From positions 744,001 to 808,000 of the forward strand of contig JAWMAR010000001.1 in NCBI GenBank assembly GCA_036785375.1: DNA of 64,000 bases, in the 5' to 3' direction. This DNA is from Leucoraja ocellata. Its lineage: Eukaryota. The position numbers were made by a program, and so were the translations under genes. Below the pieces are notes generated by a model. That model made no database searches. It saw only the letters and a program-made list of their open reading frames with translations, and was not told the origin of the DNA. Shown here piece after piece: positions 1 through 64,000 of the stretch (positions are counted from its first letter, which is position 1; each line of letters begins with the position of its first letter).

Positions 1-1029
1 AACTAAACTAATAGGGTCCTTCCACTGCTGGACATTGAGCAGGCTGTTCTTTATTTTTCTTCGTGCTGTGGTAATAAACAGATTCTAAGCAATTTCTGCC
101 TAAAATCCTCTTGAACTCAGCAAACTATATCAATTACTATATCTCTTCATGGCCTTTCATTCTGGCCAGTAAAGAGAAGTAATATCTCTTTGACACTTAA
201 AATAATCCATGACCCAGGAATGACGCAGTGGCACCAAGGTTAAAGCTGCTGTCTCACATGTCCAGTGACTGGGTTCAATGCTGACCTCGGGTGCTGTATG
301 TGTGGAGTTTGTATGTTCTACCTATGACCAGATGAGTTTCCTTCAGTTCTCCAATTGCCTCTCACATTTTTGCATTTTTGCATTTCAAAAATATGTGAAC
401 AGACCGCTGTAAATCAGCTCCTGTATGTGGAGATGGGTAGAATGTGGGAAATTAAAATGTGTTCGGGTAGGTTGGTGTAATGGGGCCCAGAGGATGAAAT
501 GTGGGATTTAGGAGTGGGTTGGTGGAAATATGTCAGCATGAATCACCTATCAAACCACTGCTCAGCTCACCACTCAGCTACAGTAAATGGTAAGCACTGG
601 TTTATTTAGTTTGTTCTGTGTAAATTTTGTTCATATATTTAATTAATTTCCAAAATGTTTAGAACGATTCAACCACCCAATCAATCTCATTGGCACCAAA
701 TTCTAATTATTTCAAAATGTAATTGTTGGAGACTTTAAAAAATAATAAAAAGCTGACGTCAAATATGAATATAAAAGTACTCAACGATTTTGATCTTGCT
801 AAAGTGAAATAAGCTATCTAGGTTGCAGTGCCTGACATTGATATAGAATAGCTAATAGTCCAACATATCAGGACATTTGCCAGACAGAGAAGGTCCCACA
901 TCAGGAGATCTCACCGGACAAAGAAGCTGCATCGTCAGTGACTCGACGACAATGACTTGATGAACTTCTGTAGATCAGTGACATGCAAAACAACTTCTGG
1001 AAGCAAATCCATGAATATTTCTTAATAAT

Positions 1030-1035
1030 TTTATT
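1030..1035 (-). terminator. Polyadenylation signal AATAAA, copy A (a second one lies at 1187-1192)
   Basis: tttatt on the + strand; same position conserved in copy B (21229-21234). Confidence 0.6.
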
Positions 1036-1251
1036 TAGATCCACAATGTATTACATAATAATATACAGCAAAGAACGGAACATTTACAAACAGTAGAATC
1101 TCCCAGTTACAATGATATGTACAATCAGGAGCTCCAGGCCCCTGTCCTTGTATATGAGCAAGTACAGTACAGGTGACAGTGTGTATTTTATTCTGAGTGA
1201 GGTTATCTTGTGTTCACACTGAGTTCAGGTTCTCAGGAGTTTCATTCGTGG

Positions 1252-1284
1252 TTAGTGTCTCCCTCTTGAGTCCTCATTCTGTTC
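1252..1284 (-). CDS. Copy A terminal coding exon EQNEDSRGRH*
   Basis: TTTCAG| acceptor, TAA at 1254-1252; 3'UTR conserved among paralogs. Confidence 0.8.
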   Translation of the reverse strand, partial: EQNEDSRGRH

Positions 1285-4200
1285 CTGAAATTGAGGAAAT
1301 CATGAGTCATTTTATGTTGGACTGAGCTCACACTAACTTCAATCTTTTATCATTTGTTTTAATGATGGTAACGACATGACACAAAGCCTCAGTTTACACT
1401 TACGTTTGAAGACTCCTCCACTGATACCTCTGATGACTTGCTTTTCACCTATTTGACAAGAGATATATTTACAATATTTTAGAATCATGTCCGTACACAA
1501 TGTTTTAATAATTTCAGTTTGTAAATGTGCAACTTGAATCACTTTAAATCTCGGAATACACGGAAGTCACTGGGAATTGCACAATAAACAGTTCACATTT
1601 GAAGTGCAGTGAAGTATTGATATGCTGGGACTCTGAGATCAATTATTACATAATAGAGGTGAGTTATTCCATCAGTTGGTCACGGCTGTGCTGACCTCCG
1701 CCTGACCCCCACTCGCCCATTCCCAGAACAGGTAATTATACACTGTTAAATGGCGACTATGTCTGGGATGCTCCCCTAATTAAGCCACCGGTAACATCAG
1801 TGTACACACCAGGATTGTCCTCAGGAGAAGTGCACTCCCTTTCCTAATTCTATTTCAAAATGAAGCAAAAAAACAAATCCACACTCAAGGTGAAGTTGCC
1901 AATCCTCAGCCACTGAATAGAGAATATCCAATAGCATTTGTGGAACAATATTCTCTCTCCTATATATATCCCTGGACAATGCCGGGATGGGGTAGTGGAC
2001 CCAACACAACAATTCCACATCAGCCCAACTTCCCCACAGGACTCAAAGATCAGAATCCCTTTATAAATGCATTGAGCTGCCATAAAGTAATTGTCTCTCT
2101 CTCCCCATATTTTAATATAGTTGAACCCAAGCTATTAAATGTCTTTAAATGTCAAGATTATCTGAAAAATGGTCTATTTATACTCACGTTGTCTAGAGAC
2201 TCGTTCGATGTTTCTGTTGATTTTTCTGTTGATTTGGATTTGTCCTGTTTGGAAATAATGATTATATATTTAGCACGGGACACTAATTGGTAATTTTGAA
2301 AATATATGAATTGCCATCGGACTCCTGAAACAATCATCTCTTTCTCACCCACTTCCTGGAAGTACTGCCACATACTCTTGATCTTAACTCTACACAATTC
2401 ACTTCATCCGTAATTGTATATTAATTTTTTTCACTGCTTCAGATTGCACTACAGTCTAAAGTTTTGTTTATTGTTGTATTTATCATTATTATGTACATGT
2501 GGTTTACTCTGTAAGCTTCATGTGAGCAAGTAATTTAATTGCACCCTGGTGAATAAAATAAGAAATCTATGACTGTAGTTGAAAAATTGCCAGCATACAC
2601 AGATATTAAATATTGACACAACGTAGTCATTGTAAAATATCTAGATATTTCTGAGTTGCAATTTAGTACGTGGAGAGGTCTGTTATGAAGGCAAATGATA
2701 TGTTGCCTTTGTTACAAGAGAACTTGAGAATACTACAATGATATGGAGCCTTTGTGAGTATTGTGTACAATTTTGGTCTCCTTGCCTTAGAAAGGATATG
2801 CTCGATGCTCTATAAAGTGTGCAGGAACAGTTCTCCAGGCTAGTTCCTGGGATGGTGCATCCATTGTAACATGAGGAACTGAGTAGGCTTAAACCTTTAC
2901 AGGTGAGAAGAATTAGGTGATTTCCTCACAATGAACATAATTATGAAAATGCATAGCAGGGAAGAGAGAGGGGATGTTTCCACATTCTCAGGAGTCTAAA
3001 ATGTAGGATTCAGTCTCAAAATAATGGATGGGTCAATTGGGATTGAGGTGAAGAAAAACCCGAGGAGGTGGAACTTTCAAAATCTCTAACCCAGAGAGTC
3101 GTGCAGGCTCAGTCATTGACTTTAGTCAGAACATAAATTGATAGGATTTCTGGCTGTTCATGGAATGAACGGTTACAGTGTTTATTCAGTAAAGTGGTGT
3201 TGAGATGGAAGATAATATTCAAAGACCACTCAGTATCCTCCTTTAACAGCTTAGAACAGGCATATTATGAGGTGAAATCCTTCCACTTTATTCCGATAGA
3301 TCAATCTAGGTTTTATACCATAATGTAGTTGAGAATCAAGAGCTAATAATTCAAAATTAAACTTACGTTTGAAGATTCTTCCAGTGAAGTTTCTTTTGAC
3401 TTGCTTTCCACCTGTATGAAAACATTAACATTTACAAAATTAGCACAGCATCTACCTGGTCAGTAACATGCATACATAGATTGTTCCCTCCAAATGGTAG
3501 ACTGGAATATCGAATTATCAATGTGGGATTGTTTATTCTACATTCCCAAGTGTTGATTCAATTAGGTAGTTTTGAACTGAGGAAGCTCAACTAAAAGTTT
3601 CACTTTCTACAGCCCCCCAACATTCAAAAGAATGCCTGGTAAAGTGGTTGTGCAGAGTCAATGGATATTCTTAAGGCAGGGTGACGGGCATCAATTGCCA
3701 TCTGTTTTAATGAACTTTGGTTTCACTCCATGAAGGATTTGTGCTCATTGACTATAATTGGTATGAGCTAGGCAGACTGTTGATGCTCATCTCAAATTCA
3801 GTGGAGACCAGACGCTTCATGTACTGCATCAAATATCAGAATCCCTTCCCTACGTATCAGTCTGGGACAACACACTATCTCACTCACTATTCTGAATGGA
3901 ATCGCTAACAATTCATTGCTATTGATTAAGATCAACAAGATCAATTATTGGACAAATACTAATTAATACTCACATGTGCAGATTTCTCCAACGAAGACTC
4001 TTTTGATTTGCTTCGAGTCTGTATACAAAAAATATTTACATTTAGGTCTTTAGAACAGGACACCAAAGAAATGTTTTGTGAATGATCTCATGTGTTAGAA
4101 ATCCCACTGCCCTAATGTGTATAACTGTGTGGTTACCTCAATACTGGTTTCACTAGATTCTATTGAGTCACTCTCGCTGTCAATGGTCTTCAGACCTTCA

Positions 4201-5857
4201 CACTCCACATCGACTACAGCAACTTTATCAGCAAAATATTCCACGCGGCTTTTGCAAAACCCTTTCTCCTGTGAAAATAAAGCAAAATGCAGGGAAATTA
4301 TTGATGACTCCAAGCGCAACTTTGAATCAAAGTGATTACGATATAACACAATTCTCAGTCTTTTTTTGTAGGTATGGTAATTTCTATAAAATAATCTGTG
4401 ATTATATTCCTTTCTGTGATGTTACCCAATACACACAGGGATTTAAATGCTTTAAAATATAACTCTGAACTTACAGCAATCCTTTTAGGGCGGAAGGTGC
4501 AACTGGAATCATCAAATTCCTGTCCAGAATTCTTGGAGCAGACGGTTTCTTTCACGGTGAATGTTAAATCCACGTTGTATGACAGTTTACCTGTACGATA
4601 AGTCTGATGAAAAGAAAATAGTTTATTGATAAGTCTTATATCTGGTGTTATTACAATGGTCTGATAAAGCTTAGAACTACCTTACTCTTATAACTAGATA
4701 GGGCTCTTTAAAATAGCGGAGTCAGGGGATGTGGGGAGAAGGCAGGAACATGGTACTGATTGGGGATGATCAGCCATTATCACCTTGAATGGCGGTGCTG
4801 GCTCGAAGGGCCGAATGTCCTACTCCTGCACCTATTGCCTATTGTCTTTTACCCAGGCCTTTTCTTCAGCAGATGATTACATTGGCGGTGCCAGCATTAA
4901 CACCCATAATGAGCAAGAAACTTAATTTGCCCAAAGGTATAATTACAACCTTTATTCCAAAACATTCATCTAGTCCAAAATTTCCAGAGTTAAGTATAGA
5001 TTTTGGATTTAAATTCTTGATCTGATATGCATTAAAAACTGCTAATATCAAGCTCATGCTTAGTAATTAACCTCTTATGTTTATATAATATCACACACCT
5101 AATCTAATTAAAGAAAATAGACACAAAAAGCTGGAGTAACAGTAGCGGAACAGGCAGCATCGCTGGAGAGAAGGAATGAGTGTTGTCAGGGTCTCGACCC
5201 AAAACGTCATGTATTCCTTCTCTCTAGTGATTCCTGTCCTGCTGAGTTACTCCAGCTTTTTGTGTCTACCTTTAGTATAATCCAGCATCTGCAGTTCCTT
5301 CTTGCACACCTAATCTAATTAAAAAGGGTGAGGCTATTCAACCCCTCGGTTCTATACTGTATCAATCCCATCTGTCCTATTCCTCCTCTCTTTGTTGCCC
5401 TGCAACCCTTCAACCTATTCTATCCCTCACATGCCTATCAGTTCCCCTGATGCTTTCTGCCATTCATTTACCCCAGGCACAGGTTAAAGGAGACAACTAA
5501 CTTGCTCATCCCTACAGAGCCGAGTATGTGAAACACAATTAAACCAGGGTACACTTACAGTTGTTACACCTCTCCTGGTGATCGCACACAGGTTGGTGAT
5601 CTCGGTGATTTCATTCAGTTTTGCAACTGAGGCTCTCAGAGCATCCTTGGTGCTTGGCACTCCTGCAGAGAGAGAAGGAAAGTTGTAGAAATCATTCCAA
5701 CAAAGAGCAGCGAATACTTTTTACACATTGGTGAATTATCGCTGACAGAAGATCATTACCAGTAACTCGTTACTTTCTGAGGCCCTCCCTCTCCCCAGTA
5801 CCTACCTGAGCAGTGGAGGATCTGCACGGCAGCGATGACGAGGAGGAAGGATTTCAT
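1252..5857 (-). CDS. SPP2: Secreted phosphoprotein 24 (SPP2)-like gene, copy A; 9 coding exons, 213 aa
   Basis: Exons 5857-5806, 5662-5559, 4603-4475, 4268-4137, 4018-3974, 3411-3367, 2244-2188, 1448-1404, 1284-1252, all GT-AG, join into one open frame: MKSFLLVIAAVQILHCSG VPSTKDALRASVAKLNEITEITNLCAITRRGVTT TYRTGKLSYNVDLTFTVKETVCSKNSGQEFDDSSCTFRPKRIA EKGFCKSRVEYFADKVAVVDVECEGLKTIDSESDSIESSETSIE TRSKSKESSLEKSAH VESKSKETSLEESSN DKSKSTEKSTETSNESLDN VKSKSSEVSVEESSN EQNEDSRGRH*. The motifs DAL.ASV.K.N, F...ET.C.K.SG, C.F, C.S.V and V...C followed by a Ser-rich tract match SPP2 as I recall it. The symbol denotes family membership, not proven orthology. Confidence 0.85.
1404..1448 (-). CDS. Copy A micro-exon VKSKSSEVSVEESSN
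   Basis: 45 nt, AATAG| and |GTAAGT. Confidence 0.8.
2188..2244 (-). CDS. Copy A micro-exon DKSKSTEKSTETSNESLDN
   Basis: 57 nt with an internal 12-nt duplication, AACAG| and |GTGAGT. Confidence 0.8.
2660..3205 (+). mobile_element. Degenerate CR1 remnant in a copy A intron
   Basis: Decayed CR1 3' region; homologous remnant at about 22980-23520 in the same intron of copy B. Confidence 0.6.
3367..3411 (-). CDS. Copy A micro-exon VESKSKETSLEESSN
   Basis: 45 nt phase 0-0, TACAG| and |GTAAGT. Confidence 0.8.
3974..4018 (-). CDS. Copy A micro-exon TRSKSKESSLEKSAH
   Basis: 45 nt phase 0-0, TACAG| and |GTGAGT. Confidence 0.8.
4137..4268 (-). CDS. Copy A exon 4 (C...C plus Ser-rich tract)
   Basis: 132 nt, TTTTCACAG| acceptor, |GTAACC donor. 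Confidence 0.9.
4475..4603 (-). CDS. Copy A exon 3 (ETVC...C)
   Basis: 129 nt, AG/GTAAGT bounded, conserved in all three copies. Confidence 0.9.
5559..5662 (-). CDS. Copy A exon 2 (cystatin-fold helix)
   Basis: CTGCAG| acceptor, |GTAAGT donor, 104 nt restores phase 0. Confidence 0.9.
5806..5857 (-). CDS. Copy A exon 1, signal peptide MKSFLLVIAAVQILHCS(G)
   Basis: ATG at 5857, hydrophobic core, phase-1 donor G|GTAGGT. Confidence 0.9.
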
Positions 5858-5947
5858 TCTGTCTTGTGTGGGATCAGCCGGCTGGGTTCTCAGAGTAAAG
5901 TTATTGCTTCTCTCTCTCGATCTGCCTTCACCTCGCTGCCTTCGGTC

Positions 5948-5994
5948 TTTATACCCTGCACCTCCACCACATTCAAACACTGACTCATGTTTGC
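5948..5994 (-). promoter_or_regulatory. Copy A core promoter: TATAAA (5953-5948), AP-1 TGACTCA (5981-5987), FOX-like TGTTTGC (5988-5994)
   Basis: TATA about 90 nt upstream of the ATG; motifs identical in all three paralogs. Confidence 0.7.
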
Positions 5995-8934
5995 TCAGTA
6001 TGTTGGTCGTGGGCGCCGGAATCAGATGAAAGGTGGGCTCCATTTATGGACAGAGCTTCCTCCCCACGTCAGCATCGTGTTTAGATTTTGTGGCAGAGGC
6101 ATGATATCAGATTTTATTCCTCAGAATATGAAATAATAAATTCACCGAAGGGAAGAAACAATCAACTAACTTGTACAAATTTATTTGCAGTGCACTGCCA
6201 ATGCCCCAGGAATGTACTGGAATTTCCAGAATACTGCTGCAGGAAACATGAGCAATGTCAGCAAAACCATGGAGCTGGTCACTGGAGGTGGCAAAACCAT
6301 GGAGCTGGTCAGAAAACGAGGTGGAGTACCCACCCTTGTCTATGTCAATGGGGCTGAAGTGGAGATGATCAAGGGGTTCAAATTCCTAGGCATTGATATC
6401 ACCAACAATTTGTTCTGAGCAACCACATTGAAGTGACGGCCAGAGGACACACCAGTAAGGACCATCAACATATTTCAAATAAATACTTAATAATTCTAAC
6501 ATATGCACCATAGAAATTATTACATCATGATGCAACACAACTTGACACCAGTTCTGCCCAAGACCACAAGAAATTGCAGGGATTTCAGAGTGTGGCCAAT
6601 TACAATACTCATTGGCTCATTGACTCCATGTACAGCAAACATAATCAAGAACCAACTCAGCGGGATCGCCTTGATGTTCCTGCTGCATAGCTCGCTGGGA
6701 TCCTCTTGACATGCCGCTCACCAGGATCCTGGAGTAACTAAGAAGAAGGATCTGAAGAAGGGTCCCAACCCGAAACATCATCTATGCCTGTTCTTCAAAA
6801 ATACTACCTGACCCACTGTTACTCCAGCATTTTGGATCTTTCCTCGGTAAAACAACATCTTCTGTTCCTTGTTTCTACATTCTTCCCCATTGTTATCAAA
6901 CTCTGGAACAGATCTCCCATATGCTGGGGATGAATTTACACTCTTCCAATCTACCTCATTGTGCAACTTGCATTTTTTTAAACCCACGCTTTCTCTGTAG
7001 CTGTAACACTATATTCTGCACTCTGTTTATTTTCTCTTTTACATTACCTCTTATAAATTGTTCAGGAGCCTGAAGGTTGTTGGGAAGAAGCTATTCTCGA
7101 ACTGGGAAGTTTCCAGACTCCTATACCTTCTTCCCGATTATAAGTGACAATAATAAACTAATTCCAAGGAATGTGTTTGAGGTGGCTGAGACTGAGAGGA
7201 TTCAGGGTCAATATTTAGACCAAAAATAGACACAAAGTGTTGGAATAACTCAACGGGTCAGGCAGCATCTCTGGAGAAAATGGATGGATGACGTTTCTTC
7301 CTACTGGGGAAGGGTCTTGAATCAAAATGTCGTCCATCCTTTTTCTCCTTTAACCTGCTGAGTTATTCCAGCACCTTGTGTCTATCTTTGATATAAATCA
7401 GCACCTGCATTCTTCCACTCCACCACAGACTCTGGTGGCGCCAGAGGACAGGAGATGTACAGTTTCCCAAAATAAACTCAGTAGTTTTGAGCCAGTAATT
7501 CCAACCGCAGTTATACAGAGCTACAGAAACAAGACCAGCGACAAAATTATTAACCATTCAGATGTATTTCTAAAGGAAATTCAGCAGAGGTTTTTAAATC
7601 GCTTTTGACCAATGTTTGAGATATTTCATGGGGCAGTGTGGTCGAAGTGGTGTACATGAACGTTCAAAGGGTGCTTGGTAAAATGCCTGAAGCAAACTTA
7701 TCATCCCAAATGAAGCCATGGAATAAATGGACAGAAAGAGTGTGGATACAGATAGAGGCTGAGAATCTGAAGGGGAGGAACTGAAAAGCTGTGTCGAGGC
7801 ACACATCGGTAACATTTTGAAAAAGTGTGCACAAAAAGTTGTGCACACTTCCCAGTCCATCACCGGCTCTGAGCTTCGGCACTGACCTTCCCGCCATTGA
7901 AGGGATTTACCGAAATCGTTGCCTCAAAAAGGCAGCCAGCATAATCTGAGACCCACACCACCCTGGTCTCACAGTCCTTTCACCCCTGCCATCGGGAAGA
8001 AGATACAGGAGCCTGAAAACTGTAACGTCCAGGTTCAGGGACAGCTTCTTCCCAACAGCTATTCGGAAATTAACACTACAACCTCAAATCAGCTGAATAG
8101 ACTATTATTGTTATTATTGCACTATTATTGGGTTTTATTGTGTGTGTACGTATGTGTGCGTCTGCAACAGAGAGATGAAGGAAAGAATTGTACAAGTACA
8201 GAGCTAATCTTCCAGACATTTCAGTTCTCTGTCTCGCTCTCTCTCTGACATCTCCATCATCAACACTTTTGTATAAGCCTGAGGAACAGCACAACATCTT
8301 CTCACCCGGCCTTCCTGACTCAGCATTGAGGCCAATATTTTCAGACCATAAGCAATTCCAACATGTTTAATCCAGATTCCCTATACCCCCCTACATTCCT
8401 CTGGTAAATTCAATCAGTATACGTCCCAATTACTCAACTTTCATTTCTTCTGTTGCTTTGCTTGCTCTCATGCAATTATCTCTTATCTTGTGCTCTCAAA
8501 CTTCTTTTCCTTTAACCCCTTCTGGCTTTCACTCCACCCATGTCCCTTCCTTCCTTCTGCCTTCCCCTTTCCCCTAGATCTGTGTCTGAGAAGTTGTTTT
8601 TCCTCTGACTCTCCGGAGAAATTATCTGACTATCTCTGAATCATTAGTGGGTGATGCCCCACCTAGCGCACAGCCCGTGGTCTGACCTAACCCTGGTCCC
8701 CCCCATTCAGATAGAGTTAGAGAGTCTGAAAGAGCGATAGTGTGATTCAATGATTCAAAAATTAATTGGAGCTGATAACTAGGGTGAAACAAATATTGAG
8801 ACTTTGGATACAGCGGTCCTTCTCGACAACTGGTTGAATCCTTCAGGTGTGAGGTGCTCTGAAAGCAGCCGAACCTGGCGTAGGTGTGGCTCCTCCATCC
8901 TGGTGTTCACACAAGCCGGATTCCTGTTCATCAC

Positions 8935-9228
8935 TACAGTTGTACAGGGCCCTGGTGAGACCACACCTATTGTTTGCAGTTTTGGTCACCAAATTTGAGG
9001 AAGACATTCTTGCTATTGAGGGAGTGCAGCGTAAGTTCACGAGGTTAATTCCCAGGATGAGCGGGACTGTCATATGTTGATCGAATGGAGTGACTGGGCT
9101 TGTATACACTGGAATTTAGAAGGATGTGAGGGGATCTTATTGAAACATATTAATTATTAAGGGCTTGGATACGCTAGAAACATGTTCCCGATGTTGGGGT
9201 GTCCAGAACCAGGGGCCACAGTTTAAGA
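8935..9228 (+). mobile_element. CR1-type LINE fragment
   Basis: LYRALVRPHL...EGVQRKFTRLIP. Confidence 0.75.
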
Positions 9229-9538
9229 ATGTATTGCTGACTGTGTGAGCAGTTGCTATCACTGGAAGACAATTATCTTGTTGCCAATCATAACTTGCAT
9301 CCTCAACAGAAACTATTGGAATTGGATAGGCAGCTGTTTCTGATGAAATGCATGGCTCAACAATGCATGTTCACCAAGAATTCAAAAGCTAACATTGCTT
9401 GTAATGAAGCTATCCTTTGATCGTTATCTGTATGGGTCAGTATATGTTTAGTACAGTGAAGAGCTTTGTTGCTTTTTTCTTCCAAAGACGGATTGGGCGA
9501 AGATTTGAGCTTGAGTCCCTGCAAATTGTCCAGAGTCC

Positions 9539-10283
9539 CAAATGTTTCTCCCATCTGTGATAAATGTCTATCTCAAAACGCTACTATAGTACACTCTTTT
9601 GTCTCTTGCATAAAACTTCAAAAATTCTGGTATGAAATTTTTGGAATTTTTACAAAACTATTTGAAATAAAATTGAAGCCCAAAGCAGAACTGATTATCT
9701 TTGGATCAATGAAAGACGGATGTAAGCTGACTTCATTTCAAAAATGTCTACTTAATTATGGCTTAATAACGGCAAAAAAAAAACTTAAATTCTGGGAAAA
9801 TGCACCTACACCGCCGCTCAAAATGTGGATTTGAAACATGTTGGAAATGTTACACCTTGAAGATATGAGATTCCTCCTATCAGGCAAATCAGACCAATTC
9901 TTAAAGATTTGGTCTCCATTTATCGACTTATTACAAGTATGTGGTGCAACACAACCTTAGAAATTAATTGTGTCATAACCAGGCGAAGGGTGGGTAAAGA
10001 TACGAAGGAGGCATATCCCTTTCAATTTCTCTCTTTTTCCCCCCTTTCTCTTTCTCTCTCCTCTATTCTTTCTCTTTCTGCTTATTTCACATCACCTTCT
10101 TCTTTCCTTTTTCGAGCTGTATAATATTCTCTATCTCTATATTTCTTGCTCTTCTTACTCTTTTTTTCTACTATTAAATTTAAAATAAGAAGTTGTACAT
10201 GAAATGTAATATGTTATTTATCTTATATTATTGTACATCACTTCTAATAAAAATATTTATTAAAGAATAAAAAAATAAATAAA
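9539..10283 (+). mobile_element. 5'-truncated L1/Tx1-type LINE with A-rich tail and 16-bp TSD
   Basis: C-terminal zinc-knuckle-like CDKC...H..SC..LQKFW; TSD aaattgtccagagtcc at 9523-9538 and 10284-10299. Confidence 0.85.
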
Positions 10284-11189
10284 AAATTGTCCAGAGTCCA
10301 CAATCCCGGCAACACGAATGTATCGGAGCCGACAGGATGAAATATAGGGTTCAGGAGTGGGTTGGTGGAGCGAAGCCAGCATGAATCACCTCTCAGACCA
10401 CTGCCCAGCTCACCACACAGCTAAATGGTTTATTTAGTTTGTTTTGTTGACTTAAGTGAATACATTTAATTAATTTCTAAAATGTTTCAAACGATTCTAC
10501 CACCCACACATAATAATGTAAACTAACTAACTAATAAATTACAGTGGCTAATTAACCCATCGACCTGCACATCTTTGGGATGTGGGAGGAATCTGGAGCA
10601 CCCAGGTTAAACCCAAGCAGTCACAGGCAAACATACAAATTCCACATAGATAGCACTGGAAGTCAGGATTAAACTGCAACTGTGTGGCAGCAGCTCTACC
10701 CACTGCACCATTGTAAATTGTTGAAGTATTCACCCACTGTGCATCCACGGAAGAAGAGAGAAAATACTGAAGCTGCTACATTAAGGCAGATGCTCATTTC
10801 AATAAAATCTAATCCCTAATTACACTCCCACTCATTTCTTTGGCCCCAAAAATCTCATTCATTCAAAACATAATTGTTGGAGATTTTAAACTAAATAAAT
10901 ACCTAATGTCAAATATGAACATCAAACAACGAAAAGATTTCAATCTTGCTGCAAGTGAAATAAGTTATCCAGGAAGCAGTGCCTAATGTCAAACTAAAGC
11001 AGCAAATGGACCAACACTGTAGGCAGTGGACCAGTTAAAAAAAGTCCCATGTCAGGAGTCCCACACCAGGCAATCCCACTGGAAAATTGAGCTGCACTAT
11101 CAAGGACAGACAGGTTGATGCAAAAGCAATGACTGGATTAACTCCTCTAGATCACTGACATGCAAAACAACTCACAAAGAAAATAGATT

Positions 11190-11400
11190 TATAGAGTCAT
11201 AGAGTGATACAGTGTGGAAACAGGCCCTTTGACCCAACTTGCCCACACCGGCCAACATGTCCCAGCTACACTAGTCCCACCTACCCGCATTTATTCCATA
11301 TATGTTCAAACCTGTCCTATCCATGTACCTGCCTAACTGTATATTAAATATTTGGATAGTCCCTGCGTCAACTACCTCCTCTGGCAGCTTGGTCCATACT
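11190..11400 (-). mobile_element. CR1-type LINE 3' end
   Basis: Translates VW.KLPEEVV.AGTI..F..LGRYMD; short tandem tail. Confidence 0.7.
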
Positions 11401-11940
11401 TCAGATTCAGATTCAGATTCAATTTTAATTTTCATTGTCAGTGTACAGTACAGAGACAACGAAATGCATTTAGCATCTCCCTTGAAGAGCGACATAGCAA
11501 ACGATTTGAATAAAAAATAATAAGTGTCCGGGGGGGGGGTGGTGATTGGCAGTCACCGAGGTACGCCGGAAAGAAGCTGTTCCTCGACCTGCTGGTTCGG
11601 CAACGGAGAGACCTGTAGCGCCTCCTGGATGGTAGGAGGGTAAACTGTCCATGGTTGGGGTGAGAGCAGTCCTTGGCGATGCTGAGCGCCCTCCGCAGAC
11701 AGCGCTTGCTTTGGACAGACTCAATGGAGGGGAGCGTGGAACCGGTGATGCGTTGGGCAATTTTCACCACCCTCTGCAATGCCTTCCGGTCGGAGACAGA
11801 GCAGTTGCCATACCATACTGTGATGCAGTTGGTAAGGATGCTCTCGATGGTGCAGCGGTAGAAGTTCACCAGGATCTGAGGAGACAGATGGACCTTCTTC
11901 AGTCTTCTCAGGAAGAAGAGACGCTGATGAGCCTTCTTAT
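11401..11940 (-). mobile_element. Rex/Babar-type LINE 3' portion with (GAATCT)n tail
   Basis: KKAHQRLFFLRRLKK...FYRCTIESILT...RRYRSL; tail at 11401-11420. Confidence 0.8.
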
Positions 11941-11945
11941 TACTT

Positions 11946-13560
11946 CCATATAACCATATAACCATATAACAATTACAGCACGGAAACAGGCCATCTCGAC
12001 CCTTCTAGCCCGTACCGAACACGTATTCCCCCTAGTCCCCTATACCTGCGCTCAGACCATAACCCTCCATTCCTTTCCCGTCCATATAACTATCCAATTT
12101 ATTTTTAAATGATAAACACGAACCTGCCTCCACCACCTTCACTGGAAGCTCATTCCACACAGCCACAACTTCGGTCCCTTAATTCTCAAGTCATGTCCCC
12201 TTGTTTGAATCTTCCCTACTCTCAGTGGGAAAAGTTTATTCATGTCAACTCTGTCTATCCCTCTCATCATTTTAAAGACCTCTATCAAGTCCCCCCTTAA
12301 CCTTCTGCGCTCCAGAGAATAAAGTCGTAACTTGTTCAACCTTTCTCTGTAACTTAGTTGCTGAAACCCAGGCACCATTCTAGTAAATCTTCTCTGTACT
12401 CTCCCTATTTTGTTGACATCCTTCCTATAATTAGGCGACCAAAATTGTACACCATACTCCAGAATTGGCCTCATCAATGCCTTGTACAATTTTAACATTA
12501 CATCCCAACTTCTATATTCAATGCTCTGATTTATAAAGGCAAGCACACCAAAAACTTTCTTTACCACCCTATCTACATGAGATTCCACTTTCAGGGAACT
12601 GTGCACAGTTATTCCCAGATCCCTCTGTTCACCTGCATTCTTCAATTCCCTACCATTTACCATGTACGTCCTATTTTGATTTGTCCTGCCAAGATGTAGC
12701 ACCTCACACTTATCAGCATTAAACTCCATCTGCCATCTTTCAGCCCACTCTTCCAACTGGCATAAATCTCTCTGTAGGCTTTGAAAATCTACTTCATTAT
12801 CCACAACCCCACCTATCTAAGTATCATCTGCATACTTACTAATCCAATTTACCACACCATCATCCAGATCATTGATGTACATGACAAACAACAGTGGACC
12901 CAACACAGATCCCTGTGGCACCCCACTAGTCACTGCCCTCCAACCTGACAAACAATCATCCACCATTACTCTCTGGCATCTCCCATTCAGCCACTGTTGA
13001 ACCCATCTTGCTACTCCACCATTAATACCCAACAATTGAACCTTCTTAACCAACCTTCCATGAGGAACCTTGTCAAAGGCCTTACTGAAGTCCATATATA
13101 CAACATGCACTGCTTTACCCTCATCAATTTCCCGAGTAACCTCTTCAAAAAATTCAAGAAGATTAGTCAAACATGACCTTCCAGGCACAAATCCATGCTG
13201 ACTGTTCCTAATCAGACCCTGTTTATCTAGATGCTTATATATATTATCTCTAAGTATCCTTTCCATTAATTTGCCCACCACTGACATCAAACTAACAGGT
13301 CTATAATTGCTAGGTTTACTCTTAGACCCCTTTTTAAACAATGGAACCACATGCGCAGTATGCCAATCCTCGGGGACTATTCCCGTTTCTAATGACATTT
13401 GAAATATTTCTGTCATAGCCCCTGCTATTTCTACACTAACTTCCCTCAATGTCCTAGGGAATATCCTGTCCGGACATGGATACTTATCCACTTTTATATT
13501 TCTCAAAAGTGTCAGTACTTCCTCTTCTTTGAATCTCATAGTTTCCATAGCTACTCTACT
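11946..13560 (-). mobile_element. CR1/HER1-type LINE (RT and 3' end), first tandem copy
   Basis: GVPQGSVLGP, YADDT; (TTATATGG)n tail. Confidence 0.9.
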
Positions 13561-16255
13561 TATAACCATATAACCATATAACAATTACAGCACGGAAACA
13601 GGCCATCTCGACCCTTCTAGTCCGTGCCGAACACATAATCTTCCCTAGTCCCATATACCTGCGCTCAGACCATAACCCTCCATTCCCTTCCCATCCATAT
13701 AACTATCCAATTTATTTTTAAATGATAAAAACAAACCTGCCTCCACCACCTTCACTGGAAGCTCATTCCACACAGCTACCACTCTCTGAGTAAAGAAGTT
13801 CCCCCTCATGTTACCCCTAAACTTCAGTCCCTTAATTCTCATGTAATGTCCCCTTGTTTGAAACTTCCCTACTCTCAGTGGGAAAAGCTTTTCCACGTCA
13901 ACTCTGTCTATCCCTCTCATCATTTTAAAAACCTCTATCAAGTCCCCCTTAACCTTCTGCGCTCCAAAGAATAAAGTCGTAACTTGTTCAACCTTTCTCT
14001 GTAACTTAGTTGCTGAAACCCAGGCAACATTCTAGTAAATCTCCTCTGTACTCTCTCTATTTTGTTGACATCCTTCCTATAATTAGGCGACCAAAATTGT
14101 ACACCATACTCCAGAATTGGCCTCACCAATGCCTTGTACAATTTTAACATTACATCCCAACTTCTATACTCAATGCTCTGATTTATAAAGGCCAGCACAC
14201 CAAAAGCTTTCTTTACCACCCTATCTACATGAGATTCCACTTTCAGGGAACTGTGCACAGTTATTCCCAGATCCCTCTGTTCACCTACATTCTTCAATTC
14301 CCTACCATTTACCATGTACGTCCTATTTTGATTTGTCCTGCCAAGATGTAGCACCTCACACTTACCAGCATTAAACTCCATCTGCCATCTTTCAGCCCAC
14401 TCTTCCAACTGGCATAAATCTCTCTGTAGACTTTGAAACTCTACTTCATTACCCGCAACCCCACCTATCTTAGTATCATCTGCATACTTACTAATCCAAT
14501 TTACCACACCATCATCCAGATCATTGATGTACAGGACAAACAACAGTGGACCCAACACAGATCCCTGTGGCACCCCACTCGTCACTGGCCTCCAACCTGA
14601 CAAACAACCATCCACCATTACTCTCTGGCATCTGCCATTCAGCCACTGTTGAATCCATCTTGCTACTCCACCATTAATACCCAACCATTGAACCTTCTTA
14701 ACCAACCTTCCATGAGGAACCTTGTCAAAGGCCTTACTGAAGTCCATATACACAACATCCACTGCATTACCCTCATCAATTTCCCGAGTAACATCTTCAA
14801 AAAATTCAAGAAGATTAGTTAAACATGACCTTCCAGGCACAAATCCATGTTGACTCTTCCTAATCAGACCCTGTTTATCTAGATGCTTATATATATTTTC
14901 TCTAAGTATTCTTTCCATTAATTTGCCCACCACTGACGTCAAACTAACAGGTCTATAATTGCTAGGTTTACTCTTAGAACCCTTTTTAAACAATGGAACA
15001 ACATGCGCAGTACGCAAATCCTCCGGCACTATTCCCGTTTCTAATGACATTTGAAATATTTCTGCCATAGCCCCTGCTATTTCTACACTAACTTCCCTCA
15101 ATGTCCTAGGGAATATCCTGTCCGGACCTGGAGACTTATCCACTTTTATATTTCTCAAAAGTGTCAGTACTTCCTCTTCTTTGATCCTCATAGTTCCCAT
15201 AGCTACTCTACTTGTTTCCCTTACCTCACATAATTCAATATCCTTCTCCTTGGTGAATACTGAAGAAAAGAAACTGTTCAATATCTCCCCCATCTCTTTT
15301 GGCTCTGCAGATAGTTGTCCGCTCTGACTCTCTAATGGACCAATTTTATCCCTCGTTATCCTTTTGCTATTAATATAGCGGTAGAAACCCTTCGGATTTA
15401 CTTTTACCTTACTTGCCAAAGCAACCTCATATCTTCTTTTAGCTTTTCTAATTTCTTTCTTAAGATTCTGATTTCTTTCTTAAGATTCTCTTGTTTCCCT
15501 TACCTCACATAATTTAATATCCTTCTCCTTGGTGAATACCGAAGAAAAGAAATTGTTCAATATCTCCCCCATCTCTTTTGGCTCTGCAGATAGCTGTCCA
15601 CTCTGACTCTCTAATGGACCAATTTTATCCCTCGTTATCCTTTTGTTATTAATATAGCTGTAGAAACCCTTTGGATTTACTTTCACCTTACTTGCCAAAG
15701 CAACCTCATATCTTCTTTTAGCTTTTCTAATTTCTTTCTTAAGATTCTTTTTACATTATTTATACTCCTCAAGCACCTCGTTTAGTCCATGCTGCCTATA
15801 ATTATTGTAGATCTCTCTCTTTTTCCAAACCAAGTGTCCAATTTCCCTTGAAAACCATGGCTCTTTACAATTTTTACTATTTCCTTTCAACCGAACAGGG
15901 ACATAAAGATTCTGTACTCTTAAAATTTCACCTTTAAATGTCCTCCATTTCTCTTCCACATCTTTTCCATAAAACAAACTGTCCCAATTTACTCCTTTTA
16001 AATCCTTTCGCATCTCCTCAAAGTTAGCCTTTCTCCAATCTAAAATCTCAACCCTAGGTCCAGTTCTGACCCTCTCCATAATTATATTGAAACTAATGGT
16101 ATTGTGATCACTGGTCCCGAACTGTTCCCCAACGCATACCTCTGCCACCTGACCCGTCTCATTTCCTAACAGGAGGTCCAGCACCGCCCCTTCTCTAGTA
16201 GGTACTTCTATGTAATGCTGCAAAAAACTATCCTGCACACATTTTACAAACTCCA
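13561..16255 (-). mobile_element. CR1/HER1-type LINE, longer copy with a 493-aa RT ORF and an internal duplication
   Basis: ORF 13938-15419 (YADD); endonuclease C-terminal LDLLL...SDH in ORF 15756-16310; same tail as the first copy. Confidence 0.92.
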
Positions 16256-16979
16256 CCCTTTGTGTAAAAAGTTTACCCCTCAAATTACTATTAAATGTTT
16301 TCCCCTTCACCTTAAGGCAAGTCTATGTCCTCTGGTCCGCGATACTCTGGGCAAGAGACTCTGTACATGTACCCGATCTATTCCTCTCGTGATCTTAAAC
16401 ACCTCTCTAAGATCACCTCTCATCCTCCTGCGCTGCAAGGAATAGAGTCCCAACATACTAAACCTCTCCCTATAGCTCACACCCTCTAGTCCTAGCAACA
16501 TTCTCGTAAATCTTCTCCGTACCATTTCCAGCTTGACATGTTTTTTCCTATAACACGGTGCCCATAACTGAATACTTTAAAATCGGCCTCACCAACATCT
16601 TATACCACTGTACCACGACTTCCCAATTTCCATACTCAATACTCTGGCTGATGAAGGTCAATGAAGGCTATTGTGCCAAAAGCCCTTTATACCACTTTAT
16701 CTACCTGCGACTCCACCTTCAAGGAACTATGCACCTGCACTCCTAGATACCTCTGCTCTACAACACTACCCCGAGCCCTACCATTTACTGCGTGGGTCCT
16801 GTCCATGTTAGACTTTCCAAAATTCAACATCTCACATTTCACTGCATCACATTCCATCAACCATTCCTCTGCCCACCTGGCCTATTGATCAAGATCATGC
16901 TGCTATTTTTCACAACCATCTTCACTATCCGTAAAAGCAACCACTTTTGTATCATCAGCAAACTTGCTAATCTTGCCAC

Positions 16980-17110
16980 AACTCTCCGAATTGTGTATTG
17001 TTGCTGTATATGTTGTTTTTGTTTCATGCTTGTTTCAATTGTATGGTGTCATGCATGTTTTAATTGTAAGGTGTCCTTGAGAGACCTTAAAGGCGCCCTA
17101 TAAATAAAAT

Positions 17111-17177
<67 letters not shown>
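16980..17177 (+). mobile_element. LINE (L2-like) 3' end with (ATT)n tail
   Basis: gtccttgagagaccttaaaggcgccctataaataaaatg followed by about 22 ATT units (17112-17177). Confidence 0.6.
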
Positions 17178-17523
17178 GTATGTCCTCATCCAAATCATTG
17201 ATGACAAACAATAACGGGACCAGCAGCAAACCCTGTGGCACACCACTAGTCACAGGCCTCCAGTCCGAGAAACAACCTTCCACCACCACCTCTGATTCTT
17301 TTCCTGAAGCCAATTTTCTATTCATTCAGCTATCTCTCCCTGGATCCCATGCAATCTAACCTTCCAGAGCAGCCTGCCATGCGGAACCTTGTCGAATGGT
17401 TTGCTGAAGTCCATATATACAACATCTACAGCTCTGCCCTCATCGACCTTTTTGGTCACGTCTTCAAAAAACTCAATCAGATTTGTGAGACATGATCCCC
17501 CACGTACAAAACCATGCCGATTA

Positions 17524-18279
17524 AGGGCCTGTCCCACTGACGCGACCTTTCAGGAACTGTCTTTGACCTCCAATCTCAACGGCACTCGCCTGAAAAACCT
17601 CGAGCTGGATCGACCGTCAGCGATGAAACCGCGAACTGGATTGACCGACCGCGCACACACACATGCACAAAACACATCGCAAAGGCGGGGGCCAGGGAAA
17701 GTGGGGGATCGCTGTCTGAAATTCACATCTGCGATGAACAGAAAGGTAAAAGACGGCTGCACAGTGTATGGTAAGTCCTTTAGAGAGTGCGGGGGGGGGG
17801 GGGGGGGGGGGCAAGAGAAGGGGAGAGAGGGGGAGAGAAGGGGAGAGAAGGGGAGAGAGGGGGGGAGAAGGGGGAGAGATGGAGTGGAGACACTTTTAAG
17901 AAGCCAGACAACTTTTTAATAAAGTTTAGCAGGCATTTAACATTACCGGTCAGTTTTCCTTGGTCCCGAAAACTCCAATGAGCCAATTGTCAGTGAAGGA
18001 GATTGCCTACGGCTGCCCTCGACTGCCTGTAACTACATAGCGACCCCACTCCACTGCACTACGAGTTCAAAAGAACCATGCTGACCAATTTTTACTCGCG
18101 GGAAATCTTTCAACATGGTGAAAAATGTTCCTCTACCAAACTGCGGCCGCGTGCAATCGGGAACTTTCCTCGAGCATGAAGGAAAGTTCCAGTGACCTCA
18201 TAGGACCAGGTGTCGACCATGCTGCATGCGCAAATTCTTCTAAACTCGCAGATTAGGTCGCCGCAGTGGAACAGCCCCT
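17524..18279. mobile_element. PIF/Harbinger-like MITE
   Basis: TIR AGGGCCTGTCCCACT / AGTGGAACAGCCCCT, TTA TSD; splits the CR1 RT. Confidence 0.8.
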
Positions 18280-18772
18280 TTACCCCTAATCAGCCCTTGT
18301 TCGACTAAATATCCTATCCCTCAGAATACTCCCTGGTAACTTTCCAACTACAGATGTTAAGTTCACTGGCCTATAGTTTCCAGCATTTTCCCTGCAGCCC
18401 TTCTTGAATAGAGGCACAACATTTACCACCCTCCAGTCTTCCGGCACCTCTCCCGTATTTAAAGATGACTCATAAATTTCAACCAGGGCTCCCGCAATTT
18501 CCTCTCTGGTTTCCCACAATATCCTCAGATATATCAAATGCATGAATTGTTGTAAAATAATTGTATTTAGATCAACAATATATTAGACAATAATATACAG
18601 AAATGAACAGAATTTTACAAACTAGAATCTCCTAGTTATGTACAGTCAGGAGCTCCAGGCCCCTGTCCTTGTATATAGGCAAGTACAGTACAGGTGACAG
18701 TGTCTTGTTTATTCTGAATGCAGTCTTCTAATGTTCACACTGAGTTCAGATGCTCAGGAGTTTCATTCATGG

Positions 18773-18966
18773 TTAGTATCTCCCACTTGAGTCCTCATTC
18801 TGTTCCTGGAATGGACACAACCAAAATAATTGTATTTTTGTTGTGGACTGAGCTTACTCTTAAGTTTAAATCATTGGTTTTAATGATGATGACATAACTC
18901 AAAGCCTCCGTTTACACTTACTTTTGAAGACTCCTCCAGAGATAATTCTGTTGACTTGCTTTTAAT
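18773..18966 (-). other. Duplicated last-two-exon cassette (IKSKSTELSLEESSK | EQNEDSSGRY*): alternative 3' end of copy B or remnant of a further copy
   Basis: Exons 18966-18922 (45 nt) and 18805-18773 with intact AG/GTAAGT and TAA; homologous 3'UTR to about 18545; AATAAA at 18708-18713. Confidence 0.75.
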
Positions 18967-21431
18967 CTGTTTGACGACAGATATTTACAGTTTTAGGTTT
19001 GTCTCTAAACACAAAGTTTAAATAGATTGAATTTGTAACTGGGTAAAGGAATCACTTTAAAATTTAGATTTGCAAATCACTGATAAATGCAGATTAGACA
19101 TATCACAATCTGAAGTGGAGCCAAATATTGATATGTCTCTGAGATCAATTCTATAGCAATTACAAAATTTTGAGATTTTAAAAATCAAGTCTTTAATTTA
19201 TCCCATCAGATAAAGCATAAAAAGAAGTTTAATTTGACACCTAATTCACTTTCATATCTTCAGTATTAAAAAGGTTATGGCCATTTTCATACTCGGAAAT
19301 TAGCATCTTGTTCCCTATTGCTTTTTCATTGACTTAACACAAAAGCTGTGATCGAGAACATTTAAAAGCCGATAACTTTCTTAAAATTTAAGAGAACAGA
19401 AATAAATGTTCAGTTATTATAGATTGAAGCATTCTGAAACAAATATGAAACAATCCTACTTGGATGACTTGAAATTAAAGCATATAATTAGTTAATTACC
19501 TAATTGTAGCTAATTACAAAATTCTATTACTAGATCTAAACATCTATCCATTTCTTAAGAATAGATTAACATTTTTAAATAGCCTAAGTGTCCAAATAAC
19601 ATTCACACAATAATTCAGAATATAACATAATTTTTAAATCTATTTGTCATGGGTTTATAGGTCAAATGGAAGGAATTTAATGTTTAATACCTGTAAATTA
19701 ATGGCCATTTAAATCAGCTTGCGAGTGGGATTTTCTGGAACGTGACCATTTAGAACGTTCAGGCAGCGGTGAATTTATACCCCCATATCTGCAGCAAATA
19801 CACTGCCGGTTCTTCGGGGGGGGGGGGGGGGGGGAAGTCACCTTGTTCACAACTTAAAATGTGAATTAAATACATCTTAAGAAACACTTTTATACATAAA
19901 AATAAACTACTTTCTTTTACGTGGTCCTCCAAAAAATCCGTCCCAGTTGTCGGCTTTGATGGCTTCAATTGACCATCAATCTACACATAAGGATCTACAC
20001 ACATAACTTAGACACATTTTCAGATATTACTTGGTTTTCTTATTCTTCTGAACATTTTCCTGCAGTTTCCTTTGAATATATTTCTGGAGGGCAATAAGAT
20101 GGGACCGTATAATAAGATGCTGACTGCGGATATTGCAATGACATGAGTTTGTGAGTGCTGTGAATGTACGACTGACTGTGTTAGAAGTTGCTACCACCCG
20201 GATACCAATCATCCTGTTGACATTCATTGACAATCATAACTTGCATCCTCAATGGAAACTATTGAAATAGGTTAAGTTGCAGTTTCTGATGAAATGATTT
20301 CCCCAGAAGAATTCAAAAGTTTATTTTGTGTGTTTCCTCTGGTTAATTCCATTGACAGACAGGATGAAAACTTGAGCTTGAACTGTCCCTGTGAATTGTT
20401 CGGAGTCCATGGTCTATGGCAAAGTTGCACAACTGTGGAGCCACTGCCTCACAACACCAGAGAATTGGGTTCAATAGTGACCTCAGGTGTTCTCTGTGTG
20501 GAAATTTCACATTCTCCCTGTATCTGCGAGGGTTCCTTCTGGGTGCTCCAGCTTTGCCCTACACCACATCTTCACATCTCAGAAACTCTCATTCTTTCAA
20601 AGGGTAATAGTTGGAGATTTAAAAAAATAAAAAGCAAATGTTGGAAACCAAATAATTTGGCCTTAACTCTGTGCCTGAAATTATTATTTTTTATTTAGTT
20701 TAGAGATACAGTGTGAAAACAGGGCCCCTCAGCCCACCGAATCCGCACCGACTATCAGTCACCCATATGCTAGTCTATCCTAAACATAAGGGTCAATTTA
20801 AAGAAGTCAATTAACGTATAAACCTGCAAGTCTTTGGGATGTGGGAGGAAATCAGGGCACCCAGAGAAAACCCACGTGGTCGCAGGGAGAATACACAAAC
20901 TCCATACAGACAGCACCCATAATCAGGATTGAAATCAGGGTTCTGCCACTGCAAGGCACTAACTCTCCCACTGTGCCGCCCTTAATGCAGATCATCGAAG
21001 AGTCCAACACATCAGGAGTTCCCACCGTACAAGCGAGCAGCACAGTTAGTGAGGGACAGTTTGGCTTGAGCACAATCCTCTAGATCACTAGAAACAGGAA
21101 ATTGCAGATGCTGGTTTACAAAATAAGACAAAAAGTGCTCGAGTAACCTAAAGGATCAAGTATTTCCTATAGATCAGTGACACACAATATAAATTCTGGA
21201 AGCAAAACGGTGAATATTTCATAATAATTTTATTTAGGTCCACAATGTATTACACAATAATATACAGAAATGAACATAACATTTACAAACAGTAGAATCT
21301 CCCAGTTATAGTGATATGTACAATCAGGAGCTCCAGGCTCCTGTCCTTGTTTAAGAGCAAGTATAGTACAGGTGACAGTGTCTTGTTTATTCTGAATGAG
21401 GTCTTCAGGTTCTCAGGAGTTTCATTCATGG

Positions 21432-21464
21432 TTAGTGTCTCCCTCTTGAGTCCTCATTCTGTTC
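21432..21464 (-). CDS. Copy B terminal coding exon EQNEDSRGRH*
   Basis: Same coding sequence as the copy A terminal exon; AATAAA at 21229-21234. Confidence 0.8.
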   Translation of the reverse strand, partial: EQNEDSRGRH

Positions 21465-24400
21465 CTGTAATGGACACAATAAATAGAATTGTCATTTTAT
21501 GTTGGGCTGAGCTCACTCAGACTTCAATTTTTTTTAGCATTGATTTTAATGATGATGACTCAGTTTACACTTACGTTTGAAGGCTCCTCCAGAGATAATT
21601 CTGTTGACTTGCTTTTCATCTGTTTGACAAGATAAATAATTACAATTTTATAATCATCTCCAAATCCAAAGTTTAAAAAGTGTTAGTTTGTTACTGGATA
21701 AATGGAACTACTTTAAAACTCAGAATTGCAAGTCACGGGGAAATGCAGAGTAAACACTTCACAATCTGGTCAGCAACATATTGATATGCTTGGGGCTCAG
21801 ATAACTTTTTAACCTAACCGATGTGAATTATTCAATCAATTGATCTCAACTGCGCTGATCTCCTTCTGCACCCCATTTACCCAATCCCAGAACAGATTTT
21901 TTATACTCTGTTAAATGATGATAATGTCTGGGATGTTCCCCTCATTAATCAACCATAATATCAGTTCACACATCAGCAATATCCTCAGGGAGGGTGAAGT
22001 TTCTAATTCAAGTTCTAAATTACATAAAGACCAAACTCACACTCAGGATAGAGTTGGCAATCGTTATGCATTGAATAGAGAATATCCAATAGCTAGTTAT
22101 CTCCCCAATCTCTCTCTGGGTGGCCATTTAATAAGGTTTAGCTAAACTGGGCTTCATTATCTTAACAACAGATAAGAATTCCATGATTAAACTTACATTG
22201 GAACTTTCATTGGAATACTCCTCAATTGATGTCTCTTTTGACTTGTATTTTACCTGTGTGAAAATATGAATATTTATATGCTCAGTATTCAATAATGGTT
22301 AATGAAGCCTGTCTAACATGAGCAGTGGGGTCAGTGGAGCCAACTCAACAATCTCCCCTCAGCTCAACTTCCGCACAGGAATCAAACATCAGAATCCATT
22401 TCTCAATCATTGAGCTACAATAAATGGCAGTCTCTCTTTCCATATTCTAACATAGTCAAACCCAAGATATTAAACGTTTTTATGGAGTCAAAATCATCAA
22501 AATCATCTGAAAATTGTTCTATTTCTACTCACCTGATCTGAATGCTCGTGCGATGTCTCTGTTGATTTGGTGTTATCCTGTTTGGAAATAAAAATTTCCA
22601 TGTTTAGTACAGGACACTTATTAGTAATTTTGAAAATAGATGATTTCCCATCAGATTCCTGAACCAATCACATTTTTCGCAGCTCCTGCCTGGAGGTCCT
22701 GCCATATGCTTTTATTCTTACCTCTGCCTCATTCTGTTATTCCTTTGTTGTACTTTAATTGCACTACTTCAGATTCAATTGCACTACCTCAGATTCAGCT
22801 CATTGTTGCATTTATAATTTCTGAATATATACCCTTTAATTTCTACGCTTCATGTTAACACGGAATTTCATTGCACCCTGGTGTACATGAGGAAAAACTA
22901 ATTGAAAAATTAGGAGCATGCACAAGTATTAAATATTAAATTATAATGGAGTCATTGTTGACTGGATATTTCAGTTGTGATTTAGAGCAAGTGGAGCAGG
23001 GGATTTTGAAGACAAATGTTATATTGTCTTTGTTACAAGAGGACCTTGAAAAAGTACAACAATGTTATTCAGCCTTGGTGAGTGTTGTGTAGAGTTTTTG
23101 TTTCCTTACCTAAGGAAAGATATACTTGATCTAGAGTCTGCAGAACAGGTTCACTCTGCTAATTCCTGGGATAGTTCATCTGCTATATGTGGAGTGACTG
23201 AGTAGGCTGACGTGTCTATTCTTTACAGGTCGGAAGAATGGTCGGTGATTGCTTCACAATTAACATAATAATGAGAGTGTGTGGCAGGAGAGAGAGGGAG
23301 GATGTTTCCCCTTTATAATGAGTCAATAATTAGGGTCACAGTCTCAACTGATAGGGTTGAGATGAGGAGGAACCTCTTCACTGGGAGGTGGACCTTTCGA
23401 ACTCCACTGCAGAGAGCTGTGGAGGCTCAGTCACAGAGTTCAGAGAACGGAAATGGATAGATTTCTAGTTGTATGAGAAATCAAGGATTACAGTATCAGT
23501 TCAGTAAAGAGGTGTTGAGGTGGAAAATAATATTCCAAGTGCTCAGAGTATCCTCTTTCCCACTGTCTGAAACAGAAATATTATGAAGTAAAATCCTTCC
23601 ACTCTGTTCTGACAGATCAGTAGAGGTTTTACATCATATTGCACTTGAGAATGTGGAGGTAACAATTCCCAAATTAAACTTACATTTGAAGAATCTTCCA
23701 GTGATATTTCGTCTGACTTGCTTTTTACCTGTAGGAAACATTAACATTTACAAAATTAATATAGGTTGTACTAGGTAAGTAACAAGCATTAATAGATACC
23801 CTCCCAAAGGCAGACTGGAATAATGAATTATAAATGAAGGACTGTTAATTCTATATTCCTGACACACTAAACCTGAAGAGTGCCTTCAGTAACAGACTGG
23901 TTCCACCAAGATGCAGTACAGAACACAACAGGAGATCATTCTTCCCTGTGGCTATCAAATGGTACAACTCCTCCACCTTGTGTCATGGGGTAGACTGACT
24001 CCCCTTCTCTCCCACCCTCCCCAAATATTTGCAAATCCCCAATCCTTTCCACTCATCACTTTAATTTCATGTTTCATGTATCTTGTGTTTTATGACGGTT
24101 GGCAGATCAATTTCCCTCCTGGGATAAATAAAGTTCTCGTGTATCGTATTGTATCGTATTGTATCTGAGCACTGAATCAATGCTATTGTGTTGGACTGAG
24201 GAAACTCAACTAAAAGTGTCACTCTCCAAAGTGCACCAATAATTAAATAAGTGCCTGGTAAAGTGGGTCTGGAGTGTCAATTGATATGAAAGTAGAGACA
24301 TCAATTGCTGTCTGTTTTAATGAACTGCTGGTTTCCCTCCAGGAAGGATTTGTACTCATTGACTATTATTGGTATGCGCCTGGAAGACACTGCTTTTGTA

Positions 24401-26200
24401 ATCCTTGACTCATTGATGCTTATTTCATCTTCAGTGGAGACCAGACCATTATGCAATCAAATCAAATATCAGGTTCCCCTCCCTGCATATCAAACTGGGA
24501 CAACACGCTGTCTCACTCACTATTCTGAAAGAAGTGGCTGACATTTCATTGCTCACAATTGCGATCAACAAGAGAAATCATCTGACTAATACTAGATAAT
24601 ACTCACATGTGACGTTTCTTCCAGTGAAGCCTCTTTTGATTTGGGTTGAGCCTGTAGAATAATATTTACAATTAGACCTTTAGAATTGGACAGAAATGTT
24701 TTGTAAATGATGTCCTGTGTTAGAAATCCCATTGGCCTGAATTGTATAACTGTGCAGTTACCTCAATACTGGTTTCACTTGACTCTGATGAGTCACTCTC
24801 GCTGTCAATGGTCTTCAGACCTTCACACTCCACATCAACGTCAGCCACTTTATCAGCAAAATATTCCACTCGGCTTTTACAAAACCCTTTCTCCTGTGAA
24901 AATAAAGCAAAATGCAGAGAAATTAGTGATGACCAAGCACAACATTGAATCAAATTTATTATTATTTAACTCAATTGACAAACTTTTCTTTAATATGGTG
25001 CTTTCTATGAAATAACATAATTATAACTCTTTCTATGATGTTACTTGATACACACAGAGGTTTAACATAACTCTGGACTTACAGCAATCTTTTTAGGGCG
25101 GAAGGTGCAACCAGAATCATCAAATTCCCGAACAGAATTCTTGGAGCAGACAGTTTCTTTCACGGAGAATGTTAAATCCACGTTGTATGACAGTTTACCC
25201 GTGCGATAGGTCTGATGAAAAGAAAATAGTTAATAGTCATTATATCTGGTGTTCTTACACTGATCAGATAAAGCTTAGAACTACACGTCTTTATATTCAG
25301 CATGTGATTAACCTGCTGGTGCCAGAATCATTATCCACAATGAGCAAGAGACATAATGTACCCATAGATAAAATAGCTGCTTTAACCATCATTATATAAA
25401 CCCACAATTTGCAAGAAACTTTAATTTTATGGAAGAAATTAGCAAATAAGACAACAAGGGAAAATTTCAAAATGAATTAAATTCCAAATCAAAGCTTGGT
25501 AGTAGCTCCAACCTCATTCTTGTACATTGGTCCATTCTGAGTTTCAACTCAGACTGATTTAGAATTTAAATTGCTGATATTCATTGAAAATGGTATGTAA
25601 TAAAATACTAAGCACTTCTTTAGTAATTAAACACATAAAATTAGATCTTATTTTAACATGCACCTGATCTTACTTTTAAATTATACAGAGAGAGGGTATT
25701 CGACCCATTGGGCCTACACTGGCTCTTCCTTCTCTTTATTTTCCTGCAGCCCTGCTTTTTTTTTGTTCCATCAGCTCTCTTTTAATTATTTTTGCTATTA
25801 ACTTAATCTAGGGATATTTTACAGTAACCAGTCAACTTGCACTGAACCACATCCTTACACAGCCTAGTGTATGAAACACAATTAGACCAGGGGACACTTA
25901 CAGTTGTTACGCCTCTCCTGGTGATCGCACACAGGTTGGTGATCTCGGTGATTTCATTCAGTTTTGCAACTGAGGCTCTCAGAGCATCCTTGGTGCTTGG
26001 CAATCCTGCAGAGAGAGAAGGAAAGTTGTACAAGACATTCAAACAAGCGTCGGTGAAGTATTTTTACACATTGGTGAATTATCCCTGACTAAAGCTCATT
26101 ACCAGTAACTCATTTCTTTCTGAGGCCCTCCCTCTCCCCAGTACCTACCTGAGCATTGGAGGATCTGCACAGCAGCGATGGCAAGGAGGAAGAATTTCAT
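21432..26200 (-). CDS. SPP2: SPP2-like gene, copy B; 10 coding exons, 228 aa
   Basis: Exons 26200-26149, 26005-25902, 25211-25083, 24893-24762, 24651-24607, 23728-23684, 22577-22533, 22253-22197, 21619-21575, 21464-21432; all GT-AG with a continuous frame. Tail: ...SESDSSESSETSIE AQPKSKEASLEETSH VKSKSDEISLEDSSN DNTKSTETSHEHSDQ VKYKSKETSIEEYSNESSN MKSKSTELSLEEPSN EQNEDSRGRH*. Confidence 0.85.
21575..21619 (-). CDS. Copy B micro-exon MKSKSTELSLEEPSN
   Basis: 45 nt, AG/GTAAGT. Confidence 0.8.
22197..22253 (-). CDS. Copy B-specific micro-exon VKYKSKETSIEEYSNESSN
   Basis: 57 nt, CACAG| and |GTAAGT. Confidence 0.75.
22533..22577 (-). CDS. Copy B micro-exon DNTKSTETSHEHSDQ
   Basis: 45 nt, AG/GTGAGT. 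Confidence 0.8.
23684..23728 (-). CDS. Copy B micro-exon VKSKSDEISLEDSSN
   Basis: 45 nt, AG/GTAAGT. Confidence 0.8.
24607..24651 (-). CDS. Copy B micro-exon AQPKSKEASLEETSH
   Basis: 45 nt, AG/GTGAGT. Confidence 0.8.
24762..24893 (-). CDS. Copy B exon 4
   Basis: 132 nt, EKGFCKSRVEYFADKVADVDVECEGLKTIDSESDSSESSETSIE. Confidence 0.9.
25083..25211 (-). CDS. Copy B exon 3
   Basis: 129 nt, TYRTGKLSYNVDLTFSVKETVCSKNSVREFDDSGCTFRPKKIA. Confidence 0.9.
25902..26005 (-). CDS. Copy B exon 2
   Basis: 104 nt, LPSTKDALRASVAKLNEITEITNLCAITRRGVTT. Confidence 0.9.
26149..26200 (-). CDS. Copy B exon 1, signal peptide MKFFLLAIAAVQILQCS(G)
   Basis: 52 nt, G|GTAGGT. Confidence 0.9.
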
Positions 26201-26290
26201 TCTGCCTTGTGTAGGATCAGCCGGCTGGGTTCTCAGAGTAAAGTTGCTGCTTCTCTCTCTCGATCTGCCTTCACCTCGCTGCCTTCGGTC

Positions 26291-26337
26291 TTTATACCCT
26301 GCACCTCCACCACATTCAAACACTGACTCATGTTTGC
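26291..26337 (-). promoter_or_regulatory. Copy B core promoter (TATAAA, AP-1, FOX-like)
   Basis: tttata 26291-26296, tgactca 26324-26330, tgtttgc 26331-26337. Confidence 0.7.
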
Positions 26338-26999
26338 TCAGCTTGTTGGTCGTGGGCATTGAAACCAGATGAAATGTGGGCTGCGATTATGGGCAGTGCT
26401 TCCGCCAAATTTCATCATCATGTTTAGATTTGGTGAGAAAAGTATGAAATCAGATTTTATTCCTCATAAATCCCAAGTATGTTTAGAGAAATTAAAATGC
26501 AGGAACAGCTGGATGAACTTTATGGGCCATGCAGCATCTGTGGATGGATATGGGCAGATGTCACTTCAGGTTGGGCATTTCATCTGGTCTGAAAGAGTGG
26601 ATGGGAGATATAAAGTGATCAAAAGGGTGGGGCAAGAGCTGGCATAGGATCCAGGTGAGGAGGGGTGGATTGGTGGATGGAGTTAGGTGGGGGAAGAGAG
26701 GCTATGTCCACTAATCTACCTCTCCTCACCTAAGCCTTCCTGCCACATGCTAGATCTTGCCCACTCCACCTCCATTACACTCACTATCCCTTTTTCAGTT
26801 CAGATGAAGTCTCAACCTGAAGCGTTGCCTTCAGCAGTTTGCTTTTTGCTCCAAATTCCAGCACCTGCCATCTGTTATGTCTCTATATTTAGAGAAATTG
26901 TGTTTCATTTTGTACCAACACTTCTCGATAACATTGATATTACAAGATTGCAGGGGGCATCACCGTTGCGGGTGGATCTCAAACACTGATGAGTCAGAG

Positions 27000-27960
27000 T
27001 AGCGGAAGGAGATAGAGAACTCAGTAACATGGTGTCAAGATAACAAACTCTTCCACAATGTCAGAAAGAGCTAGTCATTGGCATCAGAAAGCAGTGTGGA
27101 GTACACACCGCAAGCTACGTCAATGGTGCTGACATGGAAGGCTCGAAGGGCCGAATGCACCTATTTTTCTATGTTTCAATGATCAAGAGCTTCAAGTTTC
27201 AGTGTGTAAATATTACTAACAATTTGTTCTGGTCCAACCACATTGATGTTACGGCCAAGAATACACACCGACGCCCCAATGTCCTCAGAAGACGAAGGAA
27301 ATTTGGCATATTACAAATTATGTTTTACAATTTCTACAGATGCTCTGGAGAAAGTTTCCTATTGGGATGCATCACAGCTTGGTTTGGCCACAGCTCTGCC
27401 TATGACCACAAGAAATTGCAGAGAGTGTGGACACGCGTTACATCACGCAAACCAGCAAACCATTTTCACCCCAACCCCTCCACACACCCCCCCAACACCC
27501 CCCTCCCCCCCCTCCCCCCCCCCCCCCCCCCCACCCCCCCCCCCCACCTCCACCACACCTCCCTGACCATTGACTCCATCTACATTTCACACTGCCTCGG
27601 GAAAGTAGCCAGTATATTCAAGGATCACTCACACCCTCATCATTCCCTATTTTCTCTCCCCCATTGAGCAGAAGGCACAACAGCATAAAAGTATGTCACC
27701 AGATTTATGAATAGCTTCTTCCCCACTGCAATCAGACTATGAAAATAAGTTCTCATAAACCAAAGATGTATTCCTGTTCTCCCAATTTATCTCACTGCAC
27801 ACTTTGCATTTTGTTTTTATCTGCACTTTTTCTGTAGCTGTAACACTATATTCTGTATTCGGTTTCCACTGCCTTTTTGCACCCTGATTGTACTCTTATA
27901 TGGTTTTACTGTAATCATGTATGGATATTTTACCTGGATATCACTGAATCTCGATACATA
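27000..27960 (+). mobile_element. Degenerate Rex/Babar-type LINE upstream of copy B (similar remnant at about 6200-7050 upstream of copy A)
   Basis: FKF..VNITNNL.WSNHI, FYRC..ES.L.GCITAWFG. Confidence 0.65.
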
Positions 27961-28203
27961 TAACATTTTTTTTTAAATGATGATGGATGTAAGCAGGCTG
28001 TATGAGCAGAAGGGAGGGTTCAAATGGCAAATTCTCCAGGGATACATCCAGCCAGGTAGTATCTTCAAATCTGGGGTACAATAAGTTGGCTGGGTTGATC
28101 ATTATTCTGAGACCTATTTCTTTTGATTTGGTGCTTTTCTATCTTTTCTTTAGGTATTCAGATCTTTAAAATTGTAGGGCAACCAATGCTCTAATTGCTC
28201 CAC

Positions 28204-28510
28204 AGGCAGCATGGGGGCGCAGCAGTAGAGCTGCTGCGTTACAGCATCAGTGACCCGGGTTAGATCGTGACTATGGTGCTGTCTACAGAGATTTGACTTC
28301 CCGTAGCTTGCGTGGGTTTTCTCCGGGTACTCCAGTTTCCTCCCACACTCCAAAGATGTACAGGTTTGTAGGTTAATGGCCTTGGTGAAAAAATGGTAAA
28401 TTGTCCATAGTGTGTAGGATGGTGTTAGTGTGCAGGGTTTGCTGGTCAGCATGGACTCGGTGGTCCGAAGGGCCGGTTTCCACGCTGTATTGCGAAACTA
28501 AACTAAACTA
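28204..28510 (+). mobile_element. tRNA-derived SINE (HE1/V-SINE-like) with (AAACT)n tail
   Basis: Box A/B-like head and central gggttttctccgggtactccagtttcctcccac core; related copies at about 225-480, 10515-10712, 20690-20980, 46680-47010, 59860-60140. Confidence 0.75.
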
Positions 28511-28670
28511 AAGTGTCTCAAACCCTAATTTTTTGGGAGAGGAAAATCAAAATAACTGCAGATGCTGGAAATATGAAATAGGAACTGAGAATGCTGGAAA
28601 AACTCAGTGGGTTGGGGAGCTTCTGTGGAAGAGAAATAGTTAAACTGATTCAGGTTAACTACCCTTCAGC

Positions 28671-29948
28671 CAAGGGCGGAAAACCGGGAAGGGGCCAGAG
28701 GGGACACGCCCCCCCCCCCCCCCCCCCCATGTTTTGAGAGGTAGGGAACATCCCCCCCAAGTTTTTGTCATCCGGATTTTAAAATCTTCGCTTTCCGCGA
28801 GACAGTGGAGGTGGGACTGCTGATCGAGGGCGTCGATTGGAAGAGAGAGGCGTCGGTCAGCAGGCAATGGGGACAGGGCATGATGATTCAGCGCGATGTT
28901 TAGAGGAGGGAGGAGTGGGGGTGGGGGGGTAGGAATGAGGATAGAGTGCGGTGATTGGAGGAGGGAGACGTGGCACAGACCTGCTCCTCATCCGCAGCCA
29001 GGATCGATCCCAGCCAGGTCTCCGGCATTATCCCGTCCCCACCCGAGTGTCCCCTCCCCCCCATGGGTGGCCAGAGAGGTCGGGGGTCAGACGGGCGCGG
29101 CGCACCCAGGCCCACAGCCAGCACAGAGAAGCAGTGCTAAACCCAGCTCAACTCTGCCTGTCCCGCAAGGTGAACCTGCCTGGGCTTGCGGGAAATATGG
29201 CCAGCGCGGAGAAGAAGCGCTGGTATCCCGTCAGTCCAGTCAGGGCTTACATAGAAACATAGAAATTAGGTGCAGGAGTAGGCCATTCGGCCCTTCGAGC
29301 CTGCACCGCCATTCAATATGATCATGGCTGATCATCCAACTCAGTATTCCGTACCTGCCTTCTCTCCATACCCCCTGATCCCCTTAGCCACAAGGGCCAC
29401 ATCTAACTCCCTCTTAAATATAGCCAATGAACTGGCCTCAACTATCCTCTGTGGCAGAGAGTTCCAGAGATTCACCACTCTCTGTGTGAAAAAAATTCTT
29501 CTCATCTCGGTTTTAAAGGATTTCCCCCTTATCCTTAAGCTGTGACCCCTTGTCCTGGACTTCCCTAACATCGGGAACAATCTTCCTGCATCTAGCCTGT
29601 CCAACCCCTTAAGAATTTTGTAAGTTTCTATAAGATCCCCTCTCAATCTCCTAAATTCTAGAGAGTATAAACCAAGTCTATCCAGTCTTTCTTCATAAGA
29701 CAGTCCTGACATCCCAGGAATCAGTCTGGTGAACCTTCTCTGCACTCCCTCTATGGCAATAATGTCCTTCCTCATTGTAGGTTAACCCGGCGAGACAGGC
29801 AGAGTTGAGCTGCATTTAGCGCTGGATTGAGCCTCCGAAGCCTCGCACATGTGTGTGTGAGTGTGCACATGCGTGCGTGGCCACCTAAAAATGGTGTCCC
29901 CCCTGTCCCCCGGTCCCCTCCATGTTTTGATAGCGAGTTCCGTGCCTG
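28671..29948. mobile_element. Non-autonomous hAT-like element containing a CR1 insertion
   Basis: 8-bp TSD ccttcagc at 28663-28670 and 29949-29956; CA...TG ends; imperfect TIR (8/11). Confidence 0.75.
29248..29775 (-). mobile_element. CR1-type LINE 3' fragment
   Basis: ORF 29341-29775 EGVQRRFTRLIPG...; (CTATGTTT)n tail. Confidence 0.9.
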
Positions 29949-32719
29949 CCTTCAGCAGTACGTTCATGGAGCATCAGCTGCTTCTCCTACTGCCGATGCT
30001 GCCTGACCTGCTGTGCTTTCCCAGTATTTTCTGCTTCTACTTCACTTCTTACACTCTTGGTTACAACTTTGGATCAATGGCCCTCACAGGTTTGATCTCC
30101 ATTCTGAGAAAATGATAGTCTCCATTGACTATAGCAAATGTGCATACTTTTAGTAAATGCCTGTTCAATCAATCAAAGGTTTCAAAGGTCTCTTATTGTC
30201 ACGTGTACCAATTAAGGTACAGGGATATGTGAATTACCATACAGCCATACGAAAAAAAAGCAACAAGGCACACAAATACATAAAAGTTAACATAAATATC
30301 CACCACAAAGAACCCTCCCCACATTCCTCACTGTGATGGAAGGCAAAAAAGTCAAATTTTCTCCCTATCTGCATCAGCGAAAAAGGTCTTTATATCTCAA
30401 AAGTCCTAATTGGACTTGTTTTATTCATTCCTAGCACGCCAGTGACTCCATCCAGTGCACTTATTTTGATTTCGATATCCGCATTCCCACTAGGGCAGAA
30501 CCATTGCTTCACACTATTAAAGGATATTCCAGGAGCCGGTGACAAGGGATTTGTTCAAAGTTTCATTGAAGTTGAGACCTGTTCATGCCATCACCTGTTT
30601 AGCACTTCCTCGGTCACCTGCTGATAGTGAACATGAAGGATGGCATCTGGGAGAAGCAACATCATTGAGAGGGCTCATTCCAATCCATCATCTCCAGGGA
30701 TCTGATGCAGGGGCATTCAGTAACAGTGAAGCACAGACTTGGCTTGTGTTGAGGTGCATTTCTCTCAACACTGCCAAGATTTTCTGGGCATCATTCCAGT
30801 AGTGATAACCTTAACTCATTCATTGTCAATGGGTTAAACGTAGAACTAACATGGCGGTGTTTGGTTAATCTAATCTGATCTGTAAAGCAACAGTGAGTGA
30901 TGTTTTCACACAGTGATATTGAGTATTTCTGAGTAGTGCTGACCATTGAGGTGATCCACTGTGCCGTGCGTGGGTGTACCTGTTCTGTGGTACACTGGGG
31001 GCAGTTGGTTCGTGTTGGCTGAGTCCAGGTTGGTTTTGTGGGCAGCTTGCGAACTAATGGTCTCTCTATCTGCTGGCCAAGTTTGTGTGGGACACATTTC
31101 CCAGTTCACTGCCAGGAACGCATCATTGCAGTTTGCTGAAATATAAATCTGCAACGTGCAGGTAAACAGTTGGCAACGAGAGCAAGTATCTGAGCTTGCA
31201 CGAACTGAAACCTTCACGCTGTGACTGACAAACAAGATGCTGCAGAGCCCCAATGCGGTCTCTGGGAAAGTTATATCAGAATGTGTTCTGTTCAAACCAC
31301 CTCGTGCCAAAGTAATCAGTGGTTCAGTAAACATCTGACGTGCTCATCGCCCTGTGTTCGCCATCCTGTGTTAATGGCCAGAGGTTTAAATCATGGACCC
31401 TTGGCTCAGTGTGTTCCACGGCCATGAATAGATCCTCACTGTATTTTCAATGACTGCTCTTCCGCTCAAACCTCTGCACACAATGAGTGCAGGTTGCTGC
31501 AGCATTTACAGATGAGCAGTGTCAGCCCCGTCACAAAGCATTCTCTGTGACGTATTCCTGACGACGGAAGTCATTCAGCATTCCGAGCGTGGGTGCATCA
31601 TCCAGGGATTGGACTTGGACTGGGAATTGTTGACAGTGGTTCCAAAACCTGTGGTCAGGCCTCCTGGCTCCTGGGCTGTGTGTAAGCTTCATGGTCCATG
31701 TGGGGAGGAGGGAAGAGCAAAAGGGAGAAGGTCAAAACAATTCATGGAACTAAACAGCTCAAGGGTAACTGCCAAGGGAACAGGTGTCAACATCCGCTCA
31801 AAAATAGCCATGATTATCATCTTTCATCGTAAACAAATTACAAAGTGTTTTTGAATTTGAACAATTTAAACTCAGTTACTTCATGAGAAGTCCATCTGTC
31901 CCCATGCCTGGTGTTTGAGTTAACCCATTATCTGGCAAAACTTGCCAGTTGGGTCGGGTGCTTCAACTTCAAATTGACCATTGAAGCAAAGGTTCAATCA
32001 ATAAAGTTGTTGTATGAGATGAGAATAGGATGTGGACATTGATTTGGGGATGGCCATCAACAGGGGAAATCAGGGAAACCGTGACCAACATTCTATACAT
32101 TATCACAAGGTGGTTTGGATCTGTAGGAACATCAGAATGGGCTGCATGCAACTCAAAAAGATCATGGCTCACCCAGGCTACATATTCACTTTATCGCGGC
32201 ACCCTTCGATACGTTCACCTCACAGAAATCCAACCGCCTGTGTCTGAAGCCTTAGGGTTTCATTTACTCCTACTGAACATGGCAGTTCCAGGTTCCAGAT
32301 TCCAGTATCCTTCAGGAAATGACTGACTGATTAGTTTAGTTCAGAGATACAGCGCGAAAACAGGCTCTACAGACCACCAAGTCCACACAGACGCAGTGAT
32401 CACCGTACATTAACACACACTAGGGACAATATACACACATACCTGTCCAATTAACCTACATACCTGTACGTCTTTCACAATAGTCTCCACGTTCTCCACA
32501 ATGGTCATGCTTTACGCCCTTGCACTTAGATCTTTATCAGATGAACTGGTTTTCTTCCAGTCATGTTGTCACAATGTTTTAATGTCTTTTGTATTAAAGC
32601 AGCACATGGGCTGTTCATTGATTTGTAAAAGTGATGCTTTCCAGGAAAATAACTTTCTCAGTAAAATTTTCTGTTGGAAAGACTGAGTGAAATTGCTTCT
32701 GGTTATTTTGATGCAATTA

Positions 32720-33462
32720 TAGAAACATAGAAACATAGAATATAGGTGCAGGGGTAGGCCATTCGGCCCTTCGAGCCTGCACCGCGATTCGATATGATCA
32801 TGGCTGATCATCCAACTCAGTATCCCATCCCTGCCTTCTCATCATACCTCCTGATCCCTTTTGCCACAAGAGTCACATCTAACTCCCTCTTAAATATAGC
32901 CAATGAACTGGCCTGAACTACCTCTGTGGCAGAGAATTCCACAGATTCACCACTCTCTGTGTAAAAAATGATTTTCTCATCTCGGTCCTAAAATACTTCC
33001 CTCTTATCCTTAAACTGTGACCCCTAGTTCTGGACTTCCCCAACATCGGGAATAATCTTCCTGCATCTAGCCTGTCCAACCCCTTAAGAATTTTGTAAGT
33101 TTCTATAAGATCCCCCCTCAATCTTCTAAATTCTAGCGTGTACAAGCCAAGTCTATCCAGTCTTTCTTCATATGAAAGTCCTGCCATCCCAGGATTCAGT
33201 CTGGTGAACCTTCTCTGTACTCCCTCTATGGCAAGAATATCTTTCCTCAGATTAGGAGACCAAAACTGTACGTAATACTCCAGGTGTGGTCTCACCAAGA
33301 CCCTGTACAAGTGCAGTAGAATCTCCCTGCTCTTATACTCAAATCCTTTTGCTATGAATGCTAACACACCATTTGCTTTCTTCACTGCCTGCTGCACCTG
33401 CATTCCTACTTTCAATGACTGGTGTACCATGACACCCAGGTTTCGTTGCATCTCCCCTTTTT
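32720..33462 (-). mobile_element. CR1-type LINE 3' fragment
   Basis: ORF 32918-33466; same subfamily as 29248-29775. Confidence 0.9.
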
Positions 33463-35394
33463 CCATTCACACTATTCATGATAGTAAAAGGTAGTTTGGC
33501 AGATTGAAGACACATGGCCTCAAAAAGGTCATTGACATTGCAATGAAAACTCATAAATCAAACATTTGTGAATCAAGAGGCAGAATACAGATAAAATGTA
33601 AACTGGATTGAACAATTAAAAAAGTGCTGGCTGCTATCATTCTTATTCTGTTAATGGATGTTTGGCCAGTATTTACTTCTGTGCAAGCTCATGGGAAATG
33701 AGTGAAATCTCCCTATTTGTGCAAACACAGAGAGAAATAAAGAAAACTAAGATATAGAATGTTGTTACAATAAATTACTGACCAGTTTCCATATCTCCGA
33801 TAATACGCCCCTACCAATATCATGAGAAAACTCAATATTTTGTTGCTCTTATAATTGATTAAAAATATATTTCCAATTGACACCAGCAGAATAGAAAATG
33901 GAAGGTATGTAGTGGCAAGCTAGCTGGTCAAGAGGAGATTCTGGGGTAGTCAAATTCCTTTTGCTTTATGAGGATATTATTTGGAGTAATTTCCATTGGC
34001 CTAATGTGGTGACTGCTATATCAGTCAAGTATTTCACATCATTGGACCTAAGTTCAGGAAGTTGTAGTCAGAGCAAAACAGAACCTTAGGCCCATCGACA
34101 GTCCACGCTGACCATTAATCGGCCATTACACTGATGCTATACCAATCCTGTTTTATTCTCTCCATGTTTCCACCAACTGCAACCAGATTCTCCCCCTCAG
34201 CCAGATGCTAGGGACAATTTACAGAGACCAATTAATCTTTGGAATATGGGAGGAAACTGGAGCAGTCATGGCTAACCGACATGGTCACAGGGAGAATATG
34301 CAAACTCCACACAGACATTACCTGGTATGGATTGAGCCCAAGTCAGTGAGTGAGGCAGTAGTTCTACCACATGACATTGCAATATGAAACACCTGTAAAG
34401 TGTTTGCAGATAATAAATTCATTATGCTCCCTGGTCCCATCAAAATAAGACTTAGGTCTTTAAGTAGTATTCCTGTCATGTCAGGCACACTGCCCGAGTG
34501 GAGCTACAACGTAACAGATAAATAATAACGACAATGGAAACAACAAAACGGCAAGAAAAATGTCGTCAAGTCAGAATGTGCAATATTTCACAGTATAGTG
34601 TTGTGGCAGTGCAAAAATATTGGCTATGGGTGTTGTGTGTTCAGTGCAGAGTTCAGAGTGGTGCTGGCCTTGGTTTTAATCTTGTGGTGTGTGATTTGAT
34701 GGAGGGTCATGGCTTGAAACATCACCTATCCATGCCTTCCAGAGATGTTGTCTGAACTGCTGAGTTAACCTGGCACTTTGTTATTTTTCTCTTATTTTCC
34801 TGCATTTCTTGCTCTATAGCTTGAACTCTTTCGGCTGGAACGATGAGGCAAACTGATGAATGGATTAGGATCTGTCTGGAGATGGGTTACCAGTGGTATC
34901 CCAAGGTGTTGAGACCATTGCTCTTCACTGCTTTAGGAATCCCAAGAACCATTTCAGAATTAGGACAGTGGACAATGCTTGACAGATTAATGTGTCAGTA
35001 AAGGACCTACAATAGTGGCCGATGATGTTCAATGTGAACCATAAAATGCAGGATGACTCAGGCTTGGCATATCTGTGGCGAGGTAAACAGTATTTCAGGT
35101 TAATGACCTCCCATCAGAAAATTTGGAGAGGAACAAGAATGGTGACAAAACAAAGAGAATGTTTATGAAAATGTGGAAATCAGGAGAAACATACTGGTGC
35201 AAAGGTCCAGTGCTGAAACAATCAAATACCAACCACTGCAGCTGCTGAAAGTCTCAAATAAACATGAATGTTGGAACTACCCAGCAGGGCAGGAACTGTT
35301 AAGAAAATCCTCTCCCTGAAGTAAACCAGGAGTTTTTTATTGCAACGTGCTAGATTTATGCTTACCTTTATAATGCCAGTGTACTGCAAATTTT

Positions 35395-35702
35395 TATTTT
35401 TTATTTTGGAGATACGGCACAGAAACAAGCCCTTCGGCCCACCAAATCTACGCCAACCAGTGAGCCCTGCACACTAATACTATCATACACACACTAGGGA
35501 CAATTTACACTTTTACCAAGCCAATTAGCATACAAACCTGTATGTTTTTGGCGTGTGCGGGGAAACTGGATCTCCCGGAGAAAACCCATGTAGGTCACGG
35601 AGAAAACGTACAAACTCCATACAGACAGTACCTGTAGTCACGATCGAACCCAGGTCTGACGCCGTAAGGCAGCAACTCTATCGCTGTACCACTGTGCCGC
35701 CC
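35395..35702 (-). mobile_element. tRNA-derived SINE
   Basis: Reverse complement of the same SINE family. Confidence 0.75.
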
Positions 35703-36989
35703 AGAGGCAATTACTGAAATTCCCTGATTCAGAGATGTTCATTTTACATATTTTTTATCATACCAAAAATGCCTTGAAAACATTTTACCCAGCCTTTTCA
35801 ATTCAACAGCATTTCATTCAACTAAATATTTTCCATCCCTTATGTAAATCAAAGAATGCCTGTAATCATATCAATTTATATCGGCCATGGGTGGGATCTG
35901 AACATATCACTGGAATAAAGTTCCAGGAGTCTGGGTACCAGTGCAGTAACTTAATCATAGTGCAGGCACACACCTCATTTCGTTCTCACTCAAGACTTGA
36001 GCAAGCCTTACTTGGGTAGGTGATATTGAGGATTATGAAATGGTGCAGAAGTCACTGGGCCAATACAAGGCATCTTGGTTGTCAAGACATGCTGGAAGAG
36101 CTGGGACCCGCCACATAGCCCTTCACGTCTGCTCCTTATCATCAAGATCACAGCTAATCTTCTACCTTATCTCCATATCTATTCTTTCCCTTCATGTCTA
36201 CAAATTGATCAATCACAATTTTGAATGAACACGACAACCACAGATCTTCAAGTCTGAGAATTCCAGATATCCACCACCTTCTGAACAATGACATTTGCCC
36301 TACAGGCAGATTGTTTCTTTTGAAATCACACCCGGTTCTGCAATCCTCAGCCAGGTGGAACCCTCTGTATCATTCTATCGAACCCTATAGTTATTTTGCA
36401 AGTTTATGATAAATCTAAACTGTTGAAAATACAAGCTTGGTCTACTCAATCTTTCCACATCCAATAACCACACCATCCCTAGAACAAATCTGCTGCTGCA
36501 CCCCCATGATGGCAAGGACATCGGTTTATAGACGGGGAGACCAACGCTGTACACACTTCAGGTGTGGGCTCCTATACAATTCCTTTCTCTTGTATTCAAA
36601 CCTTCATAATAAAGGTTAACGTACCATCTGCCTTGCCAATTTGATGAATCTGCAAATTGGCCTTCAATGACATGTGTAGGAGGCAGAGAGCTGTGGTCAA
36701 GGGGTGTTTTTCTGATGGAGGTCAGCCATGAAGGGTGTTACCACAAGGATTACCACGAGGAATTTTGTTTGGGATTCATGCAAAATGACTTGAATGACAA
36801 TGTTGGTCAGCTAATTATTACGTTTGCTGATGAAATAAAATTTGGTGGAACAGAACATAGCAAAGATTGTCAGAGAGGGACAAAATCAGTTGGAATGTTG
36901 AGGGCAGTGGTGATGAATTTAATCCAGATAAGTGTGAGGTAATGCACTTGGAGACACTTACAGGATATGGACTTTCCACTTTGAACTGT

Positions 36990-39537
36990 TTGACAATAGA
37001 CAATAGGTGCAGGAGTAGGCCATTCGGCTCTTCAAGCCAGCACCACCATTCAATGTGTTCATGGCTGATCATCCCCAATCAGTACCCCATTCCTGCCTTC
37101 TCCCCATACTCCGCTATCTTTAAGAGCCCTATCTAGCTCTCTCTTTAAAATATCCAGAGAACCGGCCTCCACCGCTCTCTGAAGCAGATAATTCCACACT
37201 CACTGTGAGAAAAAGCGTTTCCTCGTCCCTGTTCTAAATGGCTTACCCCTTATTCTTAAACTGCGGCCCCTGGTTCTGGACTCCCCCAACATCGGGAACA
37301 TGTTTCCTGCCTCTAGTGTGTCCAAACCCTTAACAATCTTATATGTTTCAATAAGATATCCTTTCATCCTTCTAAACTCCAGAGTGTACAAGCCCAGCCG
37401 CTCCATTCTCTCAGCATATGACAGTCCCGCCAATCCGGGAATTAACCTTGTAAACCTACGCTGCACTCCCTCAAATTAGGGGACCAAAACTGCACACAAT
37501 ACTCCAGGTGTTGTCTCACTAGGGCTCTGTACAACTGCAGAAGGACCCCTTTGCTCCTATACTCGGCTCCTCTTGTTATAAAAGCCAACATGCCTTTTGC
37601 TTTCTTCACTGCCTGCTGTACCTGCATGCTTACTTTCATAGACTGATGAACAAGGACCCCCAGATCCCATTGTACTTCCCATTTTCCTAATTTGACGCCA
37701 TTTAGATAGTAATCTACCTTCCTGTTTTTGATACCAAAGTGGAAAACCTCATATTTATCCACATTAAACTTCATCTGCCATTCATCTGCCCAGTCCCATA
37801 CCTGTCCAAGTCACCCTGCATTCTCATAGCATCCTCCTCACAGTTCACACTGTAACCCAGCTTTGTGTCATCTGCAAATTTGCCAATGTTACTTTGAATC
37901 CCATTGTCCAAATCATTGATGTATATTGTAAATAAGTGCAGTCCCAGCACCGAGCCTTGCGGTACCCCACTAGTCACTGCCTGCCATTGTGAAAGGGGCT
38001 CGTTAATCCTTACTCTTTGTTTCCTGTGTGCCAACCAATTTTCTATCCATTTCAGCACTCAACCCCCAATACCATGTGCCCTAATTTTGCCCACTAATCT
38101 CCTATGTGGGACCTTATCAAAAGCTTTCTTAAAGTCCAGGTACACTACATCGACTGGCTCTCCCTTGTCCATTTTCCTAGTTACATCCTCAACAAATTCC
38201 AGAAGATTAGTCAAGCAGGATTTCCCCTTCGTATATCCATGCTGACTCAGACCGATCCTGTAACTGCTACCCAAATGTGCGGCTATTTTATCTTTTATAA
38301 CTGTCGTAACTATCACTGAATGTCATGTTGTTACTTGTGTGCGGAGCACCAAGGCAAATTCCTTGTATGTGAATACTTGGCCAATAAACTTACTTACTTA
38401 CTTATAATTGACTCCAGCATCTTCCCCACCACCGATGTCAGGCTAACTGGTCTATAATTCCCTGTTTTCTCTCTCCCGCCTTTCTTAAAAAGTGGAATAA
38501 CATTAGCTACCCTCCAATCCACAGGAACTGATCCTGAGTCTATAAAACATTGGAAAATTATCACCAATGCATCCACAATTTCTAGAGCCACTTCCTTACG
38601 TACCCTGGGATGCAGACCATCAGGCCCTGGGGATTTATTGGCCTTCAGTCCCATCAGTCTACCCAACACTATTTCCTGCCTAATATGGATTTCCTTCAAT
38701 TCCTCCGTCACCCCAGATCCTCTGGCCACTACTATATCAGGAAGATTGTTTGTGTCCTCCTTAGTGATGACAGATCCAAAGTACCTGTTCAACTCATCTG
38801 CCATTTCCTTGTTCCCCATAATACATTCACCTTTTTTAATCTTCAAGGGTCCAACTTTGGTCTTTACTAAACTAAGAAGCTTTTACTATCCTCCTTTATA
38901 TTCTTGGCTACCTTACCTTCGTACCTCATCTTTTCTCCCCGTATTGTCTTTTTAGTTATCTTCTGTTGGTCTTTAAACATTACCCAATCTTCTTGCTTCC
39001 CGCTCATCTTTGCTATGTAGTACTTCTCTTTCATTTTAATACTGTTCCTGACGTCTCTTGTCAGCCACGGTCGCCCCTTATTCCCCTTGGAATCTTTCTT
39101 CCTCAGAGGACTGAACTAATCCTGCACCTTCTGCATTATTCCTAGAAATACCTGCCATTGTTGTTCCACTGTCATCCCTGCTAGGGTATCTATCCAGTCA
39201 ACTTTGGCCAGCTGCTCCTTCATGGCTCCATAGTCCCCTTTATTCAACTGTAACACTGACACCTCCGATCTACTCTTCTCCCTCTCTAATTGTAGATTAA
39301 ACCTGACCATATTATAGTCACTACCTCCTAATGGCTCATTAACCTTGTTCCTTTATCAAATCCAGTTCATTACATAACACTAAATCCAGAAATGCCTTCT
39401 CTATGGTAGGCTCCAATACAAGCTGCTCTATGAATCCATCACGAAGGCACTCTACAATGTCCCTTTCTTGGGGTCCAGTACCAACCTGATTCTCCCAGTC
39501 TACCTGCATGTTGAAATCTCCCATAACAACCACAGCA
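36990..39537 (-). mobile_element. CR1-type LINE, long degenerate copy (endonuclease to 3' end)
   Basis: VVMGDFN endonuclease motif, GVPQGSVLG, FADDT; short (ACTT)n-tailed insertion at about 38300-38403. Confidence 0.9.
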
Positions 39538-39538
39538 T

Positions 39539-39790
39539 TGTAGCGGCACCTGCTGGTGCCAGAAGGTAGTCGAACCCTGCGGTCGGTTAGCTTGGTCATG
39601 TGACTGTGGGAGGGTTTAGTTTTTGCGTGTTTTCTGGGCTAGCCCCATTCATTACTTCAACCACCGTTGGGGTAACATCGTTTTGTATTAACTGTCGTTT
39701 GATCCTTGTTGTTTTCACGGCTTTAATAATAAAGTTCGTTTGTGAAAACGACTGACGTCTCGACTAACAAAATTGGTGACTCCAACACGT
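39539..39790 (+). mobile_element. LTR (TG...CA, 39539-39769) followed by a PBS-like TGGTGAC; Gypsy-like 5' end
   Basis: AATAAA at 39728-39733; TGG a few bases after the terminal CA. Confidence 0.6.
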
Positions 39791-40812
39791 CCAATTGGAA
39801 AGTGGACGCCGAGATCAACCCGGCATGCACAATCAAATAAGATCAAATAAAACAAGTTGTCCTACAACTTCAGGCTGTGCACGCTATACGCAAGAAGAAG
39901 AAGACCTCTCTATGATTAACATTAAAGCAAGACCTGTTGCTGAACTGAATCTTATGTGAAGCTATTATAATAGCCATAGAGCTCCTCAAAATTGACACAT
40001 GCAACCTGTGCTCTCCAAAGTCAATCCCGTTTCCTTGATTGTCTGGTTAATACCAAATAAAGTAAACATGGCTTTAAGCCAAAATTAGTTCAGAATTGAA
40101 GAAGTATTACTTGATTGTCAATCCAGTGCATTCACTTAGTCTTTCTCTCTCCTCAGATGCTACCTGATCTTCTGAATATTTCCAGCACTTCAATTTAATC
40201 TCAGACTTTCAGCAACTGCTGTATTTTACATTTCACCTTTTAAGCATGTTCCCCCTAAAACTGCCTCATTCATCTCCTTTTATTTACACTCCACTAATAT
40301 ATCAGCTATGTTTAAGAAAGTGGCGCCTGGAGTCTGAAGGAACTTGGTTCAGTTCATTAATAGGATGGTTTGTAAGATCAGTGAAGTGGGTAACAGAGTT
40401 TGGAAGACCACCAGTAAATATTTTCTTTTTACTTTTAATTTTTGTCACATAATAATAGATTACAATACAAGCTGAAGGATGGAACATTTACAATCTACAG
40501 AATCTTCCAGTTACCATAAAATGTACAGTCAGGAATCCCCAGAACTCTCTTTATATATGAACAAGTACAAATGATAAAATCTTCTACAATCTGAACGAGG
40601 TCTCCTTGTGTTTGGTCGACTTGATCTTTCAGGCATTTCATTCATGTTTATTTTTTCTCTCCTGAATCATCCTGGTCTCCTGGAATGAATGGAATCAACA
40701 GAATAGTTATTCTTAATGGAATTAATTCAGTCTCAAATCAAAGTATTATTATCATTGATAAGGTGATCAAGATTTTTGAATTAACTGACTCAAGACCTCA
40801 GTGTACACTTAC

Positions 40813-40857
40813 ATTTGAAGATTCTTCAACCAACGATTCTTTTGACTTGCTTTACGC
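40813..40857 (-). CDS. Copy C 45-nt micro-exon: the frame used by A/B has TAA at codon 2; the shifted frame reads (R)VKQVKRIVG*
   Basis: TTTTACAG| and |GTAAGT; frame 0 = A*SKSKESLVEESSN. Confidence 0.7.
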
Positions 40858-43465
40858 CTGTAAAATATATTAGTTATCCTGTTTAGTCCAGGGAACAAAA
40901 ATACATTTTGCACATTTTAGCACTGATATGGTCATCTTTAAGCTAAAGATGGAAAGTAAGTAAAATGCTGACGTGATATCTCCTTAAATATTTGAGTTAT
41001 TCAGTGACTGGGTAGAATGGGAAGTCATTAAATATTACATATTCTACAGAACTATTTGTCATTATATACCTGGTAGAGTTAAGCTGTGCAGTCAATGAAT
41101 AACTAATAAATGATGAGATGAGTTTGCCTCTATTCTGTTCTAGATGCAGAGTAACAAGCAATGATGGTCTGATGTGAGAATATAAGCAGCCATCCCTATG
41201 AAGCCATTATGTCAAATTATTCTGACCTAATCATCACCAAATAATAAAATTGGCTGCATTTAGGCCCAATTGAAAATCTTTTGACTAGAAATGGAGCTCT
41301 CTAGTTTGCAACATGATTCAGGTGATAATATCCCTTCCCCAAATATTTCTGATCGGTTAATTACATAAATTGCAATTCTACTGGTAAAATCTGCATTATT
41401 TATACTTACGTTTGTAGACTTGTCGAAGAGGCATTCTCCTGGCTCTCATCTACGGAAACATATTAATTTATTTAGGTTTATTATGGCGATGGTTGACTTT
41501 TTAAATCCAAAGCTTAGCATTATCTTAATCTTCAAATTGATATCAAATCAGAAATAAGGTAATACTAGCTGTTTAAATATCATGGTACATTGCATTGTTT
41601 CAGAGTGGACAAAGGATTGAAAGTCCCAGTAACACAACACCAGCACAATGAGACCAGTGCATAAATGGATAAAGTCATGCAATGGGCTCTGTTGCTTTTC
41701 CCCCTCAAAAATAGAGAGTAGTTGCTTTTCAGGTAACAGAAAGAAGAGATCCTGTTGTAAATAGAGCTCTTTTGGAAGGCTCAAATAAACTTGTAGCTAA
41801 AGTGTCACGTACTCCACTTCTGAATTCCATTCCATGGACTTGGATATAAACCAATTTTTGGAGGCAGTGTGCAAATCATTGGCAATCGTATAATGCACAC
41901 TTAACACTAATATTCCTCGATCTGCACATGGATGTGAAGCCAGTGATACTATCAGATGTAGCTCAGTTTGCTTCTTAGTTTTATACAAAGAAAGTGATCA
42001 AATGTTTTGAAAAAATCAATACAAAGTTATCAGTGATAAAATCCTGACCCAGAACAAAATATGCCCACTCTCCCTATTTGCATTATGGTGAACTGACCTC
42101 AATACTGTTCTCATTAGATTCCAATGAACGACTGTCGATTGTCCTCAAACCTCGACACTCTACATCAACGTCGACAATCTTGCCAGCAAAGTATTCAACA
42201 CTGCTTTTGCAGATTCCTTTTGCCTGTCAAAAAGCAAAAGAACATTAAAGTTACTCATCACCCTTTATGGTGCAGTGTATGACATTATGCAGCATATATG
42301 ACATTATTCCACGCTAATGGCCCTTTGTTGAAATAATAATTCAGTTCCTGCTGCACCTTCTCTGATATAATTCAGTTCACAGCTCTTTCTATGATTTGTT
42401 ATTTCTATGATTTAAGTCAGTGCCACTGGCACTTACTATGGTTAAACACAGTGTAAATAGCCCTCTGCATCATTTCGCTCGGTATTTATGCCCCGATCAA
42501 TGAAATAACGCATCACTCACAGACCTTTTCTGACAGATCAGCAGATATGGTAGTTTGGATACTACGACATAACTCAAGACTTACAGCATTCTTTCTGGAG
42601 CGGAAGTGGCAGGAGCTATCATCAAATTCCAGTCCGGAATTTTTGGAACATACGGTTTCTTTCACTGAGAATACTAGATCCACGTTGTACCATAGTTTGC
42701 CTGTGCGATAAACCTAATGAAAGGAAACCAGGTTATTAATGTGCCTTCCATTCAAATGTTCTCAATCTGATCAGATAAAGCTCAGAACAACACTGTCCTT
42801 TCAGCATTTGCTGACAGAATAATCATTAATTGCAGGCAAAAGATATATTTTATCCAAATTATAAATCACTCCTTTACCACTATATTGGGGATGTTCAATA
42901 CATTGGAGTTAGTAATGAAAGTAACAAACAAATGATAGACCGTTGGGATTTGGACAAACCCTGGTGTTAAACCATAAATCTCAACCTCTGAAAATTTCCC
43001 ATTTACAATTTGACACCTAGACCCAATGTGAATCTCCAAAATACGTAAAAGATGCAGCTTGGACCTGTATAAAGGTTTGCCATCATTCCTGTGCCATTCT
43101 CAGCTCTAGTGTAATGATGGGTCTACCTGCATCAAGTTCAAAGAGCATCGCCCATGAAAGGTAATGAAACCAAGATACACTTACAATCTTTCCTCTTCTG
43201 CCATTGACAGCACACAGGTTGTTGATCTCGGTGATTTCATTCAGCTTTCCAACTGAGGCCCTCAGGGCATTCTTGGTGCTTAGCACTCCTGCAGAGAGAG
43301 AACGAAAGTTCCAACATATTTCAGTGAATTATTTTTGTGTCATGGTGAATTATCATAGATCGACTAGCAATAACTCATTGCTCTCTGTGCCCATCCCTCT
43401 CCCCAGTACCTACCTGAGCAGTGGAGGATCTGCACAGCAGCGATGGCGAGGAGGAAGAATTTCAT
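40826..43465 (-). CDS. SPP2-like gene, copy C; predicted 160-aa product ending in a cationic peptide (cathelicidin-like layout)
   Basis: Exons 43465-43414, 43288-43185, 42713-42585, 42223-42098, 41449-41410 (40 nt), 40857-40813 (TGA at 40828-40826), then a last exon from 40679. Exons 1-4 are intact: MKFFLLAIAAVQILHCSG VLSTKNALRASVGKLNEITEINNLCAVNGRRGKI VYRTGKLWYNVDLVFSVKETVCSKNSGLEFDDSSCHFRSRKNA AKGICKSSVEYFAGKIVDVDVECRGLRTIDSRSLESNENSIE, then MRARRMPLRQVYKRVKQVKRIVG*. The C-terminus depends on inclusion of the 40-nt exon. Confidence 0.7.
41410..41449 (-). CDS. Copy C 40-nt frame-shifting micro-exon (MRARRMPLRQVYK+C)
   Basis: TGTTTCCGTAG| acceptor; AAC|GTAAGT donor like the other micro-exons. 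Confidence 0.6.
42098..42223 (-). CDS. Copy C exon 4
   Basis: 126 nt, GACAG| and |GTCAGT; two codons shorter than in A/B. Confidence 0.85.
42585..42713 (-). CDS. Copy C exon 3
   Basis: 129 nt, CATTAG| and |GTAAGT. Confidence 0.9.
43185..43288 (-). CDS. Copy C exon 2
   Basis: 104 nt, AG/GTAAGT. Confidence 0.9.
43414..43465 (-). CDS. Copy C exon 1, signal peptide
   Basis: 52 nt, G|GTAGGT. Confidence 0.9.
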
Positions 43466-43557
43466 TCTGCCTCGTGTGTGTGATCAGCCGGCTGGGTTCT
43501 CAGAGTAAAGTTGCTGCTACTCTCTCTCGATCTGCCTTCACCTCGCTGCCTTCGGCC

Positions 43558-43604
43558 TTTATACCCTGCACCTCAACCACATTCAAACACTGACTCATGT
43601 TTGC
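43558..43604 (-). promoter_or_regulatory. Copy C core promoter (TATAAA, AP-1, FOX-like)
   Basis: tttata 43558-43563, tgactca 43591-43597, tgtttgc 43598-43604. Confidence 0.7.
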
Positions 43605-44787
43605 CCAGCTTGTTGATGTGGGCACGGAAATCTGCTGACAAGTGAACTGTATGGGCAAAGCTTCCTCCAAACAGCATCATCTTTTCGCTGGTAAAAGAGT
43701 AAGATCGGATGTTATGCCTGACAGAGAGAAAAAAGTGATCAGAATTGGAACTGTTACCTACTGTATATATCTATATAAATACACTGCCCTTATTATAATT
43801 AGCATTTGAATTTATTGGGGACAATGGTATTGGACAGATTGTTGCAATGGCACACCATAGATGGCATACATATTTTTCCAGAATTTAGTCAATGTTTCTT
43901 AATAGCTCTCAGTGTGATGATAAAGCTCCCCTGCCCAATCCAATTATGTGTACACTCTGCTTGTGTCATCGATGTCTCTCATATTGGTGGGTGACATTAA
44001 ATCAAATGAGTAACCCATGCCTCTGTGAAGTTTTGCATTTGGTGGGTAGAACAAGGTTGTTCCAGGTGATTTGGAAAATGGACAAGAAATTCGCAATATG
44101 CAAGAAATTCTTCAACAGATCAGCTTGTTCATAAGTGCAGAGAGAAACCAAACCAATCTTTCAGATTAATGTTCTTTTCATCAAAACCTGGGAAATGTTT
44201 GAGATAAGAGAAGTCTTAAGATGAAGAGAAATGACATTGGGATGGAGGGGGCCAGTGGGAAGGGAAAAGTGGTGGGGACCGGGGAAGAATTAAATAGGTC
44301 TGATCTAAGGCGGAGAGCAGGAGAAAAATAAATGATTGAAAGGGGTGAAAAGGGCCTTGTCGGCTCCGGAAGCCACGGTCTCGAGTAAGGAGGTGGCCGT
44401 TTCCAGGGTTCCCATGCCACTGGGAGGACTCTCCCGATGCCGGAACAACATCACCCAGCAAGAACGGCCTGGAACATCGGGCCTCCGTAGAGGCAACTGT
44501 GGAGGCCTCAATTGGCCCGACTATGGGGGAACTGGGGTCGGGGACTGGACTTTGTGCCTTCCCTCATAATGGGAACCACTGTGGGGGGATGTTTTCATGT
44601 TAAAGTTCTTTAGTATTGTCATGTTTGTATTCTTTTTTTATGTGCTGCATTGGCATAACAAATTGCACCAGCCTGGCTGTGTGGTCATTAAAAGAATCAA
44701 TCAATCAATCAAAAGGGAATATGAAAGGATGCGTCATTGTTACAAGTCAAGACACAAAATATAGAAAGACACAAAAAGCTGGAGTAA

Positions 44788-45042
44788 AGGGCCTGTCCCA
44801 TTTGGGCGTCATTTGCGCGTCACGCAGGTGGCGCGCGAGGATTTTGAGAATCCCCAAAATCCTGGGGCGCCGCGCGCTACCGCGCGTCACTGACTAGGCC
44901 ACCACGTCTCACGAGCTCCATGCGTGCATGATGCACGCTATGCAAGCGTTACTCGCGCATCACAACGCGCGCGTCATCGTCGTGATGCGTAAATTATGTC
45001 GCGTAAATGACGGGCAAATTACACCCAAGTGGGACAGGCCCT
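44788..45042. mobile_element. PIF/Harbinger-like MITE
   Basis: Perfect TIR AGGGCCTGTCCCA; TAA TSD inside the host repeat gctggagTAActcag. Confidence 0.88.
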
Positions 45043-48000
45043 TAACTCAGTGGGTAAGGCAGCATCGCTGGAGAACATGGAAAGGTGACGTTTCGGGTCT
45101 GAACCCTTCTGGTCTGGCTGAAATCTTCATGCAAGTTACAGAAATATAACCTGAAATTGTTGAACTGAACGCAGTTCCTTACACTCACTTTGAGTTTCAC
45201 AAGAAGACTGCAGGAAACTCAGGAAAGGGGGTGCCAAATGAGAGTGACGACCAAAGGATGAAGATGCACATTGTTAAGGAGGTTATTCGATTAGTAATTA
45301 ATATCTTGATGTCCATTTTTTTTAATGGGATTACTTTAAATGTAGTTGGACTGCTTAACACATTATAAAAATAACACAGAGCCATTGGTAATGGACCAAT
45401 TAAGGTTCACAAGGATTATACTTGACATGAAAGGTCATAATGTCCTCAAGCAAAGAGAAGGCAACAGGAGGCCTGATAGAAGTTTTCAAGATATTCATAC
45501 GGTGAGCATGGAAAAGATGAAACCAAAGCCCAATAAATATAAGAAATTCATTAGCCAACCCAATAGATGGTTCAGAAGTACATGTTTTGCCCAAAGAATG
45601 GGAAGAATGTAGAAAAGCTTGTACAAGTACTGGATAAGGACAGTGGTGTGCAGATAAAGGAGAAACTAGTAAAGCACGTGATGAGAAATAAATAGACAGA
45701 CATGTGGAGTGGACCAGGATGGGAGATGGGTTGGGTGAAGCATAAATGGCTGAATGGAAAAGATGAGCTATCCTTTAGCTGTAGACACATAATTCTGCAT
45801 GAAAATATTAGATGTTGTAAAGTTTGGCGTCTTTTTCATATTTTGTTGTCTTTAGATGTATGCTTAGTAATTTTTCATTACGGGGCAAACTTGTCAAGCA
45901 GGAGACCTTCAGCCAACATTACCTGCAAAGCCACAGTATTTGTAACTGTTCCTGAAATAGCATTAAAAGCTAATTGACTTTCATTTAATTAATGCAGTTT
46001 GCATTTTCAAAAGTAGGTTTAAAACAAAATTAGCTCACAAGAACTAAAAATTTGGCCTTGTGATTGTCAACACATTGCAGTAAATTCCAGAATAGATTTA
46101 CACATTGAAACACTTTGGCCCTTTCAGTTTGCTGCTCTCGCTTGCTTTAAAACAAACAGATGACTGATAAACTCCCAATAAAACTTCAGTTTTACCAGTT
46201 GTAAGTACAAATACCAGGGCCCCAGGTTCCATCATTCCAGCTGATGGACTGCAAATTAATTTAGTCGTTAGTTTTCATTAATCCATTTTCTGGTGCTGGT
46301 ATACAGATACATCTACAGCCTATAGCCAGAAGGCTATGAAAAGAATCCTTTGAGAGTGATCATAGCAGCACATACCTGACAAGGGAGGTCATTCAGTTCC
46401 ACATGCGTAGGAAATACACCAGGGATTTGTTTTGGCCTGGGGACTTGTTGACACTTGCGGCCAATTCCATGGTTGAGATTTCCTGCTTTTCTGCATTGAG
46501 GGGACTGGGGGCACGATTTTGTGGGGGAGGGGGTGCTTAAGGTCAAGAGCAAATAATTTGGGGGGAAGATAAACACGAGCAGCCTGGTCAACACTTGGCC
46601 AAAATGATAGGACGCTGATTACCTGGACATTTAGTCATTGCTGTCTATGTGTGCTTGCTGAGTGTTTATTAGATGGGGGGGGGGGGCACACTGATGCAGC
46701 TGGTAAAGCTGATGCCTCGCAGCAAAGAGATTGGATTTAATTCCCGACTTCGGGTTCTGTCTGTGTGGAGTATGCATGTTGACCCTGTGACCATAAATGT
46801 TTCAAACGGGTGCTCCGGTTACCTCCCACATCCCAAAGACGTGAGGTGTGAGGTTTGTAGATTCATTGGCCCTCTGTAGATTGCCGCTAGTGTGTAGGGA
46901 GTTGATGCAGAAGTGGGAAGAACAAAGAATTAGTGTGAACAGATGATCGATGGTTGGCGTGCGTGCACTCAGTGGGCCAAAGGGCCTGTTTCCATGCTGT
47001 ATCTTTCAATCAATCTATCAAAAACCTTCAATCTCCATCTGCATAATTCTTGACAACAATAGAACAGTTTTTTGTTTCTCTTTTTTGGTCTTATCCTTTT
47101 CCTTTTAAACAATGACTTTACATATCTGACATGACACTTAACCTAAACTGCCAGAGAAGGCAGTGGAGGCCAATTCACTGGATATATTCAAGAGAGAGTT
47201 AGATATAGCTCTTTGGCTAACAGAATCAAGGGATATGGGGAGAAAGCAGGAACAGGGTACTGATATTGGATGATCAGCCATGATCATATTAAATGACTCG
47301 AAGGGCTGGATGGCCTACTCCTGCACCTATTTTCTACATTTCTATTAATGTTTTCTGTTAGTTAAGATGCCAATCACCCCCCAACCATCGCCCTCCTCTG
47401 CTGCCGAGTTAAACAATCAGACATTGAGTAATTTGTCTGTTTATCCCATGCTGCCCGACCCACCATCACAACAATAGATAGTCGAGCAGCCCACTTAATC
47501 CACTCCTAAACATAAGCTTTTGTTTCTTTCCTTGGATCAGCCCCACACCACTTAATTTTTCTACCAACATCTGTTCTGTAGTTTTATGTCTATTTATCTA
47601 CACTTTGAGGGACATGTCCCCTAGTTCATTGCTCTCTCTTTTATGTATGCCTGCTACAACATTACATTCCTGATGAAAATCTTTTCAATATAAAATGTCA
47701 ATTATTCTGCTTCAGACATTCGCCAGCCTGCATAATATTTCCAGCACTTTGTTATTATTTCAGATTTCCAGCATCTGTAGTATTCTGTGGCATATAACAA
47801 AAAATTATATGTTTAATTTTAAAGGCAAATTGCTGCCTTTGATCACTGGAACCATATTGTGTTTTGAGCTGTCTATTATATCATTGATTTAGCAGAATAG
47901 GGATTTTTTTCTCTTCAATGGGGCTTTGCCACAGGTGGTTGTTCCTGGTTATCCACATGGTGGCAGCACAGCTGCAATCTTTGCTGCGAGCAAGGGCTGC

Positions 48001-48560
48001 AGAATTCATTGCTGAATTTGCCCATCCCTTTATTGTGTGTGTGTGTGAGCACACGGGTGTGTGTGTGTATGTGCGTGCGTGCGTGTGCGCCGGTTTGTCT
48101 GTTTGTCTACGGGTATGGGTCTGTGTCGATGCGTACATGTATGCATGCATGTGTGTCTGCAAGTGTGTATGTGCTCTAGAGTGAGGCATTTGGATCTCTG
48201 TGTAGCTCTTCAATTCTCTGTTCAATAAGATTATGTTGATCTGATTATAAGCACATCTGTAATATTCACAATAAAAGTCTACAGCACAGAAACAGATGCT
48301 CTGGCCCATCACGTCATGCCTGTGTTTGCGTACCCCATATGTCTGTATTAATTTTAAACTCCACTATGCTCTGTCAAGATGCCTATGAATGTTGTTACTG
48401 TTCTGCTTCCACCACCTCCCCAGGCAGCTTATTCCAGATAACGACTATTCTTTTTGCGAAACATTTCCCTAACAGATTTTATTTAAATCTCTTCCCTCTC
48501 ACCTTAAACCTGCGCTCTAGCTTTAGACACCCCTAACTTGGTAAACATTATCTGGCTATC

Positions 48561-48705
48561 NNNNNNNNNNNNNNNNNNNNNNNNNNNNNNNNNNNNNNNN
48601 NNNNNNNNNNNNNNNNNNNNNNNNNNNNNNNNNNNNNNNNNNNNNNNNNNNNNNNNNNNNNNNNNNNNNNNNNNNNNNNNNNNNNNNNNNNNNNNNNNNN
48701 NNNNN
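48561..48705. other. Assembly gap (145 N)
   Basis: Run of n. Confidence 1.
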
Positions 48706-50022
48706 TTGTTTCTATGCATGTGTGCGTGTGTGTTTGTCTGTCTGTGTGACTTTGTGATCCTGGAACTATGGCAAAATGGCACACGGTACAAAATGGTAGG
48801 GAGGGGAGTGGGGTTTTGGAGGGAGGGAGGGAGTTACTGAGGGTAAGGGAAAGGAGAGAGAGGAAAAGTTGAGGGAGGGAGTGGAGAAGGGGAGGAGGAG
48901 GGGGAGAGAAGAGGGAGGATGAAGTGAAGGGGAGGGAGTGTTGATGGATAAGGGGAAATGGAGGATAGGGGTATGAAGAGGGATGGCAAGACGCAGTTGG
49001 GGAGATTTGCCATGACACACGTCACAACGTGAATCTCTGGCACCACAACAGCAACCCATCAAGCACGCTTGCACAGTTAGGGGATATGGGTGAGTGGTGG
49101 AATATTACGTTTGGGGACCAGCCCTCCCATGTGACAAGGACCCAATGGGTCCCACTTGGTCTTGCATATTACTAAAACTCTCATCTTGTTTGTTTGTGAG
49201 TCTGTGTATCAGTCTGCCTGTGTGTGTGTGTGTGAGTGTGTGTGTGTGAGTCATGCCCTGAATTACACCAAAACGGTACACTATAGCGCTGAAAATTCTG
49301 GACCACCTTACTCAGCATTGTCTGTGGTGTGGTGTATCATGTTTTGTTCAGATTGATGGTATATTTTACTTTATTCACATTTTTACATTAACTTTACATA
49401 ATCCTACTTTGAGAAAAATGTCTTCCATCTGCACTGGCAGTTAGCACCTATGATGTCACGATGGGATCTCTTTTACATAAACCGCCCGTCAACAGTGTTC
49501 CACCAGTGCAATGAGAGGTTTGTTATATGATTGTAAGGAGAGGTAGAGAGTGGGGGAGGGGAGGAGTAGAAATGTTATTTAAACATTGTGTTTAGTGGCG
49601 GAGTGGGATATGGGAGAGGTGAGGAGTGGAGGAGCAGGGAGATAGATGGAGAGAATGGGGGTAGGGAGGGGAGAGGGGTTATGGAGGGAGGGAAGGAATG
49701 ACTGAGGGTAGGGGAAAGGAGAGGAAGGGAGAGGAGAGGGAACGAGTGGAGGAGGAGAGGACGAGGAGAGGGGAGAGAAGAGGGAGGGGTGAAGAGGAGG
49801 GCGAGGGAGTGTTGGGGGATGAGGGGAAATGAGCCACGCATGCGAAGTTGGGGGAACGGGTGAGTGGTGAAATAGTGCGTTGAGGGAATGGGTTGCGTTG
49901 GGGGACCAGGTCTCCCGTTGGGGTTATGGTTGAGTGGTGAAATATTGCGTTGGGGGAACGGGTTGCATTGGAGGACCAGGCCTTCCATATGACAGGGACC
50001 CAATGAGTCCCATTTGGTCTAA
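48706..50022 (+). mobile_element. Head-to-tail non-autonomous Helitron-like elements
   Basis: Two related purine-rich units, each ending in a GC hairpin (49138-49152; 49995-50011) and CTTG / CTAA|T. Confidence 0.55.
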
Positions 50023-50489
50023 TGTTCAAATAAAAGTGATGAGAAGAATTCATTTTAGACTTTACCCATTTCCTGTGACTCTACTAATCGTTGATGGGAC
50101 CTCCCCTCTCCATTCCTACCCCTTTGCTCTTAATACATTTTTATTAGGGTTTTCCTTTCTTTCCTGCCATATCTCAGGTCCCCTTTTTGCCCTCTTAATT
50201 TCCTTTTTAAGTGCACTATATCCAATATATCCCTCAAGAGACTTGCTCATACCCAGCTGATTTATGCCTTCATATTTTTCCTGACCAGAGACTCAATATC
50301 TCTCTTAACCCTGCCTTGCCTTTCATTCATTCTTTTCTTTGAACAGCAAACAAAAACGTTTCACTCTACCTCAATATATGTGACAATAATAAACTATACA
50401 AAACTAAACTAATCTAAACCAAACTAACACCCAGATATATTTTGGTCATGAACTTTTCAGACCTCACTTTTAGATGCCTTCCACTGATC

Positions 50490-50717
50490 TGATGGCGGAA
50501 AAGACGTAAGCACGAGTTTTCAGAACTAAGGATAACTGACCGGTAATGTTAAATGCCTGCCGAACTTCTCAGCTGTGTATCTCTGGCTTATTAAAAGTTG
50601 TCTGGTTTCTTAAAAGTGTCTCCACTCCTTCAACCACGTCCCCCCCCCCCCCCCTACATAAATCACTCAATAGTCGCCGGCAGTCCGCTGAAAAATTGCC
50701 TAAGTGGGACAGGCCCT
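50490..50717. mobile_element. Partial MITE of the same TIR family
   Basis: Ends gtgggacaggccct+taa; interior is the reverse complement of 17881-17950. Confidence 0.65.
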
Positions 50718-51924
50718 TAAAGCATTACACCAACTGTTGACATGGTCAATATCAGGAACTTCAGTTGAAAACAAGAAAACTTAGGAAACTTTACTCTTTG
50801 TCAAAATAAGGTTTGCAAAAATGTTCCAGTCTGCTCCAGTGGAATACCTGCACCTCTCCCAACACTATCCCAACTATTCACAGTGTAATTGGTGGAGTCT
50901 AGGCATGGGCTTGTTATAATCAGGCGTTTGATCCAGTGTGGCCCCTCTACAGTGGATCTATGGTATGTGTCAATGTGCTGTGCAATAGAGGAGCTTTTCA
51001 ACCAGAAAAGCTGGAAAATTCACACTAATCTATTCAGGATCTAAACCAGGAAGCATTAATTTCCACTACACCATGTATAGAATATGATCTAAAAATTTGT
51101 GAAGAAAGATGGCATTCAAAATTAATTTATGTTTAAATTCAGCAGCTCTAATCTTGATGACACATTTAACCAATACCTCTTATGCGTGTCTTTAGGTAGA
51201 TTTCGTTTTTTACATTTACAATATTCTTTAATTGCAAAAAATCTTAACTATGTAATGCAGATCATTCAAGTCAATATGTTCATATCTAATCACAAATCAC
51301 AAGGAGGAGCAGGAATAGGCCACCATACAAAGTGATCGTGGCTGATCTACATTGGCCTCAACTCTCTCAATTCCTCCTCTCTGCCAGATCCCCAAATCCG
51401 CAATCCTTCAATGTTTTAAATATTAACATCTACATTTTAAATATATCAAATGACCTGACCTCGATCATTCTTGGGGTTAGAGAATTCCTGTGATTGCCAT
51501 GCATCTCAGTTTTAAATGACTGGTCCCTTATCTTGCAACAACTTCCCCTTATTCACCACTCTCATAGAAACATAGAAAATAGGTGCAGGAATAGGCCATT
51601 CAGCCTTTCAAGAGAGCACCGCCATTCAATATGATCATTGCTGATCATCCAAAATCAGTACCCCGTTCCTGCTTTCTCCCCATATCCCTCTTTCAGTCAT
51701 GTTATTCCCATTACATAAATCAGCATGGCATGAATTATCTTTAATTTACAACTTTAAAGCAAATAGGTCAAGAGGTTTTAACAGGTTTCATCCAATTAGT
51801 GTGCAGAAGTAGAAGGAGCATAAACTTAGCCCTTGTCCATGGACCTTTGCTGTGGCTGCCACCTCTTCTTCATTACACCCCATAACACATTACAATGGAC
51901 AAACAAGCCTGTCAGCTTGCAGCT

Positions 51925-52530
51925 CTTGGTCACGGTCAACACTTTGGTCAGCACTGGGCCATGGTTAACACCTCAGTCACAACTGGCTCATGATCAATAC
52001 CTTGTTCAGCACTGGGTCATGGTCAATGCCTCAGTCAATGCTCAGTCACGGTCAACATTTTGGTCAGCACTGGGTCACGGTCAACATCTTGATCAGCACT
52101 GGGTCATAATCAACATCTCGGTCAACACACTGGTCAATACTAGACCACAGTCAACATCTTTGTCAGCAAAGGGTCACCATCAACACTTCATTCAATACTC
52201 AGTCATAGTCAAAACCTTGGTGAGCACCTGGTCATGGTCTACACCTTGGTCAATACTGGGTCATTGTCTACACCTTGGTCAGCACTGGGTCATTGTCTAC
52301 ACCTTGGTCAGTACTGGGTCACGTTCCACACTTCATTCAGCACTCAGTCATAGTCAACACCTTGGTCAGCACTTTGCCATGGTCTACACCTGGGTCAGCA
52401 CTTAGTAAGCATTGGGCCATGATCTGCATCTTGGTCAGTACTGGGTAATTGTCTACATCTTGGTCAGTACAGGTTATGGTCTACCACTTGGTTAGTATGG
52501 GTCATGGTCTACACCTTGGCCAGCACTTGG
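51925..52530. repeat. 29-bp minisatellite, consensus ~CACCTTGGTCAGCACTGGGTCATGGTCWA, about 20 degenerate units
   Basis: Period measured directly (52271 to 52300). Confidence 0.85.
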
Positions 52531-53587
52531 TTGTTGTCGACAAACCTGCTCTGGAACAGTAAATTTCAGACATGCCAGACATCTTTCACTGTGTGGATGG
52601 CATTCCATTTATTTGTGTCCCAAAAAGCTGCCATATATCACAGAGTCCTGTGTGGTGTTGTAATTATGCTTCTAGAGCAAATCCCTCCCCCCACCCCTCC
52701 CCATTAGTCTAGTTCAGTAAAACACCGAGTCAAGCACTGGACCACTAAACTTTATTTTATGAAACAATAACGAATCTCCATATACAATACCTAATGCTGC
52801 GGGTCCGATCCTAGTCTCTGCTTGTCCAAGCCCTTCAGCCTCGTGCAATCAGATACCTCCAAAAGGTTACACAGTCCCAATCGCCCTTCCAGAAGATCAA
52901 CAACGAACCTCGTGGGGGTTATCTTTTATAGGTCATCGAACCCTGTGGGGCAGAACTACATGGGGGTAGTAACCCCCTACAAACCAATCACAGATATCGA
53001 TTATATTAAAGTATTATTGACAGTTCCCCAACCCAATTACAAAGCATCCCATTACAATGTTTCTACAGAAGCTTCTGGAAGGAAGTCAATTAATCAAGTA
53101 ATGCAACATTCTCCTGGGGAGTATAAACAAGGCTTCACACTTCAGCCAATCATCAAACTGTAACACAAACACCTTGCAACATTATTAACAGTATTTACAA
53201 TCCCTTTGCAGTCGGCCAATCCTGATAATGCATCTGCAACACCTCTGGGCTTCTCTGCAAAATCCTCATACATTTTAACAATAGAGAGGACATCTGGATC
53301 TTTCCCCATCCTGCATATCAATCTAGGGTTCAGACTAGCTGGCGCCAACCCACAGCCTGTAAGTTTTCTCAGACAGAGGCCAACAGGCCCTGCAGATGCA
53401 AAGATCCACCATTTTATAATAACTTTAATTTATTAACAGTGTGATAGTTCAGGTCAAACCTAGATAAAAAGCCCTGCCCTTCCTCCCAGAGCCAGCACGG
53501 TGTGCAATCCTGAGTCTGTCTGTGAAGTACATAGAAACATAGAAACATAGAAATTGTATACAATTGTATACAGCTTGTAGAAGAAGT

Positions 53588-53888
53588 GGCAGCACAGTGA
53601 CACAGAGTTGCTGTCCTACAGCGCCCGGGTTCAATCCTGGCAATGGGGGCTGTCTATATGGAGTTTGTACGTTCTTCCTGTGACCGCATGGATTTTTCTC
53701 CAGTGTTCCAGTTACCTCCCACACTCCAAAGACATACAGATTGGTAGGTTAATTTGGCTTCTGTAAATTGTAAAATTGTCCCTCGTGTGTAGGATAATGT
53801 TAGTGTATGACGATCTATGGTCAGCTCGGACTCGGTTGGTCAAAAGGATTGTTTCCTCACTGTATCTCTAAACTAAACTAAACTAAAT
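53588..53888 (+). mobile_element. tRNA-derived SINE with (AAACT)n tail
   Basis: ggttcaatcc box B; same core. Confidence 0.75.
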
Positions 53889-54328
53889 TGATATCTCTCC
53901 ATATTTAACCGCACCTGGCAGATGTTGATTCATAACTTGCTCCCTCGTAACAAAAAGGATTGTTAACATCATTATTAAGTTTGTTTCAAATTCTGGACCA
54001 TTGCGGCTTTGATCACATAATCATTTGATAACTTAATTGACACCCTTCAGATGGCTTCAATTATTTGTAGCAGTTCAGCTCTGCCACACTGCTTAAAGCA
54101 CATAAGTATTTTCTGAAAAAACATTGATTTTATTTCGGAGTCACGTGAGTGACTAAGTGAAGAACCCGCCAGGACGCATGCTTGCCATATCGCTACATGC
54201 ATTGCGAAACGACAGGCGGGGTGGAACGACGTTCCCCCGCAGCGGCAAGTTTAAAAGCCGGGACCGACAGGTAAGTGGTTACTCTGCGGTCATTATTGTT
54301 CCCATACTGTTTCACGGGTGGGGAAACG

Positions 54329-55554
54329 ATGGACAATTCCAAAAAGTCAACCAGAGCTGCGACAAAGCTGGCGGGGGAGTACCGCGGAGTTGCGGGCAGC
54401 CAGCAGCGGCCGGCGGCACAGGAATCACCCGTAATGGGATCAGCTGTGCCCGGCTTAGCCCCCGCACCGGCCAGATCAACACTGCGGCCGGGCGGGAAGG
54501 CAAAAAGAAAAACAAACAGAGTCGTTGACTCTGAGGAGTCCGACTTTAAGGAGACGCGAGCGGCCAGCTGGAGCGTGCTGGAGCCGGATGGAGCGGCTCA
54601 TGGAGCAAATGCTCCAAAGTGACAGATTCCGGGAGATGGAGTCTCGTCACCGTGGGTCATATATAACACCCACAGCAGCACCAGCTGCACAGTGCATTTC
54701 CCTCGTCAGAGGGGAGTACTGGGGGTCAATTCTGGGCTGACCCCGAAGAGGGGTTTGCTGAACAAACTACAAGTGTGCCGGGGGTGCAGGAAGGTGAAAA
54801 TCTACTGGACATGGTGTCCAACTACATACAGCCGGATCAGACTGGTCGGAACCTAGAACAGAAACTAGCTGCCAGCATTGATGTCCTGTCATTCAAGCAA
54901 CTACAGGAACAGGCTGTGATGGACACCACTGCCAAATATTTGGCACCAGGAAATTGCGTATCCCTGAATGTTCCAGTCGTGAATAATTGTATCTGGAAAA
55001 ATGTCGGAGCAGCAGTTTGAAGCATGGATGTCAAGCTCCAGAGAATACTAAAACTACTAACAGCAGGGATCACAGCATTCGCTCGCACAGTGGATGGGAA
55101 GGAAATGTCGCAAGAGCAACAGGATGCACTGGCACTATTCTGCAATATGCAGTATGAAATCAATAGTGTCAAAAAGAGTGCCATCCGACCTGCCCTAAAT
55201 CCAAAATTTGCAGGCTTGTACAAACCTGGAGACACAAAGCCACCAATATTATTATTTGGTGGAAACCTGTCCAAGCAGGTTAAGGAGCTCGATGAGGAGG
55301 CAAAAACCCTGGGGCTCATAAAGGCGACAACAGCAAGGACCTCCCACAGCCACAGACAGCACCCTTACGCACCCACCAGCAGAACAGGAGAAGCTGGTGA
55401 AAGCTCAAAGGCCGGGCGTACAGGACAGCAGTCTTTTTTAGGCCATGGCCCAGACCAGCCTTCGTGGAAAATGCTCAAACCCCAAACCCAAACCCAAACC
55501 CAAACCCGGACACCGGCGCCTCAACCTCCTCGAAGACCACACAGGAAGAAGTAA
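54329..55554 (+). pseudogene. DIRS ORF1 (gag-like), disrupted
   Basis: Fragments 54275-54622, 54775-55020, 55024-55554 upstream of RT, separated by a stop and frameshifts. Confidence 0.6.
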
Positions 55555-55715
55555 ACCTTCCACTGGTAACCATGGAGGTAGGTGGGTCTGGTCCCTTACA
55601 AATTATAGGAAGTGTGGATAATACACATATCGGTGGGAGATTACACTTCTTTTGGGAGCATGGAGTGCATTGACAACAGACAATAATATCCTAAACAGTA
55701 TCCAGGGATATACCA

Positions 55716-57041
55716 TTGAATTTGTGCACAAAAATAGCCCCCCCAGTTCAGCATGTACCGAACCGAACGTTCATACTTTCACGAAAAGAAAAATTAGAAG
55801 CACATGCTGAACTGGTGAGACTTCACGCAAAGGGGGTAATTGAAAAAACCCAACACGATTTTCTGGAATTTGTGTCTAATATCTTTACCAAAAACAAAAA
55901 AGATGGTGGTTGTCGCATCATCGTAGATTTTACCAACTTGAATACATATGTGCAATATATTCATTTCAAAATGGAAACCTTTGTTACTGCCAAACAATTG
56001 ATTTCCGAAGGCTACTTCATGGCTAGCATCGACTTAAAAGATGCTTACTATTCAGTGCCTATACGGACTGACCACAGACGTTATTTAAAATTCAACTGGA
56101 TGGGACAGCGCTGGCAGTATAGAGCTCTACCAAATGGATTAACATCAGCCCCCATGCTGTTTACAAAAATCTTGAAACCAGCCGTAGCGTTTCTTCGGAA
56201 ACAAAAACATATGATCATGGCCTATCTAGATGACATATTGATTGTGAGCAAAACTTTGGAATTAGCCAAACTAGCTGTATCAGCCACCAAACAATTGTTT
56301 GAGAAACTGGGGTTTATCATCCATCCAGTTAAATCTAAACTAACGCCTTCCACCATAATGGATTATTTGGGGTTCACTATTGACTCAGTTCACATGTCGG
56401 TGACTTTACCAAAGGACAAGGCTACAGTCTTAACTGAGGCTTGCAACAATCTCATTGACATCAGTGAACCATCTATCAGATTGGTAGCAACGGTGATTGG
56501 CAAAATAGTGGCTGCTTTTCCAGCCACACAATTTGGACCTTTGTATTATCAAAATTTACAAAGGGCAAAAATACAAGCACTCAAAATTAATGCTGGTCAT
56601 TTCGACAGACCAATTAAGCTACCAATCAAAGCAATTATGGAATTAAAATGGTGGAGGGATAACATTCGGCATTGTTCCAGCCCTATTATTATCAGCAACC
56701 CCTCAGTGGTGCTACAAACTGATGCCAGTGCGCTTGGTTGGGGTGCAACCAATTCCATCTCCAGCTGTGGAGGTAGATGGAATGCACAGGAGGCATCATT
56801 ACTACAGACACTTGGCATAAACTACCTGGAAATGCTGGGTGCGTTCTATGGCCTAAAGTCATACTGTTCTGGAATATATCACCAGCATGTTAGACTACAG
56901 ATTGGCAATACCACCGTGGGTATATTAACCATATGGGTGGAATCAAATCGACATCATGTGACAATCTGGCTAATACAGTTTGGCAATGGTGTATCCAAAG
57001 AAATATTTGGATATAAGCTACTTACCTACCAGGTAACCTAA
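55716..57041 (+). pseudogene. DIRS reverse transcriptase / RNase H
   Basis: KKDGGCRIIVD, SIDLKDAY, LPNGLTSAP, YLDD, TDASALGWG, INYLE. Confidence 0.9.
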
Positions 57042-57046
57042 ATTCA

Positions 57047-57502
57047 GTGGCAGACACCAGGTCACGCAAATTCAATGAAAACATCGAATGGATGTTGGAT
57101 ATGAAAGTATTTGCTGAAATTGTAGCACGGTATGGAACACCAGATATCGATCTATTTGCATCTAGACTCAATCACCAGTTACCAAACTATGTTTCTTGGG
57201 AACCAGACAGTGGGGCATCAATGATAAATGCTTTTTCGCTGCATTGGGGGAAATTGTTTTTCTATGCATTCCCTCCTTTCTGCCTCATCAGTCGGGTATT
57301 ACGCAAAATACAACAAGACTTGGCGTCTGGTATTTTGGTAGTGCCCAATTGGCCTACTCAACCATGGTTCCCTGTGATACTCGAAATGGTCTTAGAACCA
57401 TGTATCACCATCCTGAAACAACCAGATTTGTTGGTTCATCCCATAACTGGGGATAGCCATCCATGTTATAAAACGACAAACTTATTAATTTGTAGAGTCT
57501 AA
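57047..57502 (+). pseudogene. DIRS DNA N6-adenine methyltransferase-like domain
   Basis: IDLFASRLNHQLP, YAFPPF and VPNWPTQPWFP motifs typical of the DIRS MT domain. Confidence 0.8.
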
Positions 57503-57540
57503 AGAAACCTCTACTGGAACTGGTACTGACGGACCAAACA

Positions 57541-58470
57541 TTGAACATTATCTCAGCGGCTCACAGGCAGTCCACCAAAAAACAATATCTGGTATACATC
57601 AGGAAATGGGAGATATATTGTCACAGAAACAATATCACTTACAGCTCGATGAACATAACGTCTGTTCTGGAATTCCTGGCAGGCCTCCATTATGATGAGG
57701 GGCTCAGTTACAGTGCCATTAACTGCGCCAGAAGTGTCCTTTCAGCATATCTATGGCGAGGATCAGAGCGTCATTCTGTTGGGACTCACCCCCTGGTAAC
57801 CAAACATATGAGAGAATTTTTAATATCAATCCCCCAAGAACCAGGTACTCTCATATATGGGATGTGAGTATTGTCCTAACGTTGCTAAGGAACTGGTCTC
57901 CAGCAACAGCTCTATCCCTGCAAAATCTGACGCATAAAACAATCATGCTGATGGCTTTGGTTACAGCACAAAGAATACAGTCTTTGCATAAGTTAAGGCT
58001 GGACAATATGACTTCTTCAACAAGAAATATAACTTTTCATATTCACAAATTTGTCAAACAGAACAGACCAGGATCATCAGGCCTCAAAATAGAATTTAGG
58101 GCCTACCCTTTAGATGATCGTCTTTGTATAATAAGACATTTATTGTTATATATGGAGAACACCAAAAACATCAAAGGCAATGAGATGGCACTACTAATCA
58201 GCCACAAGCAACCCCACAAAAAAGTGTTGGTTCAAACTATTTCCAGATGGCTGAAACAGGTTTTAACAACAGCTGGGGTGGATACTAACATATTCAAATC
58301 GCATTCCACCAGGGCTGCAGCTACATCGGCAGCTATGGAGTTGGACGTACCGATGGACTAAATGCTGGAGACAGCAGGATGGTCAAGGGAAAAAATGTTC
58401 CAACAATTCTACCATAAACCACTGGTTAAACCTGGAACTTTTGCAGAATCAATTTTAAGTTCTGTAATAT
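57541..58470 (+). pseudogene. DIRS tyrosine recombinase, frameshifted
   Basis: LVTAQRIQ (catalytic R), HSTRAAATS (HxxR), premature stop before AGW. Confidence 0.85.
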
Positions 58471-60837
58471 GATTTCACCCCATAAAATAGGGGCTATAAT
58501 TTGTTGTTAATAAATTTATCATGGATTTTCAATGTCGGATTCATGTTTAAACGTTAACACAATTCCTCCCTTAGTCAATTAAGGCAGATGTGATGCATGG
58601 ACTCGTTTCCACGGCATGAAATCACAGAGCTTTGCAATCTTCACATAGTCACTCACGTGACTCCGAAGTAAAATAGTAAGATTAAACGAGAACTTACCAG
58701 TTCGAAGTTTGATCATTACTTTATGAGGAGTAACGTTGAGGGATTACGTGCCCTCCTGCTCCTACCCTTGATAATAAAGTTCAACTGGTATCCTCTTCTC
58801 TAATCTTACTATGTTCAGTCATTACTGTTATCTGTGATTTCACACCGCTGCTTTGAAGAATGACACGCATGCGTCCTGGCGGGTTCTTCACGTAATCCCT
58901 CAACGTTACTCCTCATAAAATAATGATCAAACTAGTAAGTTCTCGTTTAATCTTACTATTCTACTTCTAATCCTTGGTTTTTTGGAAATTGCAAGAACTG
59001 GTTTGAATCAGAACATTTGGCACCTACTAATTTTTCCAGCTATTATAAGCACAGTCAATAACTGCTGATTTAGTGTTCTGTAAATGGGCTAGTTTTCCAT
59101 TCTCTTCTGGTTATTAAAAAGTGGACATGGATAATGGTATAATGGTATACCAGATCTTCATGGTTTCTTTACTGAAGTGGTGTTGAAACTTTCCACATAG
59201 CAGAAGATGGCACAGATTTTCAACCAAACCCAATAATGAGGTTAACAATCCTTCTCCCCACAGGGTTCTGCGAATCCTTCTAACAACAGATTCTTGAATA
59301 GTACTTGTTACAGGTGTTATGGAGTGATGGCAGGAGAATGAGGTTGAGAGACAAAGATAGATCAGCCATGATTGAATGGTGGACTAGACTTGATGGTCTG
59401 AATGGCCTAAGTCTCCTCCAATAATTTGTGAATTTATAAAAATTCAAGCATTATATTCTAAATCATTCTGTGCGGTTGTAATAAATTTATGGTCTGAACG
59501 GAATTGGTTTGACATTTTTCATTGAAGGAACAAATGTAGACAGTCATCCCAGGTAATCCACGAAACAAGTTATTACAAGCAAAATTAATCCTCAGACAGT
59601 CTTTCTTATTAATCAAAGAATTTGCAAGATGCCTGCTCAAACACGCATTCAGGGTTTGTGAAGTCCAGAGTATCGCACAGCTACATAGTGAATGGCTACC
59701 ATGTTCACCAAGATCCTCTGCACATGCATGTTCATCCAGATCCTCCTCTGTTTACCAGTTTTTCACCATTGCAAAACGTTCTGCTTTTCTATCCGACTCC
59801 AGTGGATGAACCTCTCACTTAATACTCAACTGTTTAATTGGCCTCTTTGGGCCAGAAATTGTATTTCACTCATTTTGAGAGCCAAGTTTGATCCTCACCT
59901 TGAGTGGCTGTCTATGTGAAGTTTGCTCATCCTTTAATCCTAGGGGCCTTTGGTTTCCCTCACACATCCCAAAGATGTGTGGGTTTGTAGATCAATTGGC
60001 CTCTGTAAATTACGTCCAGTTTGTAGTGAGTGGATGAGAAAATGGAATAACTTACAACTAGTGTGAATCGATGGTTGGCATGGACTCTGTGGGCCGAAGG
60101 GCCTGATTATATGCTGAAACTTTAAACTCAACTAAACTAAGATCTAATATCGAACTTGGGAGCGGCAGAATTTGTGAGGCATCAGCACTATCCTCTGCGG
60201 CCATGAGACATGCCCGCTGATTATAATGTCTTGCTGCAATTTCTTCTGCTTTGCCAGCATTCATCCCCACTGCATTTTGTGAAGAGATCAGGACTCCATT
60301 AATGGTGTGCACTGTTCATGCTTGGTTCAGGGGCAAAGTATGTCTGGAGTTGGACCAAAATTCCTTCATAGGCGCCGTGCTATTCCAACTATTTATGAGT
60401 TATGGCAGCAGACCACCCCATCTAACCCTCTTTGCATCAACTAAGGCATTCGATTTTCCAGCTGGCTTTGGAAACAAATAGAAATGTTATCTTAAGTCTT
60501 TGATATCCCTGGCACTGTCCATACATTCCTTTGGGACTTTATTTTTATTGGAGATGATGATAAATGTTTATGATTCAAACCTTTATAAATCCTTCCAAGC
60601 ACCAACGGTGTAGATGAAGGTGAAATTAAAGATAGACACAAAAAGCTGGAGTAACTCAATGGGTCAGACAGCACCTCTGGAGAAAAAGAATAGGTAATGT
60701 TTCGGGTCAAGACGCTTCTTTAGGTGAAATTAGTTAGCTTGCAATTAATTAACTGGGATAATTAGCAGCAAAGAAAGGAGTTTGAGATCCACATTTAAAA
60801 ATGTCAAGCAAGACCTATTATATAACTTGTTGAATAA

Positions 60838-61318
60838 AGGGCCTGTCCCACGAGCATGCGACTGCATGCGGCAAGCGCGACCTAACGTGGTCGCTTGAGC
60901 CGTACGGCCTCGCGGGGCCGGTCCCCGTCCCACTTTGATCACCGGAGCCGTATGGAGTTCTCCGAAAAACTGACACTGTCCAAAAATTCTGCACGGCAAC
61001 GCCTGCTGGCCCGCAGCCGCATTGAGGCCGTACGCACCACCTCGACGGGCGTGCACAGCTTCTCGATGCCATACGCAGCGTCTTGATGCCATACGCAGCG
61101 TCTTGACGCCGTACGCCTTCGCTCGAACTTCACGTCAACTCGTATGGGATCACTCAACCTCCGCACAGCCCCCGCTTCCAGTTTGGTCACACTCGCCGCA
61201 TGCAGTCGCATGCTGGTGGGACAGGCCCTGTATGGTGATCACTCGACCTCCGCGCAGCCCCTGCTTCCGGTTTGGTCGCGCTTGCCGCATGCAGTCGCAT
61301 GCTCGTGGGACAGGCCCT
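60838..61318. mobile_element. PIF/Harbinger-like MITE with duplicated right end
   Basis: Same TIR, TAA TSD; 61141-61229 repeated at 61230-61318. Confidence 0.88.
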
Positions 61319-62036
61319 TAACACTTTAATTTTTGTTCTGTTTAATTCTGGGATCTGATATTTCAGTCAAATTCTGTCATACAACTTCAATTTGTTTTTA
61401 CCCCATTTCTAACTCCCTTTCTCTTTGTTGAGTACGAGTCAATTCTGCAGCATTTAATCACTGGAATGTCTGAACCATAATTCCTGTTGAATTTGTTGGT
61501 AACATGATGATACCGTTGTGCTCTCTGACAGCGTAAGTGGGTATCCCCTTTCTTGCATGAGTGTGGTATTCCTCGTGATGTGAATGATTCATGGTTTAAT
61601 CGGATCTCATACAGACTGGGTGGAGTGATACCTTATTCCACCACTTATTATGGCAGTGAGAAACCGGATCGATTTTTGCTGGTGAGAACTTACTTGAGAT
61701 AAGCTTGTGTCTGTTGTTTACAGATGGCTTGGTGAGAGAGGAATTCAGCAGACTTGCAAGTCATAAGTTCATGTCATAGGAGCAGAGGTAGACCATTTGG
61801 CCCATCGAGTTTACTCTGCCATTCAATCGTAACTGATCGATCTTGCCTCTCAACCCCATTCTCCTGCCTTCTCCCCATAACTGTTGACATCCTTACCAAA
61901 AGTATCTGTCAATCTTGCCTTAAAAGTACCCATGATGGCCTCCACATTCATAGGTCATGTGATAGGAGTAGAATTAGGCCATTTGGCCCATCAAGTCTAT
62001 TCTGCCATTCAACATCAAGTCTATTCCGCCATTCAA

Positions 62037-62690
62037 ATGGTGGCGCCTCGCGGCTGCGGCCCCTGCAGTCCGTCTGCCCTTTTTTTTGTCCCGTTCAATG
62101 TGTAGTTTGCTGTGGTTTTTATACTGTTTTCAACTGTATATATGTGGGGGGCGGGGTGGGGGAAACTTTTAAATCTCTTGCCTGCATGGGAGACCCGACG
62201 TTTTCCCTGTCGGGTCTCCAATGTCGTTGGGGCCTAGCACCGTGGAGCGGCCTTCAGCCGGAATGACCTGGGGGCTCCAGTCGCAGGGCCTGCAGCCTGC
62301 GGACTTACCATCGTGGGGCTGGCCGACCTCGGAGCGTGGGGAGCTGTGGTGGCGTGCGGCTGCGGCCGGACTTCGGGGCTTCGGAGGCTCCATGCAGGCC
62401 TGTGGACGGTGACATCGCCCACCGGGGGCTCCAACTTTAAGGCCCGGAGCAGGAACTTACCATCACCTGCAGGGGCTTTAACATCGGGAGAGGTTGGAGA
62501 GCAGGGGAGAAACAAGACTTTGCCTTCCATCACAGTGAGGAGGAGATTCACTGTGATGGATGTCTGTGTGAATTGAGTTGGTTGTGTGTCTTGTAAAATT
62601 GTTTCTTTTGTTGTATGGCTGCAGAAACCAAAAGTTCCTAACCAAAGTTCCTAACGGAAAAATAAAGTTCATTGAATTGAATTGAATTGA
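62037..62690 (+). mobile_element. GC-rich retroposon 3' region with (ATTGA)n tail, inserted in a CR1 3' end
   Basis: AATAAA followed by attga repeats; host CR1 sequence resumes at about 62691; a similar (ATCA)n-tailed element lies at about 44220-44712. Confidence 0.55.
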
Positions 62691-64000
62691 ACCATGGCTG
62701 ATCTATCTCTCCTTCCTAACCAAATTCTCCTGCCTTCTCCACATAAACTCAGACACCTGTACTAATCAAGAATCTATCTATCTCTGCCTTAAAAATATCC
62801 ACTGACGGCCTCCACAGCCTTCTGTGGCAAATAATTCCTCAGAATCACCACCCTCAGACTAAAGAAATGTCTCCTCACCTCCTTCCTAAAAGAATGTCCT
62901 TTAATGCTGAGGTTATGGGTTCTAGTCCTCGACTCTCCCACTAGTGCAAGGGTTCCCAACCTGGGGTAAATTTACCCCCAGGGACTGTGTTTGGTTCTGG
63001 TATCTGTTCATCATTAGTTGTTCATAAATAAGTGAAATAACATTGTTATGTTCTATTAAAGTTGCCAGGGATAAACAGGAAGTAAATGGTTGGGAACTCC
63101 TGCACTAGTGGAAACATCCTCTCCACATTCACTCTATCCAAGCCTTTCACTATTCTGTATGTTTCAATGAGGTCCACCCTCATTCTTCTAAATGCAGAAG
63201 CTTTAATAGGCAATGTGAAGCATTTAAAGTTCATCTGTGGAGCTCACCTGTTTTCTCCATTCATTGGCAGCGCGCATCCCAAATTATGCATCTTTCCCAT
63301 CATTCAGTTAACGCCTCGGGGAATCAGTTTAAATGTTTTCTTCTAAATTATGTTATATTAGGAGCAATGTTGTGCTGTAGTCACAATAATGGTGGAATTG
63401 GATAAAGATTGCACTGAGAAAAATAACATTTCAGGAGAACCTGTCACAACATGGAATATCACAATTCTGGTCCCCCTAATATAGAAAGGATGTGGAGGCT
63501 TTGAAAATGGTGTAGAGGAGGTTTACCAATATGATGCTAAGGTTAGAGGGTATTTGCTATAAGGAGAGGTTTAACAGACCGGTTGTTTTCTCTGGTTGAT
63601 GGGAGACCTGATAAAGGTATATATAATTATAAGTAGTAGACAGTCAGAAATGTCTGCCCAGGATGGAAATATCAAATACTAGAGGGCATGGCTTTAAAAT
63701 GAGAGGGACAAAATTTAAAGATGTCCAGGGCAAGTTATTTTTAATGCGTGTGTGCCTGGTAAACATTGCCATGGGTGGTGGTGAAGGCAGATACGATAGT
63801 GGTGTTGCAACTTTTGGATAGGCACGTGGACATGCAGAGAATGGAGGCATATGGATCATGTGCAGGCAGATAAGAGTTTGTCTTGGCATCATGTTCATCT
63901 CATAAAATAGTTGACCAAATTGATTTCCTGTGCTGTAAAGTTCTATGCAAGAAGAATACTCTTTAAGCAGAAAATGGGCCATGAATCATTTTTCTTGTCA

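Follow-up and report, generated by a model that had tools for sequence, protein, structure and literature searches.

The window analysed here, 64,000 nucleotides of Leucoraja ocellata contig JAWMAR010000001.1, contains two intact spp2.3 genes, A and B, which belong to the SPP2 family rather than to the SCPP genes. Their features are summarized in Table 1, together with those of a paralog with a basic tail (C) and of an orphan tail (D). Both A and B lie on the minus strand with open frames and GT-AG boundaries at all coding introns; A is predicted to encode 213 amino acids from 9 coding exons (5857 to 1252) and B 228 amino acids from 10 (26200 to 21432). The first coding intron of each gene is in phase 1 and the remaining coding introns are in phase 0. 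As the initial annotation had noted, the tails are extended by four and five micro-exons of 45 or 57 nt, all phase 0-0, which follow one another as 45/45/57/45 nt in A and 45/45/45/57/45 nt in B. B is identical to the A. radiata protein XP_032880447.1 at 219 of 228 positions without a gap, and A also has a near-identical A. radiata relative. D lies between A and B and consists of one micro-exon and a last exon; a search of the window found no 5' exons for it, and nothing near-identical to its micro-exon occurs in the mirror copy.

Table 1. Coding features of the spp2.3 genes and the orphan tail (window coordinates)
Feature	Position	Strand	Evidence
A exon 1, putative signal peptide, followed by phase-1 intron	5806..5857	-	gene model
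A exon 2, cystatin domain	5559..5662	-	gene model
A exon 3, cystatin domain	4475..4603	-	gene model; Pfam Spp-24 26.4 bits (cut-off 26)
A exon 4, domain end and 3 S-x-E	4137..4268	-	gene model
A micro-exon, 45 nt, phase 0-0	3974..4018	-	
A micro-exon, 45 nt, phase 0-0	3367..3411	-	
A micro-exon, 57 nt, phase 0-0	2188..2244	-	
A micro-exon, 45 nt, phase 0-0	1404..1448	-	
A last coding exon and stop	1252..1284	-	
B exon 1, putative signal peptide	26149..26200	-	gene model; contig comparison
B exon 2	25902..26005	-	gene model; contig comparison
B exon 3	25083..25211	-	gene model; Pfam; contig comparison
B exon 4	24762..24893	-	gene model; contig comparison
B micro-exon 5, 45 nt	24607..24651	-	joints on both sides in contigs
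B micro-exon 6, 45 nt	23684..23728	-	joints on both sides in contigs
B micro-exon 7, 45 nt	22533..22577	-	gene model; contig comparison
B micro-exon 8, 57 nt; acceptor AG is GG in mirror copy	22197..22253	-	
B micro-exon 9, 45 nt	21575..21619	-	gene model; contig comparison
B last coding exon and stop	21432..21464	-	
D orphan micro-exon	18922..18966	-	
D orphan last exon	18773..18805	-	
C exon 1, basic-tail paralog, outside 1252..26200	43414..43465	-	gene model
C exon 2	43185..43288	-	gene model
C exon 3	42585..42713	-	gene model; Pfam
C exon 4	42098..42223	-	gene model
C exon 5, 40 nt, phase 0-1, frame-shifting; micro-exon paralog 5 nt short	41410..41449	-	
C exon 6, 45-nt S-x-E type, Lys/Arg-rich in +1 frame, stop 40828-40826	40813..40857	-	
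C last exon start, untranslated if exon 6 is included	40648..40679	-	

Contigs from a related organism suggest that most junctions of B, including those of micro-exons, are spliced. Joints between exons 1-2, 2-3, 3-4, 4-5, 5-6 and 6-7 occur at the predicted boundaries in contigs X1 and/or X2, which belong to another organism, are presumed to be RNA and match at 92% likeness, with paralogs cross-mapping; junctions 7-8, 8-9 and 9-last are absent among the exact joints listed. Two runs of raw reads barely covered B, most of their matches falling on a repeat at about 23.9-24.3 kb.

The assignment to SPP2 made in the initial annotation is upheld by both the domain profile and the tree. Spp-24 was the best Pfam family in all 35 proteins scanned, out of 66 profile matches. 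Exon 3 of A exceeds the Spp-24 cut-off (Table 1), exon 3 alone scores 24.3 bits in B and 25.0 in C, and full-length relatives are above the cut-off in four of four cases (37-46 bits). Four cysteines (C74, C87, C100 and C118) are present in A, B and C and invariant across 58 aligned relatives, and the hydrophobic N-termini, putative signal peptides, match those of annotated relatives. In trees that include neither cathelicidins nor fetuins, A, B and C join catshark spp2.3 and Callorhinchus spp2 in a group sister to spp2.2 (98/88 and 100/98, midpoint-rooted); a separate tree divides the spp2.3 grouping from spp2.2 at 100/100. On the same contig, vps8 exons are found some 320 kb from the genes, at 1.13-1.14 Mb, in agreement with the published spp2 synteny of vps8/nme9/sh3bp4/arl4c/cops8 (PMC13188829), and a PF10075 search of this contig for cops8 gave no match. 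An AlphaFold model of one relative (P0144; mean pLDDT 80, with a low-confidence tail) resembles cathelin and cystatin folds, the cathelin domain being the best predicted match. The model of a second relative (P0118), built on an 18-row alignment, was unusable at a pLDDT of 41, and a profile search of PDB sequences returned 0 matches.

Downstream of the last cysteine there are 13 S-x-E motifs in A and 15 in B, exactly as first counted. Three of each sit in exon 4, leaving 10 and 12 beyond it; shuffled tails contain 5.5±1.8 (A) and 5.3±1.8 (B), and none of 10000 shuffles attained the observed count. Read in frame 0, the micro-exons are 28% S and 27% D+E, and the unphosphorylated tails, which are considered disordered, are mildly acidic, with net charges after exon 4 of -4 (A) and -9 (B). 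The micro-exons are homologous: pairwise identity is 53-93% among the eight of 45 nt that A, B and D contain. S5, E7, S9 and E11 are retained in 49, 49, 50 and 49 of 51 distinct acidic 45-nt exons of the cluster, a conservation that is favoured by the collection itself, since its profile was built from nine micro-exons of the window. By parsimony on a 58-row tree, the codons of these four residues have undergone 21 synonymous and 8 non-synonymous changes (omega 0.11); for the remaining eleven codons of the exon the numbers are 56 and 132 (omega 0.65), a contrast that bears out the proposed selection on S and E. The tail lengthens by duplication of a single 45-nt exon. Genes of the cluster have 1-7 internal micro-exons, and 74 of 76 are a multiple of three in length (two 26-nt sub-hits, internal parts of 57-nt exons, were left out of this census); the exceptions are in C and g904. 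An origin of the micro-exon from the final 45 nt of exon 4 is not supported, as the ungapped identity is 12/45 with a null of 12.5.

In both C and g904, a 40-nt exon 5 puts the following exon in the +1 frame. One 5-nt gap is enough to align the 40-nt exons with the 45-nt class, and their mean scores were reached by 1 and 0 of 300 shuffles. Exon 6 of C has a TAA at codon 2 in frame 0. Before their common stop, exon 6 of C and g904 differ at 6 sites; 5 of the differences leave the residue unchanged in the +1 frame, and none of the 6 does so in frame 0. On this sequence evidence, the basic tail is under selection in the shifted frame. The splicing of C is predicted from canonical sites in both copies and from RefSeq models of other species. 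Stops close to the last junction escape nonsense-mediated decay, and with its stop 13 nt from that junction the C transcript should do so. Outgroup spp2.2 reads the micro-exon and the last exon in frame 0, indicating that the acidic frame is ancestral, and the +1 frame is Lys/Arg-rich because S-x-E codons read so in that frame. The basic tail occurs in 14 further shark and ray species, including catshark spp2.3s1 and s2, and in every one of the 28 database proteins that carry the basic motif, exactly 13 residues separate it from the end of exon 4. In several sharks the basic and acidic copies cluster by species in the domain trees, so a single frameshift origin rests on the tail rather than the domain. 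We also considered C as a spp2.1 gene with an ancestral Arg-rich tail and rejected this, since its counterparts are catshark spp2.3s1/s2 and it nests within spp2.3. These two catshark proteins have a Lys/Arg tail and only 3 S-x-E, which is at odds with the description of catshark proteins other than spp2.1 as having no Arg-rich C-terminus (PMC13188829).

The chondrichthyan spp2 expansion and its S-x-E accumulation have already been described, along with expression in mineralising chondrocytes and the parallel to SCPPs (Debiais-Thibaud et al. 2026, PMC13188829); the phosphorylation sites given there are putative. Expression of the catshark spp2.3 genes is seen in vertebrae, Meckel's cartilage and chondrocranium, with no more than baseline levels in liver, blood, ovary, uterus, denticles and dental lamina (PMC13188829). 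Both tail growth by exon duplication and the frame-shifted basic tail are absent from the main text of that paper, which makes no mention of exon, intron, splicing, frameshift, reading frame or lysine; its Fig. 9 and.fas supplements may show basic tails. A literature search, mostly of papers available without subscription, returned nothing on a frameshift in elasmobranch spp2 and PMC13188829 alone on secreted phosphoprotein 24 in shark cartilage, and no paper among the best matches listed dealt with SPP2 exon phase.

The interpretation offered in the initial annotation is supported overall, in that identity, selection, most of the B splicing and the convergence with SCPPs hold. We consider it likely that A and B are phosphorylated mineralisation regulators and that C and g904 carry a basic tail through a flip of frame. 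Judging from the expression of the catshark orthologues (PMC13188829), the A and B products are probably secreted by mineralising chondrocytes, and FAM20C would probably phosphorylate the S-x-E tails into polyanions. These are predicted to bind calcium phosphate and to regulate cartilage mineralisation, most likely, by analogy with osteopontin and fetuin-A, by stabilising amorphous calcium phosphate and limiting crystal growth. Since the exons are symmetric, tail length can change without breaking the frame. In C and g904, the 5-nt-shorter exon 5 would shift the next exon to the +1 frame and produce the Lys/Arg tail, an ancient polycation that would most plausibly anchor the cystatin domain, either on sulphated glycosaminoglycans of cartilage or on phosphorylated paralogs. 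Much more tentatively, a single 5-nt deletion before the shark/ray split may have made the polycation, with mineralising chondrocytes co-secreting both charge forms, paired electrostatically or anchored to glycosaminoglycans, to place and limit mineral in tessellated cartilage.

On a different reading, which we think unlikely, the S-x-E tail would be an appendage that modulates BMP/TGF-beta or targets the matrix, and binding of mineral would come second. BMP2 is bound by the SPP2 cystatin domain, with effects that depend on cleavage (PMC13188829); the domain is also much more conserved than the tail, and is found nearly identical with basic or acidic tails; but selection targets S and E at FAM20C spacing, tail length has been amplified repeatedly, and Callorhinchus bears 22 S-x-E on a different 5/15-residue repeat. 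The proposed comparison with cathelicidins bears on whether C and g904 are antimicrobial peptide precursors rather than matrix anchors. The Pfam Cathelicidins profile gave at most 18.9 bits against a cut-off of 21, and catshark spp2.3s1 and s2, both high in cartilage, do not rise above baseline in gill, spleen, blood or denticles (PMC13188829), which makes such a role quite improbable despite the modelled cathelin fold, a cationic tail with a helical hydrophobic moment of about 0.7-0.8 and a computed pI of 9.9 for mature C. As to function, the mineralisation role first suggested is in line with the published catshark orthologues, whereas the serum, egg and denticle roles are disfavoured by cartilage-restricted expression in that species. 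Mammalian SPP2 acts as a circulating mineral chaperone (PMC13188829, discussion), like fetuin-A in calciprotein particles, and it shares its domain with the skate genes. A liver-made or egg-deposited chaperone is nevertheless very unlikely here: catshark spp2.3 TPM is 0-0.17 in liver and <=0.07 in blood vs 70-2700 in cartilage, values that may carry multi-mapping effects among near-identical paralogs, and ovary and uterus are at baseline, in catshark rather than skate. Least credible of all is that C is decaying into a pseudogene and its +1 reading is an accident: frame 0 of exon 6 stops early and acidic exons have 28% K+R in the +1 frame regardless, but besides the synonymous substitutions and the expected escape from decay, the mirror copy has exons 5 and 6 unchanged, Pristis and Hypanus proteins terminate at the same residue as C, and the motif core is invariant across 19 distinct tails.

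The headline is already published, and the exon-level mechanism and the basic paralogs are the additions. Convergence with SCPP/casein genes at the exon level offers a mechanism by which the number of phosphosites can be tuned quickly without loss of frame, and such tuning can be compared with the level of mineralisation among species. Two of 7 catshark spp2.3 genes, including one of the top two in cartilage expression (PMC13188829), are not polyacidic, so that copy number is no simple proxy for the dose of mineral-binding protein. C and g904 provide a clean, long-conserved example of a frameshift in a duplicated gene leading to a new function and, if the two-charge reading is true, one exon would supply a mineralisation system with both charges.

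Casein genes, like the skate tails, grow by duplication of short exons. The convergence with acidic SCPP/casein architecture claimed at the outset holds, and the resemblance is architectural only: both groups are secreted and D/E-rich, with S-x-E sites and phase-0 introns (PMC9122587). SCPPs, in contrast, originated from 5' exons of sparc-L, at that gene's own locus (PMC9122587); the skate genes lie near vps8, encode a cystatin domain and have their first coding intron in phase 1. That cartilaginous fishes generally lack the SCPP cluster needs qualification, since elasmobranchs have one scpp gene (PMC9122587). The closest likeness is to the chondrichthyan spp2.3 clade, in family, vps8 locus, tandem expansion, S-x-E accumulation and SCPP parallel (PMC13188829). 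Bony-vertebrate SPP2 (SPP24) shares the four-Cys cystatin domain and a Ser stretch after it, along with a signal peptide that is putative in the skate genes, but is a single gene, mainly liver-expressed (PMC13188829), with 3-4 S-x-E in the 7 tails counted. Cathelicidins share the predicted cathelin fold and, by composition, the cationic C-terminal extension of C, but the skate genes fall under the Pfam cut-off and the tails of A and B are acidic. Frameshift mutants of the calreticulin C-terminus likewise turn an acidic tail into a basic one; those are somatic and oncogenic (PMC10098294), whereas the skate case is germline, fixed in duplicates and kept in sharks and rays.

The window contains three full minus-strand spp2 paralogs and one orphan tail. 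Two of the paralogs, A and B, have acidic tails, and the third, C, has a basic one. In A and B every coding intron is bounded by GT-AG and the micro-exons (short tail exons) are 45 or 57 nt long. The arrangement of 4 and 5 phase 0-0 micro-exons proposed in the initial annotation holds. Its assignment to SPP2 is likewise supported by Pfam, profile search, trees and the vps8 neighborhood. Spp-24 is the best Pfam match of exon 3. All 84 proteins found with this exon are elasmobranch and carry Spp-24, with rajid skates the closest (B is identical to an A. radiata model at 219 of 228 positions). When 1.84 billion representatives were searched with a profile, 66 matched, and Spp-24 was best for 35 of the 35 scanned. 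In trees, A, B and C fall into one group with spp2.3 of catshark and spp2 of Callorhinchus (support 98/88), with spp2.2 as the sister group. In the structure predicted for a relative, P0144, the cystatin/cathelin fold is modelled with confidence, the tail with low confidence.

Acidic-tail genes and orphan tail, in window positions
Feature	Position	Strand	Content
A	5857-1252	minus	213 aa; signal exon, three domain exons, 4 phase 0-0 micro-exons, last exon
B	26200-21432	minus	228 aa; signal exon, three domain exons, 5 phase 0-0 micro-exons, last exon
D	18535-19150		orphan 3' end between B and A: one micro-exon, last exon, 3' UTR

Exon 3 has 21 matches clustered at 510-955 kb of contig JAWMAR010000001.1 (C1), and the window falls within this cluster; vps8 lies at 1.13 Mb of C1. 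Another 21 exon-3 matches and a second vps8 lie in mirror-image orientation at C1 1.93-2.58 Mb, with 95-98% identity over the stretches matching the window. This mirror arm most likely represents the second haplotype, joined to the first in one contig during assembly, and we therefore take the gene count as about 20. The two arms differ slightly in gene content. The acceptor of B's 57-nt exon is AG in the window and GG in the mirror arm (C1:2333913), and the exon is absent from an A. radiata isoform. D has intact splice sites and may serve B as an alternative pair of terminal exons; a near-identical match was not found in the mirror arm. On the arm that holds the window, the frame of the spp2.2 gene (C1 816-817 kb) seems to be broken in exons 1 and 2, reflecting either an assembly error or a broken allele. 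A weak exon-3 match far from the cluster (C1:17387296-17387388; 35% identity, E 7.1) is either chance or a distant cystatin-fold gene. CR1-like LINE pieces occur in the window at 11.9-17.5, 29-33.5 and 37-39 kb, amid them a 1.65 kb tandem duplication (11949-15213). Open frames at 55000-58400, judged by eye to resemble reverse transcriptase and tyrosine recombinase, likely belong to a DIRS-type retrotransposon.

The tails carry 13 (A) and 15 (B) S-x-E motifs, the FAM20C phosphorylation motif, as first counted; exon 4 supplies 3 in each. Composition-preserving shuffles give about 5.4, and 0 of 10000 reached the observed count. A search of the two strands for short phase 0-0 exons holding at least two S-x-E yielded 10 matches, all of them micro-exons of A and B or part of D. 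Leaving out four gaps in the cluster and the divergent gene g870, a census of 20 cluster genes and D found 76 internal micro-exons, 1 to 7 per gene: 66 of 45 nt, five of 57 nt, two of 40 nt and one each of 54, 42 and 33 nt. Selection is concentrated on the S-x-E motif, as the initial annotation had claimed for this frame. Omega is 0.11 at S5, E7, S9 and E11, the motif codons of the 45-nt exon's 15-residue unit, versus 0.65 at other codons, and 2.0 when the same exons are translated in the +1 frame. Contigs of a related organism from two runs, whose RNA status is a guess and to which paralogs cross-map, contain B joints where the boundaries were predicted for exons 1-2 through 6-7, with no exact joint seen at the last three junctions; these contigs also hold a joint skipping exon 5. 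Exon 8 is skipped in three raw reads, and what separates RefSeq isoforms from A and B is whole units of 15 or 19 residues. In 8 genes at C1 602-702 kb, the last micro-exon lacks a donor: a genomic deletion has joined it directly to the last exon, and the altered C-terminus that results is also seen in RefSeq skate models.

Of the two 40-nt exons, one is in C and the other in g904 (C1:902-907 kb); aligning either of them to the 45-nt class takes a single gap of 5 nt. Because a 40-nt exon ends in phase 1, the next 45-nt exon is read in the +1 frame, though it is of the S-x-E type by sequence. Acidic exons translated in this frame contain 28% K+R and 5% D+E; C (160 aa) has a computed mature pI of 9.9, versus about 5 for A and B. 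Upstream of their common stop, exon 6 of C and g904 differs at six sites; five of the six are synonymous in the +1 frame, whereas in frame 0 all six alter the residue and C carries a stop. The basic motif is present in 28 of 246 proteins fetched, from 14 species of squalomorph sharks, galeomorph sharks and batoids, and in 28 of 28 it lies exactly 13 residues from the exon-4 end, as the 40-nt exon requires. Catshark spp2.3s1 and s2 are basic-tail proteins, s2 with the 15-residue basic unit twice; their TPM values in Meckel's cartilage are given as 1109 and 2692 (PMC13188829). The position of the basic paralogs also seems conserved, the order here being C, spp2.2, a spp2.1-like gene and g904, and that tabulated in PMC13188829 s2, 2.2, 2.1 and s1, provided that the table follows gene order. 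Likeness to the relatives P0093 and P0184 suggests that g870 is spp2.1. The basic frame is derived, since the spp2.2 micro-exon is read in frame 0 and spp2.3 of Callorhinchus is rich in S-x-E. Basic and acidic copies are mixed by species in domain trees, a pattern that fits gene conversion of domain exons over one old frameshift; recurrent frameshifts are a conceivable alternative to that single event. g510 (C1 507-512 kb) has a frame-0 Lys-rich tail that arose through point changes and is kept in three other skates: another way of reaching a basic tail.

The observation is real, correctly interpreted and largely published. Tandem spp2 expansion (reaching eighteen copies in A. radiata), S-x-E accumulation and the parallel with SCPP genes are described in PMC13188829 (2026), as is spp2 expression in mineralising chondrocytes. 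According to the same source, catshark spp2.3 is strongly expressed in vertebrae, Meckel's cartilage and chondrocranium; liver, blood, ovary, uterus and denticles show baseline levels. The mineralisation role first inferred was therefore right but already known, and these data disfavour its serum, egg and denticle options. The main text of that paper, figures aside, makes no mention of exons, introns, splicing or frameshifts, and our literature search did not find the micro-exon mechanism or the conserved frameshifted basic paralogs in print; these two are what the present analysis adds.

The likely source of secreted spp2.3 proteins is the chondrocytes of the mineralising front, and FAM20C would phosphorylate both motif serines of every 15-residue unit. 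The phosphorylated tail would be a flexible polyanion. Its predicted action is to bind calcium phosphate and to hold back the growth of crystals, its length being tuned by exon duplication and skipping. The Y-K-R-V-K-Q stretch of the basic paralogs fits XBBXBX, the heparin-binding consensus, and these proteins would be anchored to sulphated glycosaminoglycans or to their phosphorylated paralogs.

The tail of the Callorhinchus protein P0180 carries 22 S-x-E on a repeat of 5/10/15 residues that does not resemble the unit of elasmobranchs, and is possibly an independent expansion. Casein genes are built of short phase 0 exons, a principle that the spp2.3 tails share with them and with acidic SCPP genes. 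The latter are described as having phase 0 introns (PMC9122587). A and B nevertheless fall outside the SCPP family by origin, locus and first-intron phase.
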